DNA of 64,000 bases from Planctomycetota bacterium (GTDB lineage Bacteria > Planctomycetota > GCA-002687715 > DRQF01), in NCBI GenBank assembly GCA_020639295.1, contig JACKGY010000004.1, positions 6,348 to 70,347 on the forward strand, written 5' to 3'. Positions 1-64,000 of the stretch are shown here, one piece after another. The position numbers were made by a program, and so were the translations under genes. The notes beneath the pieces are model-generated. The model saw only the letters and a program-made list of their open reading frames with translations. It searched no databases and was not told the origin of the DNA. Numbering within the stretch: position 1 is the stretch's first letter; every line of letters begins with the position of its first letter.

Positions 1-999
1 CTTCTGGGAGATCTCGAGCTCGCCCGGCTTCTCAGGATTGATGGCGACGACCATTCCCGCCTCGATCGAGCCGACGCCGGAGATCGGGAAGGGCTCGGCG
101 AGATCGGCGCCTCCCGTGATCTGGAGGACGTGCGTCCGGGTCGTGCCCTCGACCTGGAGCTTCGCTGTCGGCGAGACGGCGCCGATGCCGACGTTGCCGC
201 TCGCGGTGATCCGCAGGTATTCGGACCCGGCGACGTCGAAATGCAGGTCGCCGGCGCCGGACCCGGCGATTCCGATGCTGGCGCTCGTTCCCGGAGCTGC
301 GCCCGGAAACAGGAGCTCGCCCGCCTTCACCATCAGGTCGCCGTCGACGGAGAGCCGCGAGCTCGTCGGTGCCATTCCGATGCCGATGCGGCCGCCATCG
401 TCGATCATCAGATCGCGCTTCTCTGCCGTGCGGCCGATGCCGAAGCCATGGATGTTGTCCGGTGCCCAGGAATTTCCGATGAACCAGTTGCTTGCGATGT
501 CGATGAAGCGGATCGCCTGGTCGTACTGCGCGTGCTGCGTGCTCTCGATGGTCAGGATCGCGTTGGCGTCGTCGCGCCACAGGTGAAGGGCGCTGGTGGG
601 CGAGCCGAATCCGAGCGCGACGTTGCCGGCACCGTCGATCACGAGGTCGTTCTTCGCGGAGTCACGACCGACGCCGAAGCCGTTGACATCGCCCCCGGTC
701 CATTTGTTGCCGAGAAACCAGTTGCTGCCGGGGTCCTTGAAGTGGAGGAACTGGTCGTACTGGGCGCTTGCCGTGCTCTCCAGCACGATGCCGGCATTGG
801 CCGCGCCCGGCGTCAGCGAGACCTGTCCCGGCCAGCTGAAGAGGAGCGGCGTGTTGGCGAGTTGGGAGCCGTCCCAGGCGGGAATGGCATTCTGGGACAG
901 GGGGCCGATCTGACCATGACACTGTAGGGCGAGCATCAGAGCCACGACAGGAACGAAGGCTGCCAAGCGGCCGCCGAAAGGACGAAGAAGCCTGGACAT
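1..999 (-). CDS. Secreted repeat protein, tail-fibre-like (start in window, 3' end runs off window start); paralog of 5507..6694
   Basis: Absent from the ORF track because it has no stop in the window. My translation from ATG at 999 (GGAGGA RBS on the minus strand at 1006-1011) gives MSRLLRPFGGRLAAFVPVVALMLALQCHGQ (signal-like). It then reads [35 protein letters not shown] and a second copy [36 protein letters not shown], co-linear with the 5507..6694 protein. It ends ..LQITGGADLAEPFPISG. Confidence 0.75.
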   Translation of the reverse strand, partial: MSRLLRPFGGRLAAFVPVVALMLALQCHGQIGPLSQNAIPAWDGSQLANTPLLFSWPGQVSLTPGAANAGIVLESTASAQYDQFLHFKDPGSNWFLGNKWTGGDVNGFGVGRDSAKNDLVIDGAGNVALGFGSPTSALHLWRDDANAILTIESTQHAQYDQAIRFIDIASNWFIGNSWAPDNIHGFGIGRTAEKRDLMIDDGGRIGIGMAPTSSRLSVDGDLMVKAGELLFPGAAPGTSASIGIAGSGAGDLHFDVAGSEYLRITASGNVGIGAVSPTAKLQVEGTTRTHVLQITGGADLAEPFPISGVGSIEAGMVVAINPEKPGELEISQK

Positions 1000-1579
1000 C
1001 ACGATTCCTCCACTATGAAGACGAACTCGAGCGACCCTCCGACACTTGCGGAGGAAACTCGCCGCTCGTCGGGCCAGAGGCGCAGCTTTCTGAACGGTGA
1101 CAGGAAATCGGCGGCGAGTCGGATCTCGGCCCGAACGGCGCCATGGCCCGGAATGCCGCGTGTGGGCAGGAACTCCGAGGCGACGACCGCGTCAGGGCTG
1201 CCGGCCCTTGGCGCGGGCTGCTGACACTCGCCGAGAGGGGCCTACCGTCTCAAGAAGCATGCCGAGTAGGTCGCGCCCGGCGTTCGCCGGATCTTCTTGG
1301 GCGGCGTGGGCGTGACCCCAACACCGCCATGGAGAAGTGTCGGGCGGAGGGGGAGGCTCACAGACGAAGCCGTCGCCCAGGCTCGCGAACTATCCGGGTT
1401 CACCCGAGCCGCCGACCGGCGACGGCCCTGCTCTCAGATCGAAACGGATGGGACCAAGCGAGTTGATCTTGGATGCTCCTTCGCTTCGTCGATTGGGTCG
1501 GTGGGATTCGCCCGGCACTGTACTGAAAGGACCCACTCAGGCGCGCTTGATCTTCGTGAGGCGTGAAGGCGTAGGGGGA

Positions 1580-4543
1580 TCACGGGATGATCCTGGCGGG
1601 ACGCAACCCGACGTTGTGGCTGCGGGTCGAGGGCGCCTCGTAGGTGCGGAACGCCACGCGTGCGTACCCGGCCGAATCGTCGAAGCTGCCTCCGCGGAAG
1701 ACGCGGAGGGTCGAGGCGCCTGGATCGCCGCGAAGGCCGCGCGCACCAGGTGCCCCGATGTAGGAGTCGGAGCTGCCATCGAGACACCACTCCCAGACGT
1801 TCCCCGTCATGTCGTGCAGCCCAAAGGTGTTGGCCGCGAAACTGCCGACCGGAGCATGGATGATCCAGTCATCGCGATGTCCTGGCTGCTGATTTGACCA
1901 TCGGACCGCTCTCGTCTCCGAGCCGTTGATGTTGGCGATACGGCGCAGCTCCGAGATCTTGGAACAACCTGCGTAGACCTGATCCGTTCTTCCACCACGC
2001 GCCGCCTGCTCCCACTCGGCCTCGGTCGGAAGCTGAAGATCGACACGCGGCAGAAACACTTGCGCCTCCTCCCATGACACCCGCTCGACCGGATGCCGAG
2101 CGTCCACCGGCGCTCTCAGAGCGGCGTTGATGGCGCCGGGCCCGAACTCGCTCGGATTCGCCTGGAAGGCCCGCCGCCACTGTGCCTGCGTCATCTCGTA
2201 CTTCGACAGGAAATAGGCAAGAAGCGTGACCTCGTTCACCGGCTGCTCATAAGCCTTCGACTCCCGATCGAAATTCGGCTTCGCGGGATCGTCTTTCTGT
2301 GAGCCCATCAGGAAAGTCCCTCCCGGGATCAGCACGAGCACGACGCCGAGTTCCTCGGTCACCGCGATCTTGCCGGTTTCCGCATCGCGCTCGGGGATCG
2401 CGCCCTCATGCGTCAGCCAGTGCAGGAACTCCTCTAACTTTGAGTCCGGATCCGGGCCGAGCGGAATCAGGCCGAGCTGGGGCGCGAGGTCGAGGTCGGC
2501 GTAGATCTCCTTCTTGTCGGCGATGCGCTCCCGGCAAGCGATCCAGCGCGCGGCGATCTCGCCCTCCAAGGTCTCCTGCGCGATGGTACGCGACTGCTCC
2601 AGACGCGCGGCGATCGACTTCACGGGCCCCCGCGCGTCTTCGGCAAAGATCCGCAAGTCGCCAACCAGCTCGGCCAGGACATCATGCTGAAACTGAAGTG
2701 TCTGATCGGCAAATCGCCAGCTCCGGCGTCCCGAAGTCGTCAACTCCTCGAGCTCCGCCAGACGCTTCGCGACCTGTTCGCGGTGATCGACCAGCGGCTT
2801 CTTCTTGGCGTCGTCCTCACCGGCCTCGGAGATGGCCTTGTCCAGCTTCCCGAGCGCCTCCTTCGCCTGGGGAATCTCGGCCAGCTCGGCCGCGAAGTCA
2901 CGTCTCCTGTCGTCATCCGCGTAGGGGAGAGCCTGCGCGCGGAGTTCTTCGAGGTAGGCCAGATGATCGGCGAGCCTCCCGGCCAGCTGGTCGTGCTCCT
3001 CCTGCCAAGCCACAAGTAACGGCACGAGCTCCGGGCTCGGCGGATAGAGCGTCTCCGAGGCCGCGATGGCAGCCTCGAGCCGTTTCACGTCGGCGAGGCG
3101 GTCGTAGTCGTCGAGGGCTTCCTGTTTCCAGTCTCTCTCGCGCTCGGCCGCCTCCAGGGCGGCCGTCTTCTCGGCAAGCGCCGCTTCTTTTGCCTGACGC
3201 TCGCGATTCGCAGCTGCGAGAGCCTTCTGCTCTCGGCCGAGGGCTCGCTGAGCGCTCCGCTCCTTGGTGTAGAAGACGACCGATGCGCATGCGAGCGCCA
3301 GGATGACCAGCGAACCGAGTATCGTGGCGATACGATTGCGTTGCACCCAGCGCTGGGATCGGATCCAGAGACCGGATGGGCGTGCCTGGACCGGCCTTCT
3401 TTCCAGGAATCGCTCGAGGTCATCCGCGAAGTCGGCGGCCGTCGAGAACCGACGATCCGGGTCCTTGTCGAGTGCCGTGAGGATGATTGCCTCGAGGTCC
3501 TTCGGGAACCTCGGATTCGAGCGTCTCGGGGAGGGTGGCTCCATGGTCTCGATCAGCTCGAACAGCTCCCTGGTCGTCGCTGCCTTGAATGGCTTCTGAA
3601 GCGTACAGGCTTCAAACAGGCAGACGCCAAGCGAGTAGACGTCGGTTCGTCGATCGAGATTCGCCGCGCCGCGCGTCTGTTCTGGCGACATGTACGACGG
3701 GGTCCCCATGACGTCGCCGGTCTGCGTCAGGGACGGCCCGTCCGATGAGTCGGCACTCGCGAGCCCGAAATCCAGCACGCAGGGAGACCCATCGTCGCGC
3801 ACGATGATGTTGCCGGGCTTGATGTCGCGATGAACCAGTCCGGCAGCATGGGCGACGTGCAGCGCGCGGGCCACGGCGATCGCGAGACGAACGTCCTCGC
3901 GGATCAACTCCACGCCTGACTCGACGGCTGGCAGAGATCGGGTTCGCGGGTGACGTCGCTCTCCTGCTTCGGGCGAAGACTCCACGGGACGGAGACGGCT
4001 GGTCTCTTCGTCGCAAGCTGCTCGTGTGCGACTTGCGATCACGGCGGCGAGTGTCCGCCCGCGCACGTACTCCATCGCCATGTAGAGCACGCCCTCGTAT
4101 TCGCCGTGATCGTAGACGCGGGGGAAGCCAGAATGTTCGAGTTGCGCGACCGCGGTCGCCTCCCGTTCAAGCCGGAGGCGTCGCTCCTCCGTCAGGCGAT
4201 GATGAAGCGGCAGGATCTTGAGGGCCACGCGTCTTCTGAGCTGCTCGTCCTCGGCCTCGTAGACGACACCTTGGCCGCCTTGCCCGAGGACCCGGATCAA
4301 TCGGTACTTGCCGACAGTTTGCTTGCTCGAAGTGCTGGCAGCGGTCATCTCTGGAGCGCGGATGGCTCCTTCGGTCGTCGATGAGTCGCTCGTGCATGAG
4401 CTGCGCAAGAGCGCGTCGATCTCGCGTTCCAGTTCCGGGAAGAGCTTGAGATACTCCTCCTTCCGGCGGATTGCGTCTCGTTCGAGGTCCTTGTTGAAGA
4501 GCGCCTGGAGCGTGGCGCGTCGATCGTCGGTTTCGTCTGCCAT
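1580..4543 (-). CDS. Ser/Thr protein kinase with TM segment, coiled-coil region and C-terminal FGE-sulfatase-type domain (K1)
   Basis: ORF 1580..4699. Kinase motifs HRDIKPGNIIV, DFGLA, GTPSYMSPE. Hydrophobic segment ILGSLVILALACASVVFY. FGE-sulfatase-like motifs LPTEAEWEQAARGG, GNVWEWCLD, RVFRGGSF. I prefer the start at ATG 4543 (MADETDD), because the longer form would overlap the divergent sigma gene. Confidence 0.9.
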   Translation of the reverse strand: MADETDDRRATLQALFNKDLERDAIRRKEEYLKLFPELEREIDALLRSSCTSDSSTTEGAIRAPEMTAASTSSKQTVGKYRLIRVLGQGGQGVVYEAEDEQLRRRVALKILPLHHRLTEERRLRLEREATAVAQLEHSGFPRVYDHGEYEGVLYMAMEYVRGRTLAAVIASRTRAACDEETSRLRPVESSPEAGERRHPRTRSLPAVESGVELIREDVRLAIAVARALHVAHAAGLVHRDIKPGNIIVRDDGSPCVLDFGLASADSSDGPSLTQTGDVMGTPSYMSPEQTRGAANLDRRTDVYSLGVCLFEACTLQKPFKAATTRELFELIETMEPPSPRRSNPRFPKDLEAIILTALDKDPDRRFSTAADFADDLERFLERRPVQARPSGLWIRSQRWVQRNRIATILGSLVILALACASVVFYTKERSAQRALGREQKALAAANRERQAKEAALAEKTAALEAAERERDWKQEALDDYDRLADVKRLEAAIAASETLYPPSPELVPLLVAWQEEHDQLAGRLADHLAYLEELRAQALPYADDDRRRDFAAELAEIPQAKEALGKLDKAISEAGEDDAKKKPLVDHREQVAKRLAELEELTTSGRRSWRFADQTLQFQHDVLAELVGDLRIFAEDARGPVKSIAARLEQSRTIAQETLEGEIAARWIACRERIADKKEIYADLDLAPQLGLIPLGPDPDSKLEEFLHWLTHEGAIPERDAETGKIAVTEELGVVLVLIPGGTFLMGSQKDDPAKPNFDRESKAYEQPVNEVTLLAYFLSKYEMTQAQWRRAFQANPSEFGPGAINAALRAPVDARHPVERVSWEEAQVFLPRVDLQLPTEAEWEQAARGGRTDQVYAGCSKISELRRIANINGSETRAVRWSNQQPGHRDDWIIHAPVGSFAANTFGLHDMTGNVWEWCLDGSSDSYIGAPGARGLRGDPGASTLRVFRGGSFDDSAGYARVAFRTYEAPSTRSHNVGLRPARIIP

Positions 4544-4665
4544 GATCGCGGACTTTGATCGAGCGTGGGGGCTTTGCGCAAGCACCCGTTCGAAATTGCG
4601 CGTGAGGCGCCGTCGGACGGTTTCGCTGGTTGAGCATCGCATGGAACCGGGGTACTCTTTCCGCC

Positions 4666-5301
4666 ATGGCAGAAGGTCAGGAACATCACGATCAGACATC
4701 GATGCACTGTCGACGCGCGATGGACGGAGACAATGACAGTCTCGGGTGGGTCATTTTCCGCTTTCAGCCCTTGCTGATGTGCCAGGCTCGCTACCGACTC
4801 GGCGACAAGCTGAGGCGAGCGTCGCAGTATCACCCGGAAGACCTCGTGCATGACGTCTGGATACGGGTCATGCCGAAACTCGGTGATCTGCGCAGGGAAG
4901 CGCCGGGAGCCGGTCGTGTTCTGCTCGCCTACCTCAGCCGGACGCTGCAGCGGCGTGCCAACGAGCTCTACGACGAGCACGTCCGGAGGAAGCCAGCGCC
5001 GGCGTCATCCGATGACGAAGACGGCGATCTGATGCAGGAACTGCAGGACCGCTATTCAGGTGTGATCACGAGGGTCGGGCGGGCAGAGGCAACTTCCGAG
5101 CTCGAGGCGGCGCTGGATTCCCTGGACGAGATGGACCGCGAGCTGATCGTCCTGAGAGGGATCGAGGGTCTCGAGATGAAGCAGATCGCAGTGATGCTGC
5201 GGATGAAGCCGAACACGCTCTCCGTACGGTATGCCCGCGCCCGCAAGCACCTTCGTGAACGGTGTCCCGACTCCGCCACCGAAGACCTCGCCGACCCCTG
5301 A
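4666..5301 (+). CDS. ECF-type RNA polymerase sigma factor (S1), divergent from kinase K1
   Basis: ORF 4630..5301. Region-2-like [15 protein letters not shown] and region-4-like [42 protein letters not shown]. Start uncertain (TTG 4630, ATG 4666, 4702 or 4720). Confidence 0.85.
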
Positions 5302-5384
5302 GCCCGGCCGGCAAGGCGTCCCCTGCCCGCCCGCGCCTTCGGTGCTGCCGGTGTCCGCGCACCGCACCAGCGACAGAAGCACTC

Positions 5385-5398
5385 GGAATCCGGACGAG
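5385..5398 (+). promoter_or_regulatory. Copy of recurrent upstream motif GGAATCCGGACGAG (GAAT..CCGGACGRG family)
   Basis: About 110 nt upstream of the 5507 start. Related strings occur upstream of P3 (30261-30278, minus strand) and P4 (52079-52096). Confidence 0.3.
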
Positions 5399-5506
5399 TT
5401 TGCTGTCACATCCTCCCATGCCGGCCCTCTACCCGGGCAAGCGATGAGCGCATTCGGCGCGTGCCGAAGCTCATCCGAGTCCAGAGATCTCGATGGAGGA
5501 CCAGGA

Positions 5507-6694
5507 ATGTACAGCTACGGAATGCGCGACGGTCTTTGTGCCATGCCCCTACTAATCGCCTTCGTTCTGGTGGGGACCCTCCCGTGCCAGGGGCAGGGCG
5601 GCAACCTCTCGCAGAACGTGATTCCCGTCTGGGACGGCACCCAGCTGGTTGGGTCGCCGTTTCACTACGAGGCTCCGGGACAGCTCGCGCTCCGGCCCGG
5701 AGCCGGCAACGCCGGCCTGCTGATCGAGAGCCTGAACCACCCCCAGTACGACCAGTACATCCACTTTCGGGACCCGGCGAGCGACTGGTTCGTCGGCAAC
5801 AAGTGGACGGGGGGCGACATCCATGGTTTCGGCATCGGTCGCACGGCGGAGAAGAACGACCTCGTGCTTGGCACGAACGGGAACCTCGGCCTCGGCTTCG
5901 GTTCGCCGATGAGCGCCGTCCACGTCTGGCGTGATCGCGCCAACGCCGTCGTCACGATCGAGAGCACGGAGAAGGCCCAGTACGATCAGGCGATCCGCTT
6001 CGTCGATCCGGTCAGTGAGTGGTACGTCGGAAACGTCTGGACCGGTGACGCGCCGGACGGCTTCGGCATCGGGCGCGACTCGGAGAAACGCGATCTGCGC
6101 ATCAACGGCAACGGCGACGTCGGCATCGGCATGAACCCCCGTTCGACGCTGTCGGTCAACGGCCTGATCGACATCTACGCCGGAGGGATCAGCTTCCCCG
6201 ATGGCACCATGCAGTTCAGCGCCATGAACAAGGGCGACACGGGCGCTCAGGGGCAGAAGGGTGATGCTGGCCCCGCGGGTCCGAAGGGCGACACCGGATC
6301 GCCGGGCCCGAAGGGCGATCCTGGCATCCAGGGCCCCAAGGGTGACACGGGTCCGCAGGGGCCCCAGGGTGCCCCCGGCGAGGGATTCAAGGTCGTCAGC
6401 GTTCCGACGGGAACGAATCCGGTGGCAGTTGGTGTCGATACCCTGCACCTCGTCGAGGGCGCGAATATCGAGATCGAGGGCAATGCCACGGCTGACTCCG
6501 TGAAGATCAGCGTGACCGGGACGGTCGAGACCTCCCGGGCCATCGAGCCGATGACCGGCAACGGGGCCCCGAGCGCGAAGCCCGCGCGGATCGGCCTCTT
6601 CTATATCGACATGTCGTCGTCTCCGAGCTCGCGGAACGTGTACCTCAGCACGGGCACCTCGACGATCAACGACTGGACGCGGATCGATCACTGA
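5507..6694 (+). CDS. Secreted collagen-like / tail-fibre-like repeat protein (T1)
   Basis: ORF 5231..6694. Start chosen at ATG 5507 (GGAGGA at 5495-5500), giving [30 protein letters not shown]. Two copies of the QYDQ.I.F.DP.S.W.VGN.WTG...GFGIGR module, then 17 G-X-Y triplets, then a ~100-aa C-terminal domain. Confidence 0.85.
6233..6385 (+). repeat. Collagen-like G-X-Y triplet tract (17 uninterrupted triplets) inside T1
   Basis: [51 protein letters not shown], read directly from the translation. Confidence 0.9.
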
Positions 6695-7098
6695 AGCACT
6701 CGACCGAAGAACGTGACGATGGGCGATGCGCGTCGAACGGGGGCTGCCCGATCGGCGCGCTCCTCGTTGTCCATCGGCGCCGCGCGCGTTCGAGGGAGTC
6801 CGCCAACCAGCGCGGAACCCTGGGCCGTGCTCAGTTCTTCAAGAATGGCAGTGCCGAAGTCTGTCGCTGGCGCCGCCGGATGCGGACCGAGATGAGAACG
6901 ACTTGGTACTCAGCGAGAGCAAGTGCCCGGGGGGAACCGAATCCGTGGTGCACAGCCTCGCGTGCTTCAAGGCGCGACTCGCCGCGCTGCCTCGCCACCC
7001 AACCATCCATGCCTAAGTCCAGTAGGGAGATCCGGTTGACCCGGAGGTCGAACTCCAGCACGAGGACCATCGCCGACTCTCGCGAACCTTCGGCCGCG

Positions 7099-7471
7099 CG
7101 ACTGCATGGCATCGACGAGATCCAGAACGCCAGGCTCGACGACGAGCTGCTGTGCGCGCGCAGGACCTGGGAGCCGGTGGCGTGGGAAGAACCGACGTGA
7201 GAAGTACAACGGTGGGCTCCCGGGTGTGGCCGACCGTGACCTCAATGCGTGGCTCACGGGGCACCGCGATGTCCTGCGCTGGGACGTCATCACCTCGAGA
7301 TTCGTCATCGGGTCGCCGGAATGCGCGGGGAACCGAGATGTGGAGTACGTGTACGGCGTCAGGCCGATTCCTCGGGCAGCAAGCAGCGCTTGGCGAGGCA
7401 GGGCGACCGGAGCGTCAATCAGGGCCAGGCGTCGCCTGAGTATGTCGGTTGGCCGCGATGGTCCCGTGTGA
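7099..7471 (+). pseudogene. Possible frameshifted gene remnant of unknown function
   Basis: High third-position GC and protein-like sequence switch frame at the TGA at 7198-7200. Before it: ..AARLHGIDEIQNARLDDELLCARRTWEPVAWEEPT*. After it, in the next frame: EKYNGGLPGVADRDLNAWLTGHRDVLRWDVITSRFVIGSPECAGNRDVEYVYGVRP. No family recognised. Confidence 0.25.
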
Positions 7472-7657
7472 CGCGAGAGTGCTCGGCAGGGTTGCGCCCC
7501 AGGAGGGTGTGATGAGGTCGTAGAGCCCACCTCGTCCGGTGGTTGGTGGATTCCGGGGGCACGCCGATCCGGTGGAGCGGGCTTGCCGAGGAGCGGGGGA
7601 TCGGGGTATCAGGGCGGAGCTGGGAGAGGGCGAATCGGCAGGAGGAGGCACCACCCC

Positions 7658-8104
7658 ATGAGTCTCGAGATCAGGACGGCGCGCGAAAGCGACCTCGCAG
7701 CCGTGCTCGCCCTCTACGCCCAACCCGGCATGAACGACGCCCTTATTCTCGACCTGGAGGCGGCCCGCGCGATCTTCCGGCGGATGAAGAGCTACCCCTC
7801 CTACGAGGTCTACGTCGCCCGGTTCGAGGGCCGAATCGTCGGGACCATCGCGTTGCTGGTGATGGACAATCTCGCCCACCTCGGCGCTCCCTCCGCCATC
7901 GTCGAGGACGTCTGCGTCGACGCGGGTTGCCGTGGCCAGGGCATCGGCAAGGAGATGATGGAATTCGCGATGACGACGGCGGCCGAGAAGGGCTGCTACA
8001 AGCTGACCCTGTCCAGCAACCTGAGCCGGACCCGGGCCCACGACTTCTACCTCGGCCTCGGCTTCCGCCAGCACGGCCTGAGCTTCCAGGTCGACCTGCC
8101 ATGA
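7658..8104 (+). CDS. GNAT family N-acetyltransferase
   Basis: ORF 7583..8104. ATG 7658 is preceded by GGAGGAGG (7641-7648). Acetyl-CoA-binding-like motif CRGQGIGKEMMEFA, with a typical GNAT length of 148 aa. Confidence 0.85.
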   Translation: MSLEIRTARESDLAAVLALYAQPGMNDALILDLEAARAIFRRMKSYPSYEVYVARFEGRIVGTIALLVMDNLAHLGAPSAIVEDVCVDAGCRGQGIGKEMMEFAMTTAAEKGCYKLTLSSNLSRTRAHDFYLGLGFRQHGLSFQVDLP

Positions 8105-8210
8105 ACGATCGTCGCGACGACGGCCAGGGTGGTCCTCGCCGGGCTCGCGGCCATCGGGCGCGGGCGACCGGCGCGGAACCCGGTGATCGAGGAAGCAGCG
8201 AGGGCGAGAG

Positions 8211-8666
8211 ATGACGATCAAGGCCCGCTACGTGCACACCAACCTGATCGCCGCCGACTGGCGAGCCCTCGCCGCCTTCTACGCGAGCGTCTTCGGGTGC
8301 CGGCCGGTTCCGCCGGAGCGCGATTTCCGGGGCCCGGCGCTCGATGCCGGCACGGGGCTTCGCGGTGCCCACCTCGCCGGCGTCCATCTGCGCCTGCCCG
8401 GCCACGGGCCCGACGGACCGACCCTCGAGATCTTCGGCTACGACGAGGTCGAGGACCGGTCGGCGACCGCGGTCAACCGCCCCGGTTTCGGCCACATCGC
8501 CTTCGCCGTCGACGACGTCACCGCGGCGCGGGACGAGGTGCTGGCCGCCGGAGGCTCCGCTCTCGGCGAGGTCGTGACCCTCGCCACCGGAGACGGCAGG
8601 ATGGTGACCTGGTGCTATCTGACCGACCCCGAGGGCAACGTCGTCGAGCTGCAATCCTGGTCCTGA
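8211..8666 (+). CDS. VOC / glyoxalase-bleomycin-resistance family protein
   Basis: 151-aa ORF. Reads HTNLIAADWRALAAFYASVFG ... GFGHIAFAVDDVTAARDEVLAAGG ... DPEGNVVELQ, a typical paired beta-alpha-beta-beta-beta pattern. Confidence 0.85.
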   Translation: MTIKARYVHTNLIAADWRALAAFYASVFGCRPVPPERDFRGPALDAGTGLRGAHLAGVHLRLPGHGPDGPTLEIFGYDEVEDRSATAVNRPGFGHIAFAVDDVTAARDEVLAAGGSALGEVVTLATGDGRMVTWCYLTDPEGNVVELQSWS

Positions 8667-8812
8667 AGGCTCGACATCGGCGGCCGGGCGCGGACCAGCG
8701 GCCACGACGACGCGCACCGCTCCCTGGGGCGCCGGGTGGCGGCCCCAGACCCATCGCCGCCGGTTTCGGAACTCCGGTGGCAGCCAAGGGACGGCCCAGG
8801 AGGAAGCTCGGC

Positions 8813-9097
8813 ATGGACCCGCAAGACGAACGCGCGCTCGACCTCGGCGGCATCGTACTGACGCCCGGCGCGACCTACGTCGTGATCGACGAGTTCCGGG
8901 ACTGGGCCGACGTCGTCCATCCCGTCGGCGAGGAGTTCGTCTACCGTGGCTACTCCTATGCTCCCTACGACGACGGCACGCTGCTCTACGTCATCCTGCG
9001 CGACGGCCGGGAGACCGGGATCGGCTTCGCCGGGACCGAGCCGGAGCAGGCCAGGACCCTCGGAAGCCTCGCCCAGTACCTCCGGCGACGAGATTGA
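8813..9097 (+). CDS. Small hypothetical protein (94 aa)
   Basis: In-frame ATG within ORF 8129..9097, preceded by AGGAGGA (8799-8805). The downstream part is protein-like (VVIDEFRDWADVVHPVGEEFVYRGYSYAPYDDGTLLYVILRDG); the upstream part is R/P-rich junk. Confidence 0.55.
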   Translation: MDPQDERALDLGGIVLTPGATYVVIDEFRDWADVVHPVGEEFVYRGYSYAPYDDGTLLYVILRDGRETGIGFAGTEPEQARTLGSLAQYLRRRD

Positions 9098-9361
9098 CGC
9101 GCGCGCATGATGGCAGGCGGAGCGTGGCCCCGGCCCGGGGAGAAGGGGCGTCGGCGCCGGCATCGACGATCCGGGCGAGGCCGCGGAGGCTGGCGGAGAG
9201 CTTCGCGCCGCAGTTGCGGTAGGCTTGCGGCGGCGCCGGTCCTCGTCACCGGGTGGCGCCGATGGCGCTCGCAGGACACCGACCGTCCTGGTCGCCGCTT
9301 GCAGCGCGTTCCGAAGCGACGAGTCCGGTCACGGTCCTGGTCCGGGCCTCGTGGTCGGCCC

Positions 9362-9904
9362 ATGGAGGTAGCCCCAGCGATGGATCTCGATGTTCAGCTG
9401 ATGGCCTATGCCTGGAATCTCGCCTACGCGCGGGAGTTGACGGTGGACCTCGAACCGGATCAATGGACCTGGCACGGCGGCCCGGGTCTGGAGAATCACG
9501 CCGCCTGGACCATCGGTCACCTGATCTCCGGTTCAGACTATCTCGCCTGGGATCTGGGACTCGAGCGGGAGATGACGGAGGACTGGAAGGATCTCTTCGA
9601 GCGGAACGGCCCCGGCGATCCACGGCTGCCGACGCGCGAGCTCGCGCGCTACCCCTCCGGTCAGCTTCTCCTGGCCGAGCTGACCCGTCAGCACGAACGC
9701 GTGGCCGCGCACTGGCGGTCGCTGTCGAGGGCCGAGCTGGAGCGTGATCTTCCCTGGCGCTTCCACGGTCACTTTCCGACCCGGGGCGCGAACGCGATCT
9801 TCATGGCGGTGAACCACGAGTGCCTGCACCTCGGGGCTCTCGGCGCCTGGCGCCGTGCCCAGGGTCTTCCCTCCGCCCTGGCGAGAATGCCCAGCGAACT
9901 CTGA
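9362..9904 (+). CDS. DinB-family (DinB_2-like) metal-dependent protein
   Basis: In-frame ATG within ORF 9107..9904. Histidine-containing helices HAAWTIGHL and AVNHECLHLGALGAWRR are typical of the DinB four-helix bundle. Confidence 0.8.
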   Translation: MEVAPAMDLDVQLMAYAWNLAYARELTVDLEPDQWTWHGGPGLENHAAWTIGHLISGSDYLAWDLGLEREMTEDWKDLFERNGPGDPRLPTRELARYPSGQLLLAELTRQHERVAAHWRSLSRAELERDLPWRFHGHFPTRGANAIFMAVNHECLHLGALGAWRRAQGLPSALARMPSEL

Positions 9905-10135
9905 TCGGGCGCTGCGCGAGGCCGCGGCGAGCGTGGGGAACATCCGGGACACCGATCGGATCCTTGATTCCAGACCAGGATGCCCGCGGCCCGAAGTCCT
10001 CCGGCCGGGCGACGCCTGGATGAACGGGACGCTGACCTTGGTCCGCCGACGGGGGCCGGAGGATCCTCTCGCCGCGGCGGAAGCTGTGCGGTAGACTCCT
10101 GAGGCTCCGTGAGCGATCCCTGGCGACGCGAGACC

Positions 10136-10501
10136 ATGAGCCGACTCGACCTGGACGAGCATCGATCGTGGCGGGAAGCGGTCGCGGCGACCGACGCCGA
10201 TGACTTCGGCGTCACCGTGAACGTCGTCGCGGGCTTGCTCGGGGCGATGGTCGGGCTTCTCTGGGCCTTCGTGACCTCTTGGCTGATCTACCCCCTGTTC
10301 TGGATCGGGCAGGGACTCGGACCGATCACCATCTGGGTCTTCCTCGGCTGCCTGTTGCTGCGCAGCGTCATCCTGGTCCGCATCCTGCTCCGCATGAAGG
10401 ACCGCGGTCTCCCGCGTGGCTGGGTCTGGGGCCGCCTGCTCGGCGTCGTCGCCTGGTCGGCTTTCGAGATCGTCACGATCCTCGGCGGCGAGTCCCTCTG
10501 A
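10136..10501 (+). CDS. Small integral membrane protein, unknown function
   Basis: ORF 10109..10501 (GTG) with an internal ATG at 10136. Three or four hydrophobic spans (VVAGLLGAMVGLLWAFVTSWLIYPLFWIG; ITIWVFLGCLLLRSVILVRILL; LLGVVAWSAFEIVTIL). Confidence 0.55.
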   Translation: MSRLDLDEHRSWREAVAATDADDFGVTVNVVAGLLGAMVGLLWAFVTSWLIYPLFWIGQGLGPITIWVFLGCLLLRSVILVRILLRMKDRGLPRGWVWGRLLGVVAWSAFEIVTILGGESL

Positions 10502-10698
10502 CCGGAGCCTCCGGTTCTCGTCCAGGGAGGCGAGAACGATGCTCGTTCGGGCTCGATGACCTGATCGAGTCCGCGGCCATGTTCGGGGCGGAAGTTCCGG
10601 AATTGCCTCGGCTGCCGGTCGAGTCCTCCTTAGGGTGGGGCGACGAGACGGAGGCTGGTTCAGGCGGATCGGGCCCGAGCGACCCGGAGAGGAGTCCC

Positions 10699-12894
10699 AT
10701 GTCACGAAATGCGTCGTCCCTCGTTCTATTGGCCTTCCTCGTCGTCCAGGCTCGAGCCCAGACCGGGCCGTCGATCGGGATCTACACCGGTCTCGACAGC
10801 AAGGCGATCGTCACCGGAGACTTCGACCTGGACGGGAAACCCGACGGGATCCACGTGACCACCGGCGCCCTCTATGTCGAGATCAACTACGGGGTCGGCA
10901 ACCAACCGCTGCAGATCGCCCATCCCGGCCTCGGCGGTACCGACCTCAGGGCCATCGACCTCGATGGCGACGGCGACCTCGACTTCCTGGTGCTGAAGTC
11001 CGTCAACAACGGCACCTCCACTTCCGATGTCAGGGTCGTGATCAACAATGGCGGCCTGCTGTCGGGCACGATCCTCACCATCCGGGGATCCAGGTTGCCG
11101 AAGGTTGCGGATCTGGACCACGACGGCCTGCTCGATCTGATCGACCGTGATCGCTGGTACCGCGCGACCAGCGGCGGCGTGTTCTCGCCGACGGCCCTCG
11201 CCGTGCCCGTGGCCATCAGTCCCCATGCTCCCGCCGGCCGGCCGGTGACCAACTACGGGACCTGGTTCCCCGGCGACTTCGATGGCGACGGTGATGACGA
11301 TCTCCTGACCTTCGTGGCCACCACACCCACGCCGCTCAGTTCCTTCGGCCACGTCGACCTCTACCTCAACGACGGCACCGGCATGTTCTCCTTCCGGCAC
11401 CGCGAACAGGTGTCGTCGCCCAGCTTCCAGTCACCCAACACCGACATCACCGTCGAGGATTTCGACGGCGACGGCATCGACGACTTCATCGTCGAGGATA
11501 CGAACCACGGCGCGCTCGTGGTCCACCACGGCGACGTCGCCGGCCGCTTCGCCCGCGGGATCAGCGTCGTCCCGGGCTTTGGTCACTACGTCGGCTGCCT
11601 GGACATCGACGGCGACCTCGATCTCGACCTCGTCGTCCGGAGGCCCGCGGCCACCCTTCCCTTCCCGCCGCCGAACCCGATGCCGCCGCCGTCGCTGAAC
11701 GTCATCGAGAACCTGGGACAGGGCGTCTACCGCGAGCCGGTGAACAGCACCTTGTCCTTCATCACCGGGGGGTTCGACCGGGCCGACTTCGACCTCGACG
11801 GCCGCGAGGACTTCCTCTTCATCGGCCCCTATGCCGGCGCCGGCTACGGCGTGGCCTACTCGACCATGTCGCCCGACCCCTTCGCGAGTGTCCATGACAT
11901 CCAGGTCGTCTCCGGGGCCGGGCAGTCGACACCCGCGGGCACGACCTTCCCGGCGCCCCTCGTCGTGCGCGTCCTCGATCGCAGCGGCGTCGTCGTTTCC
12001 GGGGCGGCCCTGAACGTCACCGCGGAGGGCCAGATCCCCGTCGGCGGCGTCCTGCTCACCGACGCTGCCGGGCAGGCCTCCATCACTCTGGGCGCCAGCA
12101 ACGAGGTCGGCGAGCACCGCATCGCCGTCTCCAGTCCCGGGGCGGCGTTGCGCCGCTTCCTGGTCACGGTGACGCCGACGCGGGTCATCGTGCCGATCGC
12201 CGGTTTCACCCAGGGGGGAAGCCTGGGCGGCAACTTCGGCGAGAATCTCCGCTACCGGGTCGAAGACCTCGCCGGCAATCCGCTCAGCGGCATCAGCACC
12301 GACGTCGTGCGGGGCGGTCTTGGCGTCGGCTACTCGGTGCCCGGAGCGCCCGTCGTCACCGATGCCCTGGGCGAGGTGTCGATCGCGATCGCCACCGGGA
12401 TGGGGAGTCACGCCGCGTCCATCGGCGACCTCGGCGATCTGGGCATCTCGGTTGCCGCCGAGCGCGCGACCACGGTCGAGGCCAGGCTGTTCACGCGCCG
12501 TGCCTTCTCCTACTACGGCCCGAACGCCACCGGCAGCACCTGGGTGCGGAGCGTCCGTTACCACCACGAGAATCCCTGGGTGCCGATCGTCCTGATGGCG
12601 GATCTGCCGCAGCCAGCGCCGACCCCGTCGATCTTCGGCAACTGGTACACCTCCTTCCTCAATCCGCAGCCCTCGCTCTACCTGCTCGACGGACTCGGCC
12701 TCACCGGCCCGCCGGTTCCCTGGGTCATCACGGTTCCTCGTGACGGCCATGTGGGCTACGTCTTCGAGTTGACCTTCGCCTGGAATCTCCTGCCGGTCGG
12801 CACGCAGGTCGTCTTCCAGTTCCTGGCCTATGACAACACCTATGCCTTCCCCTACAAGGTGGCCCTGTCGGAACCCGTGACGATCACCTTCTGA
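10699..12894 (+). CDS. Secreted FG-GAP/VCBS-repeat protein with Big-like domains and conserved C-terminal module (F1)
   Basis: In-frame ATG within ORF 10279..12894 gives the signal peptide MSRNASSLVLLAFLVVQARAQ. Repeated DLDGDGDLD / DFDGDGDDD / DFDGDGIDD / DIDGDLDLD calcium-loop-like motifs. Ig-like stretch VVSGAGQSTPAGTTFPAPLVVRVLD. Co-linear paralog at 43594..45786. Confidence 0.85.
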   Translation: MSRNASSLVLLAFLVVQARAQTGPSIGIYTGLDSKAIVTGDFDLDGKPDGIHVTTGALYVEINYGVGNQPLQIAHPGLGGTDLRAIDLDGDGDLDFLVLKSVNNGTSTSDVRVVINNGGLLSGTILTIRGSRLPKVADLDHDGLLDLIDRDRWYRATSGGVFSPTALAVPVAISPHAPAGRPVTNYGTWFPGDFDGDGDDDLLTFVATTPTPLSSFGHVDLYLNDGTGMFSFRHREQVSSPSFQSPNTDITVEDFDGDGIDDFIVEDTNHGALVVHHGDVAGRFARGISVVPGFGHYVGCLDIDGDLDLDLVVRRPAATLPFPPPNPMPPPSLNVIENLGQGVYREPVNSTLSFITGGFDRADFDLDGREDFLFIGPYAGAGYGVAYSTMSPDPFASVHDIQVVSGAGQSTPAGTTFPAPLVVRVLDRSGVVVSGAALNVTAEGQIPVGGVLLTDAAGQASITLGASNEVGEHRIAVSSPGAALRRFLVTVTPTRVIVPIAGFTQGGSLGGNFGENLRYRVEDLAGNPLSGISTDVVRGGLGVGYSVPGAPVVTDALGEVSIAIATGMGSHAASIGDLGDLGISVAAERATTVEARLFTRRAFSYYGPNATGSTWVRSVRYHHENPWVPIVLMADLPQPAPTPSIFGNWYTSFLNPQPSLYLLDGLGLTGPPVPWVITVPRDGHVGYVFELTFAWNLLPVGTQVVFQFLAYDNTYAFPYKVALSEPVTITF

Positions 12895-12962
12895 GGCCAT
12901 GGACCGGCAGCCACCTCGCTCGCCATTGTCGTGGTCCTGACGATCCCCTGAACCTGACGGAC

Positions 12963-12996
12963 GACGGGCCGGCCCCCGGAAGGAGGCCGGCCCGTC
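12963..12996. terminator. GC-rich hairpin between convergent genes F1 and P1
   Basis: GACGGGCCGGCC (12963-12974) and GGCCGGCCCGTC (12985-12996) form a perfect 12-bp stem with a 10-nt loop. There is no clear U-tract, so function is inferred from position only. Confidence 0.45.
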
Positions 12997-13022
12997 GGTC
13001 GGTATCGAGGCGATGCCCGCGG

Positions 13023-15539
13023 TCAGGGGGCGACGGAGAGTTCGACCGTATTGGTGATGGCGATGTTCTGGATCGAGCTGAAGACCAGCGACTGGAACAT
13101 GTAGGTGTTGCCGATCGTGTAGCTGGGCAGGAGCACGCTGATCTCGAGGCGACCGGCCTGGCCGATGCGGAACATCTGGTTGAGGAAGCCGGGCTGGGTG
13201 CCGTCACCGAGCACCTCCAGGTTGTAGAAGGTGGCGGTGAAGGGGTCGTAGCCGCCGATGTCGAGCTGGCCCTGGGGTGCCAGGCTGATGACGCCCGGGT
13301 TGTAGAGGCCGACCATCAGCATCACCGGCTGGAAGGGCTCGCCATCCCAGCGGAAGGTGGTCGACTGCGAGGCCCGGGCCGAGGCGAAGTAGGGGCCTCG
13401 GTAACCGCTCGCCACCGGGAAGCCGTTCGCCTCCAGCGCGCCGCCGATGTCGAATTCACCCAGGCCGAGCTGGGGACGCTGCGAGGTTCCGAAGTTGCAG
13501 TCACCGGTGAGGAGCTCGACCTCGTCGACCAGCCAGGGACCGACCGAACCGCCGGCGGTCGCGTCGTAGCGGAACCGGATCGCCGCGTCCGGGCAGCCCG
13601 CGGCGGCCGCCGTGATGTCGAGGGTCAGCTTCTCCTGCCCGGTGCTGTTGCTGAAGTTGCGCAGATGGACCGTGGTCCAGGACGATCCGTTCCAGACGTC
13701 GACCGTCTGGACCGCGTAGGCGTCGGGCAACGAGTGGAAGGTCAGAAGGACCGGCGCATTCGAGGCATCGAAGCTGGGACTGATCAGCGAGGCGTCGACG
13801 AGGTTGCCGATCGCGCCGAAGCCGCTCGAGTCGATGCTCGCGATCATGCTGTCGAGCGGCGCGACCAGCGTCGTGGGCACGTAGGGCGCGCTGGAGAATT
13901 GCCAGCCCGCGCTGATGCGGTCGTTGGCGTGTTCGAGGTGGACGAGCCAGCCCTCCGGCTGGAAGTTCGCGGCCAGATGTTCGAAGTCCTCGTGGAAGCC
14001 GCGCCAGGCCCGGCCGATCGGATGGGCGTCGATCTTGACCCGTCCGTTCACCACCGCGGGCACCGCCGAGAAGATCCCGGTCATCGGCCGGCCGGCATGC
14101 AGCGCGAGGTTGGCCGCGGAGCTGAAGACCTGACCGACCGTCGTGCCGGCGTTCGCCACCAGGAAGCTCCCCGGCATGCCCTGGATGCAGAAGCCGTCTT
14201 GCGCGCCCGGCTCGAGCACCAGGCGGAGGTTGGAGAAGCTCAGCGTGTTCTGGCCGGGAGTGAGGGTCAGCGAGCGGAAGCCGATCAGGTCCCAGTCGGC
14301 GTTCTGGCCCTCGTGACCGACCCAGGTGCCGCCGCCCTTGACGCGGTAGAGCGAGAAGCTGGCATTCACGTTCGAGCTGCTGCCGTTCCGCAGCGGAAAC
14401 TCGAAATGGTCGAGCTGGTACCAGTCGGTGGCTGAGAGATCGAAGAAGAAGCCCTCGACCGGCGTTCCCGTGCTGCCCGGATCGATGGTCAGCGACGCCG
14501 AGCTCTGCACCGTTCCGGGGCCACGACGCCGGTAGTGCAGGGCCCCGTGCAGGCGGGCCGTCGGCCCGGGCGTGGCGAAGAGGGCGCCGGCCGAACGCGG
14601 GGTCGGCAGGGTGACGAAGGGGTCGGCGACGCTCGGCTGGCCGAGCGCGCTGCCCAGCACGATCGCCGCCGAGCCCGAGGCGCATTCGATCAGGATGCCG
14701 CGGGTCGTGCCCGCGGGGACCTGGATGTCGAGGTCGAGGGGCAGCCGGGTCAGGCCGGCGCCGGTGTAGCCGGGCAGCTCGGCGGCGAGACGCCAGGCCG
14801 CGGGATCGGTCTCGTGACCGACGTGGGAGCTGAAGGTCTTCATCGTCCAGACCCGCAGGTCGGTGCTGCCGTTCTGGATCTCGATCTCGATGCCGCTGAT
14901 CACCACGTCCTCCTGGGCCTGGACGTCCAGGAGCAGGACCCGGGCCGAGCTGGCGCTGGCGTTGTCCTGACCGAGGCGGGACTCGACCTGCAGCCGGGCC
15001 GTCTGGTAGCGGACGCGGCCCTCGAAGCGCAGGTTCGAGCCCGGGTTGCTCAGGTAGTTCGCGCTCGAACGGCCGCCGCGGATCAGGAGGTCGCCGCCGT
15101 CGAGGGTGCTGCTCGCGTCGCCGGCGAGGATCCCCTGGGGATGAGTCGTGTGGACGAAGAAGCCGCGGCGCTGGTTGGCGGCCAGCGGGACGTCGATGGT
15201 CATCACCACGGTCGTGAGCTGGCCGAGACCCCGGCCCGAGACGGTCGCCGTGCCGAGGACCGTCCAGTGCTCGGGGCCGTTGCTCGGCAGATCGGCGTAG
15301 GCGAGGCCCGAGGTGGTCGTGCAGATGGTGACGTCCTGCAGGCCGCTGCGCAGGTGGAGATCGAGACCGATCACGTTCTGCGGCGCACGCGCCTCGAGGT
15401 CGAAGTAGAGGCCTTTCGCGCTTCCGGGTTCGTCACCGACGAGATTCGTGGTGATCGATTGCTGCGCGGCGAGCATCGTGCCGAGGAGGGTCGCCACCAG
15501 GAAGTAGCTGATTCGATTCATGGTCGTTCTCGTGCTCAT
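13023..15539 (-). CDS. Secreted ~840-aa protein, P family (3 internal repeats + MAM-like domain + conserved C-terminal module) (P1)
   Basis: 838-aa ORF with signal-like N-terminus (M)NRISYFLVATLLGTMLAAQQ (alternative start 15521). MAM-like block ..EDFE..PEGW..GWQF..SPSFDAS..VDVWNGSSWTTV..AIRFRYDA..WLVDEVEL. C-terminal module QRPQLGLGEFDI..WDGEPFQPVMLMVG..PQGQLDIGGYDPFTATF..FQSLVFSSIQNIAITN. Paralogs at 15667..18207, 27676..30198 and 52153..54657. Confidence 0.85.
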   Translation of the reverse strand: MSTRTTMNRISYFLVATLLGTMLAAQQSITTNLVGDEPGSAKGLYFDLEARAPQNVIGLDLHLRSGLQDVTICTTTSGLAYADLPSNGPEHWTVLGTATVSGRGLGQLTTVVMTIDVPLAANQRRGFFVHTTHPQGILAGDASSTLDGGDLLIRGGRSSANYLSNPGSNLRFEGRVRYQTARLQVESRLGQDNASASSARVLLLDVQAQEDVVISGIEIEIQNGSTDLRVWTMKTFSSHVGHETDPAAWRLAAELPGYTGAGLTRLPLDLDIQVPAGTTRGILIECASGSAAIVLGSALGQPSVADPFVTLPTPRSAGALFATPGPTARLHGALHYRRRGPGTVQSSASLTIDPGSTGTPVEGFFFDLSATDWYQLDHFEFPLRNGSSSNVNASFSLYRVKGGGTWVGHEGQNADWDLIGFRSLTLTPGQNTLSFSNLRLVLEPGAQDGFCIQGMPGSFLVANAGTTVGQVFSSAANLALHAGRPMTGIFSAVPAVVNGRVKIDAHPIGRAWRGFHEDFEHLAANFQPEGWLVHLEHANDRISAGWQFSSAPYVPTTLVAPLDSMIASIDSSGFGAIGNLVDASLISPSFDASNAPVLLTFHSLPDAYAVQTVDVWNGSSWTTVHLRNFSNSTGQEKLTLDITAAAAGCPDAAIRFRYDATAGGSVGPWLVDEVELLTGDCNFGTSQRPQLGLGEFDIGGALEANGFPVASGYRGPYFASARASQSTTFRWDGEPFQPVMLMVGLYNPGVISLAPQGQLDIGGYDPFTATFYNLEVLGDGTQPGFLNQMFRIGQAGRLEISVLLPSYTIGNTYMFQSLVFSSIQNIAITNTVELSVAP

Positions 15540-15560
15540 GGGAATGGACTTCGCGGTCGT

Positions 15561-15607
15561 GTCCGCTCACCGGGAACGCGGATTCGCGGGGTCGCGTCCG
15601 CCAGAAA
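15561..15607 (-). promoter_or_regulatory. ~46-nt block conserved with 18270..18315 (upstream of P1 and P2)
   Basis: Minus strand reads TTTCTGGCGGACGCGACCCCGCGAATCCGCGTTCCCGGTGAGCGGAC. The P2 copy reads TTTCTGGCGGATGCGGTGGCCGGAATCCGCTCGCAGGTTGACGGAC. Confidence 0.35.
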
Positions 15608-15643
15608 AAGGCGAGGCGCGCCGGGAGCTTCCCGGCGCGCCTC
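15603..15643 (-). terminator. Rho-independent terminator downstream of P2
   Basis: Minus strand reads GAGGCGCGCCGGG-AAGC-TCCCGGCGCGCCTC (13-bp stem, plus coordinates 15613-15643), followed by GCCTTTTT (T-run = plus 15605-15609). It lies 24 nt after the P2 stop. Confidence 0.7.
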
Positions 15644-15666
15644 GGCGGACCGACCTCGGGGGTTGC

Positions 15667-18207
15667 TCAGGGGTCCACCGTGAAGATCACCGGGTTCGTG
15701 ATCGCGATGTTCTGGATCGAGCTGAAGACCAGCGACTGGAAGTTGTAGGTGTTGCCGGTGGTGAAGACCGGAAGGTTGAAGGGCAATTCGAGCCGGCCGC
15801 CGGCCGGAATGCGGAACAGCTGGTTGAGGAAACCCGGCTGGGTACCGTCGCCCAGGACCTCGAGGTCGAAGAAAGTGGCGGTGAAGGGGTCGTAGCCGCC
15901 GATGTCGAGCTGCCCCTGCGGGAAGAGCTCGAAGAGTCCCGGATTCCAGACGCCGGAGAGAAGCATGACCGGCTGGTTGGGCTCGCCCTCCCAGGAGAAG
16001 ACCGCCGGCACCGACACGTTGCCCTGGGCGTAGTAGGGGCCGGGGAAGCCGCTGTTGACGCCGTAGCCGTTGGCCTCCTTGGCCTCGTTCAGGTCGAACT
16101 CGCCGATCGACAGCTGGGGTCGCTGGGCATCGCCGAAGACCAGGCCGCCGGCGAGGACGGTCACGTCGTCGAGCATCCAGTACCAGTCGTAGTCGCCCTG
16201 GTAGCGGAAGCGCAGGGCCGCGTTCGGACAGCCGGCGGCGGCCGCGGTGAGGTCGAGGCTGAGGATGCGGTCGCTCGCGGGCGAGGGCGCCATGGCGGTG
16301 TAGACCGTCACCCAGGTGCTGCCGTTCCAGACCTGGACGTCGACCCGTTCGGGGCCGTTGTAGCTGCGGTAGTACTCGGCGAAGCTCAGCACCACGGGAC
16401 CGCGGGAGGCGTCGAAGCGAGGCGAGATCAGGGCGCAGTCGATGGGGTTGCCGCTGCCCGCCCAGTCGCTGTCGGCGATGGCGAAGGTCCCGGTCAGCGT
16501 CGCCGGAACGAACCTCGACCCGGGGTTGTCCCAGCGCCAGCCGTCGGCGACGCGGTTGACGCCCCGGCGTACCTCGCTGAGCCAGCCGGAGGGCGGCACC
16601 AGTCCGGTGGCCGTCTCGAAGTCCTCGCGGAAGCCCTGCGCGGCGCTGCCGAGGGTCTGGTAGGCCACCCTCAGGTAGGGCCGGATGGCGCCGGTGGGGG
16701 TGGCGAAGCCGGTGGCGTAGCGGCCTTCGAGCACCGCCAGCCGCGAGTCGGCGAAGGAGATCGCGCCGGGAGTCGTGCCGGACGCGGCCGCGACGTTGCT
16801 GCCGCTCATCAGGATCAGGAATCCCTGCTTCTCACCGGGGGCGAGCGCCAGGGCGAGGTCCGTGGCGATGGTCTTGAGGCTAAGCCCGATCCCGATCGAC
16901 AGGTTGGTGCTCGCAACCTCGATCCAGTCGCCGGAGCTGGTCTCGTGGCCGACGTAGCTGCCGCCGCTGCGCAGGGCGTAGACCTTGCAGTTCCGCGCCA
17001 CCGGCGTCGGCGTGACGCCGAGCGTGCCGATCTCCAGCTTGCCGAGCCGGAGGAAGTCGCTGGCCTGGACATCGAAGAAGTAGCCGGGAATGACGGCGCC
17101 ACCGTTCGTGCCGGTGAGCGTGGCCGTCGTTCCCGCGCTGATCGCGTCGAGCGGCGGGTGCCGGTAGTGGACCCGGCCGGCCGGCAGCGAGGGCACGAAA
17201 TTGCCGCCGAAGACCGCGTTGCTGGCGCCGCCCGAGCGGACCGTGAGGAAGGCGTCCTGGGCCGCCACGGTGGTCGGGGCCGCCGCACCGGTACCGAGCG
17301 CGGACGCGGTCGAGCTGAGCACGGCGGTGAGCCCACGCGCGCCGCCGGCCGGCACCTGGACGTCGAGTTCGATCGGGATGCGGACCAGGCCGGGCGTGGT
17401 CACCGAGACGCCGGTGGCCCGACCGATCGGGCGCCAGGCGCCGAACTGGCCCTCGAGACCGGCACCGGAGAGGAGGCTCTTCGTGGCCCAGATCTCGATG
17501 TCGTGCTGGCCGGTACCGAGCACGAGGTCGAGCCCGGTGACGACGATCTCGGTCTCGGCCTCGAGGTCGAAGTAGATCTGGCGATTGCCGTAGGTCTGGA
17601 CCGAACCCATGGCGAGGGATTGCTGGCTCCCGAGGCTCTCCTTGCGGTAGCGGACCTGACCCTCGAAGTCGTCGCCGACCACCGGGGTCGAACCGAAGAG
17701 GCTGGCCTGACCGCGGCCGTCGCGGAGAGTGAGGCGACCATCCTGGGCGAAGACGGAGGGGCCGCCCGCGCGGGTCGGCAGGCCGTTCCCGTGGTCGCTG
17801 GTCACCAGCAGGCCGCGCTTCGAGCCGGCGGTGATCGGCAGGTCGAGCGGGAAGGTGGTGGTGAAGACCTGACCGTCATGGTCGCAGTAGACGAGGTCGC
17901 TCGCGACCAGGGTCCAGCCGGTGTTCGAGCCGAGCTGATCGCCGTGGGGGCCACCATCGCTGCGGGTCCAGATCTCGAGCCACTGCCCGCCGGCGTAGAG
18001 CGCGACGTCGAGGCCAGTGATCAGCAGGTCGTCGGTCTGCGCCTCGGCGTCGAAGGCGCAGGCCTGGTTGTTGCCGCTCACCGGATGATCGAGGGGCGTG
18101 ACCAGGACGTACTGCGCCCGGGCCAGGCCGGCGAGGAGGCACAGGACGATCAGGAACGAAAGAAGGGCGCGCGGGGGGCTCGGTCTGTGGTACGGGGGCG
18201 TGGGCAT
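15667..18207 (-). CDS. Secreted ~840-aa protein, P family (P2), tandem with P1
   Basis: 846-aa ORF with signal-like ALLSFLIVLCLLAGLARAQ. Same architecture as P1: GWRWDNPG..SPRFDAS..VQVWNGSTWVTV..ALRFRYQGDYDWYWMLDDV, then QRPQLSIGEFDLN..WEGEPNQPVMLL..PQGQLDIGGYDPFTATF..FQSLVFSSIQNIAITN. Confidence 0.85.
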   Translation of the reverse strand: MPTPPYHRPSPPRALLSFLIVLCLLAGLARAQYVLVTPLDHPVSGNNQACAFDAEAQTDDLLITGLDVALYAGGQWLEIWTRSDGGPHGDQLGSNTGWTLVASDLVYCDHDGQVFTTTFPLDLPITAGSKRGLLVTSDHGNGLPTRAGGPSVFAQDGRLTLRDGRGQASLFGSTPVVGDDFEGQVRYRKESLGSQQSLAMGSVQTYGNRQIYFDLEAETEIVVTGLDLVLGTGQHDIEIWATKSLLSGAGLEGQFGAWRPIGRATGVSVTTPGLVRIPIELDVQVPAGGARGLTAVLSSTASALGTGAAAPTTVAAQDAFLTVRSGGASNAVFGGNFVPSLPAGRVHYRHPPLDAISAGTTATLTGTNGGAVIPGYFFDVQASDFLRLGKLEIGTLGVTPTPVARNCKVYALRSGGSYVGHETSSGDWIEVASTNLSIGIGLSLKTIATDLALALAPGEKQGFLILMSGSNVAAASGTTPGAISFADSRLAVLEGRYATGFATPTGAIRPYLRVAYQTLGSAAQGFREDFETATGLVPPSGWLSEVRRGVNRVADGWRWDNPGSRFVPATLTGTFAIADSDWAGSGNPIDCALISPRFDASRGPVVLSFAEYYRSYNGPERVDVQVWNGSTWVTVYTAMAPSPASDRILSLDLTAAAAGCPNAALRFRYQGDYDWYWMLDDVTVLAGGLVFGDAQRPQLSIGEFDLNEAKEANGYGVNSGFPGPYYAQGNVSVPAVFSWEGEPNQPVMLLSGVWNPGLFELFPQGQLDIGGYDPFTATFFDLEVLGDGTQPGFLNQLFRIPAGGRLELPFNLPVFTTGNTYNFQSLVFSSIQNIAITNPVIFTVDP

Positions 18208-18269
18208 GGTTCATTCCTCGATTCGGGCTCTCCGCGCCGCGGCGCTCGCGGTCACGGCCGGACCGGAAG

Positions 18270-18315
18270 GTCCGTCAACCTGCGAGCGGATTCCGGCCAC
18301 CGCATCCGCCAGAAA
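18270..18315 (-). promoter_or_regulatory. ~46-nt block conserved with 15561..15607 (upstream of P2)
   Basis: See 15561..15607. It lies 63-108 nt upstream of the P2 ATG at 18207. Confidence 0.35.
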
Positions 18316-18354
18316 TCCCGAGGAATCCGGCCGCCCCGAGCTCCGTCTCCGAAG

Positions 18355-18605
18355 CGCCGGCCAGCGGCCGGCGGACCTGCCGGCTGGGCAGCCGGCGCTC
18401 CGAAACGCCAGCCGCCCGGAGCGCCAGCCGCTGGCTGGCCTAGTCTTCTTCGCCCGTAGCACGCGCTCTCGCCCGACGATCCTGCCGGCTGGGCAGCAGG
18501 CGCTGCGCGGTCCTGTCGGAGCGCCAGCCGCTGGCTGGCCTAGTCTTCTTCGCCCGTTGCCCGCGCTCTCGCCCGACGATCCTGCCGGCTGGGCAGCCGG
18601 CGCAC
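18355..18605. repeat. Hairpin-module repeat, locus A (two 100-bp units plus partial)
   Basis: CTGCCGGCTGGGCAGCCGG...GGAGCGCCAGCCGCTGGCTGGCCTAGTCTTCTTCGCCCGT..CGCGCTCTCGCCCGACGATC occurs twice, with CCTAG ends at 18443 and 18543. A third CCGGCTGGGCAGCCGG follows at about 18585-18600. The hairpin modules match those at 34036-35250 and 62041-62519. Confidence 0.8.
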
Positions 18606-18619
18606 CGGGGCGTCGAAGG

Positions 18620-21600
18620 TCAGTCCTGGGAGTCGAGGATGAGGCCGAGGAGCAGCTGCCGGGCGAGGCTGCGGTCCTCGGGCGAGCGGTTGGCGTCGCG
18701 CTCGATCGTCGCCCGCGCGCCTTCCGCGCCGAGTCGTTCGAGCAGTCCGGCGACCTCCGGCTCGAACCGGAGGCGGGACCGGTTCCGCGCGGCGAGGGCG
18801 CGGGAACGCTCCGCCACGCTGACGTCGTCCCAGAGCCGCAGGCTCCGGTCGCCGCTGGCCGAGACCAGGGTCCGGCCGTCCGGAGTCCAGGCCAGCGACC
18901 AGACGTGGTCACGATGCTCGCGCAGCTGGGCCAGCTCCTCGAAGCTGTCGCCATCCCAGATCCGGATGCTGCAGTCATCCGAGCCGGAGGCCAGACGGCG
19001 GTCGTCGGGCGAGAAGGCGAGCGAATAGACCGCGGCGGTGTGGCCCACGAGCCGTCTCTCCAGGCGCCAGTCGGAGCAGCGGCGGATCTGGATCGTGCCG
19101 TCCTCGAGCCCGAGCGCGAGCCAGCGCCCGTCATGGGAGAAGGCGGCGCGACGGAGCCGCGCGGGAAGCTCGGCCTCGACATGGACCGGTTCGAGATCCG
19201 TCGTCCGGAGGACCGAGAAGCCGGTCTCGGGCAGGCCGTCGGAGAGGAAGAGCAGCGCATCCCCGGCGCCGCCGCGGGCGAACAGGCGCCCCCGGGCCGC
19301 CGTCGTGGCGAGCAGGGTCAGGTCCTCGGCCGCGAAGACCCTGAGCTCCTTCGCGTCGGCCACGAAGAGGCGTCGGCCCGCGTGGTCGAACTCGACGGCC
19401 GGGTAGCCGGCCACCTCGATCGTGCCGAGCGGCGTCATCGTTCGCGGATCGAAGACCTCGACCCGGTGGCGATTGCGTTCACCCTGACAGTCCACGGCCA
19501 GGCGGCTCGAGTCGGCGGCCATCGCCAGCTGGTAGACCACGTCATAGGTGGCGCCGGAACGCGGGATCAGGTGCCGGCCGATCACCGCGCCGGTCCGCGC
19601 GTCCCAGAAGCGGATCTGACGGTCCCAGCCGCCGGAGATGATGGTCGCGCCGCCCGGGGTGACGATCACCGGATAGACGAAGAGCTGGTGGCCGAGGAGC
19701 TGGCCCAGCGTGGTGGCCTCGCGCCAGTTCCAGACCCTGAGACCACCGCCGGCATCCTCGGAGACCAGGAGGTCGGGATCGGCGCCGAAGCGGAGGCAAC
19801 GCACCTCGCGCTCGTGACCCACCAGGGCCGCGAGCTGCTGGCCGCTTTCCAGGTCGAAGATGCGCAGGCTGCGGTCCTGCCCGGCGGTGGCCAGCAGCCG
19901 TCCGTCGGGACTGACGTCGATGTCGAAGACCTTGTCGCTGTGACCGACGCGCGTGACCCAGGGAATCTCCCGGCCATCGCGAATGTCCCAGGCCTGGACC
20001 AGGCCGTCCACCGTCGCGCTGTAGAGGCGGGGTTCCCGCGGGTGGAAGGCGAAGGCGAGGAAGTCGACCGGATTCTGCGGGTCGCCGATCTCGTGCAGGA
20101 GCTCGCCACCGCGGCGGTCCCAGATCGCGATCCGGTGGCTCTGCATTCCGCCCATGCGCGCCCCGGCGAGATGGCGTCCGTCCCGCGAGACCTCGAAGGG
20201 ACGATCGAGGGCGAGACCATCGGCCAGCGCCATCTCGGGGCCGAGATCGTAGCGGAGCACGAAGCCGTCAAGCTCCAGATCACGCGCGGCCCCGGCCCCG
20301 GCCGGTGGCTCCGCGGCCAGCTCGAACGACCGATCGGCCCGCGGATCGTCGACGTCGATGATGTCGAGCCGATGGTCGGCGGGCTGGAGGATCGCCACCC
20401 GACCATCGTCGTGGGCGACCACGTCGACCCCCAGTCCCGGAATCGGCAGGGTTCGGCGCCGGACCTCGTCGTCGTCGAGGTTCCAGACCGAGATGACGAT
20501 CGAGTCCTCGGCGCGTTCGCCGTAGACCACGCGATGGCCGTCGGCCAGGAGCCGTGGACGCATGAGTTCGCCGTGGCCAGGCGCGCGCCCGGGAAGCTGG
20601 TGGATCGAGCGGTCCAGCGCGGCCCGGAGCCGGCGCCACTCCCAGCCCCGCAGGCCGGGTTGGGTGGCGTCGAGGCGCCGGGCGGCCTCCTGGACGTCGA
20701 ACTCGCGCAGCGCCGCCTCGGCGGCGGTGATGCCCATGCGGTAGATCGCGCGCTCGACCTCGCGGGTGCGGGCCTCGGCCGCGCGCCGCTGGCGCTGCTC
20801 CTCGCGAGCGAAACGGAGCGAGATCACCAGGCCGACCACCGCGGTGAGGAAGGTCGCGGTGATGCCGGCCACCAGCACGCGGTTGCGCCTGGCGAACTTC
20901 AGGAAGTTGTAGATGGCGGAGGGCCGCCGGGCCTCGATCGGTTCGTCGGCCAGGATGTGGCGGAGGTCGCGGGCGAAGGCGTCGGCCGAGGTGTAGCGGT
21001 CTTCCCGGCTCTTCTCGAGCGCTTTCGCCACCACGATCTCGACGTCGCCGCGCAGCTCGGACTTCAGATGGCCGAGTCGCGGCGCCGTCATCTGGCAGAT
21101 GGTCCGGATGGCGCGGGCCGCCGGCATCGCATCGACCTCGTGGGGCAGGCGACCGCCGAGGATCTCGAAGGCGATCACGCCGAGGGCGTAGACGTCGGTG
21201 GGGAAGTGCAGATCGCCGGCCTTGCCCTCGAGCTGCTCCGGGCTCATGTAGGCCAGGGTGCCGACCACCTGGCCGGTGAGCGTCTCGTCGGCGCCGCGGC
21301 GATCGGCCTCGCGGGCGATGCCGAAGTCGATGATCTTCGGCCGACCGTCCCGGTCGATCAGGATGTTGCCGGGCTTGAGGTCGCGGTGGATGATGCCGCG
21401 CTGATGGGCGTGGTGGACCGCCTCGGCGATCTCGGCCAGGAGCTGCAGCCGCTGGGCGAGGTCGACCGCATGGCCGCGCACCCAGGTCCGCAGGTCCTGG
21501 CCCTCGACGTATTCCATGGTCAGGAAGGGCAGCTGGCGACCACGATGCTCGAAGGTACCGGTCTCGATCACGGTGGCGACGTTCGGATGCTGGAGTCGGG

Positions 21601-22030
21601 CGTAGACCTCGCCCTCGGTGCGGAACCGACGCAGGACGCTGGGTGAGAGGCAGGAGGGGCGGATCACCTTGATCGCCACCCGGCGATGCGGATTCTCCTG
21701 CCAGGCCTCGTAGACCAGGCCCATGCCGCCGCGGCCGATCAGCCCTTCGATGCGATAGCCAGGAATCCGGGCGGGGAGCGCCTCGTCGATCTCGTCGTCG
21801 TCGATCGGGGGCCGCGCCAGGTCCAGGACGGCCGCCAGCCGGCCGCGCTCCACCGGCGACTCGGCGAGGAAGTCCGAGTCGGCGTCCTCGACCGCGAGCA
21901 TGCGCATCACCAGGTCACGCAGCTCCTCGTCGGCGCCGGTGGCGGCCGCGACGAAGCGCGCCCGATCCGCCGCCGGGAGCTCGAGCGCCTCGAGGAAGAG
22001 ATCGCGCGCACGGCCGAAATCGGCGCTCAT
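18620..22030 (-). CDS. Ser/Thr protein kinase with TM segment and C-terminal WD40 beta-propeller repeats (K2)
   Basis: ORF 18620..22081. Kinase motifs HRDLKPGNILI, DFGIA, GTLAYMSPE. TM segment VLVAGITATFLTAVVGLVISL. WD40 units such as GHTAAVYSLAFSPDDRRLASGSDDCSIRIWD and EHRDHVWSLAWTPDGRTLVSASGDRSLRLWD. I prefer the start at ATG 22030 (MSADFGRARDLFLEAL), which overlaps the sigma stop as ATGA. Confidence 0.9.
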   Translation of the reverse strand: MSADFGRARDLFLEALELPAADRARFVAAATGADEELRDLVMRMLAVEDADSDFLAESPVERGRLAAVLDLARPPIDDDEIDEALPARIPGYRIEGLIGRGGMGLVYEAWQENPHRRVAIKVIRPSCLSPSVLRRFRTEGEVYARLQHPNVATVIETGTFEHRGRQLPFLTMEYVEGQDLRTWVRGHAVDLAQRLQLLAEIAEAVHHAHQRGIIHRDLKPGNILIDRDGRPKIIDFGIAREADRRGADETLTGQVVGTLAYMSPEQLEGKAGDLHFPTDVYALGVIAFEILGGRLPHEVDAMPAARAIRTICQMTAPRLGHLKSELRGDVEIVVAKALEKSREDRYTSADAFARDLRHILADEPIEARRPSAIYNFLKFARRNRVLVAGITATFLTAVVGLVISLRFAREEQRQRRAAEARTREVERAIYRMGITAAEAALREFDVQEAARRLDATQPGLRGWEWRRLRAALDRSIHQLPGRAPGHGELMRPRLLADGHRVVYGERAEDSIVISVWNLDDDEVRRRTLPIPGLGVDVVAHDDGRVAILQPADHRLDIIDVDDPRADRSFELAAEPPAGAGAARDLELDGFVLRYDLGPEMALADGLALDRPFEVSRDGRHLAGARMGGMQSHRIAIWDRRGGELLHEIGDPQNPVDFLAFAFHPREPRLYSATVDGLVQAWDIRDGREIPWVTRVGHSDKVFDIDVSPDGRLLATAGQDRSLRIFDLESGQQLAALVGHEREVRCLRFGADPDLLVSEDAGGGLRVWNWREATTLGQLLGHQLFVYPVIVTPGGATIISGGWDRQIRFWDARTGAVIGRHLIPRSGATYDVVYQLAMAADSSRLAVDCQGERNRHRVEVFDPRTMTPLGTIEVAGYPAVEFDHAGRRLFVADAKELRVFAAEDLTLLATTAARGRLFARGGAGDALLFLSDGLPETGFSVLRTTDLEPVHVEAELPARLRRAAFSHDGRWLALGLEDGTIQIRRCSDWRLERRLVGHTAAVYSLAFSPDDRRLASGSDDCSIRIWDGDSFEELAQLREHRDHVWSLAWTPDGRTLVSASGDRSLRLWDDVSVAERSRALAARNRSRLRFEPEVAGLLERLGAEGARATIERDANRSPEDRSLARQLLLGLILDSQD

Positions 22031-22599
22031 TCGCGGCGATCCGCGATGGCCGCGCCGAGCCAGGCCCGGGCGGCCGTCCACAACCGTTCCACGCTGCGCT
22101 TCGGCATCTCGATCAGCTCGGCGATCTCGTCCATGTTGAGGCCACCGAAGTAGCGCAGCTCGACGACCTGGGCCGACACGGCGTCCTGGGCGGCGAGCTC
22201 GCCGAGAGCCTCGTGGATGACCTCGAGGTCGTCGTTCAGGCCGGCGGCCCGGGCGACGGCCTGATCCAGGGTCACCCGCTGCCGGTCGCCGCCGCGCTTC
22301 ATCGCCTTGCGCCGTCGCGACTCGTCGACCAGCAGGTTGCGCATCACGCGGCTGCAGAAGGCGAAGAAGTGGAGCCGGTCCTTCCAGTCCACCCGGCTCT
22401 GGTCGACGAGTTCGAGGTAGAGCTCCTGGACCAGCATCGTCGGCTGCAACGTGTCGGGTCCGCGCGCCTTGAAGCAGCGGCCGGCGATGGCGCGCAGCTC
22501 GTCGTAGACCGCGGGCATCAGGGCGTCGAGGGCCTCGCGCTCGCCGGCCCGGTGCCGGCGCAGGAGACCGGTGACGTCGAATCCATCCAGGGGCTTCAT
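22027..22599 (-). CDS. ECF-type sigma factor (S2), Sigma70_ECF/TIGR02999-like, upstream of and coupled to K2
   Basis: ORF 22027..22638. Reads LLRRHRAGEREALDALMPAVYDELRAIAGR...TLQPTMLVQELYLELVD...VVELRYFGGLNMDEIAELIEMPKRSVERLWTAARAWL. Start 22599 (MKPLDG) or 22638. Confidence 0.85.
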   Translation of the reverse strand: MKPLDGFDVTGLLRRHRAGEREALDALMPAVYDELRAIAGRCFKARGPDTLQPTMLVQELYLELVDQSRVDWKDRLHFFAFCSRVMRNLLVDESRRRKAMKRGGDRQRVTLDQAVARAAGLNDDLEVIHEALGELAAQDAVSAQVVELRYFGGLNMDEIAELIEMPKRSVERLWTAARAWLGAAIADRRE

Positions 22600-22874
22600 G
22601 GTCCGCCGATCATGCCCGGACGACCCCCGTCCTGTCACCCCGGCTCGCGATTGACCCGGTGCCGGACCCCCGAGGTCGCAAGGGTTCGCCCGCCGCGGCC
22701 GGGAGTCGGTCTCGCCCGGCGGGGCGTGATGATCGGCCTCGAACCGGCGTCGGAAGCGGTCGGCTTCGAGATTCGTCGCGCGATCCGACCGCGGCCCGGG
22801 CTATCCTGGCGGGCCCGGCGCGTCCGATCCGGGTCGGTCGACCGCGTCTCCGGGCAGGCGAAGGAGAGGTGACC

Positions 22875-24101
22875 ATGAACACGAAGATCGAAGCCTCGGG
22901 TCCGGTGACCATTCTCGACAACTGGTCCCTGCAGGAGGTCGACCTCTTCCTGCGTGGGGCACGTGGACCCTCGGATGTCTCGAGCTGGGTCTGGTCGGAT
23001 GAGGGCCGGCCGCGGCGCCTGGACGGTGTCGCCGGCGTCATCCAGCTCGACTGTCTCTTCGGCCTGATCGAGCATCTCGTCCTCAGCGAGCGCCTGGTGG
23101 TGATGAAGTCCTGGATGAGCTCGTGGTACCAGCCCGGCTCGAAGCTCGGAATCCTGGTCGAGGGCGAGGGAGCGCCGGTGACGGGCCAGGACATGGAGGG
23201 CCTCGAGGCCGGTTCCAAGTGGAGAAGACTGCTGACCGAAGACCCGGCGCTGCGCCACCTGAACGACCAGGGCTGCCGTGACTACCGGGCGGGGCAGAGC
23301 ACCGAGTCTTCCTACTGGTCCCAGGTGATCGAGGGCATGACCTCCTATCTGGGTCTGTCGCAAAGCAGCCGTCGCAGCTATCTGCCCCATCCGATCCGGG
23401 TCCAGTACCTCGAATCGACGGCCTGGAAGAAGAGAAAGGCCAAGGATCCGGGCGGCCTCCAGGTCGAGGATCCGGACGGCCTCCAGGTCAAGGATCCGGG
23501 CGGCCTCCCGCTCGGTCACGTGAATCGGGTCATCCACGAGGCGCGGCTGCGCTACGTCGAGAGTCGTCATCGCGACCGTCTGTCTCGCAAACTCGTCCTG
23601 GCCATCCCGGCGGTGAGCCTGCTCTGCCTCGCCGAGGCGTCGAGCGCGACCGGGATGATCGAGATGGCGCTCCAGCTGCGCCAGGACGAGGAATTCCGCC
23701 GGCTGCGCCAGACCCTCCACGAGATCGGCGAGGCAGTCGACCGCGGCGATCTGGATCGGGTCGGCAAGGAGGGCGCCGCCTTCGCGGCGGAGGTCGACGC
23801 GGTCGAGCGCCGGCTCGGCCTGGGGCAGGGCTCGGACAGGAAGGGTCTCGACGGTGACGTCGAAACCTCGACCCTCGCGCGTCTCGAGGTCGCCGGTCCG
23901 AAGGCCGACGACGATCCTTCGCCCCCGCCGCGGCACTACGGCAGCATCACGCGGGTCCTCGCTGCCGCCTCGATCGACGTCGCCGCCCAGCTGAGAAGGA
24001 AGCTGGGCATCGACGATCCGCGCGTGCTCGATCAGTACAATCTCTGGGCCAAGCGCCGGCTGCACGGTGATGCCGCGGGCCAGGCCGCGTCCGCGACCTG
24101 A
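22875..24101 (+). CDS. Hypothetical protein (U1, 408 aa), divergent from S2
   Basis: In-frame ATG within ORF 22659..24101, preceded by AAGGAGAGG (22861-22869). Protein-like composition with no motif I recognise. Contains an in-frame 8-aa x3 tandem repeat. Confidence 0.7.
   Translation: MNTKIEASGPVTILDNWSLQEVDLFLRGARGPSDVSSWVWSDEGRPRRLDGVAGVIQLDCLFGLIEHLVLSERLVVMKSWMSSWYQPGSKLGILVEGEGAPVTGQDMEGLEAGSKWRRLLTEDPALRHLNDQGCRDYRAGQSTESSYWSQVIEGMTSYLGLSQSSRRSYLPHPIRVQYLESTAWKKRKAKDPGGLQVEDPDGLQVKDPGGLPLGHVNRVIHEARLRYVESRHRDRLSRKLVLAIPAVSLLCLAEASSATGMIEMALQLRQDEEFRRLRQTLHEIGEAVDRGDLDRVGKEGAAFAAEVDAVERRLGLGQGSDRKGLDGDVETSTLARLEVAGPKADDDPSPPPRHYGSITRVLAAASIDVAAQLRRKLGIDDPRVLDQYNLWAKRRLHGDAAGQAASAT
23442..23513 (+). 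repeat. In-frame 24-bp tandem repeat (x3) inside U1
   Basis: AAGGATCCGGGCGGCCTCCAGGTC / GAGGATCCGGACGGCCTCCAGGTC / AAGGATCCGGGCGGCCTCCCGCTC, encoding KDPGGLQV EDPDGLQV KDPGGLPL. Confidence 0.85.
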
Positions 24102-24140
24102 ACCGGGGCCACCGTGGCCCGCGACCGGAACCGAGTCCGA

Positions 24141-26159
24141 ATGCCGAACGACTACGCGAAGATCCTCGGGGTCACGGAGACCTCGCTGGCGATGGCCGCC
24201 CGTCGTCCGGACGCCAACTACTTCGGTCTCCTCGTGGCCGCCCTGATCGAGAAGGGCGGGGCCATGAGCCTGGACGAGGTGGCCGAGCGACTCGACGCCA
24301 TCGGCTACGCGCCCCGTGATCTCGCCCGGCGGTCGCTCTCTCGCTGCCGACCGACCCGTGAGCCGGTCTTTCGCCGGGGCGAGCTCTACGACCTCGACCC
24401 GCACTGCCAGGAGGCCGGGCTCTGGGCCTTCCGCCTGGGTATGTGCCCACCACGGGCGCGGGCCGAAGTAGCTCCCCCCGAGCCGCCGCCACCGCTTCCC
24501 GATCCGGAGCGACCGATCGACGCCGCGGCCCTCGAGGAGGCCTGGCGCATCCCCGGCCTTTCGGGCTGGTCCGATCGGCGGCTCGTCGTCTGCGCGCTCG
24601 AGGCCCTCGGCGGCCGGGCCAGGCCCGAGATCGTGATCGACTTCCTCGCCGCCCGGGGCTGGAGCCGGCCGCGCTACCTGGGCCCGGATCGTGTCTGGAA
24701 CAGGGGGGAGCCGATCACCACCGAGGCGGATGGCGCCTGGCTTCTCGTCGCCGACCATCCCGACATCTCCGGCGCGCGCCGGGCCGTGATCAAGGCGATC
24801 GAGGCCGACCGCCGCCGTCGTCGCGGCCAGCCGAGCCCCGAGCAGCTCGCCGAATCACGACGGCAATTCGAGGCGGAGCGCCGCGCGGAACGTGAGCGGG
24901 TCGCCACCATGCGGCGTGCCCTGGTCGTGGCCCATCCCCGGGACGAACCGGAGGTGATGCTGATCCTCGACGTCGAGCGCGAAACGGTCATGCGCTTCGC
25001 CGGCGCCGCCCTGGCCGAAGGCCGGGCCCGACTGGCGAACTTCGACTTCATCGCGGCCGTCGGCGTGCGGTCCCTGCTTGCCGCCCTCGGCTTCGACTGG
25101 GGCAAGCGCTTCCTCGGCGACATCGACCTGCCGCAGAAGGTCATCGGCGGCGGGCGCGGCCGCAAGGGACTCGCCCTCGATCTCGACCTCCTCCTGCGTG
25201 GCAGCTGCGGCCTGCGACGCAAGCTCGACGATCGGGAAGGCCTGGAGCGCCTGCGGGCGGCCGGCAAGGAGAGCGAGCTGCTCGATCGGCTGGAAGACGA
25301 CCTGCGGGCCCTCTTCGCCCTGCACTCCTACGCCCGCCTCCATGGCGCGGTCCGGGTCACCAAGGGGCGGCGCGACGAGATGTGGGACGTCGCCTGGTCG
25401 CACTGGCGCGATCGCCGACTGCTCGAGGAACTCCGGCTCGAGGCCCGGGCGCAGGACCGGGTGATCGAGGCCGTGCTTCGGCCGCTCGGAAACCTGCGCG
25501 ATCCCTGGGCGGAAGCGGTCGAGCTCCAGGCGATCGCGCGAGGCGAGGGCATCTTCCTGTTCGAAGTCGCGGGCTCATTCGTCTTCGACGAGGACGTGAT
25601 CATGGCGCGGCTCGGCCGACCCCTGGCGGCGGCGCTCGAAGACCGCCGCCGCGTCGAGGCCGAGCGCGCGGAACGCGAGGTCGCGGCCTCGCGGGCCGCC
25701 GACCAGCTCGCGGCGGCCTTCGAGGCCTTGCGCTCGCCCGTGAACTGGCCCGGCATCATCGACGTCTTCCAGGTTCGGCTGGCCGAGGAACCGGGTGATC
25801 CCCGGGGGCTGCGCCACCATCTGGCGAGCCTGCTCCTGCTCGAGGGTCGCGCCGCCGAGACCCGCGAACTCCTCGCCCGATTCCCCGAGCACGACGAGCC
25901 GCAGTGGCTCTACGCCCTGGCGCTGGTCGAGTTCCTCGAGACGGCCGCGAGCGACGCGACCCTTCGGGCGATGCGCCAGGCCCTGGCCAAGGGGCCCTTC
26001 TTCGCCGCTTACCTCTTCCGTCGCGTCGCCGAGGGCAAGGCCGCCTTCGCGACCGGGCCGGGCCGGGCGACCCTGGCCTCGACCCTGCTGGCGCGGGCCT
26101 GGGCCGCTCATCCCGAGGCGGTCCGTCTGCTGCGCGAGACTCCGGGCAGCGAGGCCTGA
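24141..26159 (+). CDS. Hypothetical protein (U2, ~672 aa), probably co-transcribed with U1
   Basis: ORF 24114..26159 (GTG 24114 or ATG 24141). It starts 13-40 nt after the U1 stop. The N-terminal DYAKILGVTETSLAMAARR could be a helix-turn-helix (weak). The rest is Arg/Glu/Leu-rich helical sequence with no motif I recognise. Confidence 0.7.
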   Translation: MPNDYAKILGVTETSLAMAARRPDANYFGLLVAALIEKGGAMSLDEVAERLDAIGYAPRDLARRSLSRCRPTREPVFRRGELYDLDPHCQEAGLWAFRLGMCPPRARAEVAPPEPPPPLPDPERPIDAAALEEAWRIPGLSGWSDRRLVVCALEALGGRARPEIVIDFLAARGWSRPRYLGPDRVWNRGEPITTEADGAWLLVADHPDISGARRAVIKAIEADRRRRRGQPSPEQLAESRRQFEAERRAERERVATMRRALVVAHPRDEPEVMLILDVERETVMRFAGAALAEGRARLANFDFIAAVGVRSLLAALGFDWGKRFLGDIDLPQKVIGGGRGRKGLALDLDLLLRGSCGLRRKLDDREGLERLRAAGKESELLDRLEDDLRALFALHSYARLHGAVRVTKGRRDEMWDVAWSHWRDRRLLEELRLEARAQDRVIEAVLRPLGNLRDPWAEAVELQAIARGEGIFLFEVAGSFVFDEDVIMARLGRPLAAALEDRRRVEAERAEREVAASRAADQLAAAFEALRSPVNWPGIIDVFQVRLAEEPGDPRGLRHHLASLLLLEGRAAETRELLARFPEHDEPQWLYALALVEFLETAASDATLRAMRQALAKGPFFAAYLFRRVAEGKAAFATGPGRATLASTLLARAWAAHPEAVRLLRETPGSEA

Positions 26160-26167
26160 AACCGCCG

Positions 26168-27520
26168 TCAGCGCGGGACGCGGAGGACCACGACGAGGCG
26201 TTCTCCCTCGGTCGCGATCCAGGTCGGCGACTGGCCGGCGCCGTGGATCGCCTCGGCCGCGGCGACCAGCTTCGCGTGCATGTCGACCGCGTAGTGATGA
26301 TGCTCGTCCGTGGTCGGGAACAGGATGCCCTCGCCGAGCTGCGCCACCTGCTCGGCCACGGCCTTGGTCAGACCCTTCGGGATCGAGCCCGGAGTGAAGG
26401 GCAGGCCGCGGCACATCGGGTCGAGCTGGGGGTCGATGCTGGACACCCGGCCGTTGGCGTTGCGGAACCAGGCTTCGGCGCCGAGCGGCTTGCCCTCGAG
26501 TTCGGCCGCCAGGGCGACGACGAAGAGCTTGCGACCGGCCTTCTTGGCATGGAGCTTCTCGATCTCGAACTGGATCAGGTCGCCGGCGATCACCGCGAAG
26601 CTGGCGCCACGATCCCGGACTTCTCCGACCGAGCTCCGACCGTGGCCACCGAGCAGCCGCTTGCCGTCGCGCCAGACCGATACCTTGCCGCCGTTCTCGA
26701 CCCAGACCCGGAGCGTCAGGGTTGGTTCGACCGCGTGCTCGATCTCGGCCAGCCGATCGAAGGCCTGGCGCCACTCGCTGCTGACCTCGGCCTCGCCGCG
26801 GGCGAGGATCAGCGCGCGCGTGGCGCGCGCGCCGGGCGGGCAGGGGTGCCGCTCGTACTGGGCGAGCATGTCGGCGAGCAATGCGTCGCGCGCCTCGCCG
26901 AGCTGGCCCACGAGGCGCTGCAGGCTCTTGGTCAGCACGGCGCTCAGCGGCTTCTCCTCCTTGCGGTCGACGGTCTCGAGGCTCTTCTCGATGGCATCGA
27001 CCTCGGCCACCAGCTTGGCATCGGGATAGGTCTCCAGGCAGCGGCGGGCGAAGTGGATCGCCTCGGGGGCGCCGGTGTAGGCCCGGGCCTTCATCAGGGT
27101 CTCGAGATGCTTGATCGCGCGCACCGGCATGGCGCGCAGGGAGGGCTCGTGCGGTTTCAGCCCCTCGACCTTGGCCAGCTGCTCGAGCTTCTTCCCGGTC
27201 TCGGCCGGCAGCTCGCCACGCTCGGCGGCGGTGATCGCCATCGCCGTCCACCAGCGCGCCGCGTGTTCCTCCCGCGCCTGGACGAGGGCGCGGACGAGCT
27301 GCTCCACCGTCTTCAGTTCCCAGCGCCCGGCGCGGAGCTCGGCGATCAGCCGCGCGGCCCGCTCCTCCTTCGGTTTCTCCTCCTGGGCCGGGAGCCGCGG
27401 GCCGAGCAGGGCGAGGAGGGTGAAGACCATGAACAGGAGGCCGGCGCGGGGCGCGAGTCGTCGGTCGGCCGCCGGGACGCCAGGTCCGCGGCGTCGAGGA
27501 GAGCTGAGGCTGAGGGGCAT
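26168..27520 (-). CDS. Hypothetical secreted/exported protein (U3), downstream of P3
   Basis: ORF 26168..27652, with start ATG 27520 or 27535. Hydrophobic N-terminal segment AGLLFMVFTLLALLGPRLPAQ, followed by a helical Lys/Glu-rich region and then a beta-rich C-terminus. No motif I recognise. Confidence 0.65.
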   Translation of the reverse strand: MPLSLSSPRRRGPGVPAADRRLAPRAGLLFMVFTLLALLGPRLPAQEEKPKEERAARLIAELRAGRWELKTVEQLVRALVQAREEHAARWWTAMAITAAERGELPAETGKKLEQLAKVEGLKPHEPSLRAMPVRAIKHLETLMKARAYTGAPEAIHFARRCLETYPDAKLVAEVDAIEKSLETVDRKEEKPLSAVLTKSLQRLVGQLGEARDALLADMLAQYERHPCPPGARATRALILARGEAEVSSEWRQAFDRLAEIEHAVEPTLTLRVWVENGGKVSVWRDGKRLLGGHGRSSVGEVRDRGASFAVIAGDLIQFEIEKLHAKKAGRKLFVVALAAELEGKPLGAEAWFRNANGRVSSIDPQLDPMCRGLPFTPGSIPKGLTKAVAEQVAQLGEGILFPTTDEHHHYAVDMHAKLVAAAEAIHGAGQSPTWIATEGERLVVVLRVPR

Positions 27521-27675
27521 GGCGGGGTCCTCCATGGTCGGCCCCGATCCTCGCGATCGAGCCCCCGCCCGTCCAGCCCGCGCCGGAATGCCGCCCGTGA
27601 TGAAGGAGGCCGCGGCCCGGGTCGATGAGGACCCGAACCGCGGCCGGTTCACACCGTCGAGATGTGCAGGAACCC

Positions 27676-30198
27676 TCAGTTCACGATGTCGAGGGTCACC
27701 ACGTTGGTGAGCGCGATGTTCTGGGTCGTGGAGAAGACCACGCTCTGGAAGTGGACCGTCAGCCCGATCGCGTAGGGCGGAAGGTTGAGCGGCATGGTGA
27801 GTTCGCCGGCATTCGAAGTCCGGAAGCTGGCATTCACCAGGTCGCCGGCGGTGCCATCGGCGAGCAGCAGGAGGCCCGGGAAGGTCATGGTGACCGGGTC
27901 GTAGCTGCCGATGTCGAGCTGGCCCTGCGGGTCGAGCACCACGTTGCCCAGGTTGAGGAAGCCGGCCAGCAGCTGGATCGGCTGGTTGGGCTCACCCTCC
28001 CAGTGGAAGACCGTGGGCGCGAGGATATGGGCGGTCGCCTCATAGGGGCCGGGGAGACCGCTCTTCACCGGCTGGCCGTGGAGCGCGTCGGTGGCGTTGT
28101 TGATGTCGAACTCGCCGATCTCGAGCTGCGGGCGCTGACCCTTCTGACCGATCTGCAGGTTGATGTTGTCCAGCTTCCAGTACCAGGCGTAGTTGCCCTC
28201 GTAGCGGAAGCGGACGATCGCACTCTGATAGCCGCCGGCGGCCGCGGTCAGATCGTAGGAGGAGTGCGTGGGATCGGTGGCCTGCGAGCTGGCGAAGTGG
28301 ACGATCTCGTTCCAGACCGTGCCGTCCCAGACCTCGATCCAGGCGTCGCTGGAGCTGAAGTACTGGCGGAAGTAGCCGTCGAGGTCGAGCCTGATGTCGA
28401 GGTCGCCGCTGGCGTCGAAGAGGGGGCTGTAGAGCGCGCCCGAGACGAAGTTGCCGGTACCGGACTCGTCGGTGTCGAAGATCGCGATCGGCGCCGACTG
28501 CGGCTGGTTCAGGGTCCGGTTGCCGGGGTTGTCGAAGCGCCAGCCGTCGAGCTTCGGACGGTTGCCCTCGACCAGGGCGGAGATCCAGCCGCTGGGCGGC
28601 TGGATGCCGCTGCCGCCCGAGAAGTCCTCGAAGAACCCGGAGTCGGCGCGGCCCAGCCTGCGGTAGTGGACCTGGACGTCCGGCTGGACGTAGGACACCT
28701 GCGGAATGAAGGGGTAGTCGCCGGCGGCGCCGGTGGCCATGGTCAGGGTGCCGTCGGACTTGAAGTCGCCGGAGACGTTGAAGTCCTGGGTGTAGAAGAC
28801 CGTGTTGATGGCGTTGTTGGTCGCGGTCACGTAGAGACCCTGGATGCCGCCCTCGGGAATGAACAGGCGGAGATCCTGGGCCACCTGGACGCTGCCGCCG
28901 GTGACCAGGCTGACCGGTTCGCTGCTGATGCGCGTCCACAGCGACGGCGTGCCCGCCGCACCGAGCTGCGAGCCGCCGGCGGTGAGCGCCCAGACCTCGA
29001 TCGTGTGGTTGCCGGCGTCCAGGTTGCAGTCGATCGACTCGACGACGATCGGCTTGTTGGACTTGAGGTCGAAGAAGACGCCGATGTCGAAGTACCCGAC
29101 GGTCGGCGTCCCCGAGAAGACCGAGCTGCCGCCGGGCGTGATGCCGGTGCCCTGCGACGGGATGCGGTAGTGGACGGTGCCGGCGAAGAGGCCGGCGTCC
29201 ACGGGATTGCCGAAGGACGCCGAGGCCGTGTCGTAGGCGGTCCCGCTGTGGATGTCGATGTCGCTGCCGACGGCGCGCAGCGGAGAGCCGGACGCATTCT
29301 GGCAATCGATGCCTGCCTCGACGTTCGTGACCAGGTAGAAGCCGCGCCGCTTGCCCTTCGGTACCGCCGCCTCGAACGAGAAGGGCAGCTCCTGGCTGCC
29401 CGCGTTGGCCACGACGAAGCCGTAGCGCTCGCCGATGAGGCGCCAGGCGCCGAAGCCGTGACCCGCGGTGGCGGCCGGGACGTTCGACTCGGCGACGTAG
29501 AGCTGGAGGTGGTAGACGCCGGGCTTGAGCATCGCGCTGAGACCGGTGACGACCACGTCACGGCTCTTGGCCTCGACGTCGAATTCGATCGCGTCCTCGC
29601 TGTCGTCCACCGAGGCGGCCGTGGCCAGGCTCGCGGCGCTGCCGACCGAGCTGTTGGAGAAACGGATGGCGCCGCGGAAGATCCGCGAGCTGCCGCCGGG
29701 CGTCGTCCCGCCGAAGACGCTGCCGCCGAAGGTGGCCATGCCGGCGCCCTCGTGGAGGGCCAGACCGGCGGTGACGACACTCGCGGCATCCATGTTGACG
29801 CCGTTCTCGTAGGAGAGAGTTCCGCTGGTCGTCCTCAGGTAGAAACCGGTCTTGGCGCCGGCGGGAAGGACGACGTCGAGGGGCAGCGGAAGCTGGGTCG
29901 CCTGGAGACTCGTCGTGGAGTAGACACTGACCTTGCCGAGCAGGGTCCAGGCGCCGGCGCTGCCCTGCTTGCCGATCCAGGAGCTGCCGTCGGTGACCGA
30001 CCAGACCTCGATGGTCCGAGAGCCGGGGCTGAGCATCAGGTCGAAGCCCGTGATCCGGCAGTAGCTGCTCGCGGACAGGTCGAAGAGGACGCCGCCGCTG
30101 CTGTTGTTGGAAGAACTGGGGGTCGTGAGCGTGACTTGGGAGCTCGCCGAGGCGGCGAGCAAGAGGAGGATGCCGAGGAGGCTGCCGATCCGTTTCAT
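27676..30198 (-). CDS. Secreted ~840-aa protein, P family (P3)
   Basis: 840-aa ORF with signal peptide MKRIGSLLGILLLLAASASSQ. Three ~150-170-aa repeats, each with ..FDL/FDV..ITG.D.....IEVW....W.L.G....LP......P.G...GFYL...... and ending V.Y/RF. MAM-like block GWRFDNPG..SPLFDAS..IEVWDGTVWNEI..IVRFRYEGNYAWYWKLDNI. C-terminal module QRPQLEIGEFDIN..WEGEPNQPIQLL..PQGQLDIGSYDP..FQSVVFSTTQNIALTN. Confidence 0.85.
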   Translation of the reverse strand: MKRIGSLLGILLLLAASASSQVTLTTPSSSNNSSGGVLFDLSASSYCRITGFDLMLSPGSRTIEVWSVTDGSSWIGKQGSAGAWTLLGKVSVYSTTSLQATQLPLPLDVVLPAGAKTGFYLRTTSGTLSYENGVNMDAASVVTAGLALHEGAGMATFGGSVFGGTTPGGSSRIFRGAIRFSNSSVGSAASLATAASVDDSEDAIEFDVEAKSRDVVVTGLSAMLKPGVYHLQLYVAESNVPAATAGHGFGAWRLIGERYGFVVANAGSQELPFSFEAAVPKGKRRGFYLVTNVEAGIDCQNASGSPLRAVGSDIDIHSGTAYDTASASFGNPVDAGLFAGTVHYRIPSQGTGITPGGSSVFSGTPTVGYFDIGVFFDLKSNKPIVVESIDCNLDAGNHTIEVWALTAGGSQLGAAGTPSLWTRISSEPVSLVTGGSVQVAQDLRLFIPEGGIQGLYVTATNNAINTVFYTQDFNVSGDFKSDGTLTMATGAAGDYPFIPQVSYVQPDVQVHYRRLGRADSGFFEDFSGGSGIQPPSGWISALVEGNRPKLDGWRFDNPGNRTLNQPQSAPIAIFDTDESGTGNFVSGALYSPLFDASGDLDIRLDLDGYFRQYFSSSDAWIEVWDGTVWNEIVHFASSQATDPTHSSYDLTAAAGGYQSAIVRFRYEGNYAWYWKLDNINLQIGQKGQRPQLEIGEFDINNATDALHGQPVKSGLPGPYEATAHILAPTVFHWEGEPNQPIQLLAGFLNLGNVVLDPQGQLDIGSYDPVTMTFPGLLLLADGTAGDLVNASFRTSNAGELTMPLNLPPYAIGLTVHFQSVVFSTTQNIALTNVVTLDIVN

Positions 30199-30260
30199 CT
30201 TTGATCTCCGGTGTGGGGGTTTCTGGTTCAGCCGTCACAGGGAGCAGTGAAAGGGGTGGT

Positions 30261-30278
30261 CCTCCGTCCGGAGATTTC
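30261..30278 (-). promoter_or_regulatory. Conserved motif GAAATCTCCGGACGGAGG in the divergent P3/K3 intergenic region
   Basis: Minus-strand reading, 62 nt upstream of the P3 ATG. The near-identical GAAATTCTCCGGACGAGG sits 56 nt upstream of the P4 ATG (52079-52096). It contains the inverted repeat CTCCG-GA-CGGAG. Confidence 0.35.
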
Positions 30279-30425
30279 TCGATCCCGACCGGTTCTTGAC
30301 CCGGTCTTCATCGCGAGCGGGGCCGAGTTCGGGCAAAACCGGGCTCGAAACTCGCCCTCGACCGGATGAACGTCTACGATCCCGGCTCGGCCGGGAGGTG
30401 CCCGGTCAGCTTGGGCGGGCGGAAG

Positions 30426-33448
<3,023 letters not shown>

Positions 33449-33452
<4 letters not shown>

Positions 33453-34027
33453 CCGCGACGGCGTCTCCGATCGAGGCCCGCATGCTTGCCGGCGACGACC
33501 TGGCCTTTGCCGAGCTGGCCGACCGACACGGTGGTCGGCTACGGCTGTACATCCGTCAGGTGGCCGGGCGCGCCATCGCCGCCGACAGCGACGAGGAGGA
33601 CCTCTACCAGCTCGTGGTCTTCCGGGCCTGGCAGCTCCGCGAGAGCTTCGTCCCGCGCGGGCCGGGGAGCTTCCACTCCTGGCTCGTCGCCATGGCCCGC
33701 AACGTCATCGGCGATCGGATTCGTTACCTGGCTGGCAAGGGCCGCGACGCCGGTCGTCGGGCCGTCTGCGCGGCGTCGATCGCCTCGGAGATCCCCGCGT
33801 CGATCACCTCCGTCGCCAGTCGAGCCTCGCGCCGCGAAGAGGCCGATCGCCTCGAACGCTTCCTGACCGAACTCGAGGCCGAGCAGCGGACGATCGTGGA
33901 ACTCTACTACCTCGAAGGGCTCTCTCTCGCCCAGGTGGCCGAACGCTGCGCCCGGGCACGTTCGAGCGTCTGGGAGGAGCTGCGTGACATTCTCGCCCGG
34001 ATGCGCGGCAGCCTGGGCGAGTCCTGA
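33449..34027 (+). CDS. ECF-type sigma factor (S3), coupled to K3 (ATGA overlap)
   Basis: In-frame ATG at 33449 within ORF 32924..34027; it overlaps the K3 stop (33450-33452). Reads EDLYQLVVFRAWQLRESF...WLVAMARNVIGDRIRYL...IVELYYLEGLSLAQVAERCARARSSVWEELRDILARM. Paralog of 48417..48998. Confidence 0.85.
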
Positions 34028-34035
34028 TCCCGCCG

Positions 34036-35250
34036 CAGCCGGCGCTCCGATGCACAGCAGGCGCTGCGCGGTCCGACCGGAGCGCCGACTACCGGGAGCC
34101 AGGGTGCTTCGGCTGGGCAGCCGGTGCTCCGGGTCTCCGATTGCTCGGAGCGCCAGCCGCTGGCTGGCCTAGTCTTCTTCGGCCATTGCTCGTGGTCTTG
34201 CGGCGACGATGGCCGTGCTTTCAGTCGTCGGTGACTTGAAAGCGATCGGTCTCGAGGCCGGCTGGGCAGCCGGCGCTCCGATGCGCAGCGGGCGCTGCGC
34301 GGTCCGACCGGAGCGCCGACTACCGGGAGCCAGGGTGCTTCAGCTGGGCAGCCGGTGCTCCGGGTCTCCGATTGCTCGGAGCGCCAGCCGCTGGCTGGCC
34401 TAGTCGTCTTCGGCCCTTGCTCGTGGTCTTGCGGCGACGATGGCCGAGCTTTCAGTCGTCGGTGACTTGAAAGCGATCGGCCTATAGGCCGGCTGGGCAG
34501 CCGGCGCTCCGAGGCGCAGCAGGTGCTGCGCGGTCCGACCGGAGCGCCAGCCGCTGGCTGGCCTAGTCTTCTTCGGCCATTGCTCGTGGTCTTGCGGCGA
34601 CGATGGCCGAGCTTTCAGTCGTCGGTGACTTGAAAGCGATCGGCCTATAGGCCGGCTGGGCAGCCGGCGCTCCGAGGCGCAGCAGGTGCTGCGCGGTCCG
34701 ACCGGAGCGCCAGCCGCTGGCTGGCCTAGTCTTCTTCGGCCATTGCTCGTGGTCTTGCGGCGACGATGGCCGAGCTTTCAGTCGTCGGTGACTTGAAAGC
34801 GATCGGCCTATAGGCCGGCTGGGCAGCCGGCGCTCCGATGCGCAGCGGGCGCTGCGCGGTCCGACCGGAGCGCCGACTACCGGGAGCCAGGGTGCTTCAG
34901 CTGGGCAGCTGGTGCTCCGGGTCTCCGATTGCTCGGAGCGCCAGCCGCTGGCTGGCCTAGTACTCTTCGGCCATTGCTCGTGGTCTTGCGGCGACGATGG
35001 CCGTGCTTTCAGTCGTCGGTGACTTGAACGCGATCGGCCTATAGGCCGGCTGGGCAGCCGGCGCTCCGAGGCGCAGCAGGCGCTGCGCGGTCCGACCGGA
35101 GCGCCAGCCGCTGGCTGGCCTAGTCGTCGAGAGTGATCGAGCCTCCGAGGCGCAGCAGGTGCTGCGCGGTCCTTTCCCGTCGGACCGCCCGTAAGGACCG
35201 CGGAGCGCCTGCTCCGCCACTTCCTCCGGGCCGGCTGCCCAGCCGGCCGG
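34036..35250. repeat. Hairpin-module tandem array, locus B (six units: 231/163/163/231/163 bp plus a first partial and a degenerate tail)
   Basis: Unit ends (GGCTGGCCTAG) at 34172, 34403, 34566, 34729, 34960 and 35123. Each unit chains several GC-rich stem-loops: CGGCCTATAGGCCG, GCCGGCT-GGGC-AGCCGGC, GCGCAGC-AGGT-GCTGCGC, GCCAGCC-GCT-GGCTGGC, GGCCAT..ATGGCC and GCTTTCAGTC..GACTTGAAAGC. The 163-bp period is not a multiple of 3. Confidence 0.9.
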
Positions 35251-35251
35251 G

Positions 35252-37759
35252 TCAGTCGGCTTGCCGCCTGAGCTGAACCCGCAGGCGATCCGTGTTCAGG
35301 CTGGCGGCGTCGATCTCGACGCTCTCGTAGCCCTCGAGTTCGATGCGGATGCCGGCGGGCGGTTGGCGGAGGTCGCGCAGGTAGAGGACGCGGCCGTCGT
35401 CATCGCTCACCGGGGTCGGCTGTTCAACCTCGAAACTCTCGCTCGCAAAGCGCATGCGCGGCTGGTCGAGCGTGATCACCTCGGCGTCGGCGAGGGGCTC
35501 TCCGTCCTCGTCGAGGATCCGGATCACCACCAGCTTGCGGCGATTCGCGTCGAAGCGCAGGGTCAGGCGCCGCTGCTCGGTCGCGGTCAGTTCGACGCCG
35601 TCCTGCTCGGCCAGGAGCTGATCGGCGAGGTCGCGGATCTCGATCCGGAAGCGGACGCCGGGGCGCAGGTCCTGGAGCCGGAAGATCCCGTCCGGGCCCG
35701 GACGGGCGATCAGCTCGAAGTGGTCCTCGCTCTCGGAGACGCCGACCGCGGCGCGTGCACCCAGGCCGGTCTGCAGGTCGTAGTCGAAGCCGTCGGGCAT
35801 CAGCGCGCGAGGACCGTGGACGACGAGCTGCTGAGCGGGGAAGTCGGCCGGAGCGCCCTCGAAGACCACCTCAAGCCGGTTGACCGGCGCGAGCACGATT
35901 CGCTGCCGGTTCTCGTCGGCGCGTTCGATCGCGAACCGACGCGCGCCGTGGTCGAGCGCCGTCGCCATCGCCTCGTCGATGCCGGCGCCGAGGCCACGGA
36001 TCTCGCCCTCGCCCTCGGCATCGGTCCTGGCCTGGAGACTGCCACTCGCCACCATCACCACGGCGTTCGCCAGCGGCCGGCCCGCGGGGTCGACCACCAG
36101 GAAGCGCCAGGAGCCGAGCGGGGCCAGGGCGACGTCGCCGAGGTCGACCGTGTCGGCGAAACCCTCGTCGGCGTGCAGGACCTCGATCAGCTCGCCGCCG
36201 CGGGGAACGCTCAGGCGCAGCTCATCGAAGTCCAGGACGTTGCTGCCGATCACGAAGCGGCCGTCGGCGTCGCTGCTCGCCCGCGTCGTCGACCAGGCGA
36301 TCTCGTCGTAGCGACAGTTCAGCACCACGGGCTGCCAGGGGATCGGCGCCAGGGTCGAGGCATCCACGAGCCGGCCGGTGACCCGAGGGACGGCGATGAC
36401 CTCGAGCACGAGATTCTCGGTCGGCGCGGGCAGGCTGCGCCAGCGGCCGAGATGCCGGTCCGGCTCACGGAAGGCGAAGCCCTGGCCCAGTTCGAGGCGA
36501 AGTGCCTGCCCCGGGAGAAGGCCCCGGAATCGGAAGCTCCCGTCTCCGGCCACCTTGGTCAGGCAGGAGTCACGGCGTCGCTCGAGGGGCCAGACCAGGG
36601 CGGCGATCGCGGGCGGCAGCTCCTCGCGGTCGGCGTCGTCCTGCCACAGCCGGAGCTCGAGTTCGCGATAGGGCAGGCCGCCGGCGACGCGCACCTGCCC
36701 CGAGAGGATCGCGCCCTCCTCGAGGTCGAGGCGTCGATGACCGGCGAGCTCGATCTCGCGCCGCCACCAGGGCCGCCCCGGGGCCAGGACGACGACGCTC
36801 GCCCGCCCGGCTCGGCCCGGCCGTCGCAGCCGGCCACGCTCGTCGCTCCGGCCGTCGACCAGCAGGTCCTCGTCCCGGAAGATCAGCACGCGGGCCCCGG
36901 CGATGGCGGCGCCATCCGGATCGCGCAGCTCGAGGACCAGCTCGGCCCGCTCCTCGACCAGGTCCGGCGCGGCTTCGGTCTCCTCGGTCCCGGTGGCCGC
37001 CGCAACCTCGCCGCCGCTCGGACTGCGGCGCGCGGCCGGAGTCGCTGCGGCCTCCTGCCGGTCGCCGCGGTCGAGTTCGGGTCCGTCCTCGTGGGCGAGG
37101 GTGGTGGCCAACCAGGCCACGATGGCCGCAGACAGGGCGACGGCGACGACGATCGATTTCTGACTCATGACGACTCCCGTGAAGCGGGCGGCGAGGCCGC
37201 CGATACCGCCGCCGGTGACGAGAGTTCCGACCTTGGGGGCGCTCAGGGCGAGCGGCAGCAGCACGCTTGCCCAGGACGCGGTGGGCTGATCGCGGTCGAG
37301 CCGTTCGCGCAGCATCGCCAGTCCGCGGCTGAGCTGGGTGCGGACGGTGGCGGCCGGGCGGCCGAGGCGCCGGGCGATGGCGCGCGGTGTCTCGCCGCGG
37401 AGGTAGCGGGCGACGATCAGGCCACGATAGGGTTCGGCGAGTTCGCGCAGGGCCTGCCCCAGGAGGGCATGGCTCTCCAGGATCGCCAGCGCCTCGGCCG
37501 GGTCGTCGGTCACCGCGGTCTCGACGAATTCGGCTTGGTCGGGCCGCCGGCGCCAGGATTCGGCGACCCGTCGGCGCAGGACCGAGCGCAGCCAGGAACG
37601 TTCCTGGCCGCGCCGCGGCGGTTGCCGCAGGGCCGCGAGCCAGACCTCCTGGACCAGGTCGTCGCGATCCGCCGCGTCGCGGACGAGGATCGCGGCAAGC
37701 CGGCCCAGCCAGCCGCCCTGGGCCAGGAGTTCGTCGATGCTCGTCCGTTCACCCGTCAC
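35252..37759 (-). CDS. ECF-sigma-like domain fused to hydrophobic segments and a ~600-aa C-terminal region with carboxypeptidase-regulatory-like repeats
   Basis: Single 835-aa ORF with no in-frame stop. The N-terminus reads DDLVQEVWLAALRQ ... PYRGLIVARYLRGETPRAIARRLGRPAATVRTQLSRGLAMLRERL (sigma regions 2 and 4). Hydrophobic segments WASVLLPLALSA..LVTGGGIGGLAARFTGVV and SIVVAVALSAAIVAWLATTLA follow. Repeated beta-type modules then follow (e.g. LRDPDGAAIAGARVLIF..DGRSDERGRL; VVDPAGRPLANAVVMV..ARTDAEGEGEI). Confidence 0.7.
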   Translation of the reverse strand: MTGERTSIDELLAQGGWLGRLAAILVRDAADRDDLVQEVWLAALRQPPRRGQERSWLRSVLRRRVAESWRRRPDQAEFVETAVTDDPAEALAILESHALLGQALRELAEPYRGLIVARYLRGETPRAIARRLGRPAATVRTQLSRGLAMLRERLDRDQPTASWASVLLPLALSAPKVGTLVTGGGIGGLAARFTGVVMSQKSIVVAVALSAAIVAWLATTLAHEDGPELDRGDRQEAAATPAARRSPSGGEVAAATGTEETEAAPDLVEERAELVLELRDPDGAAIAGARVLIFRDEDLLVDGRSDERGRLRRPGRAGRASVVVLAPGRPWWRREIELAGHRRLDLEEGAILSGQVRVAGGLPYRELELRLWQDDADREELPPAIAALVWPLERRRDSCLTKVAGDGSFRFRGLLPGQALRLELGQGFAFREPDRHLGRWRSLPAPTENLVLEVIAVPRVTGRLVDASTLAPIPWQPVVLNCRYDEIAWSTTRASSDADGRFVIGSNVLDFDELRLSVPRGGELIEVLHADEGFADTVDLGDVALAPLGSWRFLVVDPAGRPLANAVVMVASGSLQARTDAEGEGEIRGLGAGIDEAMATALDHGARRFAIERADENRQRIVLAPVNRLEVVFEGAPADFPAQQLVVHGPRALMPDGFDYDLQTGLGARAAVGVSESEDHFELIARPGPDGIFRLQDLRPGVRFRIEIRDLADQLLAEQDGVELTATEQRRLTLRFDANRRKLVVIRILDEDGEPLADAEVITLDQPRMRFASESFEVEQPTPVSDDDGRVLYLRDLRQPPAGIRIELEGYESVEIDAASLNTDRLRVQLRRQAD

Positions 37760-37936
37760 CGCAGGCCACTCCTCGATGGGAACCGGTCGGATTCTCGCCG
37801 GACGACGACCTCCGTCGCCCGGGCAGCGCCTGCTGGGTCGGCGGTCGTCGACGAACGCTACGAGAAATCCGGGAAACCCGCTCGCCGTGTCCTGGATCTG
37901 ACGAGGTCACCCGGGACCTCCGGGGCCATGCCGGGG

Positions 37937-38377
37937 TCAGGGGGCGGGGTCGAGCCGATGTCGCCAATCGCCGCCCAGGCGGCGAAGGGCCCTCTTCAGG
38001 CGGTCGGGGTCGAGGGGCTTGCACAGGACCTCGACCGCGCCGTGATCCAGTGAGGTCGCGATGTCCCCATCCTGGTCGGACGAGGTCAGGACGATGACCG
38101 GGACCGAGCGCGTGTCGGCGTCGGCCTGGAGCCGATCGAGGACCTCGAAGCCGCTCAGCCCTGGCATGTTGAGGTCGAGCAGGACGAGGGCGGGACGGCC
38201 GCCGATCGGGTTCTCGTCCGGTCTTGCCAACAGGTCGAGACAGGCCCGGCCGTTCGCCGCTTCATGCAGGGGGAGATCGGCGAGGGCGGGGTCACCCTGG
38301 AAGGCCATGCGGATCAGGAGGCGGTCACCGGCGTTGTCGTCCACCAGCAGGATGCTCATCGAGTCGCCGGAGTTCAT
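37937..38377 (-). CDS. Response regulator, receiver domain only
   Basis: 146-aa ORF. ILLVDDNAGDRLL, phospho-acceptor context ALVLLDLNMPGLSG, and VIVLTSS..K-P. The ATG overlaps the upstream kinase stop (ATGA at 38374-38377). Confidence 0.85.
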   Translation of the reverse strand: MNSGDSMSILLVDDNAGDRLLIRMAFQGDPALADLPLHEAANGRACLDLLARPDENPIGGRPALVLLDLNMPGLSGFEVLDRLQADADTRSVPVIVLTSSDQDGDIATSLDHGAVEVLCKPLDPDRLKRALRRLGGDWRHRLDPAP

Positions 38378-39861
38378 GCCTCGATCTCCGTGAGTCGCTC
38401 CCTCCTCCCGGTCTCCTCGCCTCTCGAGCCGTAGCCCTCGGGGCGCGGGAAGACCAGCCTGAAGATCGACCCGCCACCGGGCTGGTCGTCGATCTCGATC
38501 GAACCCCGATGAGCCTCGACGATCTTCAGCACGAGCGCAAGCCCGATCCCGAGGCCGGGATACTCGTCGCGGCCGTGTAGTCGCTGGAAGAGATGGAAGA
38601 TCCTCTCCCGGAACTCGGGCGCGATCCCGATGCCGTTGTCGGCGACCTCCACGATGACGCGGTGGCGCTCATCACGACCACTGACCGTCACCACGGGCGC
38701 CTGGCCCCGGGCCACGTACTTGATCGCGTTGCCGATCAGGTTCTCGAAGACCGATCCGAGCAGGACGCGGTCGCCGCGGATGGTCGGGAGGTCGCCGATC
38801 GTGACCGTGGCCCCGGCGTCTTCGATCGCGAGCTGCAGGTCGGCACGGCTCGAGCGCGCGATCTCGGCCAGGTCGACGCGTTCGACCATGGTGGTCTTGC
38901 GGTCCACGCGAGAGAAGCGGAGCAGTCCCTGGATCATGCCCCTCATCCGCTCGGCGCCATCGAGCGCGAACCGGAAGTAGGTGACCTCGTCCTCGTCGAG
39001 CCGGCCGTCCAGCCGCTCGGCGATGAGGCCCAGGAAGCTCGAGACCATGCGCACCGGTTCCTGGAGGTCGTGGCTGGCGACCGCCGCGAACTGGAGCAGC
39101 TCCTCGTTGGAACGACGCAGTTCACCCTCGATCTCCTTCAGCTCCGAGATGTCGTGGATGATGCCGGTGAACCAGACCTCGCCGTCGACCTCGAAACGGC
39201 CGAGCGACAGCTTGATGGGAAACTCCCGACCCGTGGCGGTCACGGCCCGCAGTTCGCGACTGCCGCCGATCAGGGTCGATGTGCCCTGCTCGAAGTGCCG
39301 CGCCAGGTAGCCGTCGTGCTGCTCGCGGAAGGGCGAGGGCATGAGCATGCTCACGTTCCGGCCCACGAATTCGTCGGCCGGCTGCTCGAAGAGCCCTTCG
39401 ATCGCCGGATTGACGAAGACGATCGTGCCGGCCGAGTCGATCACGACGATGGCATCGGCGGCCGTCTCGACGAAGCCACGGAGGCGGGCGAGAGAGCGTT
39501 CGAGCTCGGCCTTGGTGCTCTTCAACTCGGTCCGGGCCGCGCGCTCCTCGCGCAGCGCGGTCTCGAGGCGCTGACGACGGTCGAGGGCGAGCGTCGTCAG
39601 ACGGCGGAGCCGCGTGCCCATGACCATGCCATGGACGAGGAGCGCGGCGAGAGCGCAGCCGAAGGCCAGGATCACCCAGGGCGAGACCCGGACGACACCG
39701 CCGATTCCCGGGATCAGGAACAGGTAGAAGGTCGTGACCAGGACCAGCACGGCGAGGAAGCCGAGGAATCGCAGGAGGCCGGGCGTCGGTGCCCGAAGCC
39801 GGACCGCGCTCGTGTCGTCGTCGCGCCGGGAGCGCTCGTCCGGTCGAGTGCCCCTGGTCAT
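38374..39861 (-). CDS. PAS-domain sensor histidine kinase
   Basis: 495-aa ORF with two N-terminal TM spans and a PAS-like region (AADAIVVIDSAGTIVFVNPAIEGLF). H-box FAAVASHDLQEPVRMV. N/G boxes NLIGNAIKY, DNGIGI, GLGIGLALV. Confidence 0.9.
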   Translation of the reverse strand: MTRGTRPDERSRRDDDTSAVRLRAPTPGLLRFLGFLAVLVLVTTFYLFLIPGIGGVVRVSPWVILAFGCALAALLVHGMVMGTRLRRLTTLALDRRQRLETALREERAARTELKSTKAELERSLARLRGFVETAADAIVVIDSAGTIVFVNPAIEGLFEQPADEFVGRNVSMLMPSPFREQHDGYLARHFEQGTSTLIGGSRELRAVTATGREFPIKLSLGRFEVDGEVWFTGIIHDISELKEIEGELRRSNEELLQFAAVASHDLQEPVRMVSSFLGLIAERLDGRLDEDEVTYFRFALDGAERMRGMIQGLLRFSRVDRKTTMVERVDLAEIARSSRADLQLAIEDAGATVTIGDLPTIRGDRVLLGSVFENLIGNAIKYVARGQAPVVTVSGRDERHRVIVEVADNGIGIAPEFRERIFHLFQRLHGRDEYPGLGIGLALVLKIVEAHRGSIEIDDQPGGGSIFRLVFPRPEGYGSRGEETGRRERLTEIEA

Positions 39862-40301
39862 GAGGGTGGCAGGAAGCGATCGAGGGCGAGGTCGACGAGG
39901 TGCCGGAGCTCGGCGAAGGTGGCGGGTTTCGCCAGCACGTCACTGGCTCCCGAGGCCTGGAAGCGCTGCCGATCCTCCTCCACGAGGGCACCGGAGAGGA
40001 CGACGCTGGGAACGGCTCCGAGGCGTTCGTTGGTGCGGAGGAAGCTGAGCACGATGTGACCCGAGAGCGGGGGCACGTTGACGTCGACGAAGAGCAAGGC
40101 CGGCAGCGTGGCGTCGGGACTGTTCTCGAGGTCCTGGAGCCGCGCCAGCAGGACGTCCGACCGGGCGAGGATCTCGATCCGGACTTCCGGCCGGGACCGG
40201 CTGATGGCCTCGGAGATGAGGCGAGCATCACCCGGATTGTCGTCGAGCACGATCAACCAGGGTTCCGTCCGGCTTGCCGCCTCGGTCGCGGTCCAGTTCA
40301 T
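39858..40301 (-). CDS. Response regulator, receiver domain only
   Basis: 147-aa ORF. LIVLDDNPGDARL, ALLFVDVNVPPLSG, VVLSGA..AKP. There are 4-nt overlaps with both neighbours. Confidence 0.85.
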   Translation of the reverse strand: MNWTATEAASRTEPWLIVLDDNPGDARLISEAISRSRPEVRIEILARSDVLLARLQDLENSPDATLPALLFVDVNVPPLSGHIVLSFLRTNERLGAVPSVVLSGALVEEDRQRFQASGASDVLAKPATFAELRHLVDLALDRFLPPS

Positions 40302-42154
40302 GAGCGGCTGGGCTCCAGCAAGGGTTGCGGCGAGCCCCAGAGGGGACCCTGCGCGAAGCGGACGCCCGATTCGAGCAGGAACTCGGTTTCCTCCTCCCGT
40401 TCCACGCCTTCGGCGATCACCCGTGCCTCGAGGCTCCGCGCCAGGCGGACGAGACGACGGAGGAAGCGGCGATCGTCGCGACGCTGGCCGAAGTCACCCA
40501 CCAGACGCCGGGTCACCTTGATCACCTGGGGTTCGAGGACCACCAGGGCTTCCAGCGAGCGGGCACCGAAACCGACGTCGTCGAGCGCCAGGATGACTCC
40601 CTCGGCGCGCAACTTGGCGAGCGCCGGGAGCAGGTAGCCCGGGTCGCCCACGAGCTGTTGCTCGCTGATCTCGACGCAGAGTCGTTGCTGGCGGCGGCTC
40701 GCGTGCAGCATGTCGGGAACCCGGGAGTGTTCCAGCGTGACCAGCGATTCCGGATGCAGGTTGACGTGCAGATCGAGCGTGCGCGGCAAGCTGGTCGAGC
40801 GCAGCAGAGCCCGGCGCAGGAGATCGATCTCCATGTGCACCAGCAGGTCGTGGTCGAGGCTCTTGGCATCGCGATCCTGCGGTCTGATCCAGGAACCATC
40901 GCCACCGGAGATCATGAACTCGAGGGCGATGACCTGGCCGGTCTCGAGGCTGACGATCTGCTGTTCGGCCACGCCGAGCCGCGACATCACCATCGACTCG
41001 CCGTCCGAAACCGCGACGGCATCGGTTCCGGTCACGGACGGAGCCGGCGCGGCCTGACCGCTGCTGACCCGGTCCTTGCCGCTCCGCTTGCTGGACGAAA
41101 GCGTGTCCTGGAGCGAGCGCAGCACCTCGTCGAGCGAACGGGTCGCGGCAGCCACCTCGACCAGACCGATGCTGACCGTGGTGCCGATCCGCTCGTCGGT
41201 CCAGTTGAGCTGCTGGGCGGCCACCTCATGCCGCAAGCGCTCGGCCAGGCCGCCACCTTCCGCGATCCTCGTCGCCGGCAGCAGGGCCAGGAACTCGTCA
41301 CCGCCGATTCGGCCCACCAGGTCGGTGGGGCGCAGCGACCGGCGCAAGACGGCCCCGACGCGCGCCAGCACGACGTCGCCGGCCGCGTGGCCGTGGCTCT
41401 CGTTGATCGTCTTGAAGTCGTCGAGGTCGAGAATGAGGGCAAGCAGGGGCTCACCCTGCCGGCGCGCACGCCCCAGTTCGATGCGCAGGCCGAGCTCGAG
41501 GCCACGTCGGTTGAGAACGCCGGTGAGCGGATCCTGGGTGGCCTGGATCTCGAGCTGGGCGAGGGTGCGTTCCAGCGCCTCCGAGGCCGCGTGCTCGACG
41601 GTCAGATCCTCGGCCAGCCCGGCGAGGAAGAGCGGTGCGTCATCACCGCGAACGATGTGGAAGCAGCGTTCGCGGAGCCACTGGACCCGACCCGAGGGAT
41701 GCACGATGCGGAACTCCTGGTCGAAGCTGCCGGGGTCGCTTCGCCAGGCCTCGATGACGCGCGTGCGCTCATCCTCGTGCAGCCAGTCCAGCCGGCCGGC
41801 GGGATCCTGCCCCTTGCCGACCACCTCCGGCCCCCAGATCCCGATGGCGCTGGGATTGGCGTAGACCAGGGTTCGACCCTCGGGATCCGCCAGCCAGAAG
41901 GCGCGGTCGAGATTGGTCATGAGGCCGTTGAAGAGGACCTCGCGTTCCTGAAGCTCGCTCGCCAGCCGCGCGGCGCTCTCCTGGCAGCTGGAAAGCTCGG
42001 CGCCGAGCTGATCGAGCACCGACTGGATCGCGGCGGAATCGAGTGCCTTCTCTCTGGTCAACGGTCGGACCTCTTGCGAACCCTGGATGTCGAAACGCAG
42101 TCGGTGCTTGGGCATCCCTTCCGTGGCGGAGCCTCGGCTCGTCCGGACCGACAC
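40298..42154 (-). CDS. PAS-GGDEF-EAL c-di-GMP signalling protein
   Basis: 618-aa ORF. Intact GGDEF (VGRIGGDEFLALL) with an RxxD I-site five residues upstream (RPTD). C-terminal EAL-type domain (CVEISEQ, ALDDVGFG, IKVTRRLV, VIAEGVE, FAQGPLWG). Alternative start at 42115. Confidence 0.9.
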   Translation of the reverse strand: MSVRTSRGSATEGMPKHRLRFDIQGSQEVRPLTREKALDSAAIQSVLDQLGAELSSCQESAARLASELQEREVLFNGLMTNLDRAFWLADPEGRTLVYANPSAIGIWGPEVVGKGQDPAGRLDWLHEDERTRVIEAWRSDPGSFDQEFRIVHPSGRVQWLRERCFHIVRGDDAPLFLAGLAEDLTVEHAASEALERTLAQLEIQATQDPLTGVLNRRGLELGLRIELGRARRQGEPLLALILDLDDFKTINESHGHAAGDVVLARVGAVLRRSLRPTDLVGRIGGDEFLALLPATRIAEGGGLAERLRHEVAAQQLNWTDERIGTTVSIGLVEVAAATRSLDEVLRSLQDTLSSSKRSGKDRVSSGQAAPAPSVTGTDAVAVSDGESMVMSRLGVAEQQIVSLETGQVIALEFMISGGDGSWIRPQDRDAKSLDHDLLVHMEIDLLRRALLRSTSLPRTLDLHVNLHPESLVTLEHSRVPDMLHASRRQQRLCVEISEQQLVGDPGYLLPALAKLRAEGVILALDDVGFGARSLEALVVLEPQVIKVTRRLVGDFGQRRDDRRFLRRLVRLARSLEARVIAEGVEREEETEFLLESGVRFAQGPLWGSPQPLLEPSRS

Positions 42155-42379
42155 CGGTGCCCTCTGGCTGCTACGAGCACGAAATTCCCTCCGCGGCGGT
42201 GATGAGCGGCGTCACCGAACCCGTTCCCCCTTGTAGCCGAAGGGAAACGGTTGGTCGACGGATTATCGGGTCGATCATGCCCGGACCTACGAGTGTTCAA
42301 CTATGTGGCGCTGGATGTTGTGAAGGCTCAGTCAAGGCCCTCATCCTGCCGTTGAGTGGATCGCGGCGCGCTCGATTCC

Positions 42380-43381
42380 TCATGGACATAGTACCGTCGC
42401 GCCGGTGATGCGGCCGCGGCGAAGATCCTCGATTGCCTCGTTCGCCGCCGCCAGCGGATAGCGGGTCACCCGGGCCTCGATGCGATGGTCGGCCGCGAAG
42501 TCGAGCAGCTCGCGGGCATCGTCGCGGGTGAGGTTCGCCACCGACTGGAGCGAGCGTTCCTCCCAGAGGTCGCGATAGGGAATGGAGGGGATGTCGCTCA
42601 TGTGGATGCCGCCGCAGACGACGCGACCTCCCTTGCCGACCGCGCGCAAGGCCCTCGGTACGAGGGCCCCGACCGGTGCGAAGATCAAGGCGGCATCAAG
42701 TGGCCGCGGCGGAGTCTCGTCGGATGAGCCGGCCCAGCTCGCGCCGAGTTCGCGGGCGAGCTCCTGGGCCGCGCCATCCCCGGTCCGGGTGAAGGCGTAG
42801 AACTCGCGCCCTTGAGCCCGGATGATCTGCGCGAGCAGGTGCGCGGCGGCGCCGAAGCCGTAGAGGCCGATCCGCTCGGCCGGTCCGGCGAAGCGCAGGC
42901 TGCGCCAGCCGATCGCGCCGGCGCAGAGCAGCGGCGCGACCCGCAGGTCGTCGATCGTCTCGGGCAGGGGCAGGCAGAAGTCGGCGCGGGCCAGGACCTG
43001 TTCCGCGAAGCCGCCATCACGATCGTGGCCGGTGTAGAGGCCGACATCACAGAGGTTCTCGCGACCACCGCGGCAGGACGGACAGGAGCCGCAGGTCGAG
43101 GCCAGCCAGGTCACGCCGACCCGGCTGCCGAGGGCCGGACCGGCGGTTCCCTCACCCAATGCGATCACCTCGCCGACGATCTGATGGCCGGGGACGACGG
43201 GCAGTCGCGCATTCGGCAGCTCGCCATCGACCAGGTGCAGGTCCGTCCGGCACAGGCCACAGGCGCGCACCCTCAGCAGGGGCTCGCCGGGAGCCGGCCG
43301 CGGCGAAGGCCGCTCCAGCTCCTCGAGGGGCTCGCCGAAGGCCCGCAACACCATGGCTCGATGACGACTCGATGAGGTCAT
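42380..43381 (-). CDS. Zinc-dependent alcohol dehydrogenase family (MDR) oxidoreductase
   Basis: 333-aa ORF. GLCRTDLHLVDGE, VPGHQIVGEV, structural-zinc cysteines CGSCPSCRGGRENLC, and a Rossmann-type GLYGFGAAAH. Alternative start at 43354. Confidence 0.9.
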   Translation of the reverse strand: MTSSSRHRAMVLRAFGEPLEELERPSPRPAPGEPLLRVRACGLCRTDLHLVDGELPNARLPVVPGHQIVGEVIALGEGTAGPALGSRVGVTWLASTCGSCPSCRGGRENLCDVGLYTGHDRDGGFAEQVLARADFCLPLPETIDDLRVAPLLCAGAIGWRSLRFAGPAERIGLYGFGAAAHLLAQIIRAQGREFYAFTRTGDGAAQELARELGASWAGSSDETPPRPLDAALIFAPVGALVPRALRAVGKGGRVVCGGIHMSDIPSIPYRDLWEERSLQSVANLTRDDARELLDFAADHRIEARVTRYPLAAANEAIEDLRRGRITGATVLCP

Positions 43382-43593
43382 GACTTGCCGCTCACGAACG
43401 TCGTGATGCTAACCCGCGGCACCCATGACCTCCACGGGCGCTGCTGGCGAATCGGCCCACTGGCCGCGCCGTGTGGCGGGAGGGCCATCCCGGCGCAGAA
43501 TCGAGATTCTCTTCGAACCCGAGCTCGAGGCCCTACGTTGGGGGGGCGAGATCAGCGCGTAGGGTCCTCCCCGGACCCCAGAGAGGAGTTGCC

Positions 43594-45786
43594 ATGAACC
43601 GAAAGACCAGTTTCGCCGTCCTGTTGTTGCTAGCGATCGGCCTCCGTGCCGCGGCGCAGACCGGGCCCGCCATGGGCGTCTACAAGGGGCTCGACATCAA
43701 GAACATCGTCGCCGGTGACTTCGATCTGGACGGACTTCCAGACGGCATCCATGTCACCGCGAACGACCTCTACGTCGAGCTGAACTACGGCATCGGCAAT
43801 CTCCCCTGGACCCTGACCTTTCCCGGCGAGGGAGGCGACGACGTCGCCGTCCGCGATCTCGACGGGGATTTCAATCTCGACGTGATCGTCCTGCAGTCGG
43901 TCAACGTCAACTACGACCTGGCCACCGTTCGGGTCCTGATCAACGACGGTTTCGGCGGTCTCAACGGCAGCACGGTCCAGATCCGTGGCCGCCACCTGCC
44001 CCAGGTCGTGGACCTGAACGGCGACGGCATCCTCGACCTCCTCGCCGATGACCACTGGAATCGGGGCACCGCCCCGGGCGTCTTCATGCCGGCGCCGCAG
44101 GCGATCGCGATCGTGGACCAGCCACACCTGCCGCTGGGCGATCTGGCGGACGACTTCGGCCTCTATACCGCCGGTGATTTCGACGGAGACGGCGATGCCG
44201 ATCTGCTGCGCTATCGCTACCAGCAGGTCTCGCTGGGGCGCTATGCCTACGCCGACCTCCTGGTCAACGACGGCACCGGCGTCTTCAGCTACCGGAGCAG
44301 CGAACGGGTCTCGTCGCCCAGCTTCGACACGCCAAGGACGCGGTTCGTGGTCTTCGACCACGACCAGGACGGCATCGACGACTTCCTGGTCGAGGACACC
44401 TTCATCGGCCGCCTGGTGATCCACCTCGGTGATCCCGCGGGCCGCTTCCTCGGTGGGCTGGTCCATGTTCCCGGGCAGGGCAGCTTCGTCGGCCGCGCCG
44501 ATCTCGATGGCGACGGCGACCAGGACATCGTCGTGAGACGCCCCGTCTTCTCCACGATCCCCAATCCCAATCCGCCGCCGCCGTCGTTGAACGTGATCGA
44601 GAACGTCGGCCGCGACGTGTTGAGCGAGCCCACGCTGAGCACGCTCTCCTTCATCGACCATCGCTTCGCCGTCGCCGACCTCAACCTCGATGGCCGGGAG
44701 GACTTCGTCTTCCTCGGCCCCTTCGCCACCTTCGGCTTCGGGGTCGCGCTCTCGAACATGCTCTCGACCATCAACCCTCCGGTCCGGGAGCTGGTCGGCG
44801 TCACCGGTGTCGGTCAGGTCGTGCCCGCCGGCACCGCTCCCACGCAAGCGCTCGGCATCGTGCTGCGAACCGCCGGCGGCCAGCCGGTCGGCGGCGAGAC
44901 GGTCACCGTGGCGGCGGAAGCCGGTCTCGTCGGCGCGACCAGTTTCGTGACCAATGCGAGCGGCCTGATCTCCATCCCGTTGAATCTCAGCGAGGTCGTC
45001 GGCCGGCATCGGGTCACCTGCTCGGCTCCTCTTGCCGCCTCGCGACACTTCGTCGTGGAGGTCACGCCGACCCGCAACATCGTGCTCGTCGCCGGCTTCG
45101 ACCAGGGCGCCAACCCGGGCGGGAACTTCCCCCAGCCGCTCCAGGCGCGCGTCGTCGATGCCGCGGGCAGCCCGGTGCCGGGCGTTCCGGTCGAGGTCTC
45201 GCGCGACTGGCCGAACGGTCCCTATCCGATTCCCGGCTCCCCCTTCATGACCGACGCCAGCGGTGCGATCTCGGTCACGGTGCCAGCCGGGCAGCCGTCC
45301 GCCGGGCTGAGCTACGCCGGCGACCTCGGCGATCTCGGGGTCCTGGTCGGCGCGCCGCGCGCGGCGAGCGTCGAGGCGAGGATGTTCACCCGGCGCTTCT
45401 CCGTCGAATTCGGTGTCGTCGGCAGCAGCGGTTCCGGAGGCTGGGTCCTCCGCTACCACCACGAGCACATCTACACGCCGCTCATCCTCATGGCCGACGC
45501 CCCGCAGCCGGCGACGCCCTCGATCTTCGGCAACTGGTACACCTCGTTCCTCAACCCGCAGCCGACCCTCTTCATCCTCGACGGGCTCGGCCTGACCGGG
45601 CCGCCGGTCCCGAGCCTCGTCACCGCGCCGATCCCGGGCTTGCCGGGCTATTCCTACGAGCTGATCATCCCCTGGAACGCCGTTCCGGGCGGGACCCAGG
45701 TCGTGTTCCAGATGCTGAGCTACGACAACGCCTATCCCTTCCCGGCCAAGGTCGGGCTCTCGGACCCGGCCACGGTCACCTTCTGA
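43594..45786 (+). CDS. Secreted FG-GAP/VCBS-repeat protein (F2), paralog of F1
   Basis: In-frame ATG within ORF 43471..45786, with GAGAGGAG at 43581-43588. Signal peptide MNRKTSFAVLLLLAIGLRAAAQ. Co-linear with F1 from TGPAMGVYKGLDIKNIVAGDFDLDGLPDGIHVT to the shared C-terminus PSIFGNWYTSFLNPQPTLFILDGLGLTGPPVP...GTQVVFQMLSYDNAYPFPAKVGLSDPATVTF. Confidence 0.85.
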   Translation: MNRKTSFAVLLLLAIGLRAAAQTGPAMGVYKGLDIKNIVAGDFDLDGLPDGIHVTANDLYVELNYGIGNLPWTLTFPGEGGDDVAVRDLDGDFNLDVIVLQSVNVNYDLATVRVLINDGFGGLNGSTVQIRGRHLPQVVDLNGDGILDLLADDHWNRGTAPGVFMPAPQAIAIVDQPHLPLGDLADDFGLYTAGDFDGDGDADLLRYRYQQVSLGRYAYADLLVNDGTGVFSYRSSERVSSPSFDTPRTRFVVFDHDQDGIDDFLVEDTFIGRLVIHLGDPAGRFLGGLVHVPGQGSFVGRADLDGDGDQDIVVRRPVFSTIPNPNPPPPSLNVIENVGRDVLSEPTLSTLSFIDHRFAVADLNLDGREDFVFLGPFATFGFGVALSNMLSTINPPVRELVGVTGVGQVVPAGTAPTQALGIVLRTAGGQPVGGETVTVAAEAGLVGATSFVTNASGLISIPLNLSEVVGRHRVTCSAPLAASRHFVVEVTPTRNIVLVAGFDQGANPGGNFPQPLQARVVDAAGSPVPGVPVEVSRDWPNGPYPIPGSPFMTDASGAISVTVPAGQPSAGLSYAGDLGDLGVLVGAPRAASVEARMFTRRFSVEFGVVGSSGSGGWVLRYHHEHIYTPLILMADAPQPATPSIFGNWYTSFLNPQPTLFILDGLGLTGPPVPSLVTAPIPGLPGYSYELIIPWNAVPGGTQVVFQMLSYDNAYPFPAKVGLSDPATVTF

Positions 45787-45882
45787 CCGGGTCCGCGGGC
45801 CGCAGGGATCTGCCGGCGGGGCCTTCGGGCCTCGCTCCCGCGGATCTGGCCCACGCGACGAGCCGACCCCGCGCGTCGGCGT

Positions 45883-46638
45883 TCAGATGATGGACGCGTC
45901 GGCCACGACGATCGTGGCCGGCGCGTCGTCGCTCCAGTCGGAGCCGTCGTAGTCGCCCTGCCAGCGCCGCTCCGCGAAGCCGGCCGCGTCGAGCAGGGCC
46001 CCGAGGCGAGCGCGGTCGAGGGGCACCAGCTCGGAGGTCCTCTCCTCGAGGGTCTCGCCGGCGATGCTCATCCGGACGTGGAAGCCGGGCCGATCCGGCC
46101 CGCAGGCGACGAGTTCGCGTTCGAGGCGGATCGTGCGGCCATCCGGAAGGAGACGATCGAGCACCGGCATCCGGTTCGGCAGCGTCGGCAGCAGGCGGTC
46201 GAAGTTGATCAGCTGCAGCACCAGGCGCCCCTGGGGATGGAGCAGCCTCCGCATGGCGATCAGACCCTCGCGGACGGCCTGGTCGTCGGCGAGCAGGGCG
46301 AGCGAGTTGCCCAGGCAGTAGATCAGTCCCGGGGGTCCGGGCAGGACCTCGCCGAGGATGCGGTCGGCCAGGCGCAGGTCGCCGCAGAGCGCGCGCCGTC
46401 CGAGGTCCGGGCGACGGTCACGGAAACGGCGGATCATCGCCGCCGAGAGGTCGAGGCCCCAGGCCTCGAGCCCGCGATCGAGCAAGGCCTCGAGGTGGTT
46501 GCCGCTCCCGCAGGCGAGATCGAGGAAGAGCTCCGGGGCCGCCGCGGGCCGGCTCGCCAGCAGGAAGTCGATCTGCACCGGCCGCGCCGGGAAGAGGTGT
46601 TCATAGACCTCCGCGATCTTCTCGAAACGATCGGTCAT
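45883..46638 (-). CDS. Class I SAM-dependent methyltransferase
   Basis: In-frame ATG 46638 within ORF 45883..46953. Motif I FLDLACGSGNH, post-I WGLDLS, and a motif-II-like region LIYCLGNSLALL. Confidence 0.8.
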   Translation of the reverse strand: MTDRFEKIAEVYEHLFPARPVQIDFLLASRPAAAPELFLDLACGSGNHLEALLDRGLEAWGLDLSAAMIRRFRDRRPDLGRRALCGDLRLADRILGEVLPGPPGLIYCLGNSLALLADDQAVREGLIAMRRLLHPQGRLVLQLINFDRLLPTLPNRMPVLDRLLPDGRTIRLERELVACGPDRPGFHVRMSIAGETLEERTSELVPLDRARLGALLDAAGFAERRWQGDYDGSDWSDDAPATIVVADASII

Positions 46639-46702
46639 CGCCAGGGCTCCTTCGGGTCGACCTTCGTCGGGAGCGACGATCCGGCAGCGCCGCCCAGGTC
46701 GG

Positions 46703-48337
46703 TCACGATCGGGTCTCGTCCCGGCTGATCCGCTCGGACTCGAGCATCCAGGCCTCGAGGTCGCGAGGCAAGACCGGGCCGGCGGCGAAGATCTCGTCAT
46801 GGAAGCGGGCGGGATCGAAGGCCGGGCCGCGTCGGGCCGCGACCGCGTCTCGCAGGGCGCGGAACGAGCGCGAGCCGAAGAAGTAGGCCACCGCCTGCGT
46901 CGGTCCGCGCTGGTAGCGCTGGATCTCCCAGAACGCGGAGGGCAGACCGGCATGCTCGCGGATGAAGTCCTCGATCGCGGCCGCGGTCATGGCACCGCTC
47001 TGGAAGCCGATCTCCGCGATCACCCGGACCGCGCGCAGGGCGTCGGCGGCATGGGCGAAGAGGAGGTCTTCGCCCTGATGCACGCCGGCCTCGCGGGCCA
47101 GCGACTCGGCGTGGACCGCCCAGCCCTCGATGCTCATCATCGCGGCGAAGTTCAGGCGGGGAATGGCCACGTCGTCGGCGACGGCGATGAAGCGCAAGGG
47201 CGCCCGCGAGTGCCCGTGATGGCGCTGGAATCCCCGCGACTGGAGGAAGTGCCCCGGGCAACCCTCGTGGATCGCGAGCACGGCCGACCAGGCCTTCGAA
47301 TGCGCGGCCGGGTCCGGGTGGAGGACGAACTGGCCACGCCCATCGGGGTCGAGCAGCGGAGCCGGCCAGTTCGTGCCCGGACCCAGCTCGCGCATGCCCT
47401 CCGGGTAGTCGTTCATGCCGATCTGGTCGACGTCGAAGGGCAGAAACTCGCCCCGCTCGACCAGCGTCGTCATCGCCCGGCGCATGATGCCGCGGTAGTG
47501 GGCGCGCAGATCGCAGCCGGCGGCGAGCTTCTCCTGCTGCAACTCGCCCATGAGCCGCGTGACGGCGGCGAAGTCCGGCACCGCGGCCTCGCCTCGGAGC
47601 GCGCGCGCGACGGCCAGCATTGCCTGCTGCGTCTCCGCGAGCGCGGCGCGGGCCTCGGCCACGAGATCGGGCAAGGGCCGGTCGATGCCGTGGCTCAGTT
47701 CGAGTCGGCGGGCGTAGGCCTCGGGCCCGAGGATCGTGGTCTCCGGCGCCCGCGGCAGGAGCTCCTTCTCGATGAACTGGCGGTGCTCGTCGAGTGCGGC
47801 CGCGGCGGTGGCGTCGAGCCGGGCGAAGAAGCTCCGCGCCGCCGGGATCTCGTAATCGCGCAGGCACTCCAGGAAGGCCCGGTGCGCGACGCGACCCCGA
47901 TCGCGCGCCGCGACCAGCGCCGCTCGATGGTCGGCCAGGAAGCCGGGCAGGGCCGCCGTGCGGGCCCGGTAGGGGCCGTCCGGATCGAGCAGCTCCTTCT
48001 CGCCGGCGCCGCGCCGCGAGGCCAGGTAGCGGGTCATCGTGTAGGGGTAGGTCGCCCACTGCGGGTTGGCCTGGACGAGGCCGTCGTCGGCCAGGGCGAG
48101 TTCGAGGCGCGCGTGCCGCTCCAGGGTCCGGTGCTCGAGCCGTTCGGCGGCGCTCGAGTCGGCCGGCTCGACGCCTCCCAGGGCGAGAGCGTCGCGCCAG
48201 AAGTCGCGCCGGGCCGCCTCGCCGGACTCGCTCAGGTCGCGCAGCGCATGAGCTTGGTCCTCGCGGCCGAGAGCGGTGGCCTCCTCGGGCTCGAGCGCGA
48301 CGAGCCGGTCGAAAAGCGCGATGTGAGCGTCCTGCAT
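46703..48337 (-). CDS. DUF885-family protein (putative metallopeptidase-like)
   Basis: ORF 46703..48400, with start ATG 48337 (MQDAHIALFDRL). HEGCPGHFLQ matches the H-E-x-x-P-G-H motif I associate with DUF885. Length is about 544 aa. Confidence 0.75.
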   Translation of the reverse strand: MQDAHIALFDRLVALEPEEATALGREDQAHALRDLSESGEAARRDFWRDALALGGVEPADSSAAERLEHRTLERHARLELALADDGLVQANPQWATYPYTMTRYLASRRGAGEKELLDPDGPYRARTAALPGFLADHRAALVAARDRGRVAHRAFLECLRDYEIPAARSFFARLDATAAAALDEHRQFIEKELLPRAPETTILGPEAYARRLELSHGIDRPLPDLVAEARAALAETQQAMLAVARALRGEAAVPDFAAVTRLMGELQQEKLAAGCDLRAHYRGIMRRAMTTLVERGEFLPFDVDQIGMNDYPEGMRELGPGTNWPAPLLDPDGRGQFVLHPDPAAHSKAWSAVLAIHEGCPGHFLQSRGFQRHHGHSRAPLRFIAVADDVAIPRLNFAAMMSIEGWAVHAESLAREAGVHQGEDLLFAHAADALRAVRVIAEIGFQSGAMTAAAIEDFIREHAGLPSAFWEIQRYQRGPTQAVAYFFGSRSFRALRDAVAARRGPAFDPARFHDEIFAAGPVLPRDLEAWMLESERISRDETRS

Positions 48338-48416
48338 GATGGTCCCCCGTGCCGGGAGTGTAGGCACTCCCCGGGGGCGAGCCAATCGGACCGGTCGCAA
48401 CGGAGTGGCCCCGAGC

Positions 48417-48998
48417 TCAGGCGCGGATCGCCGCCCGCAGGCGCTGGAGGACTTGCTTTGAGTCCTCCCAGACCGTCGAGCGGGCGCGGCCGGTCCGTTC
48501 GGCGACCTCGGCCAGGGACAGGCCCTCGACGTAGTAGAGCTGGATCAGCTCGCGCGCCTCGCCGTCCAGCTCGTCCATCGCCTTCTCCAGCCGATCGGTC
48601 GTCTCCCGCCGGGCCGCCCCGCTCGCGACCGAGGTGATGGAAGCGGGGATCGCCGAGGCGATGCTCGCCGCCCGGACGTAGCCCTGGCCCAACCGGCGCC
48701 CCTTGCCCTGGAGATAGCGCAGTCGTTCCCGCACCACGTTGCGCGCCAGGGCCGTCAACCAGCGGTGGAAGCCGCCGCTCTCGTCCTCGACGAAGGCGGC
48801 GCGCAGCTGCCAGGCCCGGAAGATGACCAGCTGGTGGAGGTCGTCCTCGTCCTGGTCGCCGCTCGGCAGGCCGCGCGCGAGCTGGCGGATGAACAGACGG
48901 AGGGGCAGGGCGTGGCGCTCGATCAGCTGCGCGAAGGCGGCGTCGTCACCCGCGCGCATGCGGGCGACCAGGCTCGGGTCCGGCGACGAGGCGCTCAT
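48417..48998 (-). CDS. ECF-type sigma factor (S4), coupled to K4 (ATGA overlap); paralog of S3
   Basis: In-frame ATG 48998 within ORF 48417..49454; it overlaps the K4 stop (48995-48997). Reads DDLHQLVIFRAWQLRAAF...WLTALARNVVRERLRYL...LIQLYYVEGLSLAEVAERTGRARSTVWEDSKQVLQRL. Confidence 0.85.
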   Translation of the reverse strand: MSASSPDPSLVARMRAGDDAAFAQLIERHALPLRLFIRQLARGLPSGDQDEDDLHQLVIFRAWQLRAAFVEDESGGFHRWLTALARNVVRERLRYLQGKGRRLGQGYVRAASIASAIPASITSVASGAARRETTDRLEKAMDELDGEARELIQLYYVEGLSLAEVAERTGRARSTVWEDSKQVLQRLRAAIRA

Positions 48999-51946
48999 CG
49001 CCCGCGCGCCAGGTAAGGGATGTTCATCACCGGCCGCACGCCGATGTTCCCGTCCGGTGACTGGGCGTCCGTGCCGATGCGGGCGGCCGAGCGTGCGTCG
49101 TTCATGGTGTAGGCGAAGGCGCCGCCGCGGAAGATCCGCAGGGTGTCGTTGCTGCTGAACAGCCGCAGGCCGTCGCCTGGGCGGACCGGCCGGTCGTAGT
49201 AGCCGAAACGATCGAGACACCACTCGTAGACGTTGCCGTAGGTGTCGTGGAGACCCCAGGGATTCGGCAGGTAGGAACCGACCGGGGCATGCAGGGCGTA
49301 ACCGTCGTCGAAGTCGCCGAGCCCGCCGTTCTGCTTCTCCCCCGTGAGCCCGGCATGGGCCAGGTCCGTGACGTTGACGCGACCCTTCGCGCCCTCGACG
49401 TCGTCGCCGAAGCTCCAGATCGTGTCCGTCCCCGCGCGGGCCAGGCACTCCCACTGCGCCTCCGTCGGCAGGTCGAGCCCGAAGTGCCCGAGGACGTCTA
49501 CGGCCTCGAACCAGGACAGATACTCGACCGGGTTCCTGGGGGTCACGAACTCGCCCTTGCGGGATTCGTCGCCGATCTTGATGGATGAGGGATTCCGGCC
49601 CGCCAGGTGGATCCAGGCGGCCTGCCAGGCCTCGTACTTCGAGGCCAGGAAGGGATCGAGCACGACCTGGTGGCGCGGGCCCTCGTAGTCGCGCGCCATC
49701 GGATCGTAATGCGGCTTGCCCGGCTCCAGGACGCTGCCCATCGTGAACGCGCCACCCGGCACGAGCACGAAGATGAGGCCGCAGTCCGGGTCGAGCGCCG
49801 GCAGGCGACCCTCGGCGTCGCGCTTCGGGACTTCCTTCTGCTCGTGCGACAGGAAGTGCAGGAACTCCTGGAGTCCCGAGTCCGGATCACGACCGAGCGG
49901 CACGAGGCCGGTGATCGGCCGCAGCTCGAAGCCGGCGAAGCGTCGGTCCGCGGCGAGTTCCTCACCCGCGCGGCGCCAGGCCTCGACGTGGCCTTCGATG
50001 GTGTCGGCGACCAGCGATTCGGCCGCGGCCATGCGCGCCCGCACGCCGGCGAGCAGCCCCGTGCCATCCTCGGGATCGATCCGCGCGATCTGGGCCACGA
50101 GGTGGCGGAGGACCTCGGCCCGCCAGGCGTCGGCCGCCTCGGGGTAGCTGGAATTCTCCAGCCTCGCGACCAGGGCCTCGTAGGCCTTGATGCGCGGGGA
50201 AAGGAGCTCGCTCACGACGCCCTGCGCGGCCTTCGCGGTCCCGCCTTGGAGGCCGGCCCGGCCGTCCTCGTAGGTCTTCAGCTGGTCGCGCATGCGTTCG
50301 AGCTCGGCCCACTCGTGGGGGAGCGCCGCGGCGATCGCGGCCTGGTCGAGCGGGATCTTGCGCTCGAGCAGGGCGGCCAGACCGGTCTCGTGCCGCGCGC
50401 GGCGTCGGAGGAGCTCCTCGGCCCGGTTCAGCCAGTCCCGCATGCGCGGCAAGGTCTCGGGAGCGACCGGCCAGAGCGAGCTCTCCTCGGCGACGAGATC
50501 GTTGGCCTTCTTCACGTCGGAGAGGACCAGCACCTCGTCGAGCGCGCTGGCCAGGCTGTCGCCACGTTCGACCGCCTCCTGCCGCAGCCGGTCGATCCGA
50601 CGCTTGCCCAGCGCGGTCGAGATCGAGAATGCGGTGAGCGTCGCCAGGACGAGGAGACCCAGCGTCGCGACGACGGCGTTGCGCCGGTACCAGCGCAGGG
50701 CCTTGGTCGCTCCGCCGACCGGGCGGACCGACACGGTCTCGCCGCGGCGCAGCCGACCGAGATCCTCGGCCAGGTCGGCGGCCGAACGGTAGCGGCGCTG
50801 CGGCTCGAGTTCCATCGCCGTGGCCACGACGACGGCGAGGTCGCGGCCGATGCCGGCCTGGGCGCGGTCGAGGGGCGTGGCGTCGCCGCGCAGGACCCGA
50901 CGGAAGAGCTCCTCGATCGTGGGCGCCTCGAAGGGCCGACGTCCGGACAGGAGTTCGTAGGCCGTGATGCCGAGGGCGTAGACGTCCTCGGTCGGGGCCG
51001 CCTCGAGCTTCGGATGCCGGAGGCGCTCGGGGGCGATGTAGGCCGGAGTGCCCAGGACGTCCAGGCTCGCGGTCAAGCTCGGCCCCTGATCGTCGAGGAT
51101 CTTGGCCAAGCCGAAGTCGAGGAGCACCGGCGAACCGTCCTCGCGGAGCATCACGTTGCCCGGCTTCAGATCCCGGTGGACGACGCCGGCCGCGTGTGCG
51201 GTCTCGAGCGCGCGCGCCACCTGTTCGAGGATCTCGAGCCGGCGCTCGATCTCCTGACGATCGAGCCGGTCGCCGGAGCGGCCCTCCTGGATCAGCTGGG
51301 TCAGGCTGCTGCCGGATACCAGCTCCATGGCGATGAAGGGCTGCCCGTTGTCGACGCCGGCCTCGAAGATCTTGCCGATGCCCGGGTGCGACAGCCGCGA
51401 GACCGCGCGGGCCTCGCGCTTGAAGCGTTCCAGACCACGATCATCGAGCGCGGCGCCGAGGTGGAAGACCTTGAGCGCGACCTTCCGGCCCAGCTTGACG
51501 TCGACCGCGCGATGGACGGTCGCCTGGCCACCGCGGCCGAGCGTCTCTTCGCAGCGGTAGGTGGCGACCTGCCCGGCGCCGGCGTCGGCGGCGCCGCGGC
51601 TCCCCGACACCAGGGCCAGATAGCAGCGCGCGACCTCCTCGACCGCCCCGGGGAACTCCGCCAGATAGTCCGCGAGGCTCCGGTCCCGGTCCTCGGCCCG
51701 GTCGCGCCAGTAGGCGTCGAGGAAGGCGGCCACCGAGCGCGCGGCGGGGTCCTCGTCGCGGGCTCCGATCGGCTCCTCGCCGAGATCGAGCTCCTCCGGC
51801 CGACCGCCGCGGAGCTCCAGCATCTCGTCGAATTCGCGCCGCTGCGCGGGTGTGAGGGCTCGGTACTCGGACCCGACGCGGCCCCCGTCAAGGGCGCGCT
51901 GCAGGAGGTCGTCGAGGTGGTCGAAGTCGAGATCGTCGGCGCTCAT
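48995..51946 (-). CDS. Ser/Thr protein kinase with TM, coiled-coil and C-terminal FGE-sulfatase-type domain (K4); paralog of K3
   Basis: 983-aa ORF. Kinase motifs HRDLKPGNVML, DFGLA, GTPAYIAPE. TM segment VVATLGLLVLATLTAFSI. FGE-sulfatase-like motifs LPTEAQWECLARAG, GNVYEWCLD, RIFRGGAF. Co-linear with K3 along its whole length (about half or more of residues identical by eye). Confidence 0.9.
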   Translation of the reverse strand: MSADDLDFDHLDDLLQRALDGGRVGSEYRALTPAQRREFDEMLELRGGRPEELDLGEEPIGARDEDPAARSVAAFLDAYWRDRAEDRDRSLADYLAEFPGAVEEVARCYLALVSGSRGAADAGAGQVATYRCEETLGRGGQATVHRAVDVKLGRKVALKVFHLGAALDDRGLERFKREARAVSRLSHPGIGKIFEAGVDNGQPFIAMELVSGSSLTQLIQEGRSGDRLDRQEIERRLEILEQVARALETAHAAGVVHRDLKPGNVMLREDGSPVLLDFGLAKILDDQGPSLTASLDVLGTPAYIAPERLRHPKLEAAPTEDVYALGITAYELLSGRRPFEAPTIEELFRRVLRGDATPLDRAQAGIGRDLAVVVATAMELEPQRRYRSAADLAEDLGRLRRGETVSVRPVGGATKALRWYRRNAVVATLGLLVLATLTAFSISTALGKRRIDRLRQEAVERGDSLASALDEVLVLSDVKKANDLVAEESSLWPVAPETLPRMRDWLNRAEELLRRRARHETGLAALLERKIPLDQAAIAAALPHEWAELERMRDQLKTYEDGRAGLQGGTAKAAQGVVSELLSPRIKAYEALVARLENSSYPEAADAWRAEVLRHLVAQIARIDPEDGTGLLAGVRARMAAAESLVADTIEGHVEAWRRAGEELAADRRFAGFELRPITGLVPLGRDPDSGLQEFLHFLSHEQKEVPKRDAEGRLPALDPDCGLIFVLVPGGAFTMGSVLEPGKPHYDPMARDYEGPRHQVVLDPFLASKYEAWQAAWIHLAGRNPSSIKIGDESRKGEFVTPRNPVEYLSWFEAVDVLGHFGLDLPTEAQWECLARAGTDTIWSFGDDVEGAKGRVNVTDLAHAGLTGEKQNGGLGDFDDGYALHAPVGSYLPNPWGLHDTYGNVYEWCLDRFGYYDRPVRPGDGLRLFSSNDTLRIFRGGAFAYTMNDARSAARIGTDAQSPDGNIGVRPVMNIPYLARGR

Positions 51947-52078
51947 GGGGCATCCGGCTCGGGGCGAGCTGCCATCTTAGTGGCCTCGGTTCGCGCCCGG
52001 AACGAACAAATTCTCCCGGGCCGCTCCGCCCAAACCCGATCCCCGAGCGGGCTTGCGTCGGTCGGTCCGGATCGCCGC

Positions 52079-52096
52079 GAAATTCTCCGGACGAGG
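52079..52096 (+). promoter_or_regulatory. Conserved motif GAAATTCTCCGGACGAGG in the divergent K4/P4 intergenic region
   Basis: 56 nt upstream of the P4 ATG; counterpart of 30261-30278. The downstream leaders also resemble each other: GCAACCAAACCCCTTCGGAGA versus GAACCAGAAACCCCCACACCGGAGA. Confidence 0.35.
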
Positions 52097-52152
52097 CGGG
52101 CTTCGCGGCCCTTGGTCTCGTGTCCGCAACCAAACCCCTTCGGAGACCCCCC

Positions 52153-54657
52153 ATGAAGCATGTAGCCCTCTTCTCGATCCTCCTTTGCCTCCTGGCCGGG
52201 CAGGGCCTGGCCCAGTACCAGCTCCCGACCCCCGGCCTGGCGAGCAACGTCTCTCCCGGCACGATGTTCGACATCCAGGCCGGCACGGCCGACATCCGGA
52301 TCACCGGCTTCGACACCTACTTCCAGGCCGGGCTCGCGGAGGTCGAGATCTATCGGGTCACCAACGGCACGAGCTTCGTCGGCAATGAGAACGACGCCAA
52401 CGCCTGGACTCTCGTGGCCACGGCGACGATCAGCTCGAACGGTGGCTCGACGCCTACCCAGCTCCCTTGCGCGCTCGACGTCGACATCCGGGCCGGGGCG
52501 ACCCAGGGCTTCTACATCACCGTGTCGACCGGTCTCGTGTACCTGAACTACCGGACCGGCACGAACAGCGGTGGTGTGCTCGCCGCCAACACGGATCTGA
52601 CCATCCGCGAGGGTGTCGGCAAGAATTACCCCTTCGGCACCACCTTCGGGACCACGACCGCGGGCGGCTCGTCGCGGAACTTCTGCGGGGTCGTTCGATA
52701 CGACAAGGGCTTCGAGAATTCCTACTACCAGATCGGGGTGACCCCGACGGTGACCGACGCCAAGTCGAGCGTCACCCTCAACCTGAGGGCGGAGGCGCGC
52801 GACGTGGTCCTCGATCGGATCGCGGTCACGCTCGCGGCCGGCACCCATGACCTCGAACTCTGGGTCACCGAGAACTACCTCAGCTCCGGCGCCGTCGGCA
52901 CGAATCCCGGCGACTGGCGCAAGATCGGTTCGACGACCGGATTCGTCGCCTCGGGCGGCCGCGATCGCCTGCCGATGGACTTCGAGGTGGTCATTCCCAA
53001 GGGCACGAGCCGGGGCTTCTACCTGGTCTCGAGCCAGTCCGCCGGCATTCCCTTCTCGAACGTGAACCTCGCGTCGCCATCCGACAAGCTGACGGTCCTG
53101 GCCGGCAAGTCCTATGCCGGTCCCGGCCTGTTCACCAACCAGGTCTCCACCGCGTTCATCCAGGCCACCTACTACTACCACATCCCGGAGCAGAACTTCG
53201 GCATCACGCCCGGCGGGACCGGGGTCATGACCAGTCCGGCCACGCCGAGCTTCTTCGACGTGGGGACCTTCTACGACGTCAAGTCGAACGAGGCGATCGT
53301 CATCGAGTCGCTCGATCACGTGGTCTTGGCCGGGACGCACACCATCGAGGTCTGGGCGGTCACCGGCGGCGGCAGCTGGGCCTCCAATCAGAGCAACCAG
53401 GCGGCCTGGACGTTGATCAGCACCGAGTCGGTCACCGCGGCGAACTCGGGCTCGGTGCAGGTCGCCAAGGATCTGCGGCTGTTCATCCCGGCGGGCGGCG
53501 TGCAGGGGCTCTACGTCACCGGGACCTCGAACGGCACCAATTCGATCCTCTACGAACAGGACTTCTCCACCGCGGGCGACTTCGCCACCGATGGCACCGT
53601 CACCCTGGCGACCGGCGGCGCCGGCGACTATCCCTTCGTGCCCCAGGTCTACTCCGTCAAGCCCAACGTCTCGGTCCACTACCGCGAGCTCGGGCAATCG
53701 CTCGGCGGCTTCCTGGAGACCTTCGCCAGCGCCTCGGGCATCCAGCCGCCGTCCGGGTGGATCTCGTCCCTGGTGACCGGCGACCGTCCGAAGCTGGACG
53801 GCTGGCGCTTCGACAATCCGGGCGGCCGCCCCATCAACTCGCCCATCTCGGCCCCGATGGCCATCTGCGACTCCGACGAATCCGGGAGCGGCAATCCCAT
53901 CGACGCGGCCCTCATCTCGCCGCGCTTCGACGCCTCGATCGGCAAGGTGACCCTCGCCTTCGACCACCACTTCCGTCAGTTCGACACCAGCGTGGGCGCG
54001 GTCGAGGTCTGGAACGGATCGAGCTGGGTTCTCGTCGCCAGCTTCTCGGCGGATACCGCCAACCCGGCGCACCAGAGCTACGACATCACCGCGGCCGCCG
54101 GCGGCTACGAAGAGGCGATGATCCGGTTCCGCTACACCGGCGACTTCGAGTGGTGGTGGATGATCGACAACGTGCACCTCGCCATCGGCCAGCTCGGTCA
54201 GCGGCCGCAGCTCGGCATCGGCGAGTTCGACATCAACTACGCCACCGACGCCGTCCACGGCCAGCCGGTCAGCTCCGGTCTCCCCGGTCCCTACGTCGCC
54301 ACCGCGGACATCTTCTCGCCCACGGTCTTCCGCTGGGACGGCGAGCCGAATCAGCCGGTGCAGCTCTTCGTCGGCAATCTCAATCTCGCCAACGTGGTGC
54401 TCATGCCGCAGGGCCAGCTCGACGTCGGCAGCTACGATCCGGGCACCGGAACCTTCCCGGGCATCCTGCTGCTCGCCGACGGCACCGCGCCCGACCTCTT
54501 GAACGCCGCCTTCCGCACCTCGAGCGGCGGGCGCCTGGTGATGCCGCTCTACCTGCCGCCCTACACGGTCGGCTTCACCTATCACTTCCAGAGCGTCGTC
54601 TACTCCTCGACCCAGAACATCGCGCTCACCAACGTGGTGTCCATGACGGTCGAATGA
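52153..54657 (+). CDS. Secreted ~835-aa protein, P family (P4)
   Basis: ORF 52120..54657, with start ATG 52153 giving MKHVALFSILLCLLAGQGLAQ. Three internal repeats. MAM-like block GWRFDNPG..SPRFDAS..VEVWNGSSWVLV..MIRFRYTGDFEWWWMIDNV. C-terminal module QRPQLGIGEFDIN..WDGEPNQPVQLF..PQGQLDVGSYDP..FQSVVYSSTQNIALTN. Confidence 0.85.
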   Translation: MKHVALFSILLCLLAGQGLAQYQLPTPGLASNVSPGTMFDIQAGTADIRITGFDTYFQAGLAEVEIYRVTNGTSFVGNENDANAWTLVATATISSNGGSTPTQLPCALDVDIRAGATQGFYITVSTGLVYLNYRTGTNSGGVLAANTDLTIREGVGKNYPFGTTFGTTTAGGSSRNFCGVVRYDKGFENSYYQIGVTPTVTDAKSSVTLNLRAEARDVVLDRIAVTLAAGTHDLELWVTENYLSSGAVGTNPGDWRKIGSTTGFVASGGRDRLPMDFEVVIPKGTSRGFYLVSSQSAGIPFSNVNLASPSDKLTVLAGKSYAGPGLFTNQVSTAFIQATYYYHIPEQNFGITPGGTGVMTSPATPSFFDVGTFYDVKSNEAIVIESLDHVVLAGTHTIEVWAVTGGGSWASNQSNQAAWTLISTESVTAANSGSVQVAKDLRLFIPAGGVQGLYVTGTSNGTNSILYEQDFSTAGDFATDGTVTLATGGAGDYPFVPQVYSVKPNVSVHYRELGQSLGGFLETFASASGIQPPSGWISSLVTGDRPKLDGWRFDNPGGRPINSPISAPMAICDSDESGSGNPIDAALISPRFDASIGKVTLAFDHHFRQFDTSVGAVEVWNGSSWVLVASFSADTANPAHQSYDITAAAGGYEEAMIRFRYTGDFEWWWMIDNVHLAIGQLGQRPQLGIGEFDINYATDAVHGQPVSSGLPGPYVATADIFSPTVFRWDGEPNQPVQLFVGNLNLANVVLMPQGQLDVGSYDPGTGTFPGILLLADGTAPDLLNAAFRTSSGGRLVMPLYLPPYTVGFTYHFQSVVYSSTQNIALTNVVSMTVE

Positions 54658-54865
54658 CACCATCCGAAGGGGTTGCCGCCAGCGGATGACGGCGACCCGG
54701 CCGGGCCGCGATCTCCTGCCGATGGCCGGGGTCGCGGCCCGTTCTCGTCGGTGCCGGACCGGCCCCGGGCGGCCCGGCCTCCTGCCGAATCCGCCGCTTC
54801 TGGCCTGACCGATCGCCGATCCATAGACTCTGCCTTCGTTCGCCCCCGACCGGAGCAGGAGTTTC

Positions 54866-56986
54866 ATGTCGCGGCCCGTCGCCAGTCTCGTCGCCCTCTT
54901 CGTCTTGGCTGCCACGGCCCTCGCCCAGCTCCCACCCGCGGGCCAGCCGCCCGCGAGCCAGCCGAGCCCGCAGGAGGCGCCGGCCTCGCAGCCGACGCCG
55001 CCGAGCTTCCTCGACCTGCGCCGGAGCCTCGATGACCAGGCGACGACCGACCTCGACCGGCGGCGCGCCATCGTCCAGCTGCGATCGTTGGCGGACGACC
55101 GGGTCCGCCCCTACCTGCTCGAACTCTTCGGCCGCGAGTCGATGGCCGCCTATCGCGCGGCGATCGTGGCCGTCCTCGCCGATCTGGAGCCGGACGACGA
55201 GCTGCGCCGGCTGGTGCGCGAGAGCCTGGTGAGCGCCGACTTCGCGCTGCGCTCGGCGGCGGCGCGCGCCCTGGTGAAGGTCGATCCGGACTGGAAGAGG
55301 GTCTTCCGCAGGTTGCTCGACGACGAGGGCGAGCGTTCGCTGCATGGGAACCTGGTCTTCGCGATCGCCTACAGCGACGACGAGGGCGCGCTCGACTTCC
55401 TGCGCGAGATCCTGGAGCGTCACCCCGAGCAACTGGGGGCCCTGACGATCAGCTACGCCAGCAGCCGTTTCGGCATCGAGGCGGTGTACAAGGACTTCCT
55501 CCAGCCGCAGCTCCGCAAGCAGGCCGACGAGAACCTCCGCTACGCCGCGCTCGCGGTCCTCGGTCAGGCCAAGGACCGGCGCTTCCTGTCGGGGCTGGGC
55601 CGGCACCTCTCCCGCCAGGAGCGACAGCAGACGGCGACGCGCTGGTTGCCGCTCCTGGCCGGGCTGGATGACCCCGATGCCTTCCAGGTCATGCTGGAGA
55701 TGGTCGACAAGGCGACGCCTTTCGTGGAACGCTCCTTCCTCGACCAGGCGGCCCGGATGCAGCACCCGAAGATCCGGGCCTGGTTCCGCGATCGGGGCGC
55801 GCGCATGCCGGAGCCCTGCATCCGGCGCGCCGCCCTGGCCAACATGCGGGCCTTCCCCGAGGCCCGGAACGTGCCGGTCTTGAAGAAGCTCTGCGAGAGC
55901 GACGAGGCCGAGACCGTCGCCGCGGCCCTCTCGGCGCTCGCCCGCCACGCGCGCGAGCTCGCCGAACCGGTGATCCGCAAGTGCTATCAGCAGGGCGGCG
56001 TGCAGAAGGCGGCGGATGCCCTCGATGCCTGCGCCGAACTCTGCGGCGACGATCCGACCCTGCTCGCCGATCTGCTCCAGATCGCCGGCCAGTCGCGGGC
56101 CTGGGAGCTGCGGGTCGTGGCGATGCGCCTCCTTCAGGACCACCATGCCGCCGAGGCGCGCGAGATCCTGCTCGCCAATGCCGAGCACGCGCGGGGCGCG
56201 GTCCGGATCGGCGCCTACGACGCCTTGACCTACCTGCGCGACCGTGAGGTCGTCGACTTCCTGATCGGCCGCCTCGACCACGAGGACGGCCGCCCGCTCG
56301 GCGAACTCGTCGCCGCCCTGACCAACCTCACCGGTAGTCAGTGGGGTCGTCGGGTCGAGCGCTGGCAGGCCTGGTGGCGGAAGGTCCGCGCCGACTACCC
56401 GTTGCCGCCCCGACCGGAGCGAACGGTGGTCGTGCGTGACGACGATGGCCAGCGCTACGGCTTCTACGGCATCGATGTCGATTCCACCCGCGTCGTCTTC
56501 GTCATCGACACCTCGGGATCGATGTCGGCCCGGTCGAACACCGGCACGACCGATCGGATCTACCAGGCCAAGAACGAGCTGAAGTCGGCCCTGAGTCGAT
56601 TCGGCGAGAAGCACGCCTTCGACATCATCGCCTTCAACGGCGCCCCCCGGGCCTATGCCGGGCGGCTGGTGAAGGCGAGTCCGGTCGAGCTGGACAAGGC
56701 CCGCGCCTGGGTCGACGCCCTGCAGGCGGCCGGCGGCACCAACATCTACGACTCCCTCGACCTGGCCCTGGCCACCGACGACGTCGATACCGTCTTCCTG
56801 CTCTCCGACGGCGCGCCCGGCAACGGCAAGTACGTCGACACCGACCTGATCCTCGAGGCGATCCGGCGGCAGAACCGCTTCCGGCGGATCAGGATCAACG
56901 CCATCGGCATCGGTGTCGCCGGCGAGGCCCGCCGCCTGGTCGAGACCCTCGCCAAGGAGAACTGGGGCGTCTCCGTCATCCTCTGA
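54866..56986 (+). CDS. Secreted HEAT-repeat protein with C-terminal von Willebrand factor A (vWA) domain
   Basis: 706-aa ORF with signal peptide MSRPVASLVALFVLAATALAQ. Long helical-repeat region. vWA with MIDAS-like VVFVIDTSGSMS ... GGTNIYDSL ... VFLLSDGAP. Confidence 0.85.
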   Translation: MSRPVASLVALFVLAATALAQLPPAGQPPASQPSPQEAPASQPTPPSFLDLRRSLDDQATTDLDRRRAIVQLRSLADDRVRPYLLELFGRESMAAYRAAIVAVLADLEPDDELRRLVRESLVSADFALRSAAARALVKVDPDWKRVFRRLLDDEGERSLHGNLVFAIAYSDDEGALDFLREILERHPEQLGALTISYASSRFGIEAVYKDFLQPQLRKQADENLRYAALAVLGQAKDRRFLSGLGRHLSRQERQQTATRWLPLLAGLDDPDAFQVMLEMVDKATPFVERSFLDQAARMQHPKIRAWFRDRGARMPEPCIRRAALANMRAFPEARNVPVLKKLCESDEAETVAAALSALARHARELAEPVIRKCYQQGGVQKAADALDACAELCGDDPTLLADLLQIAGQSRAWELRVVAMRLLQDHHAAEAREILLANAEHARGAVRIGAYDALTYLRDREVVDFLIGRLDHEDGRPLGELVAALTNLTGSQWGRRVERWQAWWRKVRADYPLPPRPERTVVVRDDDGQRYGFYGIDVDSTRVVFVIDTSGSMSARSNTGTTDRIYQAKNELKSALSRFGEKHAFDIIAFNGAPRAYAGRLVKASPVELDKARAWVDALQAAGGTNIYDSLDLALATDDVDTVFLLSDGAPGNGKYVDTDLILEAIRRQNRFRRIRINAIGIGVAGEARRLVETLAKENWGVSVIL

Positions 56987-58442
56987 CCGGCTGGTCGTCG
57001 CCCAGTCCGAGGATCTCCCGGATCGTCGCCTCCAGCGCGCGGGCCTCGTCGCGGTCGGGGATGCCGTCACCGAGCGTGATGCGGCGGCCGTCGACCAGCT
57101 CGAGGCGCAGGCGGTGGTAGGCCCGGTTCCCCGACTGCGCGCCGACGTCGACCGCGAGATCGCGGATCTCGGGGCGCGCATGCCAGCCGCGACGGACCAT
57201 GCCGAGGACACGCTTCTCGTAGCCGATCCCGTCCCGGCGGACGTGGATCAGCGCGGCGGCGAACAGCAGGTGGAAGAAGCCGAGCAGGATCAGGGCCTCG
57301 AACAGGCTGAAGACGATCGGGAAGATGATCGGCGCGTCGCTCTTGCTCAGCGCGAAGCAGACGCCGGCCCAGATCAGCGCCATCACGCCGAGCACCGCCA
57401 CGACGGCCGGATTGCGGCCGGCCGGAAAATCGAGTTCGATGGCGCCGTCGGCGAGCCGGCGCAGACCGATCCGCGACCGCGGGCCCGGGCTGCCGCGTCG
57501 CTCCGCCTCGGCGAGGTCGATGGCCTGCGGCGCCGCTTCGGTCAGCGTCCGGTCGGAGTCCTCGGTGACGAAGACCGGGACCTCGAACCGATGGTCGTAG
57601 TCGGCGCCGACGAGATCGGCACGGGCTTCGACCCGCCAGACGATGCGGTTGTTGCCGCGATTCGGGTCGCTGGCGCGCTGGCCCCAGGGGATGACGAAAC
57701 GGACCGGGATCTCGCTGCCGCCGGCGGCGTTCTGGACCACGGCCTCCGGACCGATCGTCCGGTTGCTCTCCCAGAGGAGGTGCTCGGTCGTGGAGCTGTT
57801 CTTGCCGTTGCTGGTGGTGACCACGTTCAGGCAGGCGAGCCGCAGGCTCAGGTCGGATTCGATCTCGACCGGGCGGGCGCTGACGATGCGGCCGACGAGC
57901 TCGCCGCCGATGACGCCCGGGCGCGTTTCGAGGATGAGGACGTTGCGGCCGAAGCGTCGTGCCCGCAGGCTGCTACCGATCGCGAGGCCCAGGAGCAGGA
58001 GCCCGATCAGCGGGAAGAGGATCACGATCCAGACCACCGGATCGGCCTCCGAGTCGGCGAGAGCCAGGGGGGCGACCGTCCAGGAGATCGCGTTCCAGAA
58101 CAGGGCGAAGATCCAGAGGACGAGGGCCAGGCCACCCTGGCTGCTGACGATCTCGCCGCTCGCCCAGTCGGGACGCCAGAGCCAGGGACGTTCAGGCTCG
58201 GCCGCGACCAGGGCGTGGCGGCGCGCCATCGTGCCGCGCATGCGCAGGGCCGCGATCATGATGCCGAGCCCGACCACGCTGAACACGCCGCCCACCACCA
58301 GGACCACGGCCAGGCCATCGCCGCCGTCGAGTCCCACCAGGAGGGAGATGATGCCCACCGCCGCGAAGACCGCGCCGAAGCCGAAGAGGAAGAAGAAGCC
58401 AACCTGGTCGGCACATCCGGTACGAGGCGTGGTCTCGTTCAT
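56976..58442 (-). CDS. Multi-pass membrane protein, unknown function
   Basis: In-frame ATG 58442 within ORF 56976..59282; the part of that ORF above 58442 overlaps the histidine-kinase gene out of frame. Several hydrophobic spans (VGFFFLFGFGAVFAAVGIISLLVGL; LAVVLVVGGVFSVVGLGIMIAAL; LALVLWIFALFWNAISW; VVWIVILFPLIGLLLLGLAIG; VVAVLGVMALIWAGVCFAL; IIFPIVFSLFEALILLGFFHLLFAAALI) flank a soluble beta-like insert. Confidence 0.7.
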   Translation of the reverse strand: MNETTPRTGCADQVGFFFLFGFGAVFAAVGIISLLVGLDGGDGLAVVLVVGGVFSVVGLGIMIAALRMRGTMARRHALVAAEPERPWLWRPDWASGEIVSSQGGLALVLWIFALFWNAISWTVAPLALADSEADPVVWIVILFPLIGLLLLGLAIGSSLRARRFGRNVLILETRPGVIGGELVGRIVSARPVEIESDLSLRLACLNVVTTSNGKNSSTTEHLLWESNRTIGPEAVVQNAAGGSEIPVRFVIPWGQRASDPNRGNNRIVWRVEARADLVGADYDHRFEVPVFVTEDSDRTLTEAAPQAIDLAEAERRGSPGPRSRIGLRRLADGAIELDFPAGRNPAVVAVLGVMALIWAGVCFALSKSDAPIIFPIVFSLFEALILLGFFHLLFAAALIHVRRDGIGYEKRVLGMVRRGWHARPEIRDLAVDVGAQSGNRAYHRLRLELVDGRRITLGDGIPDRDEARALEATIREILGLGDDQPVRG

Positions 58443-58477
58443 GTTCCACCTGTCGCGATCGTGGTCACCTGGGGCAG

Positions 58478-61400
58478 TCAGCGGAGCGCGCGGGCGAGCG
58501 CACGCGAGAGATCGTCGGAGCTGAAGGGCTTGGGCAGCCGGGCGCGGAACCCGTGGTCCTCGTGGCGGGCGAAGGTCTCGTCCTTGGAGTAGCCGGAGGT
58601 GACGATGATGCGCGCCGACGGGTCCAGCTGAAGAAGCTGGCGACTGGCCTCGAGGCCGCCCATGCCCCCGGGAACGGTGAGGTCGAGGATGACCGCGGCG
58701 AAGGGCCGACCTTCCTCGAGGGCCTGGCGGAAGGCCGCGATCGCCCGGTCGCCGTCCGCGCATTCCACCACGCTGCAGCCGAAGCGCTCGAGCACCCGGC
58801 GCGCGAAGCTGCGGACGGTCTCCTGATCGTCCATGAGCAGGATGCGGCCCTCGAAGCGGGCGACCGCCTCGGCCGGCTCGCTCTCGTCCGTCTTCGAGTC
58901 GCTGGTCGCCGGTAGCCGGATGCGGAAGGTGGCTCCGCGGCCGTACTCGGACTCGACGCCGATGGTGCCGCCGTGGCGCTGGACGATGGAGTGGGCGATG
59001 GACAGGCCCAAGCCGTTGCCCTCGTCCTTCGTGGAGAAGTAGGGATCGAAGATGCGCGGCAGGACTTCGGTACGGATGCCGGGGCCGTCGTCCACGATCC
59101 TGATCTCGACCGCCTCGCCCATCTTGGCCTCGGGATCGGCCACGCGCTGGGCGATGACCTCGAGGTGCCCACGCTCGGCCATGGCCTGACGCGCGTTGAT
59201 CAGGATGTTGCTGAAGACCTGATGGAACTGGCCGACGTCGATGTGCACCAGCGGGAGATCGCCGGCGATCTGCAGCCGGCATTCGACGCCCGAGCCGCGC
59301 ATCGAGAACTCGACCGAGTCACGGATCACGGCGGCGATCTCGCTCACCTCCCGCAGGGGAGCACCGCCGCGCGAGAAGGTCAGGAGCTGCTGGGTGAGGT
59401 TGCGGGCCTTGCCGCAGGCCTTGTCCGAGAGGTCGATGAGCTGGCGGGAATCGCGGTTCAAGCCGGGGTCGGCGGCGATCAGGTCGATGTTGCCGCCGAT
59501 GGCCGTGAGCAGATTGTTGAAGTCATGGGCAATGCCGCCGGCCAGGACGCCGAGGGCATCGAGCCTGGTGATGCGTTCCTGGGCTTCGGCCGCGCGTTCG
59601 AGATCGGCGGTCCGTTCCCGCACCTCGGCCTCGAGCGCGTGGCGCATGCGGCGCTGCTGGAAGAGGGCGTAGACCACGGCCCCGAGCCCGGCGATGACCA
59701 GGATGAGCAGGACGACGAACCAGGACTGCTGCCAGAACAGGGGCAGCACTTCGATCCAGGGCGAGACCACCTCGGGACCGGCGCGGCCCTCGACGTCGAT
59801 CGGTACCAGGTGCAGTCGGTAGCGACCACTGGGGATGTTCTGGTACAGGACCTCGCGCAGCGGCACGAGCCGAGCTTCGCCAAAGTCCTCCTCGAGACCC
59901 TCCAGGCGCAGCCGGAAGCGGACCCTGTCCTCGTCGATGAACGAGATGGCCCGGAAGCGGAAGGCCAGGTCGTTGGCCGGCTGTTCCAGGACGATGTCCG
60001 CGTTGATGTCCTGGGGTTCGCCGCTCGCCTCGATCCCGGTGAAGGTGACGCTCGGACCGCTGCTGCGTCGATGCTCCTCGCCCGGGTGGAAGACCGAGAC
60101 CCCGCGATCGGTTCCGATCCAGACCCGATCGCGGCCATCGACCACCGCGGCGGCCCGGTTGACCTCGAGGCCGAAGAGGCCGTTCTCGCTGCCGACGTGT
60201 TCGATCCGGTCACCGTCGCAGATGTAGACGCCGTTGTCGGTGCCCACCCACAGCCGGTGGCGCGAGTCCTCGACCAGGCCGTAGACCGGGCGTGCGATCC
60301 GCGGTTCGGTGCAGATCTCGAGGCGCTCGCCCTCGAGCCGGCAGAGGCCTTCACGCGTACCGACCATGACGCTGCCATCGCGACGCTCGACGACCGAGTA
60401 GGTGCTGCGCAGGTCCGGCGGATCGATGATCGCCGTGGTGCGATCGCCATCGATCAGGATCAGGCCGCCGGCGACCGACGTGGCATAGAGCCTGCCGCTG
60501 GCGCCGAGTGCCAGGCGACGGATCTGTCCCGGTACCGCCGTCGTGGTCACCGCCATCGGCACGAGCTGCTCGTTCTCGATCCGGTAGAGTCCCGATGCCA
60601 TGCCGGCCCAGAGCCGACCCTGTGCGTCGAACTCGACGGTGTTGAACGAGTCGCGCGGAATCTCCAGCGGGACCTTGCGGATGCCGTCGCCACGCTGGTC
60701 CCGGCTCAGGGCCTCGGGCGGCACGTGGAAGAGGCCGACGCTCTCGCTCGCCACCCAGATGCTGCCGTCGCGATCGAGGGCGAGGTCCATGATCCGGCCG
60801 TGGCGCCCGGCGGGAGCGAGGCGCAGCCGGCGGACTTCGCGGCCGTCGAGAATGGTGAGGCCGCAGCTGTTGTGGCCGAGGACGAGCATGCCGCCGGGCG
60901 TCTCGACGATCGCCGTGACCTCGTCCTCGAGCAGGCCGTGTTCGGCATCGAAGCCGGCGATGCGGCGGGAGATGATCTTGGTGAGGCCACGCGAGGTGGC
61001 GATCCAGACGTTGCCCTCGCGATCGAGGATGACGTCGTGGACACCGCCCGAGATCAGGCCGTTGGCCCTCTCGAGGAATTCGATCCCGCTGGCGGGGTCG
61101 TAGTGGGCCACGACCGCGGAGTCGCCGAAGTAGAGGCCGCCGTGTCCGTCGCTGGCGGCCCGCCCGGGCTTCCAGCGCAGGGCGAGGCTCTCCTCCACGA
61201 ACCGGGGCCCCTCGGTCTCGAAACGGCCCGGGCCGGTCGTGTCGTCGAAGCGGATGCGACCGAGGTGCCCCCGGCCCACGGCCCAGACCTCGTTCCGGTC
61301 GGCAACGCTCGCCAGCGCGACGAGATCGGCCGAGCCTTCGCCCGTAATCGTGGTCACCTCCCGGCTGACCGGGTCGACCAGGCGGAGGTCGCGGTCGGTC

Positions 61401-61948
61401 GCCACGAGGAGCCGACCGCGATGGAGGGCGGCCGCGCCGATCTTGCGCTCGTCGTCGTCGTCGCCGAAGGCGATCGGCTGCCAGCGCTCGTCCAGGCAGA
61501 TCTCGATCCGGCCGCTGGCGAAGATCAGGATCGGGCGGGTCTCTCCGTCGAGCTCGAGGAGGAACAGCTCGATCGGGACATCGGTCGTGGGCTTGATGCG
61601 CGGCGCGAAGGCCGGGAAGGCGACCCAGCCCTGGGCCTCGTGCCGATAGACGGCCGAATCGTTGGCGGTCCAGATCCGACCCCGGGTATCGCTCCGGACC
61701 AGGGCGTTGGTGACGCCGCTCACGTTGCGCTCGGGGTTCTCCGCCTCCCAGGTCTGGCCGTCGAAGGCGACCAGGCCGATTCGCGTCGCCAGCCAGATCC
61801 GTCCCTCGGCGTCCTGCGCCAGCGAGGCCACCTCCGCCGAAGGCAGGCCCTCGCGCAGGCCGTAGATCTGGGTGAAATAGTGCTGGGCCGCCAGACGCGG
61901 GGCGGCGAGGAGGGCAAAGAGGAGGATGGCGAGGTTGCGGGCGTGCAT
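58478..61948 (-). CDS. Hybrid sensor histidine kinase with N-terminal two-component-regulator propeller / Y_Y_Y-type sensor region and C-terminal receiver
   Basis: ORF 58478..62008, with start 61948 (MHARNLAILLFALLAAPRLAAQ) or 62008. Long beta-propeller-like repeats and a Y_Y_Y-like stretch RFRLRLEGLEE..YQNIPSGRYRLHL. TM segment. H-box GGIAHDFNNLLTAIGG. N/G boxes ILINARQAM, DDGPGI, GNGLGLS. Receiver ILLMDDQETVR..AVILDLTVPGGMGG..KPF. Confidence 0.9.
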   Translation of the reverse strand: MHARNLAILLFALLAAPRLAAQHYFTQIYGLREGLPSAEVASLAQDAEGRIWLATRIGLVAFDGQTWEAENPERNVSGVTNALVRSDTRGRIWTANDSAVYRHEAQGWVAFPAFAPRIKPTTDVPIELFLLELDGETRPILIFASGRIEICLDERWQPIAFGDDDDERKIGAAALHRGRLLVATDRDLRLVDPVSREVTTITGEGSADLVALASVADRNEVWAVGRGHLGRIRFDDTTGPGRFETEGPRFVEESLALRWKPGRAASDGHGGLYFGDSAVVAHYDPASGIEFLERANGLISGGVHDVILDREGNVWIATSRGLTKIISRRIAGFDAEHGLLEDEVTAIVETPGGMLVLGHNSCGLTILDGREVRRLRLAPAGRHGRIMDLALDRDGSIWVASESVGLFHVPPEALSRDQRGDGIRKVPLEIPRDSFNTVEFDAQGRLWAGMASGLYRIENEQLVPMAVTTTAVPGQIRRLALGASGRLYATSVAGGLILIDGDRTTAIIDPPDLRSTYSVVERRDGSVMVGTREGLCRLEGERLEICTEPRIARPVYGLVEDSRHRLWVGTDNGVYICDGDRIEHVGSENGLFGLEVNRAAAVVDGRDRVWIGTDRGVSVFHPGEEHRRSSGPSVTFTGIEASGEPQDINADIVLEQPANDLAFRFRAISFIDEDRVRFRLRLEGLEEDFGEARLVPLREVLYQNIPSGRYRLHLVPIDVEGRAGPEVVSPWIEVLPLFWQQSWFVVLLILVIAGLGAVVYALFQQRRMRHALEAEVRERTADLERAAEAQERITRLDALGVLAGGIAHDFNNLLTAIGGNIDLIAADPGLNRDSRQLIDLSDKACGKARNLTQQLLTFSRGGAPLREVSEIAAVIRDSVEFSMRGSGVECRLQIAGDLPLVHIDVGQFHQVFSNILINARQAMAERGHLEVIAQRVADPEAKMGEAVEIRIVDDGPGIRTEVLPRIFDPYFSTKDEGNGLGLSIAHSIVQRHGGTIGVESEYGRGATFRIRLPATSDSKTDESEPAEAVARFEGRILLMDDQETVRSFARRVLERFGCSVVECADGDRAIAAFRQALEEGRPFAAVILDLTVPGGMGGLEASRQLLQLDPSARIIVTSGYSKDETFARHEDHGFRARLPKPFSSDDLSRALARALR

Positions 61949-62040
61949 CAGCTCGGCTGGGTCAGGACGGGGCGTCACGAACGCCACGAAGGCATCGTCG
62001 AGCTGCATGGTAGCGGCTGACTGCGGATCAGGGTAGCCGT

Positions 62041-62519
62041 CGAAGCGCCGACCGCGAAGCCCCAGCCGCTGGCTGGCCTAGCTTCCTTGCCCGTCGCTCG
62101 GGGCCTCGTCTCGACGATGCACGCCCGTCGCCTTCGACGCCCATGCCGGCTGGGCAGCCGGCGCTCCGGAGCGCCAGCCGCTGGCTGGCCTAGTCTTCTT
62201 CGGCCCTTGCTCGGGGTCTTGCGGCGACGATGGCCATGCTCGGAGTCGTCTACGACTCGAACGCGATCGGCCTATAGGCCGGCTGGGCAGCCGGCGCTCC
62301 GATGCGCAGCAGGCGCTGCGCGGTCCTTCCGGAGCGCCAGCCGCTGGCTGGCCTAGTCCTCTTCGCCCGTTGCTCGGGGTCTTGCGGCGACGATGGCCAT
62401 GCTCGGAGTCGTCTACGACTCGAACGCGATCGGCCTATAGGCCGGCTGGGCAGCCGGCGCTCCGATGCGCAGCCGGCGCTGCGCGGTCCTTCCGGAGCGC
62501 CAGCCGCTGGCTGGCCTAG
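62041..62519. repeat. Hairpin-module repeat, locus C (units of 102, 173 and 163 bp), truncated by the IS element
   Basis: GGCTGGCCTAG ends at 62081, 62183, 62356 and 62519. It carries the same modules as locus B, but the stem-loop before CGGCCTATAGGCCG is a sequence variant (GCTCGGAGTCGTCTACGACTCGAACGC). The last unit ends exactly where the IS-like low-GC sequence starts. Confidence 0.85.
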
Positions 62520-64000
62520 CCCGTATCGCTCACCACATTTACTAGAAAACAGCCGCCAAGCTTGGAAGAGTGGGGTGAAACAACAGATCCCAGGACTTCC
62601 AGCGAGGTGGCTGTAGGTGACAGAGTGTAACGGCGAGCGGGTGACGAGCCGAGGCCCGGGCAGGCGAGAATTCACGGCATCTTTCGACGGCGGCCAGATC
62701 AGCTCGGACGCAGGCGGTTTGCTCCTACACGAGGTCGATCGCCGCCTTTCCCTCTTCGATCGCTTCGCATCTTGCTTCCACGACTACCGAGATCCGAGCC
62801 GGATCGACCACAGCGTCCGCGACCTGGTGGCTCAGCGTGTGATGGCGATTGCGCTCGGCTACGAGGACCTGAACGACCACGACGAGCTCAGCCGCGATCC
62901 GCTTCTGGCCGCCCTGGTCGGGAAGGCCGACCCGACGGGCTTGGAGCGCCGTCGCGACCGTGATCGAGGTCGGCCTCTCGCGAGCAGCAGCACCCTGAAT
63001 CGCGTCGAGCTCTCGCGTAGCGGCGAGGCGTCCAAGGACCGCTACCGTCGGATCGAGCTGAGCTCGGATGCCGTCGACGAGCTTCTGGTGGATCTCTTCG
63101 TCGAGTCTCACGCGGACGAGCCCGAGGAGATCATCCTCGACTTCGACGCGACCGACGATCCGATCCACGGCCGTCAGGAAGGTCGCTTCTTCCACGGTTA
63201 CTACGACTGCTACTGCTACATGCCGCTCTACATCTTCGCCGGCGATCATCTGCTGTCGGCACGATTGCGCATGAGCAACCAGGACGGTGCGGCCGGCTCG
63301 CTCGAGGAGCTGCAACGCATTGTGGCCCAGCTCCGTACGCGCTGGACGAAGACGAGGATCATCGTCCGCGCCGACTCCGGCTTCTGCCGCAATGGCTTCC
63401 TCGATTGGTGCGAGGAAAACGGGGTCGACTACGTGATCGGCCTTGCTCGCAACGCCCGCCTCGAGTCCGAGCTCGAGGATCACCTGCTCGACGCTGAGGA
63501 CCTCTGCGAGAGCTTCGGCCGCAAGGTCGCGCTCTTCCACTGCTTCAACTGGCGGACGATCGACTCCTGGTCTCGCGAGCGGCGGGTGATCGGCAAAGCG
63601 GAGTGCTCGAGGAAGGGGCGAAACCCACGCTTCATCGTCACCTCGCTTCCTTGCGACGATCACCACGAAGCCGAACGAATCTACCGCGACATCTACTGTC
63701 AGCGCGGCGAAATGGAGAACCGGATCAAGGAGCAGCAGCTCGACCTCTTTGCCGACCGGACGAGCGCCCACACGATGCAGGCGAACCAGATCCGCCTCTA
63801 CTTCTCGTCGATAGCCTACGTCCTCGTCGACGCGCTGCGACGGATCGGGCTGAAGGGGACGGAAGCCGAGCGGGCGCAGTGTGGCACCATCCGGCTGAAG
63901 CTGCTGAAGATCGGCGCTCGGGTCCGGGTGACCTGCCGGCGAATCTGGATCAACATGTCGAGCGCCTGCCCCTACAAGGACATCTTCTTCGCCGCCTGGC
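62515..64000 (+). mobile_element. IS1380-family insertion sequence, left end plus most of the transposase (right end beyond the window)
   Basis: GC content drops at 62520-62616. The transposase ORF follows. The exact left boundary is uncertain (62515 if the terminal repeat begins CCTAG, 62520 otherwise). Confidence 0.8.
62617..64000 (+). CDS. IS1380-family DDE transposase (3' end beyond the window)
   Basis: Absent from the ORF track because it has no stop in the window. My translation from GTG 62617, just after an in-frame TAG at 62614-62616, gives (M)TECNGERVTSRGPGRREFTASFDGGQISSDAGGLLLHEVDRRLSLFDRFASCF..ALGYEDLNDHDELSRDP..DFDATDDPIHGRQEGRFFHGYYDCYCYMPLYIF..RADSGFCR..YCQRGEMENRIKEQQLDLFADRTS..IRLKLLKIGARV. 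These are the hallmark blocks I associate with IS1380-family transposases. Confidence 0.85.
   Translation, partial: MTECNGERVTSRGPGRREFTASFDGGQISSDAGGLLLHEVDRRLSLFDRFASCFHDYRDPSRIDHSVRDLVAQRVMAIALGYEDLNDHDELSRDPLLAALVGKADPTGLERRRDRDRGRPLASSSTLNRVELSRSGEASKDRYRRIELSSDAVDELLVDLFVESHADEPEEIILDFDATDDPIHGRQEGRFFHGYYDCYCYMPLYIFAGDHLLSARLRMSNQDGAAGSLEELQRIVAQLRTRWTKTRIIVRADSGFCRNGFLDWCEENGVDYVIGLARNARLESELEDHLLDAEDLCESFGRKVALFHCFNWRTIDSWSRERRVIGKAECSRKGRNPRFIVTSLPCDDHHEAERIYRDIYCQRGEMENRIKEQQLDLFADRTSAHTMQANQIRLYFSSIAYVLVDALRRIGLKGTEAERAQCGTIRLKLLKIGARVRVTCRRIWINMSSACPYKDIFFAAW

Follow-up and report, generated by a model that had tools for sequence, protein, structure and literature searches.

Signalling and secreted-protein genes in the region

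The stretch of DNA analysed here (the window, 64,000 nt with a GC content of about 70%) is a planctomycete genome region rich in signalling genes. A gene map based on third-position GC and Pfam searches over the window contains four pairs of an ECF sigma factor and a Hanks Ser/Thr kinase, where a sequence-only reading had placed them, and all three ATGA stop/start overlaps that it had noticed (S2→K2, K3→S3 and K4→S4) were seen. Of the Pfam families that it had proposed to look for, Pkinase, FGE-sulfatase, WD40, the sigma regions and FG-GAP have matches in the window. A fifth sigma, at 35252–37759 on the minus strand, forms one protein with a transmembrane segment and CarboxypepD_reg repeats and has no kinase partner. 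K1–K4 share one architecture, in which a single transmembrane helix separates a cytoplasmic Pkinase domain from a periplasmic domain of WD40 or FGE-like type; the FGE-like domains of K1, K3 and K4 are non-catalytic. No anti-sigma Pfam match was obtained in the genes adjoining S1–S4. Each pair directly adjoins a P- or T-family paralog with a signal peptide, and Sec-type signal peptides are found in all P, F and T family proteins; these proteins had been described as giant, but their actual lengths are 395–846 aa. The four pairs are of at least two types, not a single one.

The first pair lies between two T-family genes:

1–1002, minus strand: T2, T-family paralog, partial, running off the window start, downstream of K1
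1580–4699, minus strand: K1, kinase with Pfam matches to Pkinase (3.6e-36) and FGE-sulfatase (1.3e-43)
4666–5301, plus strand: S1, ECF sigma; TIGR02937 63 bits (cutoff 42.9), Sigma70_r4_2 1.7e-10
5507–6694, plus strand: T1, secreted collagen-repeat protein with a signal peptide, downstream of S1; Pfam Collagen 32.5 bits

S1 and K1 are divergent, and S1 has an alternative TTG start at 4630. K1 carries the VALK/HRD/DFG/SPE motifs and a single transmembrane helix (residues 457–475), while its periplasmic FGE-like domain contains no CxxxxC motif, the catalytic cysteines being missing. Region 2.2 of S1 reads PEDLVHDV. T2 combines a signal peptide, MSRLLRPFGGRLAAFVPVVALMLALQCHGQ, with a fibre-like body; residues 248–288 match a PHROG tail-fiber segment, and there is no Pfam match for the protein. 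The longest T1 reading frame opens at 5231, the likely start being 5507, with GGAGG before it, and a tandem-repeat finder placed a 27/54-nt repeat at 6229–6360. T1 and T2 are 58% identical, and a comparison of the T upstream regions gave nothing in common above chance. For pair 1, control of the adjoining T gene is no more than a guess based on position.

The second pair is followed by two P genes, and the F family is listed with it:

10699–12894, plus strand: F1, secreted FG-GAP/VCBS and Big_1 protein with a signal peptide; FG-GAP_3 77.8 bits
13023–15539, minus strand: P1 (MCB9831606.1 / H6807_03955), secreted, tandem jelly-roll domains (MAM/choice-of-anchor-J-like)
15595–15607, minus strand: motif TTTCTGGCGGACG upstream of P1, with a twin at 18303–18315 (minus strand) upstream of P2; weak evidence
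15667–18207, minus strand: P2, P paralog, co-directional with and downstream of S2 and K2
18620–22030, minus strand: K2, kinase with catalytic motifs present; Pfam Pkinase 9.6e-46 and WD40 2e-52
22027–22638, minus strand: S2, ECF sigma; Sigma70_ECF PF07638 4e-45, 154 bits; TIGR02999 173.6 bits (cutoff 126)
43594–45786, plus strand: F2, F-family paralog with FG-GAP_3 and Big_1 matches

The K2 start codon overlaps the S2 stop as ATGA, and K2 exposes a periplasmic WD40 propeller beyond its transmembrane helix (residues 402–420). P1 is 31–38% identical to P2–P4. NCBI names P2 a choice-of-anchor J protein; its residues 526–684 match NCBIfam NF038128 choice_anch_J at 34.2 bits (cutoff 30). The TTTCTGGCGGACG pattern is matched twice in the window, where 0.33 matches would be expected, and the local alignment of the P1 and P2 upstream regions is not significant, its score being reached by 24 of 300 shuffles. 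Control of P1 and P2 by pair 2 is likewise only a guess, drawn from their position.

The proposed placement of secreted-protein genes beside the pairs holds in large part: T paralogs flank pair 1, K2 is followed downstream by P2 and then P1, P3 and P4 are divergent from K3 and K4, respectively, and F1 is convergent with P1. However, F1 lies two genes from K2, and F2 (51% identical to F1) abuts no pair; between F2 and S4 are unrelated methyltransferase and DUF885 genes. The third component is not fixed, contrary to what had been suggested: it is T at pair 1 and P at pairs 2–4, with F only loosely placed anywhere. Family genes are marginally enriched in the eight slots flanking the pairs (hypergeometric p ~0.047, window alone), an enrichment that is not independent because cassettes 3 and 4, described below, are duplicates.

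A duplicated three-gene cassette

The third and fourth pairs each stand beside a divergent P gene:

27676–30198, minus strand: P3, P family, divergent from K3
30261–30281, minus strand: promoter-like element CGAGAAATCTCCGGACGGAGG, 67 nt upstream of the P3 start
30366–33452, plus strand: K3, kinase with Pfam Pkinase and FGE matches; NCBI start 30426
33449–34027, plus strand: S3, ECF sigma with Pfam sigma r2 and r4 matches; ATGA overlap with K3
48417–48998, minus strand: S4, ECF sigma, S3 paralog; ATGA overlap with K4
48995–51946, minus strand: K4, K3 paralog; Pfam Pkinase 3.8e-41 and FGE-sulfatase 2.8e-29
52077–52097, plus strand: promoter-like element GCGAAATTCTCCGGACGAGGC, 60 nt upstream of the P4 ATG at 52153
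52153–54657, plus strand: P4, P family, divergent from K4; alternative GTG start at 52120

Judged by their sequences, P3-K3-S3 and P4-K4-S4 are duplicate copies of one three-gene cassette (K3/K4 53%, S3/S4 60% and P3/P4 51% identity). The single transmembrane helix of K3 spans residues 449–467, that of K4 residues 424–442. In PDB sequence searches the FGE-like domain of K3 matches FGE, PvdO and PorK, and it contains neither the catalytic Cys pair nor a CxxxxC motif; since the catalytic cysteines are lost, the domain most likely acts as a ligand-binding sensor in K3 and K4. Region 2.2 is acidic in both sigmas (DEEDLYQL in S3, DEDDLHQL in S4), and both conserve a Ser/Thr-rich linker, AASIASEIPASITSVAS in S3. 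The linker is the most similar part of S3 and S4 (73%, against 57% for sigma-2 and 50% for sigma-4), and its pattern AASIASAIPxSITSIxS is kept in 5/5 orthologs, with S110, S113, S118, T120, S121 and S124 invariant.

P1–P4 are 31–51% identical pairwise over their full length, and a fifth paralog, H6807_17260, occurs on a different contig of the same MAG. The AlphaFold2 model of P3 is all-beta (pLDDT 71), with Foldseek matches to reelin repeats, MAM domains and gingipain cleaved-adhesin domains, and Pfam MAM or Cleaved_Adhesin is present in relatives of the P domains. P is a secreted protein in which jelly-roll domains of the MAM/cleaved-adhesin type, in tandem, precede a strongly conserved C-terminal domain (67–74% identity), the N-terminal domains diverging fastest (28–38%). 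Downstream of P4 are a VWA gene (54866–56986) and the U4 gene (56976–58481), which also follow the P4 orthologs in assemblies L005 and L001.

Conservation of the cassette in other genomes

A P-like gene is linked to a kinase and a sigma of the cassette 3/4 type in three other Planctomycetota assemblies (L002; L005 with L001; L006), so that the cassette sample is five copies from four related assemblies, two of them fairly closely related to the genome of the window. In L005/L001 the P gene is divergent from K, followed by S (P4 ortholog 54–69%, K4 59%, S4 65% identity). L002, at 52% GC, shows 49–51% identity for P, 47–49% for K and 57% for S, in a rearranged layout where P converges on S rather than diverging from K. 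In L006, K and then S accompany a divergent 125-aa signal-peptide protein, a single-domain P that matches positions 580–666 of the P profile (E = 2.8e-6). The expected synteny did not extend to more distant P homologs, which have no kinase or sigma nearby in L003 and L004, nor to other sigma/kinase pairs (L008, L010), which adjoin unrelated families (BNR/Sortilin, beta-helix, CarboxypepD_reg and beta-lactamase-family); neighbours of the P/F/T type are there replaced by different protein families or missing.

It is possible, although we regard it as unlikely, that adjacency is a by-product of local family expansion, segmental duplication having copied P, kinase and sigma genes whose neighbours are functionally uncoupled. 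Cassettes 3 and 4 are plain duplicates, the in-window enrichment is marginal, and planctomycete genomes hold many ECF sigmas and kinases (PMC7826278, PMC11032199). The heterogeneous neighbours of other pairs, the distant P homologs without pairs, the T upstream regions without common sequence and the non-significant P1/P2 motif would fit such an origin as well. It accounts poorly for a P-K-S linkage kept in three other assemblies, including a rearranged layout at a very different GC content and a shrunken single-domain P, or for the specific element conserved upstream of P in 5/5 cassettes.

A conserved element upstream of P

The element, CGAGAWWTCTCCGGAC, is located 60–67 nt upstream of the P-like start in 5/5 cassette copies, where the chance of a match at that position is ~3e-4 per locus. 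The surrounding upstream DNA is unalignable between the 70% GC and 52% GC genomes. Within the window the 9-mer TCTCCGGAC has just two exact occurrences, upstream of P3 and of P4. Both P sites score 27–33 bits against a position weight matrix (32.8 bits for P3) and the next-best window site 8 bits, scores that are not independent since the four training sites include both window P sites. A TCAMT-like box follows the element by 15 nt in 4/5 copies, P4 being the exception. Element and box together resemble an ECF promoter in sequence, the layout GGAC ... 15 nt ... TCAMT being comparable to the E. coli sigma-E consensus. Ahead of the K-S operons, reading towards K, no copy of the element turned up, and there is hence no sign of the autoregulation that ECF sigmas usually show; the distant P homolog of L003 also lacks the element in its upstream region.

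The element shows partial dyad symmetry (TCCGGA core; GAGAWWTCTC, GAGAAATCTC) and could thus be an operator for another regulator. That a dimeric transcription factor whose gene lies elsewhere uses it as an operator, or that it belongs to a housekeeping-sigma promoter, with S3 and S4 controlling other genes, seems to us very improbable. Its conserved length of 15–20 nt exceeds a typical ECF −35 box, and low-GC orthologs carry ATCAAT or TCCAAT at −10, like a weak sigma-70 −10 box. Against this, the sigma is the sole transcription-factor gene conserved across the cassettes, the element is seen with P only at loci that also hold K and S, and its spacing and boxes have the ECF-like layout noted above.

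Relation to known systems

Signalling via sensor-kinase/sigma-factor pairs is an already known kind of system, and the earlier view that these loci could not be mapped to a described one was too strong: kinase-associated ECF groups of Planctomycetota (ECF59–62, ECF217 and others; PMC7826278) and kinases with FGE-like or WD40 domains are described (PMC11032199). ECF59–ECF62 and ECF217 (Jogler 2012, Casas-Pastor 2021) have in common with the pairs here the phylum, the sigma/kinase synteny and the lack of a detected anti-sigma; the literature examined mentions no P-type neighbour and no TCTCCGGAC element for these groups. Single-pass Ser/Thr kinases with periplasmic WD40, TPR or sulfatase-modifying-enzyme-like domains, the architecture of K1–K4, are common in the phylum, in a survey that treats kinases alone and does not cover partner sigmas and secreted neighbours (PMC11032199).

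In EcfP/PknT of Vibrio parahaemolyticus and EcfK/PknS of Xanthomonas citri, ECF43 sigmas are activated by an adjoining Hanks kinase (PMC13147305, PMC8999054). The likeness lies in an ECF sigma beside a Hanks kinase that crosses the membrane once and has an extracytoplasmic sensor domain, with no anti-sigma gene detected; the sensor domains here are instead FGE-like or WD40, and the output is one secreted jelly-roll/fibre-like protein rather than a secretion system (EcfK/PknS switches on an adjoining T6SS cluster) or a resistance regulon. The ECF43 analogy previously drawn for the pairs suits S2 only, whose region 2.2 (QPTMLVQE; QPTM against the QTTA consensus) is uncharged and contains a Thr. 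S2 looks like an ECF43-like sigma, and pair 2 is an ECF43-like system separate from cassettes 3/4, to which a phospho-threonine charge switch in region 2.2 plausibly applies. S3 and S4 have acidic DEED/DEDD residues that are missing in ECF43 (PMC13147305, PMC8999054), S1 also retains acidic residues there, and other ECF groups keep a DAED-like motif (PMC7826278, PMC8999054); because region 2.2 is acidic, the charge switch is not directly transferable to these three. FecA/FecR/FecI offers a functional analogy, with an envelope protein, a transmembrane transducer and an ECF sigma that targets the envelope-protein gene, although the transducer here is a kinase and not an anti-sigma, and P is not a TonB-dependent receptor.

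A proposed kinase/sigma/secreted-protein unit

The self-contained modules of kinase, sigma and secreted protein that had been envisaged for all four pairs are supported in cassettes 3 and 4, by cross-genome linkage and the conserved element, and not as a general rule; comparable evidence was not found for pairs 1 and 2 or the F family. We hypothesize, with slightly better than even confidence, that cassettes 3/4 are a conserved kinase/sigma/secreted-target unit, the window otherwise holding separate pair types. Conserved target genes next door are the norm for ECF groups (PMC7826278), and the sequence evidence makes it likely that the secreted, adhesin-like P gene is switched on by its K/S pair.

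P might also be an input and not just an output, binding an external ligand or surface for the FGE-like domain of K, or being itself the ligand, in a co-receptor circuit with possible positive feedback; we consider this a rather remote prospect. An FGE-like domain without catalytic cysteines is probably a binding module, P is made only of binding-type folds, its fast N-terminal divergence and conserved C-terminal domain fit a constant anchor that bears a variable recognition surface, and L006 keeps only the MAM-like domain. The promoter-like element suggests that P is a regulated gene; feedback would be consistent with this, though not required by it.

Under the target-gene reading, a sigma-70-like promoter of their own would drive K and S, S being translationally coupled to K, and a periplasmic signal would turn on K. 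By analogy with EcfP/PknT and EcfK/PknS, K would phosphorylate S, probably in the conserved Ser/Thr-rich linker rather than in region 2.2 because the acidic motif there is intact in S3/S4; linker phosphosites have precedent in EcfK (PMC13147305). S may then guide RNA polymerase to the conserved element, with TCTCCGGAC as the −35-like box and TCAMT 15 nt downstream as the −10-like box. Once exported, P would, as its fold suggests, work as a binding or adhesive protein at the cell surface.

Gene content of the window

The window has a GC content of about 70%, so raw ORF lists are crowded with shadow ORFs; genes were called by third-position GC, and the called genes were then scanned with Pfam and NCBIfam. 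By these calls, four pairs of a Hanks kinase (K1–K4) and a partner ECF sigma factor (S1–S4) are real and lie where the sequence-only reading had placed them. The two genes adjoin each other in all four pairs, and the ATGA stop/start overlap that had been described for three junctions was found at each of the three. A Pfam/HMM search, proposed with that reading, matched Pkinase, FGE-sulfatase, WD40, ECF sigma and FG-GAP domains.

Kinase and sigma genes of the window, with two further features
1580-4699 (-): K1, divergent from S1
4666-5301 (+): S1, ECF sigma divergent from K1
18620-22030 (-): K2, kinase downstream of S2
22027-22638 (-): S2, upstream partner of K2, ATGA overlap
30366-33452 (+): K3, upstream partner of S3, ATGA overlap
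33449-34027 (+): S3, sigma downstream of K3
35252-37759 (-): fifth ECF sigma (r2 + r4) fused to CarboxypepD_reg repeats (Pfam)
48417-48998 (-): S4, sigma downstream of K4
48995-51946 (-): K4, upstream partner of S4, ATGA overlap
62617-63999 (+): DDE transposase (DDE_Tnp_1_4, E = 1.6e-151), incomplete at the right edge of the window

Further signalling genes encode a PAS histidine kinase, a PAS-GGDEF-EAL protein and a hybrid histidine kinase. The fifth sigma has a long C-terminal extension and no kinase partner; a single transmembrane helix (residues 196-214) joins its sigma part to an extracytoplasmic region of about 600 aa. Four called genes gave no match in Pfam or, when run through it, in PADLOC. 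Three of them lie between S2 and P3 and show a strong coding signal, 22659-24101 (+), 24114-26159 (+) and 26168-27652 (-), the first two also having no NCBIfam match. The fourth, 56976-58481 (-), encodes a protein with six transmembrane helices and is kept beside a VWA gene in L001, a contig of another assembly. Rfam and tRNA scans of the window returned no matches.

A dispersed intergenic repeat family forms tandem arrays at 18349-18610 (between K2 and P2), 34035-35125 (in a 1.2-kb ORF-free gap after S3) and 62165-62519 (just before the DDE transposase, which adjoins it), with the common core CGGAGCGCCAGCCGCTGGCTGGCCTAGTC(T/C)TCTTCG. The periods are 100, 163, 231 and 394 nt, with 95-98% matches in three of the five reported arrays and 76% in the period-394 row. 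The family, which has no match in Rfam, might represent a REP- or MITE-like element.

Linkage of kinase, sigma and secreted protein

Three families of secreted-protein paralogs lie near the pairs: P1–P4, F1/F2 and T1/T2, where T2 is a partial gene at 1-1002 (-). Of the eight slots next to the pairs, five hold P or T genes, a marginal enrichment within the window (hypergeometric p ~0.047) that is inflated, since a single cassette has been duplicated to give P3-K3-S3 and P4-K4-S4 (K3/K4 53%, S3/S4 60% and P3/P4 51% identical). The F family had also been placed beside the pairs; F2 adjoins none, and F1 is two genes away.

Other genomes carry the argument further for cassettes 3 and 4. At the locus L002 (GCA_054016375.1, 52% GC), the orthologs of P, K and S (49-51%, 47-49% and 57% identical) are neighbours, with P convergent with S and not divergent from K. 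The arrangement in two contigs of GCA_041601735.1 (L005 and L001) is P divergent from K, with S after K; the VWA gene and an ortholog of the 56976-58481 membrane-protein gene then follow, the same neighbours that P4 has in the window. In L006 (a Logan assembly, 52% GC), K is followed by S, and the gene divergent from K encodes a signal-peptide protein of 125 aa whose match to the P profile is confined to the MAM-like part (E = 2.8e-6). Together with cassettes 3 and 4, these loci couple the K-S pair to a P-like secreted protein in five of five cassettes from four genomes. A scan of genome contigs returned one locus, and metagenome scans with P and with the S3 family gave no matches. The neighbourhood comparison that had been suggested upholds the P-K-S linkage for cassettes 3 and 4, but no kinase or sigma gene lies near the more distant P homologs (L003, L004), and a distant FGE-type kinase at L007 lacks a nearby sigma gene.

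For pairs 1 and 2 no orthologous loci were found. There are no K2 orthologs among the kinase matches, the best being 31% identical. P0156, which was considered as K1 itself, is instead an extra K1-like paralog of the FGE type (47% identical), located outside the window on the same 694-kb contig. The idea of self-contained modules of kinase, sigma and secreted effector, put forward for all four pairs, gains from cross-genome linkage and from a conserved upstream element in cassettes 3 and 4; for pairs 1 and 2 it is a conjecture from adjacency, and nothing comparable turned up there or for the F family.

The third component had been described as fixed. It varies between systems where present: PF07638 sigma/kinase pairs in L008 have BNR/Sortilin, beta-helix and CarboxypepD_reg neighbours, and in L010 a beta-lactamase-family gene lies between sigma and kinase, while the sigma is preceded by a gene for a SpoIIE phosphatase. 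Such variation from system to system is usual for ECF target genes.

A conserved element upstream of P

A promoter-like element, CGAGAWWTCTCCGGACRRAGG, sits 60-67 nt upstream of all five P-like start codons, each of which is preceded by a GGAG ribosome-binding site. In the 64-kb window, the exact 9-mer TCTCCGGAC has only two copies, one at P3 and one at P4, each correctly oriented; L002 (at the expected place) and L005 have one copy each, and L006 has it with one mismatch. The flanking DNA is otherwise unalignable between the window, at 70% GC, and the 52% GC genomes, and the chance of a match to the element in a 20-nt band is ~3e-4 per locus. With a weight matrix built from four sites, both window sites among them, these two score 27-33 bits and everything else in the window at most 8 bits. 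No extra site appears in the window, including upstream of P1, P2, the T and F genes or the K-S operons in the direction of K. Counts of looser 12-mer and 13-mer patterns were no better than chance.

In four of the five copies, TCACT, TCAAT or CCAAT follows 15 nt downstream of the element, and we write the whole pattern as CGAGAWWTCTCCGGAC, then a TCAMT-like box 15 nt later. The E. coli sigma-E consensus is GGAACTT, 16 nt, TCAAA. By this analogy, the layout of element and box resembles an ECF promoter, which we treat as a lead. The K-S operons appear to be served by sigma-70-like -10 boxes of their own (TACAAT/TATAAT in L002 and L006, TATGAT in L005, TAAGAT at K4), and no copy of the P element was seen driving K.

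The motif TTTCTGGCGGAYG, which P1 and P2 have in common in their upstream regions, is not significant (the observed score was reached in 24 of 300 shuffles), and in a shuffle test the upstream regions of T1/T2 and F1/F2 have nothing in common above chance.

Secreted proteins

P1–P4 are 31-51% identical over their full length, F1 and F2 51%, and T1 and the product of 1-1002 (-) 58%; all eight have Sec signal peptides. The sequence-only reading called them giant, which overstates their size (395-846 aa). Its description of P as MAM-like is probably right at the superfamily level, as judged from structure, NF038128 and relatives. The all-beta model of P3 (mean pLDDT 71) retrieved reelin repeats, MAM domains (2c9a, 8a28) and gingipain cleaved-adhesin domains in Foldseek, with target-normalised TM-scores of 0.62-0.66. 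NF038128 (choice-of-anchor J, cutoff 30) is passed by P2 (34.2) and by the fifth P paralog P0005 (30.4), P4 staying below it (18.8) and P1 and P3 giving no match. Pfam MAM has no match in P1–P4, but relatives retrieved by the P profile do match it or Pfam Cleaved_Adhesin. The fifth paralog (MCB9834215.1, H6807_17260) belongs to the same MAG, on a 36.9-kb contig outside the window.

A sequence search of the PDB with the P profile returned no match. When P3 and the P alignment were used in word-indexed protein searches, a single homolog came back besides P3 itself. In an exhaustive profile search, P domains are common (5121 matches at E up to 0.001) and the full-length architecture is very rare, with about four representatives besides the window genes among 1.84 billion.

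Within P3/P4 and P1/P2, the N-terminal domains are the most divergent (28-38% identity) and the C-terminal ~150 aa the most conserved (67-74%). This C-terminal domain (27676-28140 in P3, and the same 3′ ends of P1, P2 and P4) reads QRPQLGIGEFD ... WEGEPNQP ... QGQLDIGSYDP ... FQSVVFSSTQNIALTN and has no Pfam or NCBIfam model. Since it is always at the extreme C-terminus, also in the other profile matches P0031, P0070, P0075 and P0083, its position suggests an undescribed sorting or anchoring domain. The AlphaFold2 model of P3 has low confidence at residues 747-787.

The F proteins combine FG-GAP/VCBS and Ig-like repeats (FG-GAP_3: F1 77.8 and F2 55.9 bits, cutoff 26.9). T1 matches Pfam Collagen (32.5 bits, cutoff 27.2), and its PHROG matches are due only to the collagen repeat, which does not occur in the visible part of T2 (1-1002).

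Kinases and sigma factors

All four kinases have the Hanks motifs VAxK, HRDxKxxN, DFG and APE/SPE and Pkinase E-values of 1e-36 to 1e-45 (Pfam). Each has one transmembrane helix after the kinase domain, and their C-terminal domains are therefore taken to be extracytoplasmic. In K2 this domain is a WD40 propeller (Pfam); in K1, K3 and K4 it is homologous to FGE, PvdO and PorK/GldK (PF03781, 1e-25 to 1e-43, with sequence matches in the PDB). An FGE/SUMF1 enzyme can be rejected despite the FGE fold: the catalytic cysteine pair (CxxxxC after the RGGS motif) is absent from K1, K3 and K4, where the aligned stretches read RGGSFDDSAGYAR, RGGAYGYGINESR and RGGAFAYTMNDAR, respectively. Because the pair is missing, the FGE-like domain is most likely a binding module. 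Kinases of this architecture are described as common in Planctomycetota (PMC11032199).

An N-terminal extension of 100-150 aa precedes the kinase domain in all four (1580-4699, 18620-22081, 30366-33452, 48995-51946), with 41% identity between K3 and K4. The kinase PknS has a similar conserved extension to which no role is assigned (PMC13147305). In K1–K4, the sigma might dock on this extension.

S1–S4 score 63.4, 52.9, 76.9 and 73.3 bits with TIGR02937 (cutoff 42.9) and have Pfam r2, r4 or Sigma70_ECF matches and no r3 or r1, which identifies them as ECF sigmas. S2 also scores above the cutoffs of two models that we take to be linked to ECF43, PF07638 and TIGR02999. In ECF43, the acidic DxxD of region 2.2 is replaced by uncharged residues and a conserved Thr, with the consensus QTTA (PMC13147305). 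Region 2.2 reads QPTMLVQE in S2, DEEDLYQL in S3, DEDDLHQL in S4 and PEDLVHDV in S1, so the ECF43 feature is found in S2 only, and an assignment of S1, S3 and S4 to that group was rejected on their acidic residues. The analogy with ECF43 that had been drawn for the pairs thus holds for S2, with its uncharged, Thr-containing region 2.2, but not for the other three. For the same reason, the charge switch of EcfP, the sigma of the EcfP/PknT system, is transferable to S2 only. A DAED-like motif is retained in kinase-associated ECF groups besides ECF43, and these may operate by another route (PMC8999054).

The DEED motif is kept in five of five orthologs of the S3 family, as is the linker AASIASAIPxSITSIxS, the segment with the highest conservation between S3 and S4 (73%). 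In EcfK, phosphorylation at T106 in the linker was shown (PMC13147305). No anti-sigma Pfam domain was found in the flanking genes; the three Pfam-less genes between S2 and P3 may still encode anti-sigmas.

Proposed mechanism and significance

In cassettes 3 and 4 we observe a defined gene content and topology, linkage across genomes and a conserved cis element. We propose that the periplasmic FGE-like domain senses a signal, that the kinase would then phosphorylate its co-translated sigma, that the sigma would activate the P promoter, and that P would be secreted as a binding or adhesive protein. Because the acidic region 2.2 motif is intact and the linker is the best conserved part, we predict, by analogy with T106 of EcfK, that phosphorylation of the linker, on Ser/Thr residues at about positions 110-124, is the switch of S3-family sigmas. 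Because the P3 and P4 elements are nearly identical, each of the two sigmas S3 and S4 may also activate the target of the other.

[quoted passage not shown] We consider this unlikely; if true, the cassette would be a self-contained, duplicable surface-sensing module.

To our knowledge, experimental work on kinase-controlled ECF sigmas is confined to a few proteobacteria, and we know of no targets or signals for the many planctomycetal kinase–ECF examples. Kinase association is established for ECF43, ECF59-62, ECF217, ECF267 and ECF283 (PMC7826278). The mechanism leading from kinase to sigma is supplied by EcfP/PknT of Vibrio parahaemolyticus and EcfK/PknS of Xanthomonas citri, EcfK controlling neighbouring T6SS genes (PMC8999054, PMC13147305). 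The original observation is confirmed and its interpretation partly borne out: the locus refines an existing kind of system and reveals no new kind. Added here are a specific conserved kinase–sigma–target cassette, a candidate promoter and a candidate phospho-acceptor segment outside ECF43. The locus is a compact testable case, with one candidate target gene and two paralogous copies in one genome in which cross-talk can be addressed.

Follow-up and report, generated by a model that had tools for sequence, protein, structure and literature searches.

Exported bacterial proteins of the choice-of-anchor J type (NF038128; mostly Bacteroidota T9SS cargo) combine a signal peptide, non-enzymatic passengers built from several beta-sandwich domains and a dedicated C-terminal domain. 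Among Planctomycetota, single-pass kinases typically carry periplasmic WD40 and sulfatase-modifying-enzyme domains (PMC11032199), and it is well established that Ser/Thr kinases can regulate ECF sigma factors (PMC7826278). The 64,000-nucleotide stretch of planctomycetal DNA analysed here, hereafter the window, carries four genes (P1 to P4) coding for proteins with the same general layout as the NF038128 proteins, including a choice-of-anchor J (CAJ) jelly-roll homologous to theirs, and each P locus adjoins a gene pair coding for a transmembrane Ser/Thr kinase and an ECF sigma factor. This conserved neighbourhood had been missed in the preliminary description of the P family. The kinase/sigma pair at the P loci, the parallel divergence of the trio and a conserved upstream DNA motif are new in the present analysis.

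Copies and domain structure of the P proteins

Searching the window by tblastn with P1 to P3 as queries revealed exactly four full-length copies (E 4e-86 to 0; identity 31-51%), all sharing one architecture, as expected from the earlier proposal of a secreted, multi-module family in four copies. The interval given for that family, 13023-18207, covers P1 (838 aa; 13023-15539, minus strand; identified by tblastn, ORF and repeat profile) and P2 (846 aa; 15667-18207, minus strand; tblastn and NCBIfam), but P3 (840 aa; 27676-30198, minus strand; tblastn) and P4 (52120-54657, plus strand; tblastn) lie outside it. P1 may instead start at ATG 15521, and its database form P0003 has 832 aa. P4 extends over 845 aa as an ORF, and its true start is probably ATG 52156 (MKHVALF..., 833 aa) rather than GTG 52120. 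All four ORFs have a coding-type composition (GC3 0.92-0.94). Rfam and tRNA scans of the window returned nothing.

Five beta-sandwich domains follow one another in each P protein, namely three R repeats, one CAJ domain and one C-terminal module (CT), and a predicted signal peptide precedes them in P1 as in the other copies. Pfam gave zero matches in P1-P4 and NCBIfam recognised the choice-of-anchor J block alone; no catalytic domain was found with either database. The absence of a curated whole-protein family, as noted previously, was borne out; NCBI already has a name for P2, which is identical to a 'choice-of-anchor J domain-containing protein' of a Planctomycetes MAG. Neither R nor CT has a match in Pfam, NCBIfam or PDB sequences, and neither maps cleanly onto an already characterised family. 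Profiles of the full protein, of CT and of R found no meaningful match in the PDB sequence search, where an adenine deaminase match (E 1.7e-4) was dismissed because it covers a linker-like stretch. The sequence motifs listed previously were essentially right, with small deviations in P1, which has GWQFSSAP where GW.[FW]DNPG was expected, and in P3 (VWDGTVW).

The three R repeats of P2 were delimited by profile: R1 (aa 33-193; 17629-18111), R2 (aa 194-354; 17146-17628) and R3 (aa 355-521; 16645-17145), all on the minus strand. An HMM built on repeat 1 matches repeats 2 and 3 in every paralog (26-71 bits), and the 12 repeats align on the motif recognised earlier (FD..A / I.G.D / E.W / AW.L.G / P..LD..PAG..RGFY / G.V.Y), in support of three internal repeats of about 160 aa. 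BLAST self-comparison gave no off-diagonal matches, the threefold repeat being visible to profiles only. A structure model of P3 R1 (pLDDT 87.7, pTM 0.86), from which the fold of R1 in P2 was assigned, is a jelly-roll whose top three Foldseek matches in the PDB are PHR domains (3gbw, E 1.9e-5, TM 0.56; 3no8, TM 0.58; 3hwj). These PHR matches have TM 0.50-0.58, rmsd 5-7 Å and an aligned identity of 8-18%, and the next fold matches are CBM35 and meprin. The Pfam family of PHR domains, PF08005, is not among the 25 listed of the 27 Pfam families matched by 45 diverse R sequences (E<=1). As modelled, R resembles a PHR-like jelly-roll at the level of the general fold, a match which does not prove homology. 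A comparison of profiles rejected R as a copy of CAJ (hhalign 4%).

The CAJ, or MAM-like, domain of P2 (aa 522-691; 16135-16644, minus strand) matches NF038128 over model positions 2-162 of 162 at 34.2 bits, above the curated cut-off of 30 bits, and the MAM/choice-of-anchor-like block noted previously is thereby confirmed. The same model scores a weak 18.8 bits in P4 and falls below reporting in P1 and P3. The block aligns through P1-P4 with a pairwise identity of 33-56%, and a profile of the four paralogs finds hundreds of CAJ proteins. PF00629 (MAM) has no match in P1-P4 at E<=1 in Pfam; relatives pass the MAM gathering score of 26.4 bits at the position homologous to CAJ (P0008 with 40 bits; proteins of L004, L006 and L031 with 37-46 bits).

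The N-terminal hydrophobic segments of the P proteins terminate in A|Q, and a further strong transmembrane segment is absent; judged from these sequences, the P proteins fit a predicted Sec signal peptide. The N-terminal segment of P1 lies below the threshold used, and the sole segment flagged in that protein is marginal (residues 281-300, score 1.67). A lipoprotein was rejected: a lipobox is lacking and, where the signal peptide has a Cys, as in P2 and P4, the residue before it is Leu. The earlier report of no classical sorting tag was borne out: P1-P4 have no match to TIGR04183 or PF18962 in Pfam and NCBIfam, no NCBIfam match to sortase-type tripartite tag models (LPXTG, PEP-CTERM, MYXO-CTERM, IPTL-CTERM), and neither a hydrophobic segment nor a transmembrane helix at the C-terminus, where the proteins end in ...TNxVxxxV(x)P/N/E.

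The C-terminal module and its distribution

The signature C-terminal module listed in the preliminary description spans about 155 aa and is the most conserved segment of all four copies, with a mean column identity of 74%. In P2 it occupies aa 692-846 (15670-16134, minus strand; delimited by conservation, model and Foldseek). Identity climbs along the protein, from 27-29% in R to 42% in CAJ and 57% in CT, with fast-diverging R repeats followed by a strongly conserved tail. Foldseek on models of the separate segments, which had been suggested earlier, was informative for R, as described above, but for CT it gave a generic Ig-like sandwich modelled with moderate confidence (pLDDT 70) and no specific fold relative (best E 3e-3, TM <0.5). 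The most conserved CT motif, GQLDIG, falls in a low-confidence loop of the model. Several identities were rejected for CT. In hhalign comparisons, a divergent T9SS sorting domain and a copy of R or of CAJ all had probabilities of 0.2-0.9%, the value being 0.9% when the profiles of CT and of 47 T9SS tails were aligned. A MATH/TRAF-like MAM partner as in meprin gave no Foldseek match, and an isopeptide or ester-bond domain is at odds with the lack of an invariant Lys or Thr.

Among 1.84 billion protein clusters, the R3-CAJ-CT architecture has five representatives, P1 and P2 included, and one fragment, and the combination has been seen only in Planctomycetota. Word-indexed homolog searches returned only the query itself and three fragments, a scan of 185,579 species representatives found one partial locus only, and real CT genes account for 5 of the 72 metagenomic loci with the pattern GQAPQPGLA. 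The organism-named CT proteins all come from Planctomycetota MAGs, the only phylum to which CT has so far been traced, a range which rests on a handful of named MAGs. The architecture had been described as unrecognised, and the five-module combination is indeed rare, but the module types are not unique to it: R and CAJ are found widely, and about 40 further architectures, most of them shorter, also contain CT. CT stands at the extreme C-terminus in all CT-bearing representatives (44/44; R-CT, CAJ-CT, R-x-CAJ-CT, CAJ-x-CT and R3-CAJ-CT). A T9SS type A sorting domain ends 50 of the 106 proteins that have R or CAJ without CT, other tails in this set being of the MYXO-CTERM, IPTL-CTERM or rhombosortase type. 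The P proteins bring to light two domain families without a Pfam or NCBIfam model, namely CT and the widespread R, which is found in many T9SS cargo proteins.

Kinase and sigma factor genes at the P loci

Directly upstream of P2 and on the same strand, a gene (18620-22081, minus strand) encodes a Ser/Thr kinase that has a WD40 propeller outside the cytoplasm and crosses the membrane once (TM helix at aa 401-425); its start is overlapped by a gene coding for an ECF sigma factor (PF07638; 22027-22638, minus strand). P2 and P1 both lie downstream of this pair, P1 having no kinase of its own. P3 and P4 are each divergent from a gene coding for a Ser/Thr kinase that combines a TM helix with an FGE-sulfatase-type domain, with spacers of 167 bp (P3-side kinase, 30366-33452, plus strand) and 173 bp (P4-side kinase, 48995-51946, minus strand). 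The corresponding ECF sigma factor genes are located immediately after the P3-side kinase (33449-34027, plus strand; start approximate) and across the stop codon of the P4-side kinase (48417-48998, minus strand). Downstream of P4, 54866-56986 (plus strand) encodes a HEAT-repeat/VWA protein, and the same neighbour follows a P homolog in L001. An ECF sigma gene next to a membrane Ser/Thr kinase gene is found three times in the window and once in L003, and in the kinases of these pairs the kinase domain is followed by a single TM helix.

Between the P3 and P4 cassettes, identity is 51% for P, 53% for the kinase and 60% for sigma. An ortholog cassette in L003, in which gene orientation differs, shows 51%, 49% and 57% identity, respectively, to the P4 cassette. 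Since the P3, P4 and L003 cassettes come from one ancestor, they and the WD40 pair amount to only about two independent kinase/sigma associations. A further kinase (1580-4699) has no P neighbour and 34% identity to the cassette kinases. No kinase/sigma neighbour is present at the distant member P0006 (L002) or at the CT proteins of about 650 aa (L004-L006).

A 17-nt element derived from L003, where the ortholog copy lies at 3064-3080, has matches at just two places in the window, ahead of P3 and ahead of P4 and in each case 62-67 nt from the start codon, against a chance expectation of 0.51 matches per whole window. The P3 copy is AAATCTCCGGACGGAGG (30261-30277, minus strand; 67 nt before the ATG) and the P4 copy AATTCTCCGGACGAGGC (52081-52097, plus strand; 63 nt before ATG 52156). 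The upstream regions of P1 and P2 have an exact 15-mer in common (TTTCTGGCGGATGCG for P2, 18301-18315, minus strand; TTTCTGGCGGACGCG for P1, 15593-15607, minus strand), and an intrinsic-terminator-like hairpin with a 15-bp stem and a T-run lies between P2 and P1 (15612-15644, minus strand). The kinase-linked ECF sigma factors of Planctomycetota thereby gain a candidate promoter element, the conserved upstream element TTCTCCGGAC, and a candidate output in the co-diverging P/kinase/ECF sigma cassette.

Possible role of the P proteins and comparison with known systems

With a kinase and sigma factor pair beside their loci, the P proteins look like regulated surface-binding proteins. We tentatively favour a reading, drawn from sequence, which has a reasonable chance of being correct and in which P1-P4 of this Planctomycetota lineage would be regulated binding proteins, devoid of catalytic activity, that are exported by the Sec route and end in a conserved localisation tail. 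The variable R/CAJ array would form the ligand- or surface-binding part, possibly adhesin- or lectin-like, and CT would be a shared tail whose docking on one conserved partner in the envelope localises or anchors the protein; relatives from other phyla have T9SS and sortase-type sorting domains in this position. The P genes would be a dedicated output of the adjacent kinase/sigma pairs, and the P proteins possibly also their extracytoplasmic partners. As a conserved terminal domain, CT is a concrete lead on how such proteins localise in Planctomycetota.

A bolder proposal, which we consider unlikely, would have CT serve for recognition or anchoring in a planctomycetal route of surface-protein sorting that is so far undescribed, as a functional analogue of the T9SS CTD, and would make the P/kinase/sigma trios surface signalling units, with the exported P protein as sensor partner and induced product at once; the conserved GQxPQxG boundary motif could then be a putative processing site. 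A point against CT as a localisation tail is that general sorting domains serve many unrelated cargoes, enzymes included, whereas the passengers of CT are so far narrow (R, CAJ/MAM and regions of no recognised domain), in a sample skewed to R/CAJ because the profile used included R/CAJ. This narrow range would also suit a CT that is the functional partner of the preceding MAM/CAJ, for example in oligomerisation or ligand binding, with no role as a localisation tail and a terminal place inherited with a fixed MAM-CT unit. MAM/CAJ does directly precede CT in most architectures, and the invariant polar residues D82, Q138 and N152 of CT could form a binding site. Such a partnership is conceivable but rather doubtful, as short R-CT proteins (about 350 aa) have no MAM/CAJ at all and CT is conserved well above every other module, which is easier to reconcile with one partner common to all than with diversified ligands.

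The genetic context can likewise be read in other ways. P proteins could capture ligands and act as co-sensors by binding to the FGE-type or WD40 domain of the kinases in the periplasm, and so be a signal input and more than an output: the members of the trio diverge in parallel, every P paralog is matched by a kinase paralog of its own, and P proteins share the extracytoplasmic compartment with the sensor domains of the kinases (PMC11032199). However, a regulator and its target would show parallel divergence equally, P1 has no kinase of its own and P0006 no kinase neighbour, and we hold this role to be improbable. It is very unlikely that the adjacency is coincidental and the P genes code for constitutive secreted proteins duplicated with their neighbours. 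The genome is kinase-rich (four kinases in 64 kb), the P3/P4 cassettes stem from segmental duplication and L002 and L004-L006 are devoid of kinases at these loci, but the trio has been kept at about 50% identity, through rearrangement, in the L003 genome of GC 52% vs 70%, a second, unrelated kinase type (WD40) with sigma also precedes P2/P1, and the upstream element is conserved.

The PHR domains of MYCBP2/Highwire/RPM-1 and BTBD1/2 (3gbw, 3hwj, 3no8), the best structural matches of R, are R-sized beta-sandwiches, but they belong to eukaryotic intracellular proteins and resemble R at fold level only. For the MAM domain (PF00629), known from meprins and receptor phosphatases, the Pfam threshold is passed by the domain at the CAJ position in relatives but not by P1-P4 themselves, and the P family occurs in a bacterial context and lacks any protease or receptor portion. 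NF038128 proteins terminate in a T9SS, PEP-CTERM or LPXTG tag, in contrast to the 155-aa CT of the P family. Like CT, the T9SS sorting domain (TIGR04183/PF18962) is a folded Ig-like beta-sandwich with which exported proteins terminate, and in other phyla it is joined to the same R and CAJ passengers; CT is, however, about twice as long, has no sequence or profile similarity to it and no specific fold match, and a sorting role for CT is putative. Finally, the ECF sigma/kinase pairs of Planctomycetota show the same sigma-beside-kinase order and the same periplasmic WD40 and sulfatase-modifying-enzyme-type domains as those of the window (PMC11032199, PMC7826278); the cited literature on such pairs mentions no attached secreted-protein gene, whereas the pairs of the window have a specific, co-diverging one.

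Domain structure and export of the P proteins

Searches with three of the proteins as tblastn queries found exactly four full-length paralogs in the window (E 4e-86 to 0, identity 31-51%): P1 (13023-15539), P2 (15667-18207) and P3 (27676-30198) on the reverse strand and P4 (52120-54657) on the forward strand. The observation of a four-copy family is thereby confirmed, and the span first assigned to it proved right for P1 and P2 but leaves P3 and P4 outside. All four genes have a coding-type composition, with a GC3 of 0.92-0.94 in a window of ~70% GC. In a four-way alignment the mean column identity is 59%, and conservation increases toward the C-terminus.

The P proteins are exported, have no detectable catalytic domain and consist of five beta-sandwich modules, namely three ~160-aa repeats (R1-R3), a choice-of-anchor J domain (CAJ) and a ~155-aa C-terminal module (CT). 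The N-termini of P2, P3 and P4 are typical Sec signal peptides ending in A|Q; that of P1 falls below the window threshold used for hydrophobic segments. In a scan of P1-P4 for transmembrane (TM) segments, the only further segment flagged was a marginal one, at residues 281-300 of P1, and none of the C-termini carries a TM helix. Gln occupies position +1 in five of the six signal-peptide cleavage sites predicted for P1-P4 and the relatives P0004 and P0006 (A|QY, S|QV, A|QQ), the cut in P1, predicted at AAQ|QS, being less clear. This N-terminal Gln, which could cyclise to pyroglutamate, recalls the 'Q-rule' reported for exported proteins of Bacteroidetes.

The internal repeats are invisible to BLAST. 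In every paralog, however, an HMM of any one repeat detects both others; scores are mostly 12-71 bits, apart from one pairing that is close to zero. An alignment of the 12 window repeats follows the repeat motif proposed in the preliminary description. An R model built on that alignment (pLDDT 87.7, pTM 0.86) matched best, among PDB folds, the MYCBP2 and BTBD2 PHR domains (3gbw, E 1.9e-5, TM 0.56; 3no8, TM 0.58; 3hwj), with weak jelly-roll matches to CBM35, meprin and phage-fibre structures next. These PHR structures come from Sampathkumar et al. 2010 (cited in PMC4806438). By sequence, R could be assigned to no family of Pfam (scan of 45 diverse R sequences) or NCBIfam and to no PDB entry.

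Pfam gave no match in any of P1-P4. NCBIfam matches the fourth block only, as choice-of-anchor J (cut-off 30 bits), with P2 at 34.2 bits and P4 sub-threshold, and relatives pass the Pfam MAM threshold at the same position; the block had therefore been rightly called MAM / choice-of-anchor-like. For CT, a moderate all-beta model was obtained from 7 sequences (pLDDT 70), in which the invariant GQLDIG motif sits in a low-confidence loop. Foldseek returned generic Ig-like sandwiches only (SoxZ, macroglobulin MG domains, FN3; E at least 3e-3, TM < 0.5), and a 44-sequence CT profile found nothing in the PDB. Profile-profile comparison linked CT neither to the T9SS C-terminal domain (0.9%) nor to R (0.2%) or CAJ (0.6%), and did not link R to CAJ (4%). 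With R and CT both lacking a family match, the P proteins do not map cleanly onto a characterised family, and the reading of the architecture as an unrecognised one is supported.

Distribution of the modules

An exhaustive HMMER search with the four-paralog profile against 1.84 billion cluster representatives gave 4533 matches at E <= 1e-3, and HMMs of R, CAJ and CT were mapped onto the best 150. Among these 150, the full R3-CAJ-CT order is found in five representatives (P0001, which is P2; P0003, which is P1; P0004; P0005; P0006) and one fragment (P0007). CT occurs in 44, in R-CT (~350 aa), CAJ-CT (~355 aa), R-x-CAJ-CT and CAJ-x-CT (~650 aa) and R3-CAJ-CT proteins, and its end is never more than a few residues from the C-terminus. 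In the same set, R in 2-5 copies without CT or CAJ, and CAJ without R or CT, occur in numerous further proteins, some of them giant. The T9SS type A sorting domain forms the end of 50 of the 106 R- or CAJ-sharing proteins without CT, and MYXO-CTERM, IPTL-CTERM and rhombosortase-type tails are single cases among them; P0023 carries three R copies and then a Por_Secre_tail.

A pattern scan of metagenomes added five CT genes, whose passengers are once more R or MAM. Tandem arrays like P2-P1 are common for CT genes (two at locus L004, three or four at L005, two at L006). Of the P-family 90%-identity clusters looked up, most are singletons and none exceeds five members, and a scan of one genome per species (185,579 species) yielded one partial locus, in a Planctomycetota MAG. 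The organism-named members (P2, P0005, P0039, the P0034 cluster and L001) are all from Planctomycetota MAGs, and the planctomycete cytochrome gene PSCyt1 is present at L005. Mean pairwise identity across seven full-length members is 27-29% for R1-R3, 42% for CAJ and 57% for CT. CT is thus strictly terminal, the most conserved module and so far traced to Planctomycetota only; the N-terminal array is the diversifying part and the tail the constrained one.

Kinase and sigma factor genes beside the P loci

Each P locus adjoins two signalling genes, one for an ECF sigma factor and one for a single-pass Ser/Thr kinase. P3 is divergent from a kinase gene (30366-33452(+)) followed by a sigma gene (~33449-34027(+)), and P4 from a kinase gene (48995-51946(-)) followed by a sigma gene (48417-48998(-)); P2 and P1 lie on the same strand, downstream of a sigma gene (22027-22638(-)) and a WD40 kinase gene (18620-22081(-)). 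The ortholog P0004, at locus L003 of a 52% GC genome, has the same neighbours in a different orientation. The adjacency could be coincidental; the trio nonetheless diverges in parallel, with identities of 51% (P), 53% (kinase) and 60% (sigma) between the P3 and P4 cassettes and of 51%, 49% and 57% between the L003 and P4 cassettes. No kinase neighbours were found for the distant member P0006 (L002) or the ~650-aa CT proteins (L004-L006), and a fourth window kinase (1580-4699(-)), without P neighbour, shares only 34% identity with the kinases of the cassettes. A downstream HEAT/VWA gene is common to P4 and the L001 homolog.

In every P-adjoining kinase the kinase domain is followed by one strong TM helix, which places the FGE-sulfatase-type or WD40 domain outside the cytoplasm, as described for planctomycetal kinases (PMC11032199). 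With four single-pass Ser/Thr kinases in 64 kb (C-terminal FGE-sulfatase-type ectodomains in three, a WD40 propeller in one), the signalling-gene density of the window is unusually high. The P4- and P3-side sigma genes overlap the upstream kinase stop codons and are masked in a plain ORF list by longer spurious ORFs (48417-49454 and 32924-34027).

Within the window, a 17-nt element from upstream of P0004, ATTTCTCCGGACAAAGG, recurs (3 mismatches allowed) in front of P3 and P4 and nowhere else, in coding orientation and 62-67 nt 5' of their start codons. In its conserved form, (A/T)AT(T)TCTCCGGAC(R)(R)AGG, this candidate promoter or operator of the ECF type is found at 30261-30277(-) for P3, 52081-52097(+) for P4 and 3064-3080(+) in L003; its spacing argues that P4 starts at ATG 52156. 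P1 and P2 share an exact 15-mer, TTTCTGGCGGAYGCG, followed by GAATCCGC (15593-15607 and 18301-18315, both (-)), which differs from the P3/P4 element, and a strong terminator hairpin separates the two genes. The P, kinase and sigma neighbourhood is thus conserved, together with a conserved cis element.

The intergenic DNA also holds a repeat family of REP/MITE-like, hairpin-rich composition (18417-18603, 34035-35125, 62173-62521), without match in Rfam. Its 23-mer core, GCCAGCCGCTGGCTGGCCTAGTC, occurs in 11 copies in the window, all on the + strand (chance expectation 0) and within tandem arrays whose periods are 100, 163 and 231 bp. One array (34035-35125) occupies a 1.2-kb ORF-free gap 3' of the P3-side sigma gene; a second is located between P2 and the WD40 kinase.

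At 35252-37759(-) lies a gene for an 835-aa protein that resembles a sigma/anti-sigma-like fusion in one polypeptide: an ECF sigma factor (regions 2 and 4) at the N-terminus is accompanied by a TM segment and by a long extracytoplasmic portion containing CarboxypepD_reg-like domains. Two paralogous genes (10279-12894(+), convergent with P1, and 43471-45786(+)) encode FG-GAP/VCBS-repeat and Big_1/CarboxypepD_reg surface proteins; in L003 an FG-GAP gene adjoins the kinase gene. Pfam gave no match for the products of 26168-27652(-), 22659-24101(+) and 24114-26159(+) (494, 480 and 681 aa). The first gene lies 23 bp downstream of P3 and may therefore be co-transcribed with it; its product has an N-terminal hydrophobic segment. 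The 487-aa product of 5231-6694(+), a gene divergent from kinase 1580-4699, contains a collagen triple-helix repeat (Pfam Collagen, E 7e-8).

Proposed role of the P family

The P family is real, rare and testable, and its regulatory cassette was previously unremarked. The P proteins belong to the choice-of-anchor type of exported multi-sandwich proteins, with two unmodelled domains, and the function proposed for them here is inferred. The P genes would be the dedicated output of the neighbouring kinase-controlled ECF sigma factors, Ser/Thr kinase control of ECF sigmas being an accepted mode (PMC7826278); alternatively, P could act as a co-sensor of the kinase.

The P protein would bind ligands or surfaces through its variable R/CAJ array and be localised by CT docking on one conserved envelope component. 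The role of CT is the weakest step of this explanation, given a narrow passenger range in a biased sample and no machinery tied to CT, and CT could instead be a MAM-partner binding or oligomerisation domain. As a docking module, CT would occupy the slot taken in relatives by T9SS or sortase-type tags, an arrangement that would match exactly the 'choice-of-anchor' idea expressed in the NCBIfam name.

Follow-up and report, generated by a model that had tools for sequence, protein, structure and literature searches.

A tandem array of inverted hairpin doublets between two convergent Planctomycetota genes, probably a BIME-like cluster of a previously unrecorded REP family

In a 64,000-nucleotide stretch of DNA from a Planctomycetota bacterium (the window), the whole gap between two convergent genes is taken up by 1.2 kb of non-coding DNA, here called array 2, in which units of 231 or 163 bp follow each other head to tail with an identity of 91-99%. 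The array is probably (with a probability of about 0.62) a BIME-like cluster, formed by a REP (repetitive extragenic palindrome) family not recorded before. Judged from the sequence, its tandem repeat appears to consist of an inverted REP doublet, a conserved spacer within the doublet and a linker outside it, an architecture similar to that of BIME-2. The interpretation in the initial annotation of this DNA holds in part: its main suggestion, a REP/BIME-type mosaic, is supported and can now be extended by an inverted pair of tagged homologous hairpins that are separated by a conserved spacer and reiterated together with a linker.

Tandem Repeats Finder reported a repeat at 34035-35125 with periods of 231 bp (2.2 copies, 95% matches) and 163 bp (3.1 copies, 98%) and a higher-order period of 394 bp. 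The unit borders in Table 1 were obtained by cutting at an invariant CTAG. Both results match the 1.2-kb tandem 163/231-bp array between two convergent genes that the initial annotation had described. Its count of six units after the stop codon of the left gene was also correct, except that the first is a truncated rather than a full unit (145 bp), with its onset 8 nt past the stop codon at 34025-34027. The 14-bp palindrome that it listed (module C) is present but reads CGGTCTCGAGGCCG in the second unit. In contrast, its GGCCAT..ATGGCC stem-loop is not kept between copies: the 3' arm is constantly ATGGCC while the 5' arm varies (GGCCAT, GGCCCT or GCCCGT), and it is thus probably no real element. 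The 20-mer CCAGCCGCTGGCTGGCCTAG occurs 12 times, always on the plus strand, compared to 0.01 occurrences expected. GCCGGCTGGGCAGCCGGC occurs 10 times on the plus strand, and there is a single inverted copy (35230-35247). This copy lies 4 nt from where the 35252-37759 gene has its stop codon; an inverted module copy adjoining that stop (~35230-35245) had already been pointed out. In the same terminal piece, the inverted hairpin E' (GCGGAGC/GCTCCGC) differs from E by one compensatory pair.

Table 1. Positions of arrays, units, hairpin modules and neighboring elements in the window (strand of single hairpins in brackets where given)
Feature	Position	Strand	Parts and remarks
Array 1, 100-bp units	18348..18609	.	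G-like 18356-18372 (-); D 18379-18396 (+); G 18423-18439 (-); D/E fusion 18484-18501 (+); G 18523-18539 (-); D 18584-18601 (+)
Left flank, ECF-type sigma-70 factor gene	33486..34027	+	Sigma70_r2 + r4 domains; start approximate
Array 2, whole gap between convergent genes	34028..35251	.	Six CTAG-ending units + inverted terminal piece
Unit a2.0, truncated 231-type	34028-34172 (145 bp)	+	Begins inside hairpin D; E 34052-34069; F 34078-34145 (degenerate D 34108-34125); G 34152-34168; CTAG 34169-34172
Unit a2.1	34173-34403 (231 bp)	+	Linker hairpin B 34217-34243; variant of palindrome C 34247-34260; D 34257-34274; E 34283-34300; F 34309-34376 (degenerate D 34339-34356); G 34383-34399; CTAG 34400-34403
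Unit a2.2	34404-34566 (163 bp)	+	B 34448-34474; C 34478-34491; D 34488-34505; E 34514-34531; G 34546-34562; CTAG 34563-34566
Unit a2.3	34567-34729 (163 bp)	+	B 34611-34637; C 34641-34654; D 34651-34668; E 34677-34694; G 34709-34725; CTAG 34726-34729
Unit a2.4	34730-34960 (231 bp)	+	B 34774-34800; C 34804-34817; D 34814-34831; E 34840-34857; F 34866-34933 (degenerate D 34896-34913); G 34940-34956; CTAG 34957-34960
Unit a2.5	34961-35123 (163 bp)	+	B 35005-35031; C 35035-35048; D 35045-35062; E 35071-35088; G 35103-35119; CTAG 35120-35123
Terminal head-to-head piece of array 2	35124-35251 (128 bp)	.	E 35150-35167 (+); inverted E' 35200-35217; inverted D 35230-35247
Right flank, sigma-70 domains fused to CarboxypepD_reg	35252..37759	-	835 aa; from domain scan
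Array 3	62041..62519	.	G 62061-62077 (-); D 62145-62162 (+) abutting G 62173-62189 (-), no spacer
Array 3, two 163-bp units			D 62278-62295, 62441-62458; E 62304-62321, 62467-62484; G 62336-62352, 62499-62515
Array 3, last CTAG	62516-62519
IS1380-family insertion sequence	62520..64000	+	Ends at window edge; interrupts array 3; low-GC left end 62520-62616; transposase ORF from 62617

The core of each unit is a pair of homologous hairpins in opposite orientation, D on the plus strand and G on the minus strand, each with a 7-bp stem and a loop of 3-4 nt. Read as tag, stem-loop and tail, D is TAG, GCCGGCT-GGGC-AGCCGGC and GCTCCG on the plus strand, and G is CTAG, GCCAGCC-AGC-GGCTGGC and GCTCCG on the minus strand. 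A regex census and an alignment showed that the two have tag, tail and stem frame in common, while two of the seven stem pairs switch between them by double changes (G-C to A-T and T-A to C-G). D and G alternate in all arrays, with the tags outside and the common GCTCCG tails inside, and they are separated either by a conserved 41-nt spacer, which is itself hairpin E, or by nothing at all. The D-E-G stretch can fold into a single long hairpin or into three small hairpins. Folding z-scores for a stretch of two units were -5.0 (RNA, plus strand), -9.2 (RNA, minus strand) and -6.2 (DNA).

The initial annotation had called for a covariance-model search of the genome and for a check on covariation; within the window, the two gave the following results. 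First, covariance model R1 detected 28 hairpins with 31-46 bits, 14 per strand, all of them in three arrays of the 64-kb window, whereas the best match outside the arrays reached 19.8 bits. The hairpins are polar, as R1 gives just 13 bits to the same hairpins on the opposite strand. Second, in the hairpin alignment 97.8% of the stem cells are paired and the stems are perfect in 24 of 28 copies. With the two compensatory pair switches, none of 500 shuffles reached the observed covariation score, and shifting the partner columns destroyed the pairing. Compensatory changes are seen in hairpins D/G, in E/E' and in palindrome C. Among the stem mismatches, G.T and A.C both occur, so the strand of action cannot be read from them.

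The other two arrays lie at loci where the initial annotation had correctly placed the same modules (18355-18605 and 62041-62519), although its statement that all are in one orientation does not hold, D and G being one hairpin type on opposite strands. Array 1 is located between a kinase-WD40 gene, whose stop codon is at 18620, and the next minus-strand gene, whose start codon is at 18207. Array 3 begins 33 nt upstream of the ATG of a hybrid histidine kinase gene (62008, minus strand), and its right border is the IS1380-family element rather than a gene end. This element sits exactly after the last CTAG of the array, i.e., at a hairpin tag, and REPs are known targets of insertion sequences (PMC1525189). 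An ORF at 62725-63771 on the minus strand of the insertion sequence proved to be an antisense artefact. All hairpin copies are extragenic, and no strong match was found inside any gene. The linkers have the same orientation in all three arrays and the GC skew is positive in 13 of 16 4-kb windows, an observation on three loci that has no statistical weight.

The tag deserves separate mention. CTAG is present in 12 of 12 G hairpins, while D carries ATAG (6 copies), CGAG (1) or CCT/CAT/CCCG (5) and never GTAG. Outside the arrays and the insertion sequence, CTAG was found once in 60.5 kb, compared to approximately 67 occurrences expected under a Markov model.

At each locus, the doublet is reiterated head to tail together with an outer linker of ~80 nt. 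Units of one locus are 91-99% identical, whereas a comparison of array 2 with array 3 gives 85-91%, with 81-85% for the outer linkers and 100% for the G hairpin region. These comparisons indicate that the units have been homogenised within each locus and have diverged between loci. Modules B, C, E and F are present or absent depending on the unit. The 231-, 163-, 112- and 100-bp variants are related by deletions or duplications between short direct repeats at the feet of the hairpins, namely CGGAGCGCC (9 nt), GCAGC (5 nt) and CCG (3 nt).

These features allow a possible origin to be outlined. Transposition of single-strand DNA may have brought the hairpins to the three intergenic loci, for which the agent would be a REP-associated Y1 transposase of the RAYT or TnpA-REP type encoded elsewhere in the genome. 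Such an enzyme would recognise the hairpin with its tag and would cut near the GGCC/TAG boundary. Unequal recombination or replication slippage could then have amplified the units locally. The element would be mostly selfish or neutral. If it is transcribed as part of a 3' UTR or an intercistronic RNA, the very stable hairpins 4-18 nt past the stop codons could, as a side effect, act as a block to 3'-exonucleases and lessen read-through from one convergent gene into the other.

Several characteristics of REPs and BIMEs are present in the arrays. The repeated sequence is a polar GC-rich stem-loop palindrome (31-46 versus 13 bits), a REP and an inverted REP face each other across a linker in homogeneous tandem clusters (14:14 in orientation, 91-99% identical), and all of these lie in intergenic gaps, three in number. 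BIME-2 elements and REP clusters have been published with this layout of an inverted REP pair, a spacer and a tandem linker (PMC3333891, PMC3733652), and REP families are on record in Planctomycetes (R. baltica) and Verrucomicrobia (PMC3733652). However, other features argue against this reading. First, the 5' foot does not carry the canonical GTAG, but CTAG in G and ATAG, CGAG, CCT or CAT in D; tags that contain TAG do occur. Second, the stems are perfect in most copies instead of imperfect; TnpA-REP of E. coli requires a stem mismatch, a requirement known for the E. coli enzyme only (PMC3333891). Third, E. coli BIMEs have linkers that are far shorter and less structured. Fourth, the window holds clusters only and no Y1 transposase, none being found among ~45 of its ORFs scanned against Pfam. 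No solitary hairpin or lone doublet was detected in the ~16 other intergenic gaps of the window. Classical REP genomes hold many of both.

The initial annotation had considered that the array might match an already described repeat family. No such match was found in Rfam, in genome, metagenome, plasmid, phage and viral collections, among proteins or in the literature. In a genome contig collection, the 20-nt core gave two single chance matches only (an Actinomycetota MAG and Rhodoferax), neither with the CGGAGCG head, and it gave none in the metagenome collections. D with its tail matched one lone hairpin in metagenomes, the same sequence in two samples, on a contig without further copies. Viral contigs, plasmids and phages yielded no family match, and the exact hairpin sequences had no match in the literature. 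Rfam had no match in the window at the gathering threshold; the best sub-threshold hit in the array scored 20 bits compared to a gathering threshold of 90. The annotation search found no tRNA or tmRNA genes. As for the host, the 835-aa protein of the right-flank gene is 100% identical to an NCBI protein of a 'Planctomycetes bacterium' MAG, and its next-closest homologue is only 29% identical.

The doublet may instead be viewed as a MITE-derived satellite, a non-autonomous derivative of a classical DDE transposon, with TAGGCCRGCY...RGCYGGCCTA as its terminal inverted repeats and TA as its target duplication, which was later amplified in tandem without the use of a Y1 transposase. D-E-G indeed has inverted ends of 26-27 nt and is bordered by TA on both sides in the 163-bp units (CCTA/TAGGCC...GGCCTA/G), and module F lies between 9-bp direct repeats, CGGAGCGCC, that resemble a target-site duplication. 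However, these inverted ends are complete hairpins with polarity, which is the REP pattern, the TA flank is limited to units of the 163- and 231-bp types, and TA or TAG is absent to the left of D in 5 of 12 copies (CCT, CAT, CCCG). The array ends show no consistent target duplication. The window contains no autonomous partner: its sole transposase is of the IS1380 type, and, as judged by local BLAST only, the modules had no match in the IS region. This origin is considered unlikely.

A second possibility, which is decidedly unlikely, is that the array has been selected by the host as a cis-acting RNA or DNA device, such as a bidirectional transcription barrier or a stabiliser of mRNA 3' ends, at convergent sigma genes and operon-internal junctions; the repeats would then serve this purpose instead of being selfish. 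The hairpins begin 4-18 nt past three stop codons (34027, 35252 and 18620), D or D/E hairpins directly follow both convergent genes, each in the sense orientation of its gene, the folds are very stable on both strands, and the plus strand has a conserved T-rich tract, TCTTCTTCG, after each G hairpin. However, one hairpin would suffice for such a device, and six near-identical units of 163 or 231 bp are thus needless. Furthermore, array 3 precedes a gene start and four other convergent gaps in the window are without the element. Intrinsic termination, which the initial annotation had offered as one option, is not supported: scans found no terminator-like site in the three arrays, no array hairpin with a U-tract passed, and the tract TCTTCTTC lies 4 nt past the G stem. 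The organism does have a canonical terminator at 15612-15644, with a 14-bp stem and TTTTT.

Two further readings concern the tag and the RNA. It is improbable that the CTAG/ATAG doublets with perfect stems represent a REP-like system without a GTAG-RAYT, in which another HUH enzyme or nuclease would act at GGCC/TAG in a CTAG-poor genome, or that the arrays are cut into regulatory unit-length RNAs for the sigma-factor and kinase genes. Tandem structured ncRNA genes, with one processed RNA per unit, are very improbable. The strongly negative folding z-scores and the compensatory changes in D/G, E/E' and palindrome C are compatible with such genes, as is the G-C, A.C, A-T series in the degenerate D copies, whose intermediate would be a G.U wobble only on a minus-strand transcript. 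However, there is no match to any Rfam family even at E<=10, scans found no promoter-like sites in the arrays, and modules B, C, E and F come and go between units, which leaves no single conserved architecture. In addition, the DNA of the hairpins is almost perfectly palindromic and both of its strands fold equally, and the compensatory events number only ~3-5 independent ones, while template switching can yield symmetric changes in palindromes. The structured-RNA array suggested by the initial annotation is thus not supported. A protein-coding or CRISPR-like array can practically be discarded, as the initial annotation had concluded: despite the regular repeats, a 231-bp period divisible by three and a 64-codon ORF at 34209-34403, the reading frame is not maintained through periods of 163 and 100 bp, the ORF is lost in the other 231-bp units, a six-frame translation matched none of 5.8 billion proteins, the whole unit is repeated without unique spacers, and no cas domains or genes were found among the window ORFs.

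Should the full genome show a high copy number and a REP-flanked Y1 transposase, a deep-branching uncultured member of the Planctomycetota would join the carriers of REPs and BIMEs. If confirmed, the unusual CTAG/ATAG tag and the unusually long structured linkers would help to address how RAYTs recognise their substrates and how BIME clusters grow. Arrays of this kind also have practical consequences. They break short-read assemblies, as seen in a 7.4-kb Logan contig that stops exactly at the array edge, and they are open to mis-annotation as genes or CRISPR-like arrays.

Four known systems resemble the arrays most closely. Pneumococcal BOX elements (boxA-boxB(n)-boxC; PMC3049150) are likewise modular and intergenic, with a variable number of internal modules and a strong predicted structure, but they are built of other modules, lack a tagged inverted hairpin doublet and have no homology to the array. 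REPINs (Bertels and Rainey 2011, PMC3116915) also comprise two inverted REPs and a spacer, can form a single long hairpin and are presumed to be non-autonomous. However, they occur as hundreds of dispersed single doublets tied to one RAYT gene, whereas the doublets described here form tandem clusters at three loci in the 64-kb window only.

In members of the GTAG superfamily (SMAG of Stenotrophomonas; R. baltica GTAG-20/21; Di Nocera et al. 2013, PMC3733652), as in the array, stems measure 6-9 bp and loops 2-4 nt, and the terminal tetranucleotide is unpaired. They form head-head dimers with conserved spacers of 20-100 bp, the dimers occur in tandem with flanking DNA, sub-families are set apart by complementary stem changes, and the superfamily is present in the PVC superphylum. 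In contrast, the tag of the array begins with C or A, while published families keep G and are degenerate only at positions 2-3, and the array copies in the window are all clustered, with no singletons. The sequences are unrelated to those of the R. baltica families as far as can be judged solely from the peptide translations in the supplement of that paper.

Relative to BIME-2 and the atypical BIMEs of E. coli (y and z2 REPs; Bachellier, Gilson et al.; Ton-Hoang 2012, PMC3333891), the array has no sequence similarity, a CTAG/ATAG instead of a GTAG tag, perfect stems of 7 bp instead of ~12-14 bp with a mismatch, and units of 100-231 bp instead of ~80-100 bp. Its linkers, unlike those of BIME-2, hold hairpins of their own (E and B) and a third degenerate REP (F), and it comes from a different phylum, Planctomycetota. 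Nevertheless, both combine a REP and an inverted REP of two subtypes that differ by complementary stem changes, with a conserved inner and a variable outer linker, and both arrange these pairs in tandem. In both, the copies are near-identical within a locus while linkers and copy numbers differ by locus, chimeric ('atypical') units occur, and the elements are extragenic and often located at gene 3' ends. On present evidence, the array is a well-formed case of a known phenomenon rather than a new kind of system.

Two of the hairpin modules in the three arrays were found to be of one type in opposite orientations. A census of 7-bp-stem hairpins and their alignment showed that hairpin G read on the - strand corresponds to hairpin D read on the + strand: both carry a TAG-containing tag and a GCTCCG tail, and their stems differ in two pairs, each through a double compensatory change. 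When 20 distinct copies were aligned, 97.8% of stem cells were paired, with changes on both sides at two of the seven pairs. The covariation score was reached by none of 500 shuffles, and shifting the partner columns abolished pairing. A covariance model built from this alignment (R1) gave 28 matches of 31-46 bits in the window, 14 per strand and every one within the three arrays. The same hairpins read in the wrong orientation scored just 13 bits, and no further copies were found elsewhere in the window, where the best match reached 19.8 bits; local BLAST of the window likewise detected no module copies beyond the three loci. Census, alignment and R1 contradict the earlier statement that the modules all lie in one orientation, since D and G oppose each other.

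Each array unit is thus an inverted doublet of tagged hairpins whose tags face outwards and whose tails face inwards. Between the two hairpins lies a conserved inner spacer of 41 nt that holds hairpin E (GCGCAGC-AGGY-GCTGCGC); the unit at 62145-62189 is without this spacer, and its two tails merge into a 16-nt palindrome, GGCGCTCCGGAGCGCC. The outer linker runs from the T-rich TCTTCTTCG through a variable stretch and hairpin B to the left half of the 14-bp palindrome CGGCCTATAGGCCG, whose right half is formed by D's tag and the first bases of its stem. A doublet can adopt either a single long hairpin or three small ones, and the folds of two-unit stretches are much more stable than those of shuffled sequence, both for each strand and as DNA (z = -5.0, -9.2, -6.2).

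The tandem array described by the initial annotation is real. Tandem Repeats Finder and a reading of 33800-35500 gave a repeat at 34035-35125 in array 2, with periods of 231 bp (95% matches) and 163 bp (98%), and two more tandem arrays in the window at 18417-18603 (period 100) and 62165-62519 (period 163). Of the 20-nt core CCAGCCGCTGGCTGGCCTAG, 12 copies are present, on the + strand only, compared to 0.01 expected, and the hairpin GCCGGCTGGGCAGCCGGC occurs 10 times on the + strand plus once inverted at 35230-35247. Cutting at the invariant CTAG divides array 2 into six units (a truncated 231-type, then 231, 163, 163, 231 and 163 bp) and a 128-bp terminal piece. The earlier count of six head-to-tail units holds, but the first is truncated and a partial unit at the right end is inverted. 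Two convergent genes flank the array: that of an ECF-type sigma factor, ending at 34027, on the left and that of the 835-aa protein on the right.

Features of the window
Feature	Position	Strand	Remarks
Hairpin D		+ (reading)	(CTA)TAG / GCCGGCT GGGC AGCCGGC / GCTCCG
Hairpin G		- (reading)	(GA)CTAG / GCCAGCC AGC GGCTGGC / GCTCCG
Array 1	18348-18609		
Array 2	34028-35251		main array
Array 3	62041-62519		
835-aa right flanking protein	ends 35252	-	sigma + CarboxypepD_reg domains
IS1380-family insertion sequence	62520-64000, runs off window end	+	transposase ORF from 62617
Canonical intrinsic terminator	15612-15644	-	perfect 14-bp GC-rich stem, 5-nt loop, TTTTT; after 15667-18207 gene
Paralogous ~840-aa genes	13023-15539, 15667-18207, 27676-30198, 52120-54657	-, -, -, +	no Pfam match
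Ser/Thr kinase genes	1580-4699, 30366-33452, 48995-51946, 18620-22081	-, +, -, -	three with C-terminal FGE-sulfatase domain, one with WD40 repeats
ECF-type sigma factor genes	33486-34027, 48417-49454, 22027-22638		
FG-GAP / Big_1 repeat proteins	10279-12894, 43471-45786	+, +	
Collagen-triple-helix repeat protein	5231-6694	+	27/54-bp tandem repeats at 6229-6360
ORF	22659-24101		no Pfam match; in-frame 24-bp x3 tandem repeat at 23437-23508

The unit alignment directly shows how the variants are related. The 231-bp unit is the 163-bp unit plus the 68-bp module F, which is edged by the 9-nt direct repeat CGGAGCGCC and holds a third D-type hairpin in degenerate form; across the three copies of this hairpin, a stem pair separating D from G runs through the series G-C / A.C / A-T. 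In the 100-bp unit of array 1, D is joined to E across the 5-nt repeat GCAGC, and the 112-bp unit of array 3 is without E, the break falling between CCG repeats. The inverted partial unit of array 2 carries an E variant, E' (GCGGAGC/GCTCCGC, one compensatory pair), and its D lies 4 nt from the minus-strand gene's stop codon. The units of array 2 share 91-99% identity and those of array 3 97.5%; comparing the two arrays gives 85-91% overall, with 81-85% for the outer linker and 100% for the G hairpin region. The variants are traces left by slippage or illegitimate recombination at the feet of hairpins and by unequal exchange between units.

Outside the arrays and the insertion sequence, CTAG occurs once in 60.5 kb (at 43630), compared to about 67 expected from a Markov model or about 171 from base composition, and GTAG is over-represented in the window (165 vs 101). 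CTAG is nearly absent from host DNA yet invariant in 12 of 12 G hairpins, whose tags account for 12 of the window's 14 CTAGs; the tag is therefore maintained against the genomic trend, as fits a REP-type element. So does the position of the IS1380 element (Pfam PF13701, E=1.6e-151; NCBIfam NF033539, E=5.5e-120), whose low-GC left end directly follows array 3's final CTAG, at a point where all other units continue into TCTTCTTCG; REPs are documented insertion targets of IS elements (PMC1525189). ORF 62725-63771(-), considered as array 3's right neighbor, is an antisense artefact of the + strand transposase gene.

Collectively, we consider it somewhat probable (about 0.6) that the arrays are a new candidate REP family in BIME-like clusters. 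The hairpins would have been seeded by single-strand transposition and the clusters expanded and remodelled locally via recombination and slippage, as the sequence relationships indicate, with any effects on the host being secondary. Descent of these tandem doublets from a DDE-type MITE turned satellite is doubtful.

Slightly less probable is a transcription barrier or mRNA stabilizer selected by the host, which is compatible with the REP reading. Hairpins start 4-18 nt past three stop codons, and the repeat of arrays 1 and 3, if transcribed, would form part of minus-strand gene transcripts, as intercistronic or 5'-leader RNA. If they act as E. coli REPs do, the arrays could stabilize upstream mRNA or hinder read-through. 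A classical terminator role is unlikely because no terminator-like (or promoter-like) site was found in the three arrays and a canonical terminator is used at 15612-15644; the terminator option of the initial annotation thus finds no support. Outside the arrays, intergenic DNA holds just three hairpins with perfect stems of 7 bp or more, that of this terminator among them. A tandem array of structured-RNA genes is improbable, no Rfam family matching. A coding or CRISPR-like array hardly merits consideration, six-frame translation having matched none of 5.8 billion predicted proteins.

The four ~840-aa paralogues have very high GC3 (0.92-0.94), low GC1 and nucleotide blocks in common at 61-96% identity (repeat families D2, D10, D13 and D17). 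Three of the four kinase genes (not 1580-4699) adjoin ECF-type sigma factor genes, which suggests repeated sigma-kinase gene pairs. The two FG-GAP / Big_1 genes, with stretches of 73-83% nucleotide identity at a constant offset of 32,892 bp, are probably a segmental duplication.

An NCBI protein annotated MAG (Planctomycetes bacterium) matches the 835-aa protein at 100% identity, and the next homologue at only 29%. The lineage is therefore an isolated one, leaving synteny comparison impossible. A 7.4-kb short-read Logan contig of the same organism (SRR12358676_542886) stops exactly at the right edge of array 2, its end (7364-7419) lying in the inverted D/E' hairpins, 50 nt inside the array. 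Array 2 is therefore a genuine repeat that breaks short-read assemblies; as this contig end shows, such arrays fragment short-read MAGs and then drop out of public collections. GTDB species genomes gave just two single chance matches to the family, both without the module head, and viral contigs, plasmids and phages gave none. In JGI metagenomes the 20-nt core had no match, and one lone D-type hairpin with a GCTCCG tail was found on an unrelated contig (Ga0302323_100006571, 2690-2721, equal to Ga0302321_100001907, 843-874). It has 24 identical nt and scores 42 bits with R1. Its host is an unrelated organism of lower GC, in which it lies where a gap of 63 nt separates two co-directional genes, and it could be a chance match or a distant solitary relative. 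The exact hairpin sequences were not found in the literature, and neither there nor in Rfam or these collections did the arrays match a described repeat family.

Compared to known systems, the arrays fit the description of BIME-2 and tagged REP clusters point by point. E. coli BIME-2 pairs a REP with an inverted REP of another subtype across a short linker, between variable flanks; its multiple tandem copies are well conserved per locus, number and linker vary among loci, and there are also chimeric "atypical" forms (PMC3333891). The tagged REPs described by Di Nocera et al. have stems of 6-9 bp and loops of 2-4 nt, and their head-head dimers have conserved spacers that span 20-100 bp (PMC3733652). 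The REP/BIME-type mosaic favored by the initial annotation was right in kind, as inverted tagged doublets in tandem are those of published BIME-2; a domain scan of the window's ORFs found no Y1 transposase, the enzyme type of the RAYT gene that it proposed to look for. Several features differ. First, the tag is CTAG or ATAG, never the GTAG of GTAG-tagged REPs. Second, the stems are perfect, whereas E. coli TnpA-REP requires a mismatch. Third, the linkers are long and structured, unlike those of E. coli BIMEs. Fourth, every copy in the window is clustered. On this reading the arrays add a new sequence family to a known class of element and do not represent a new kind of system.
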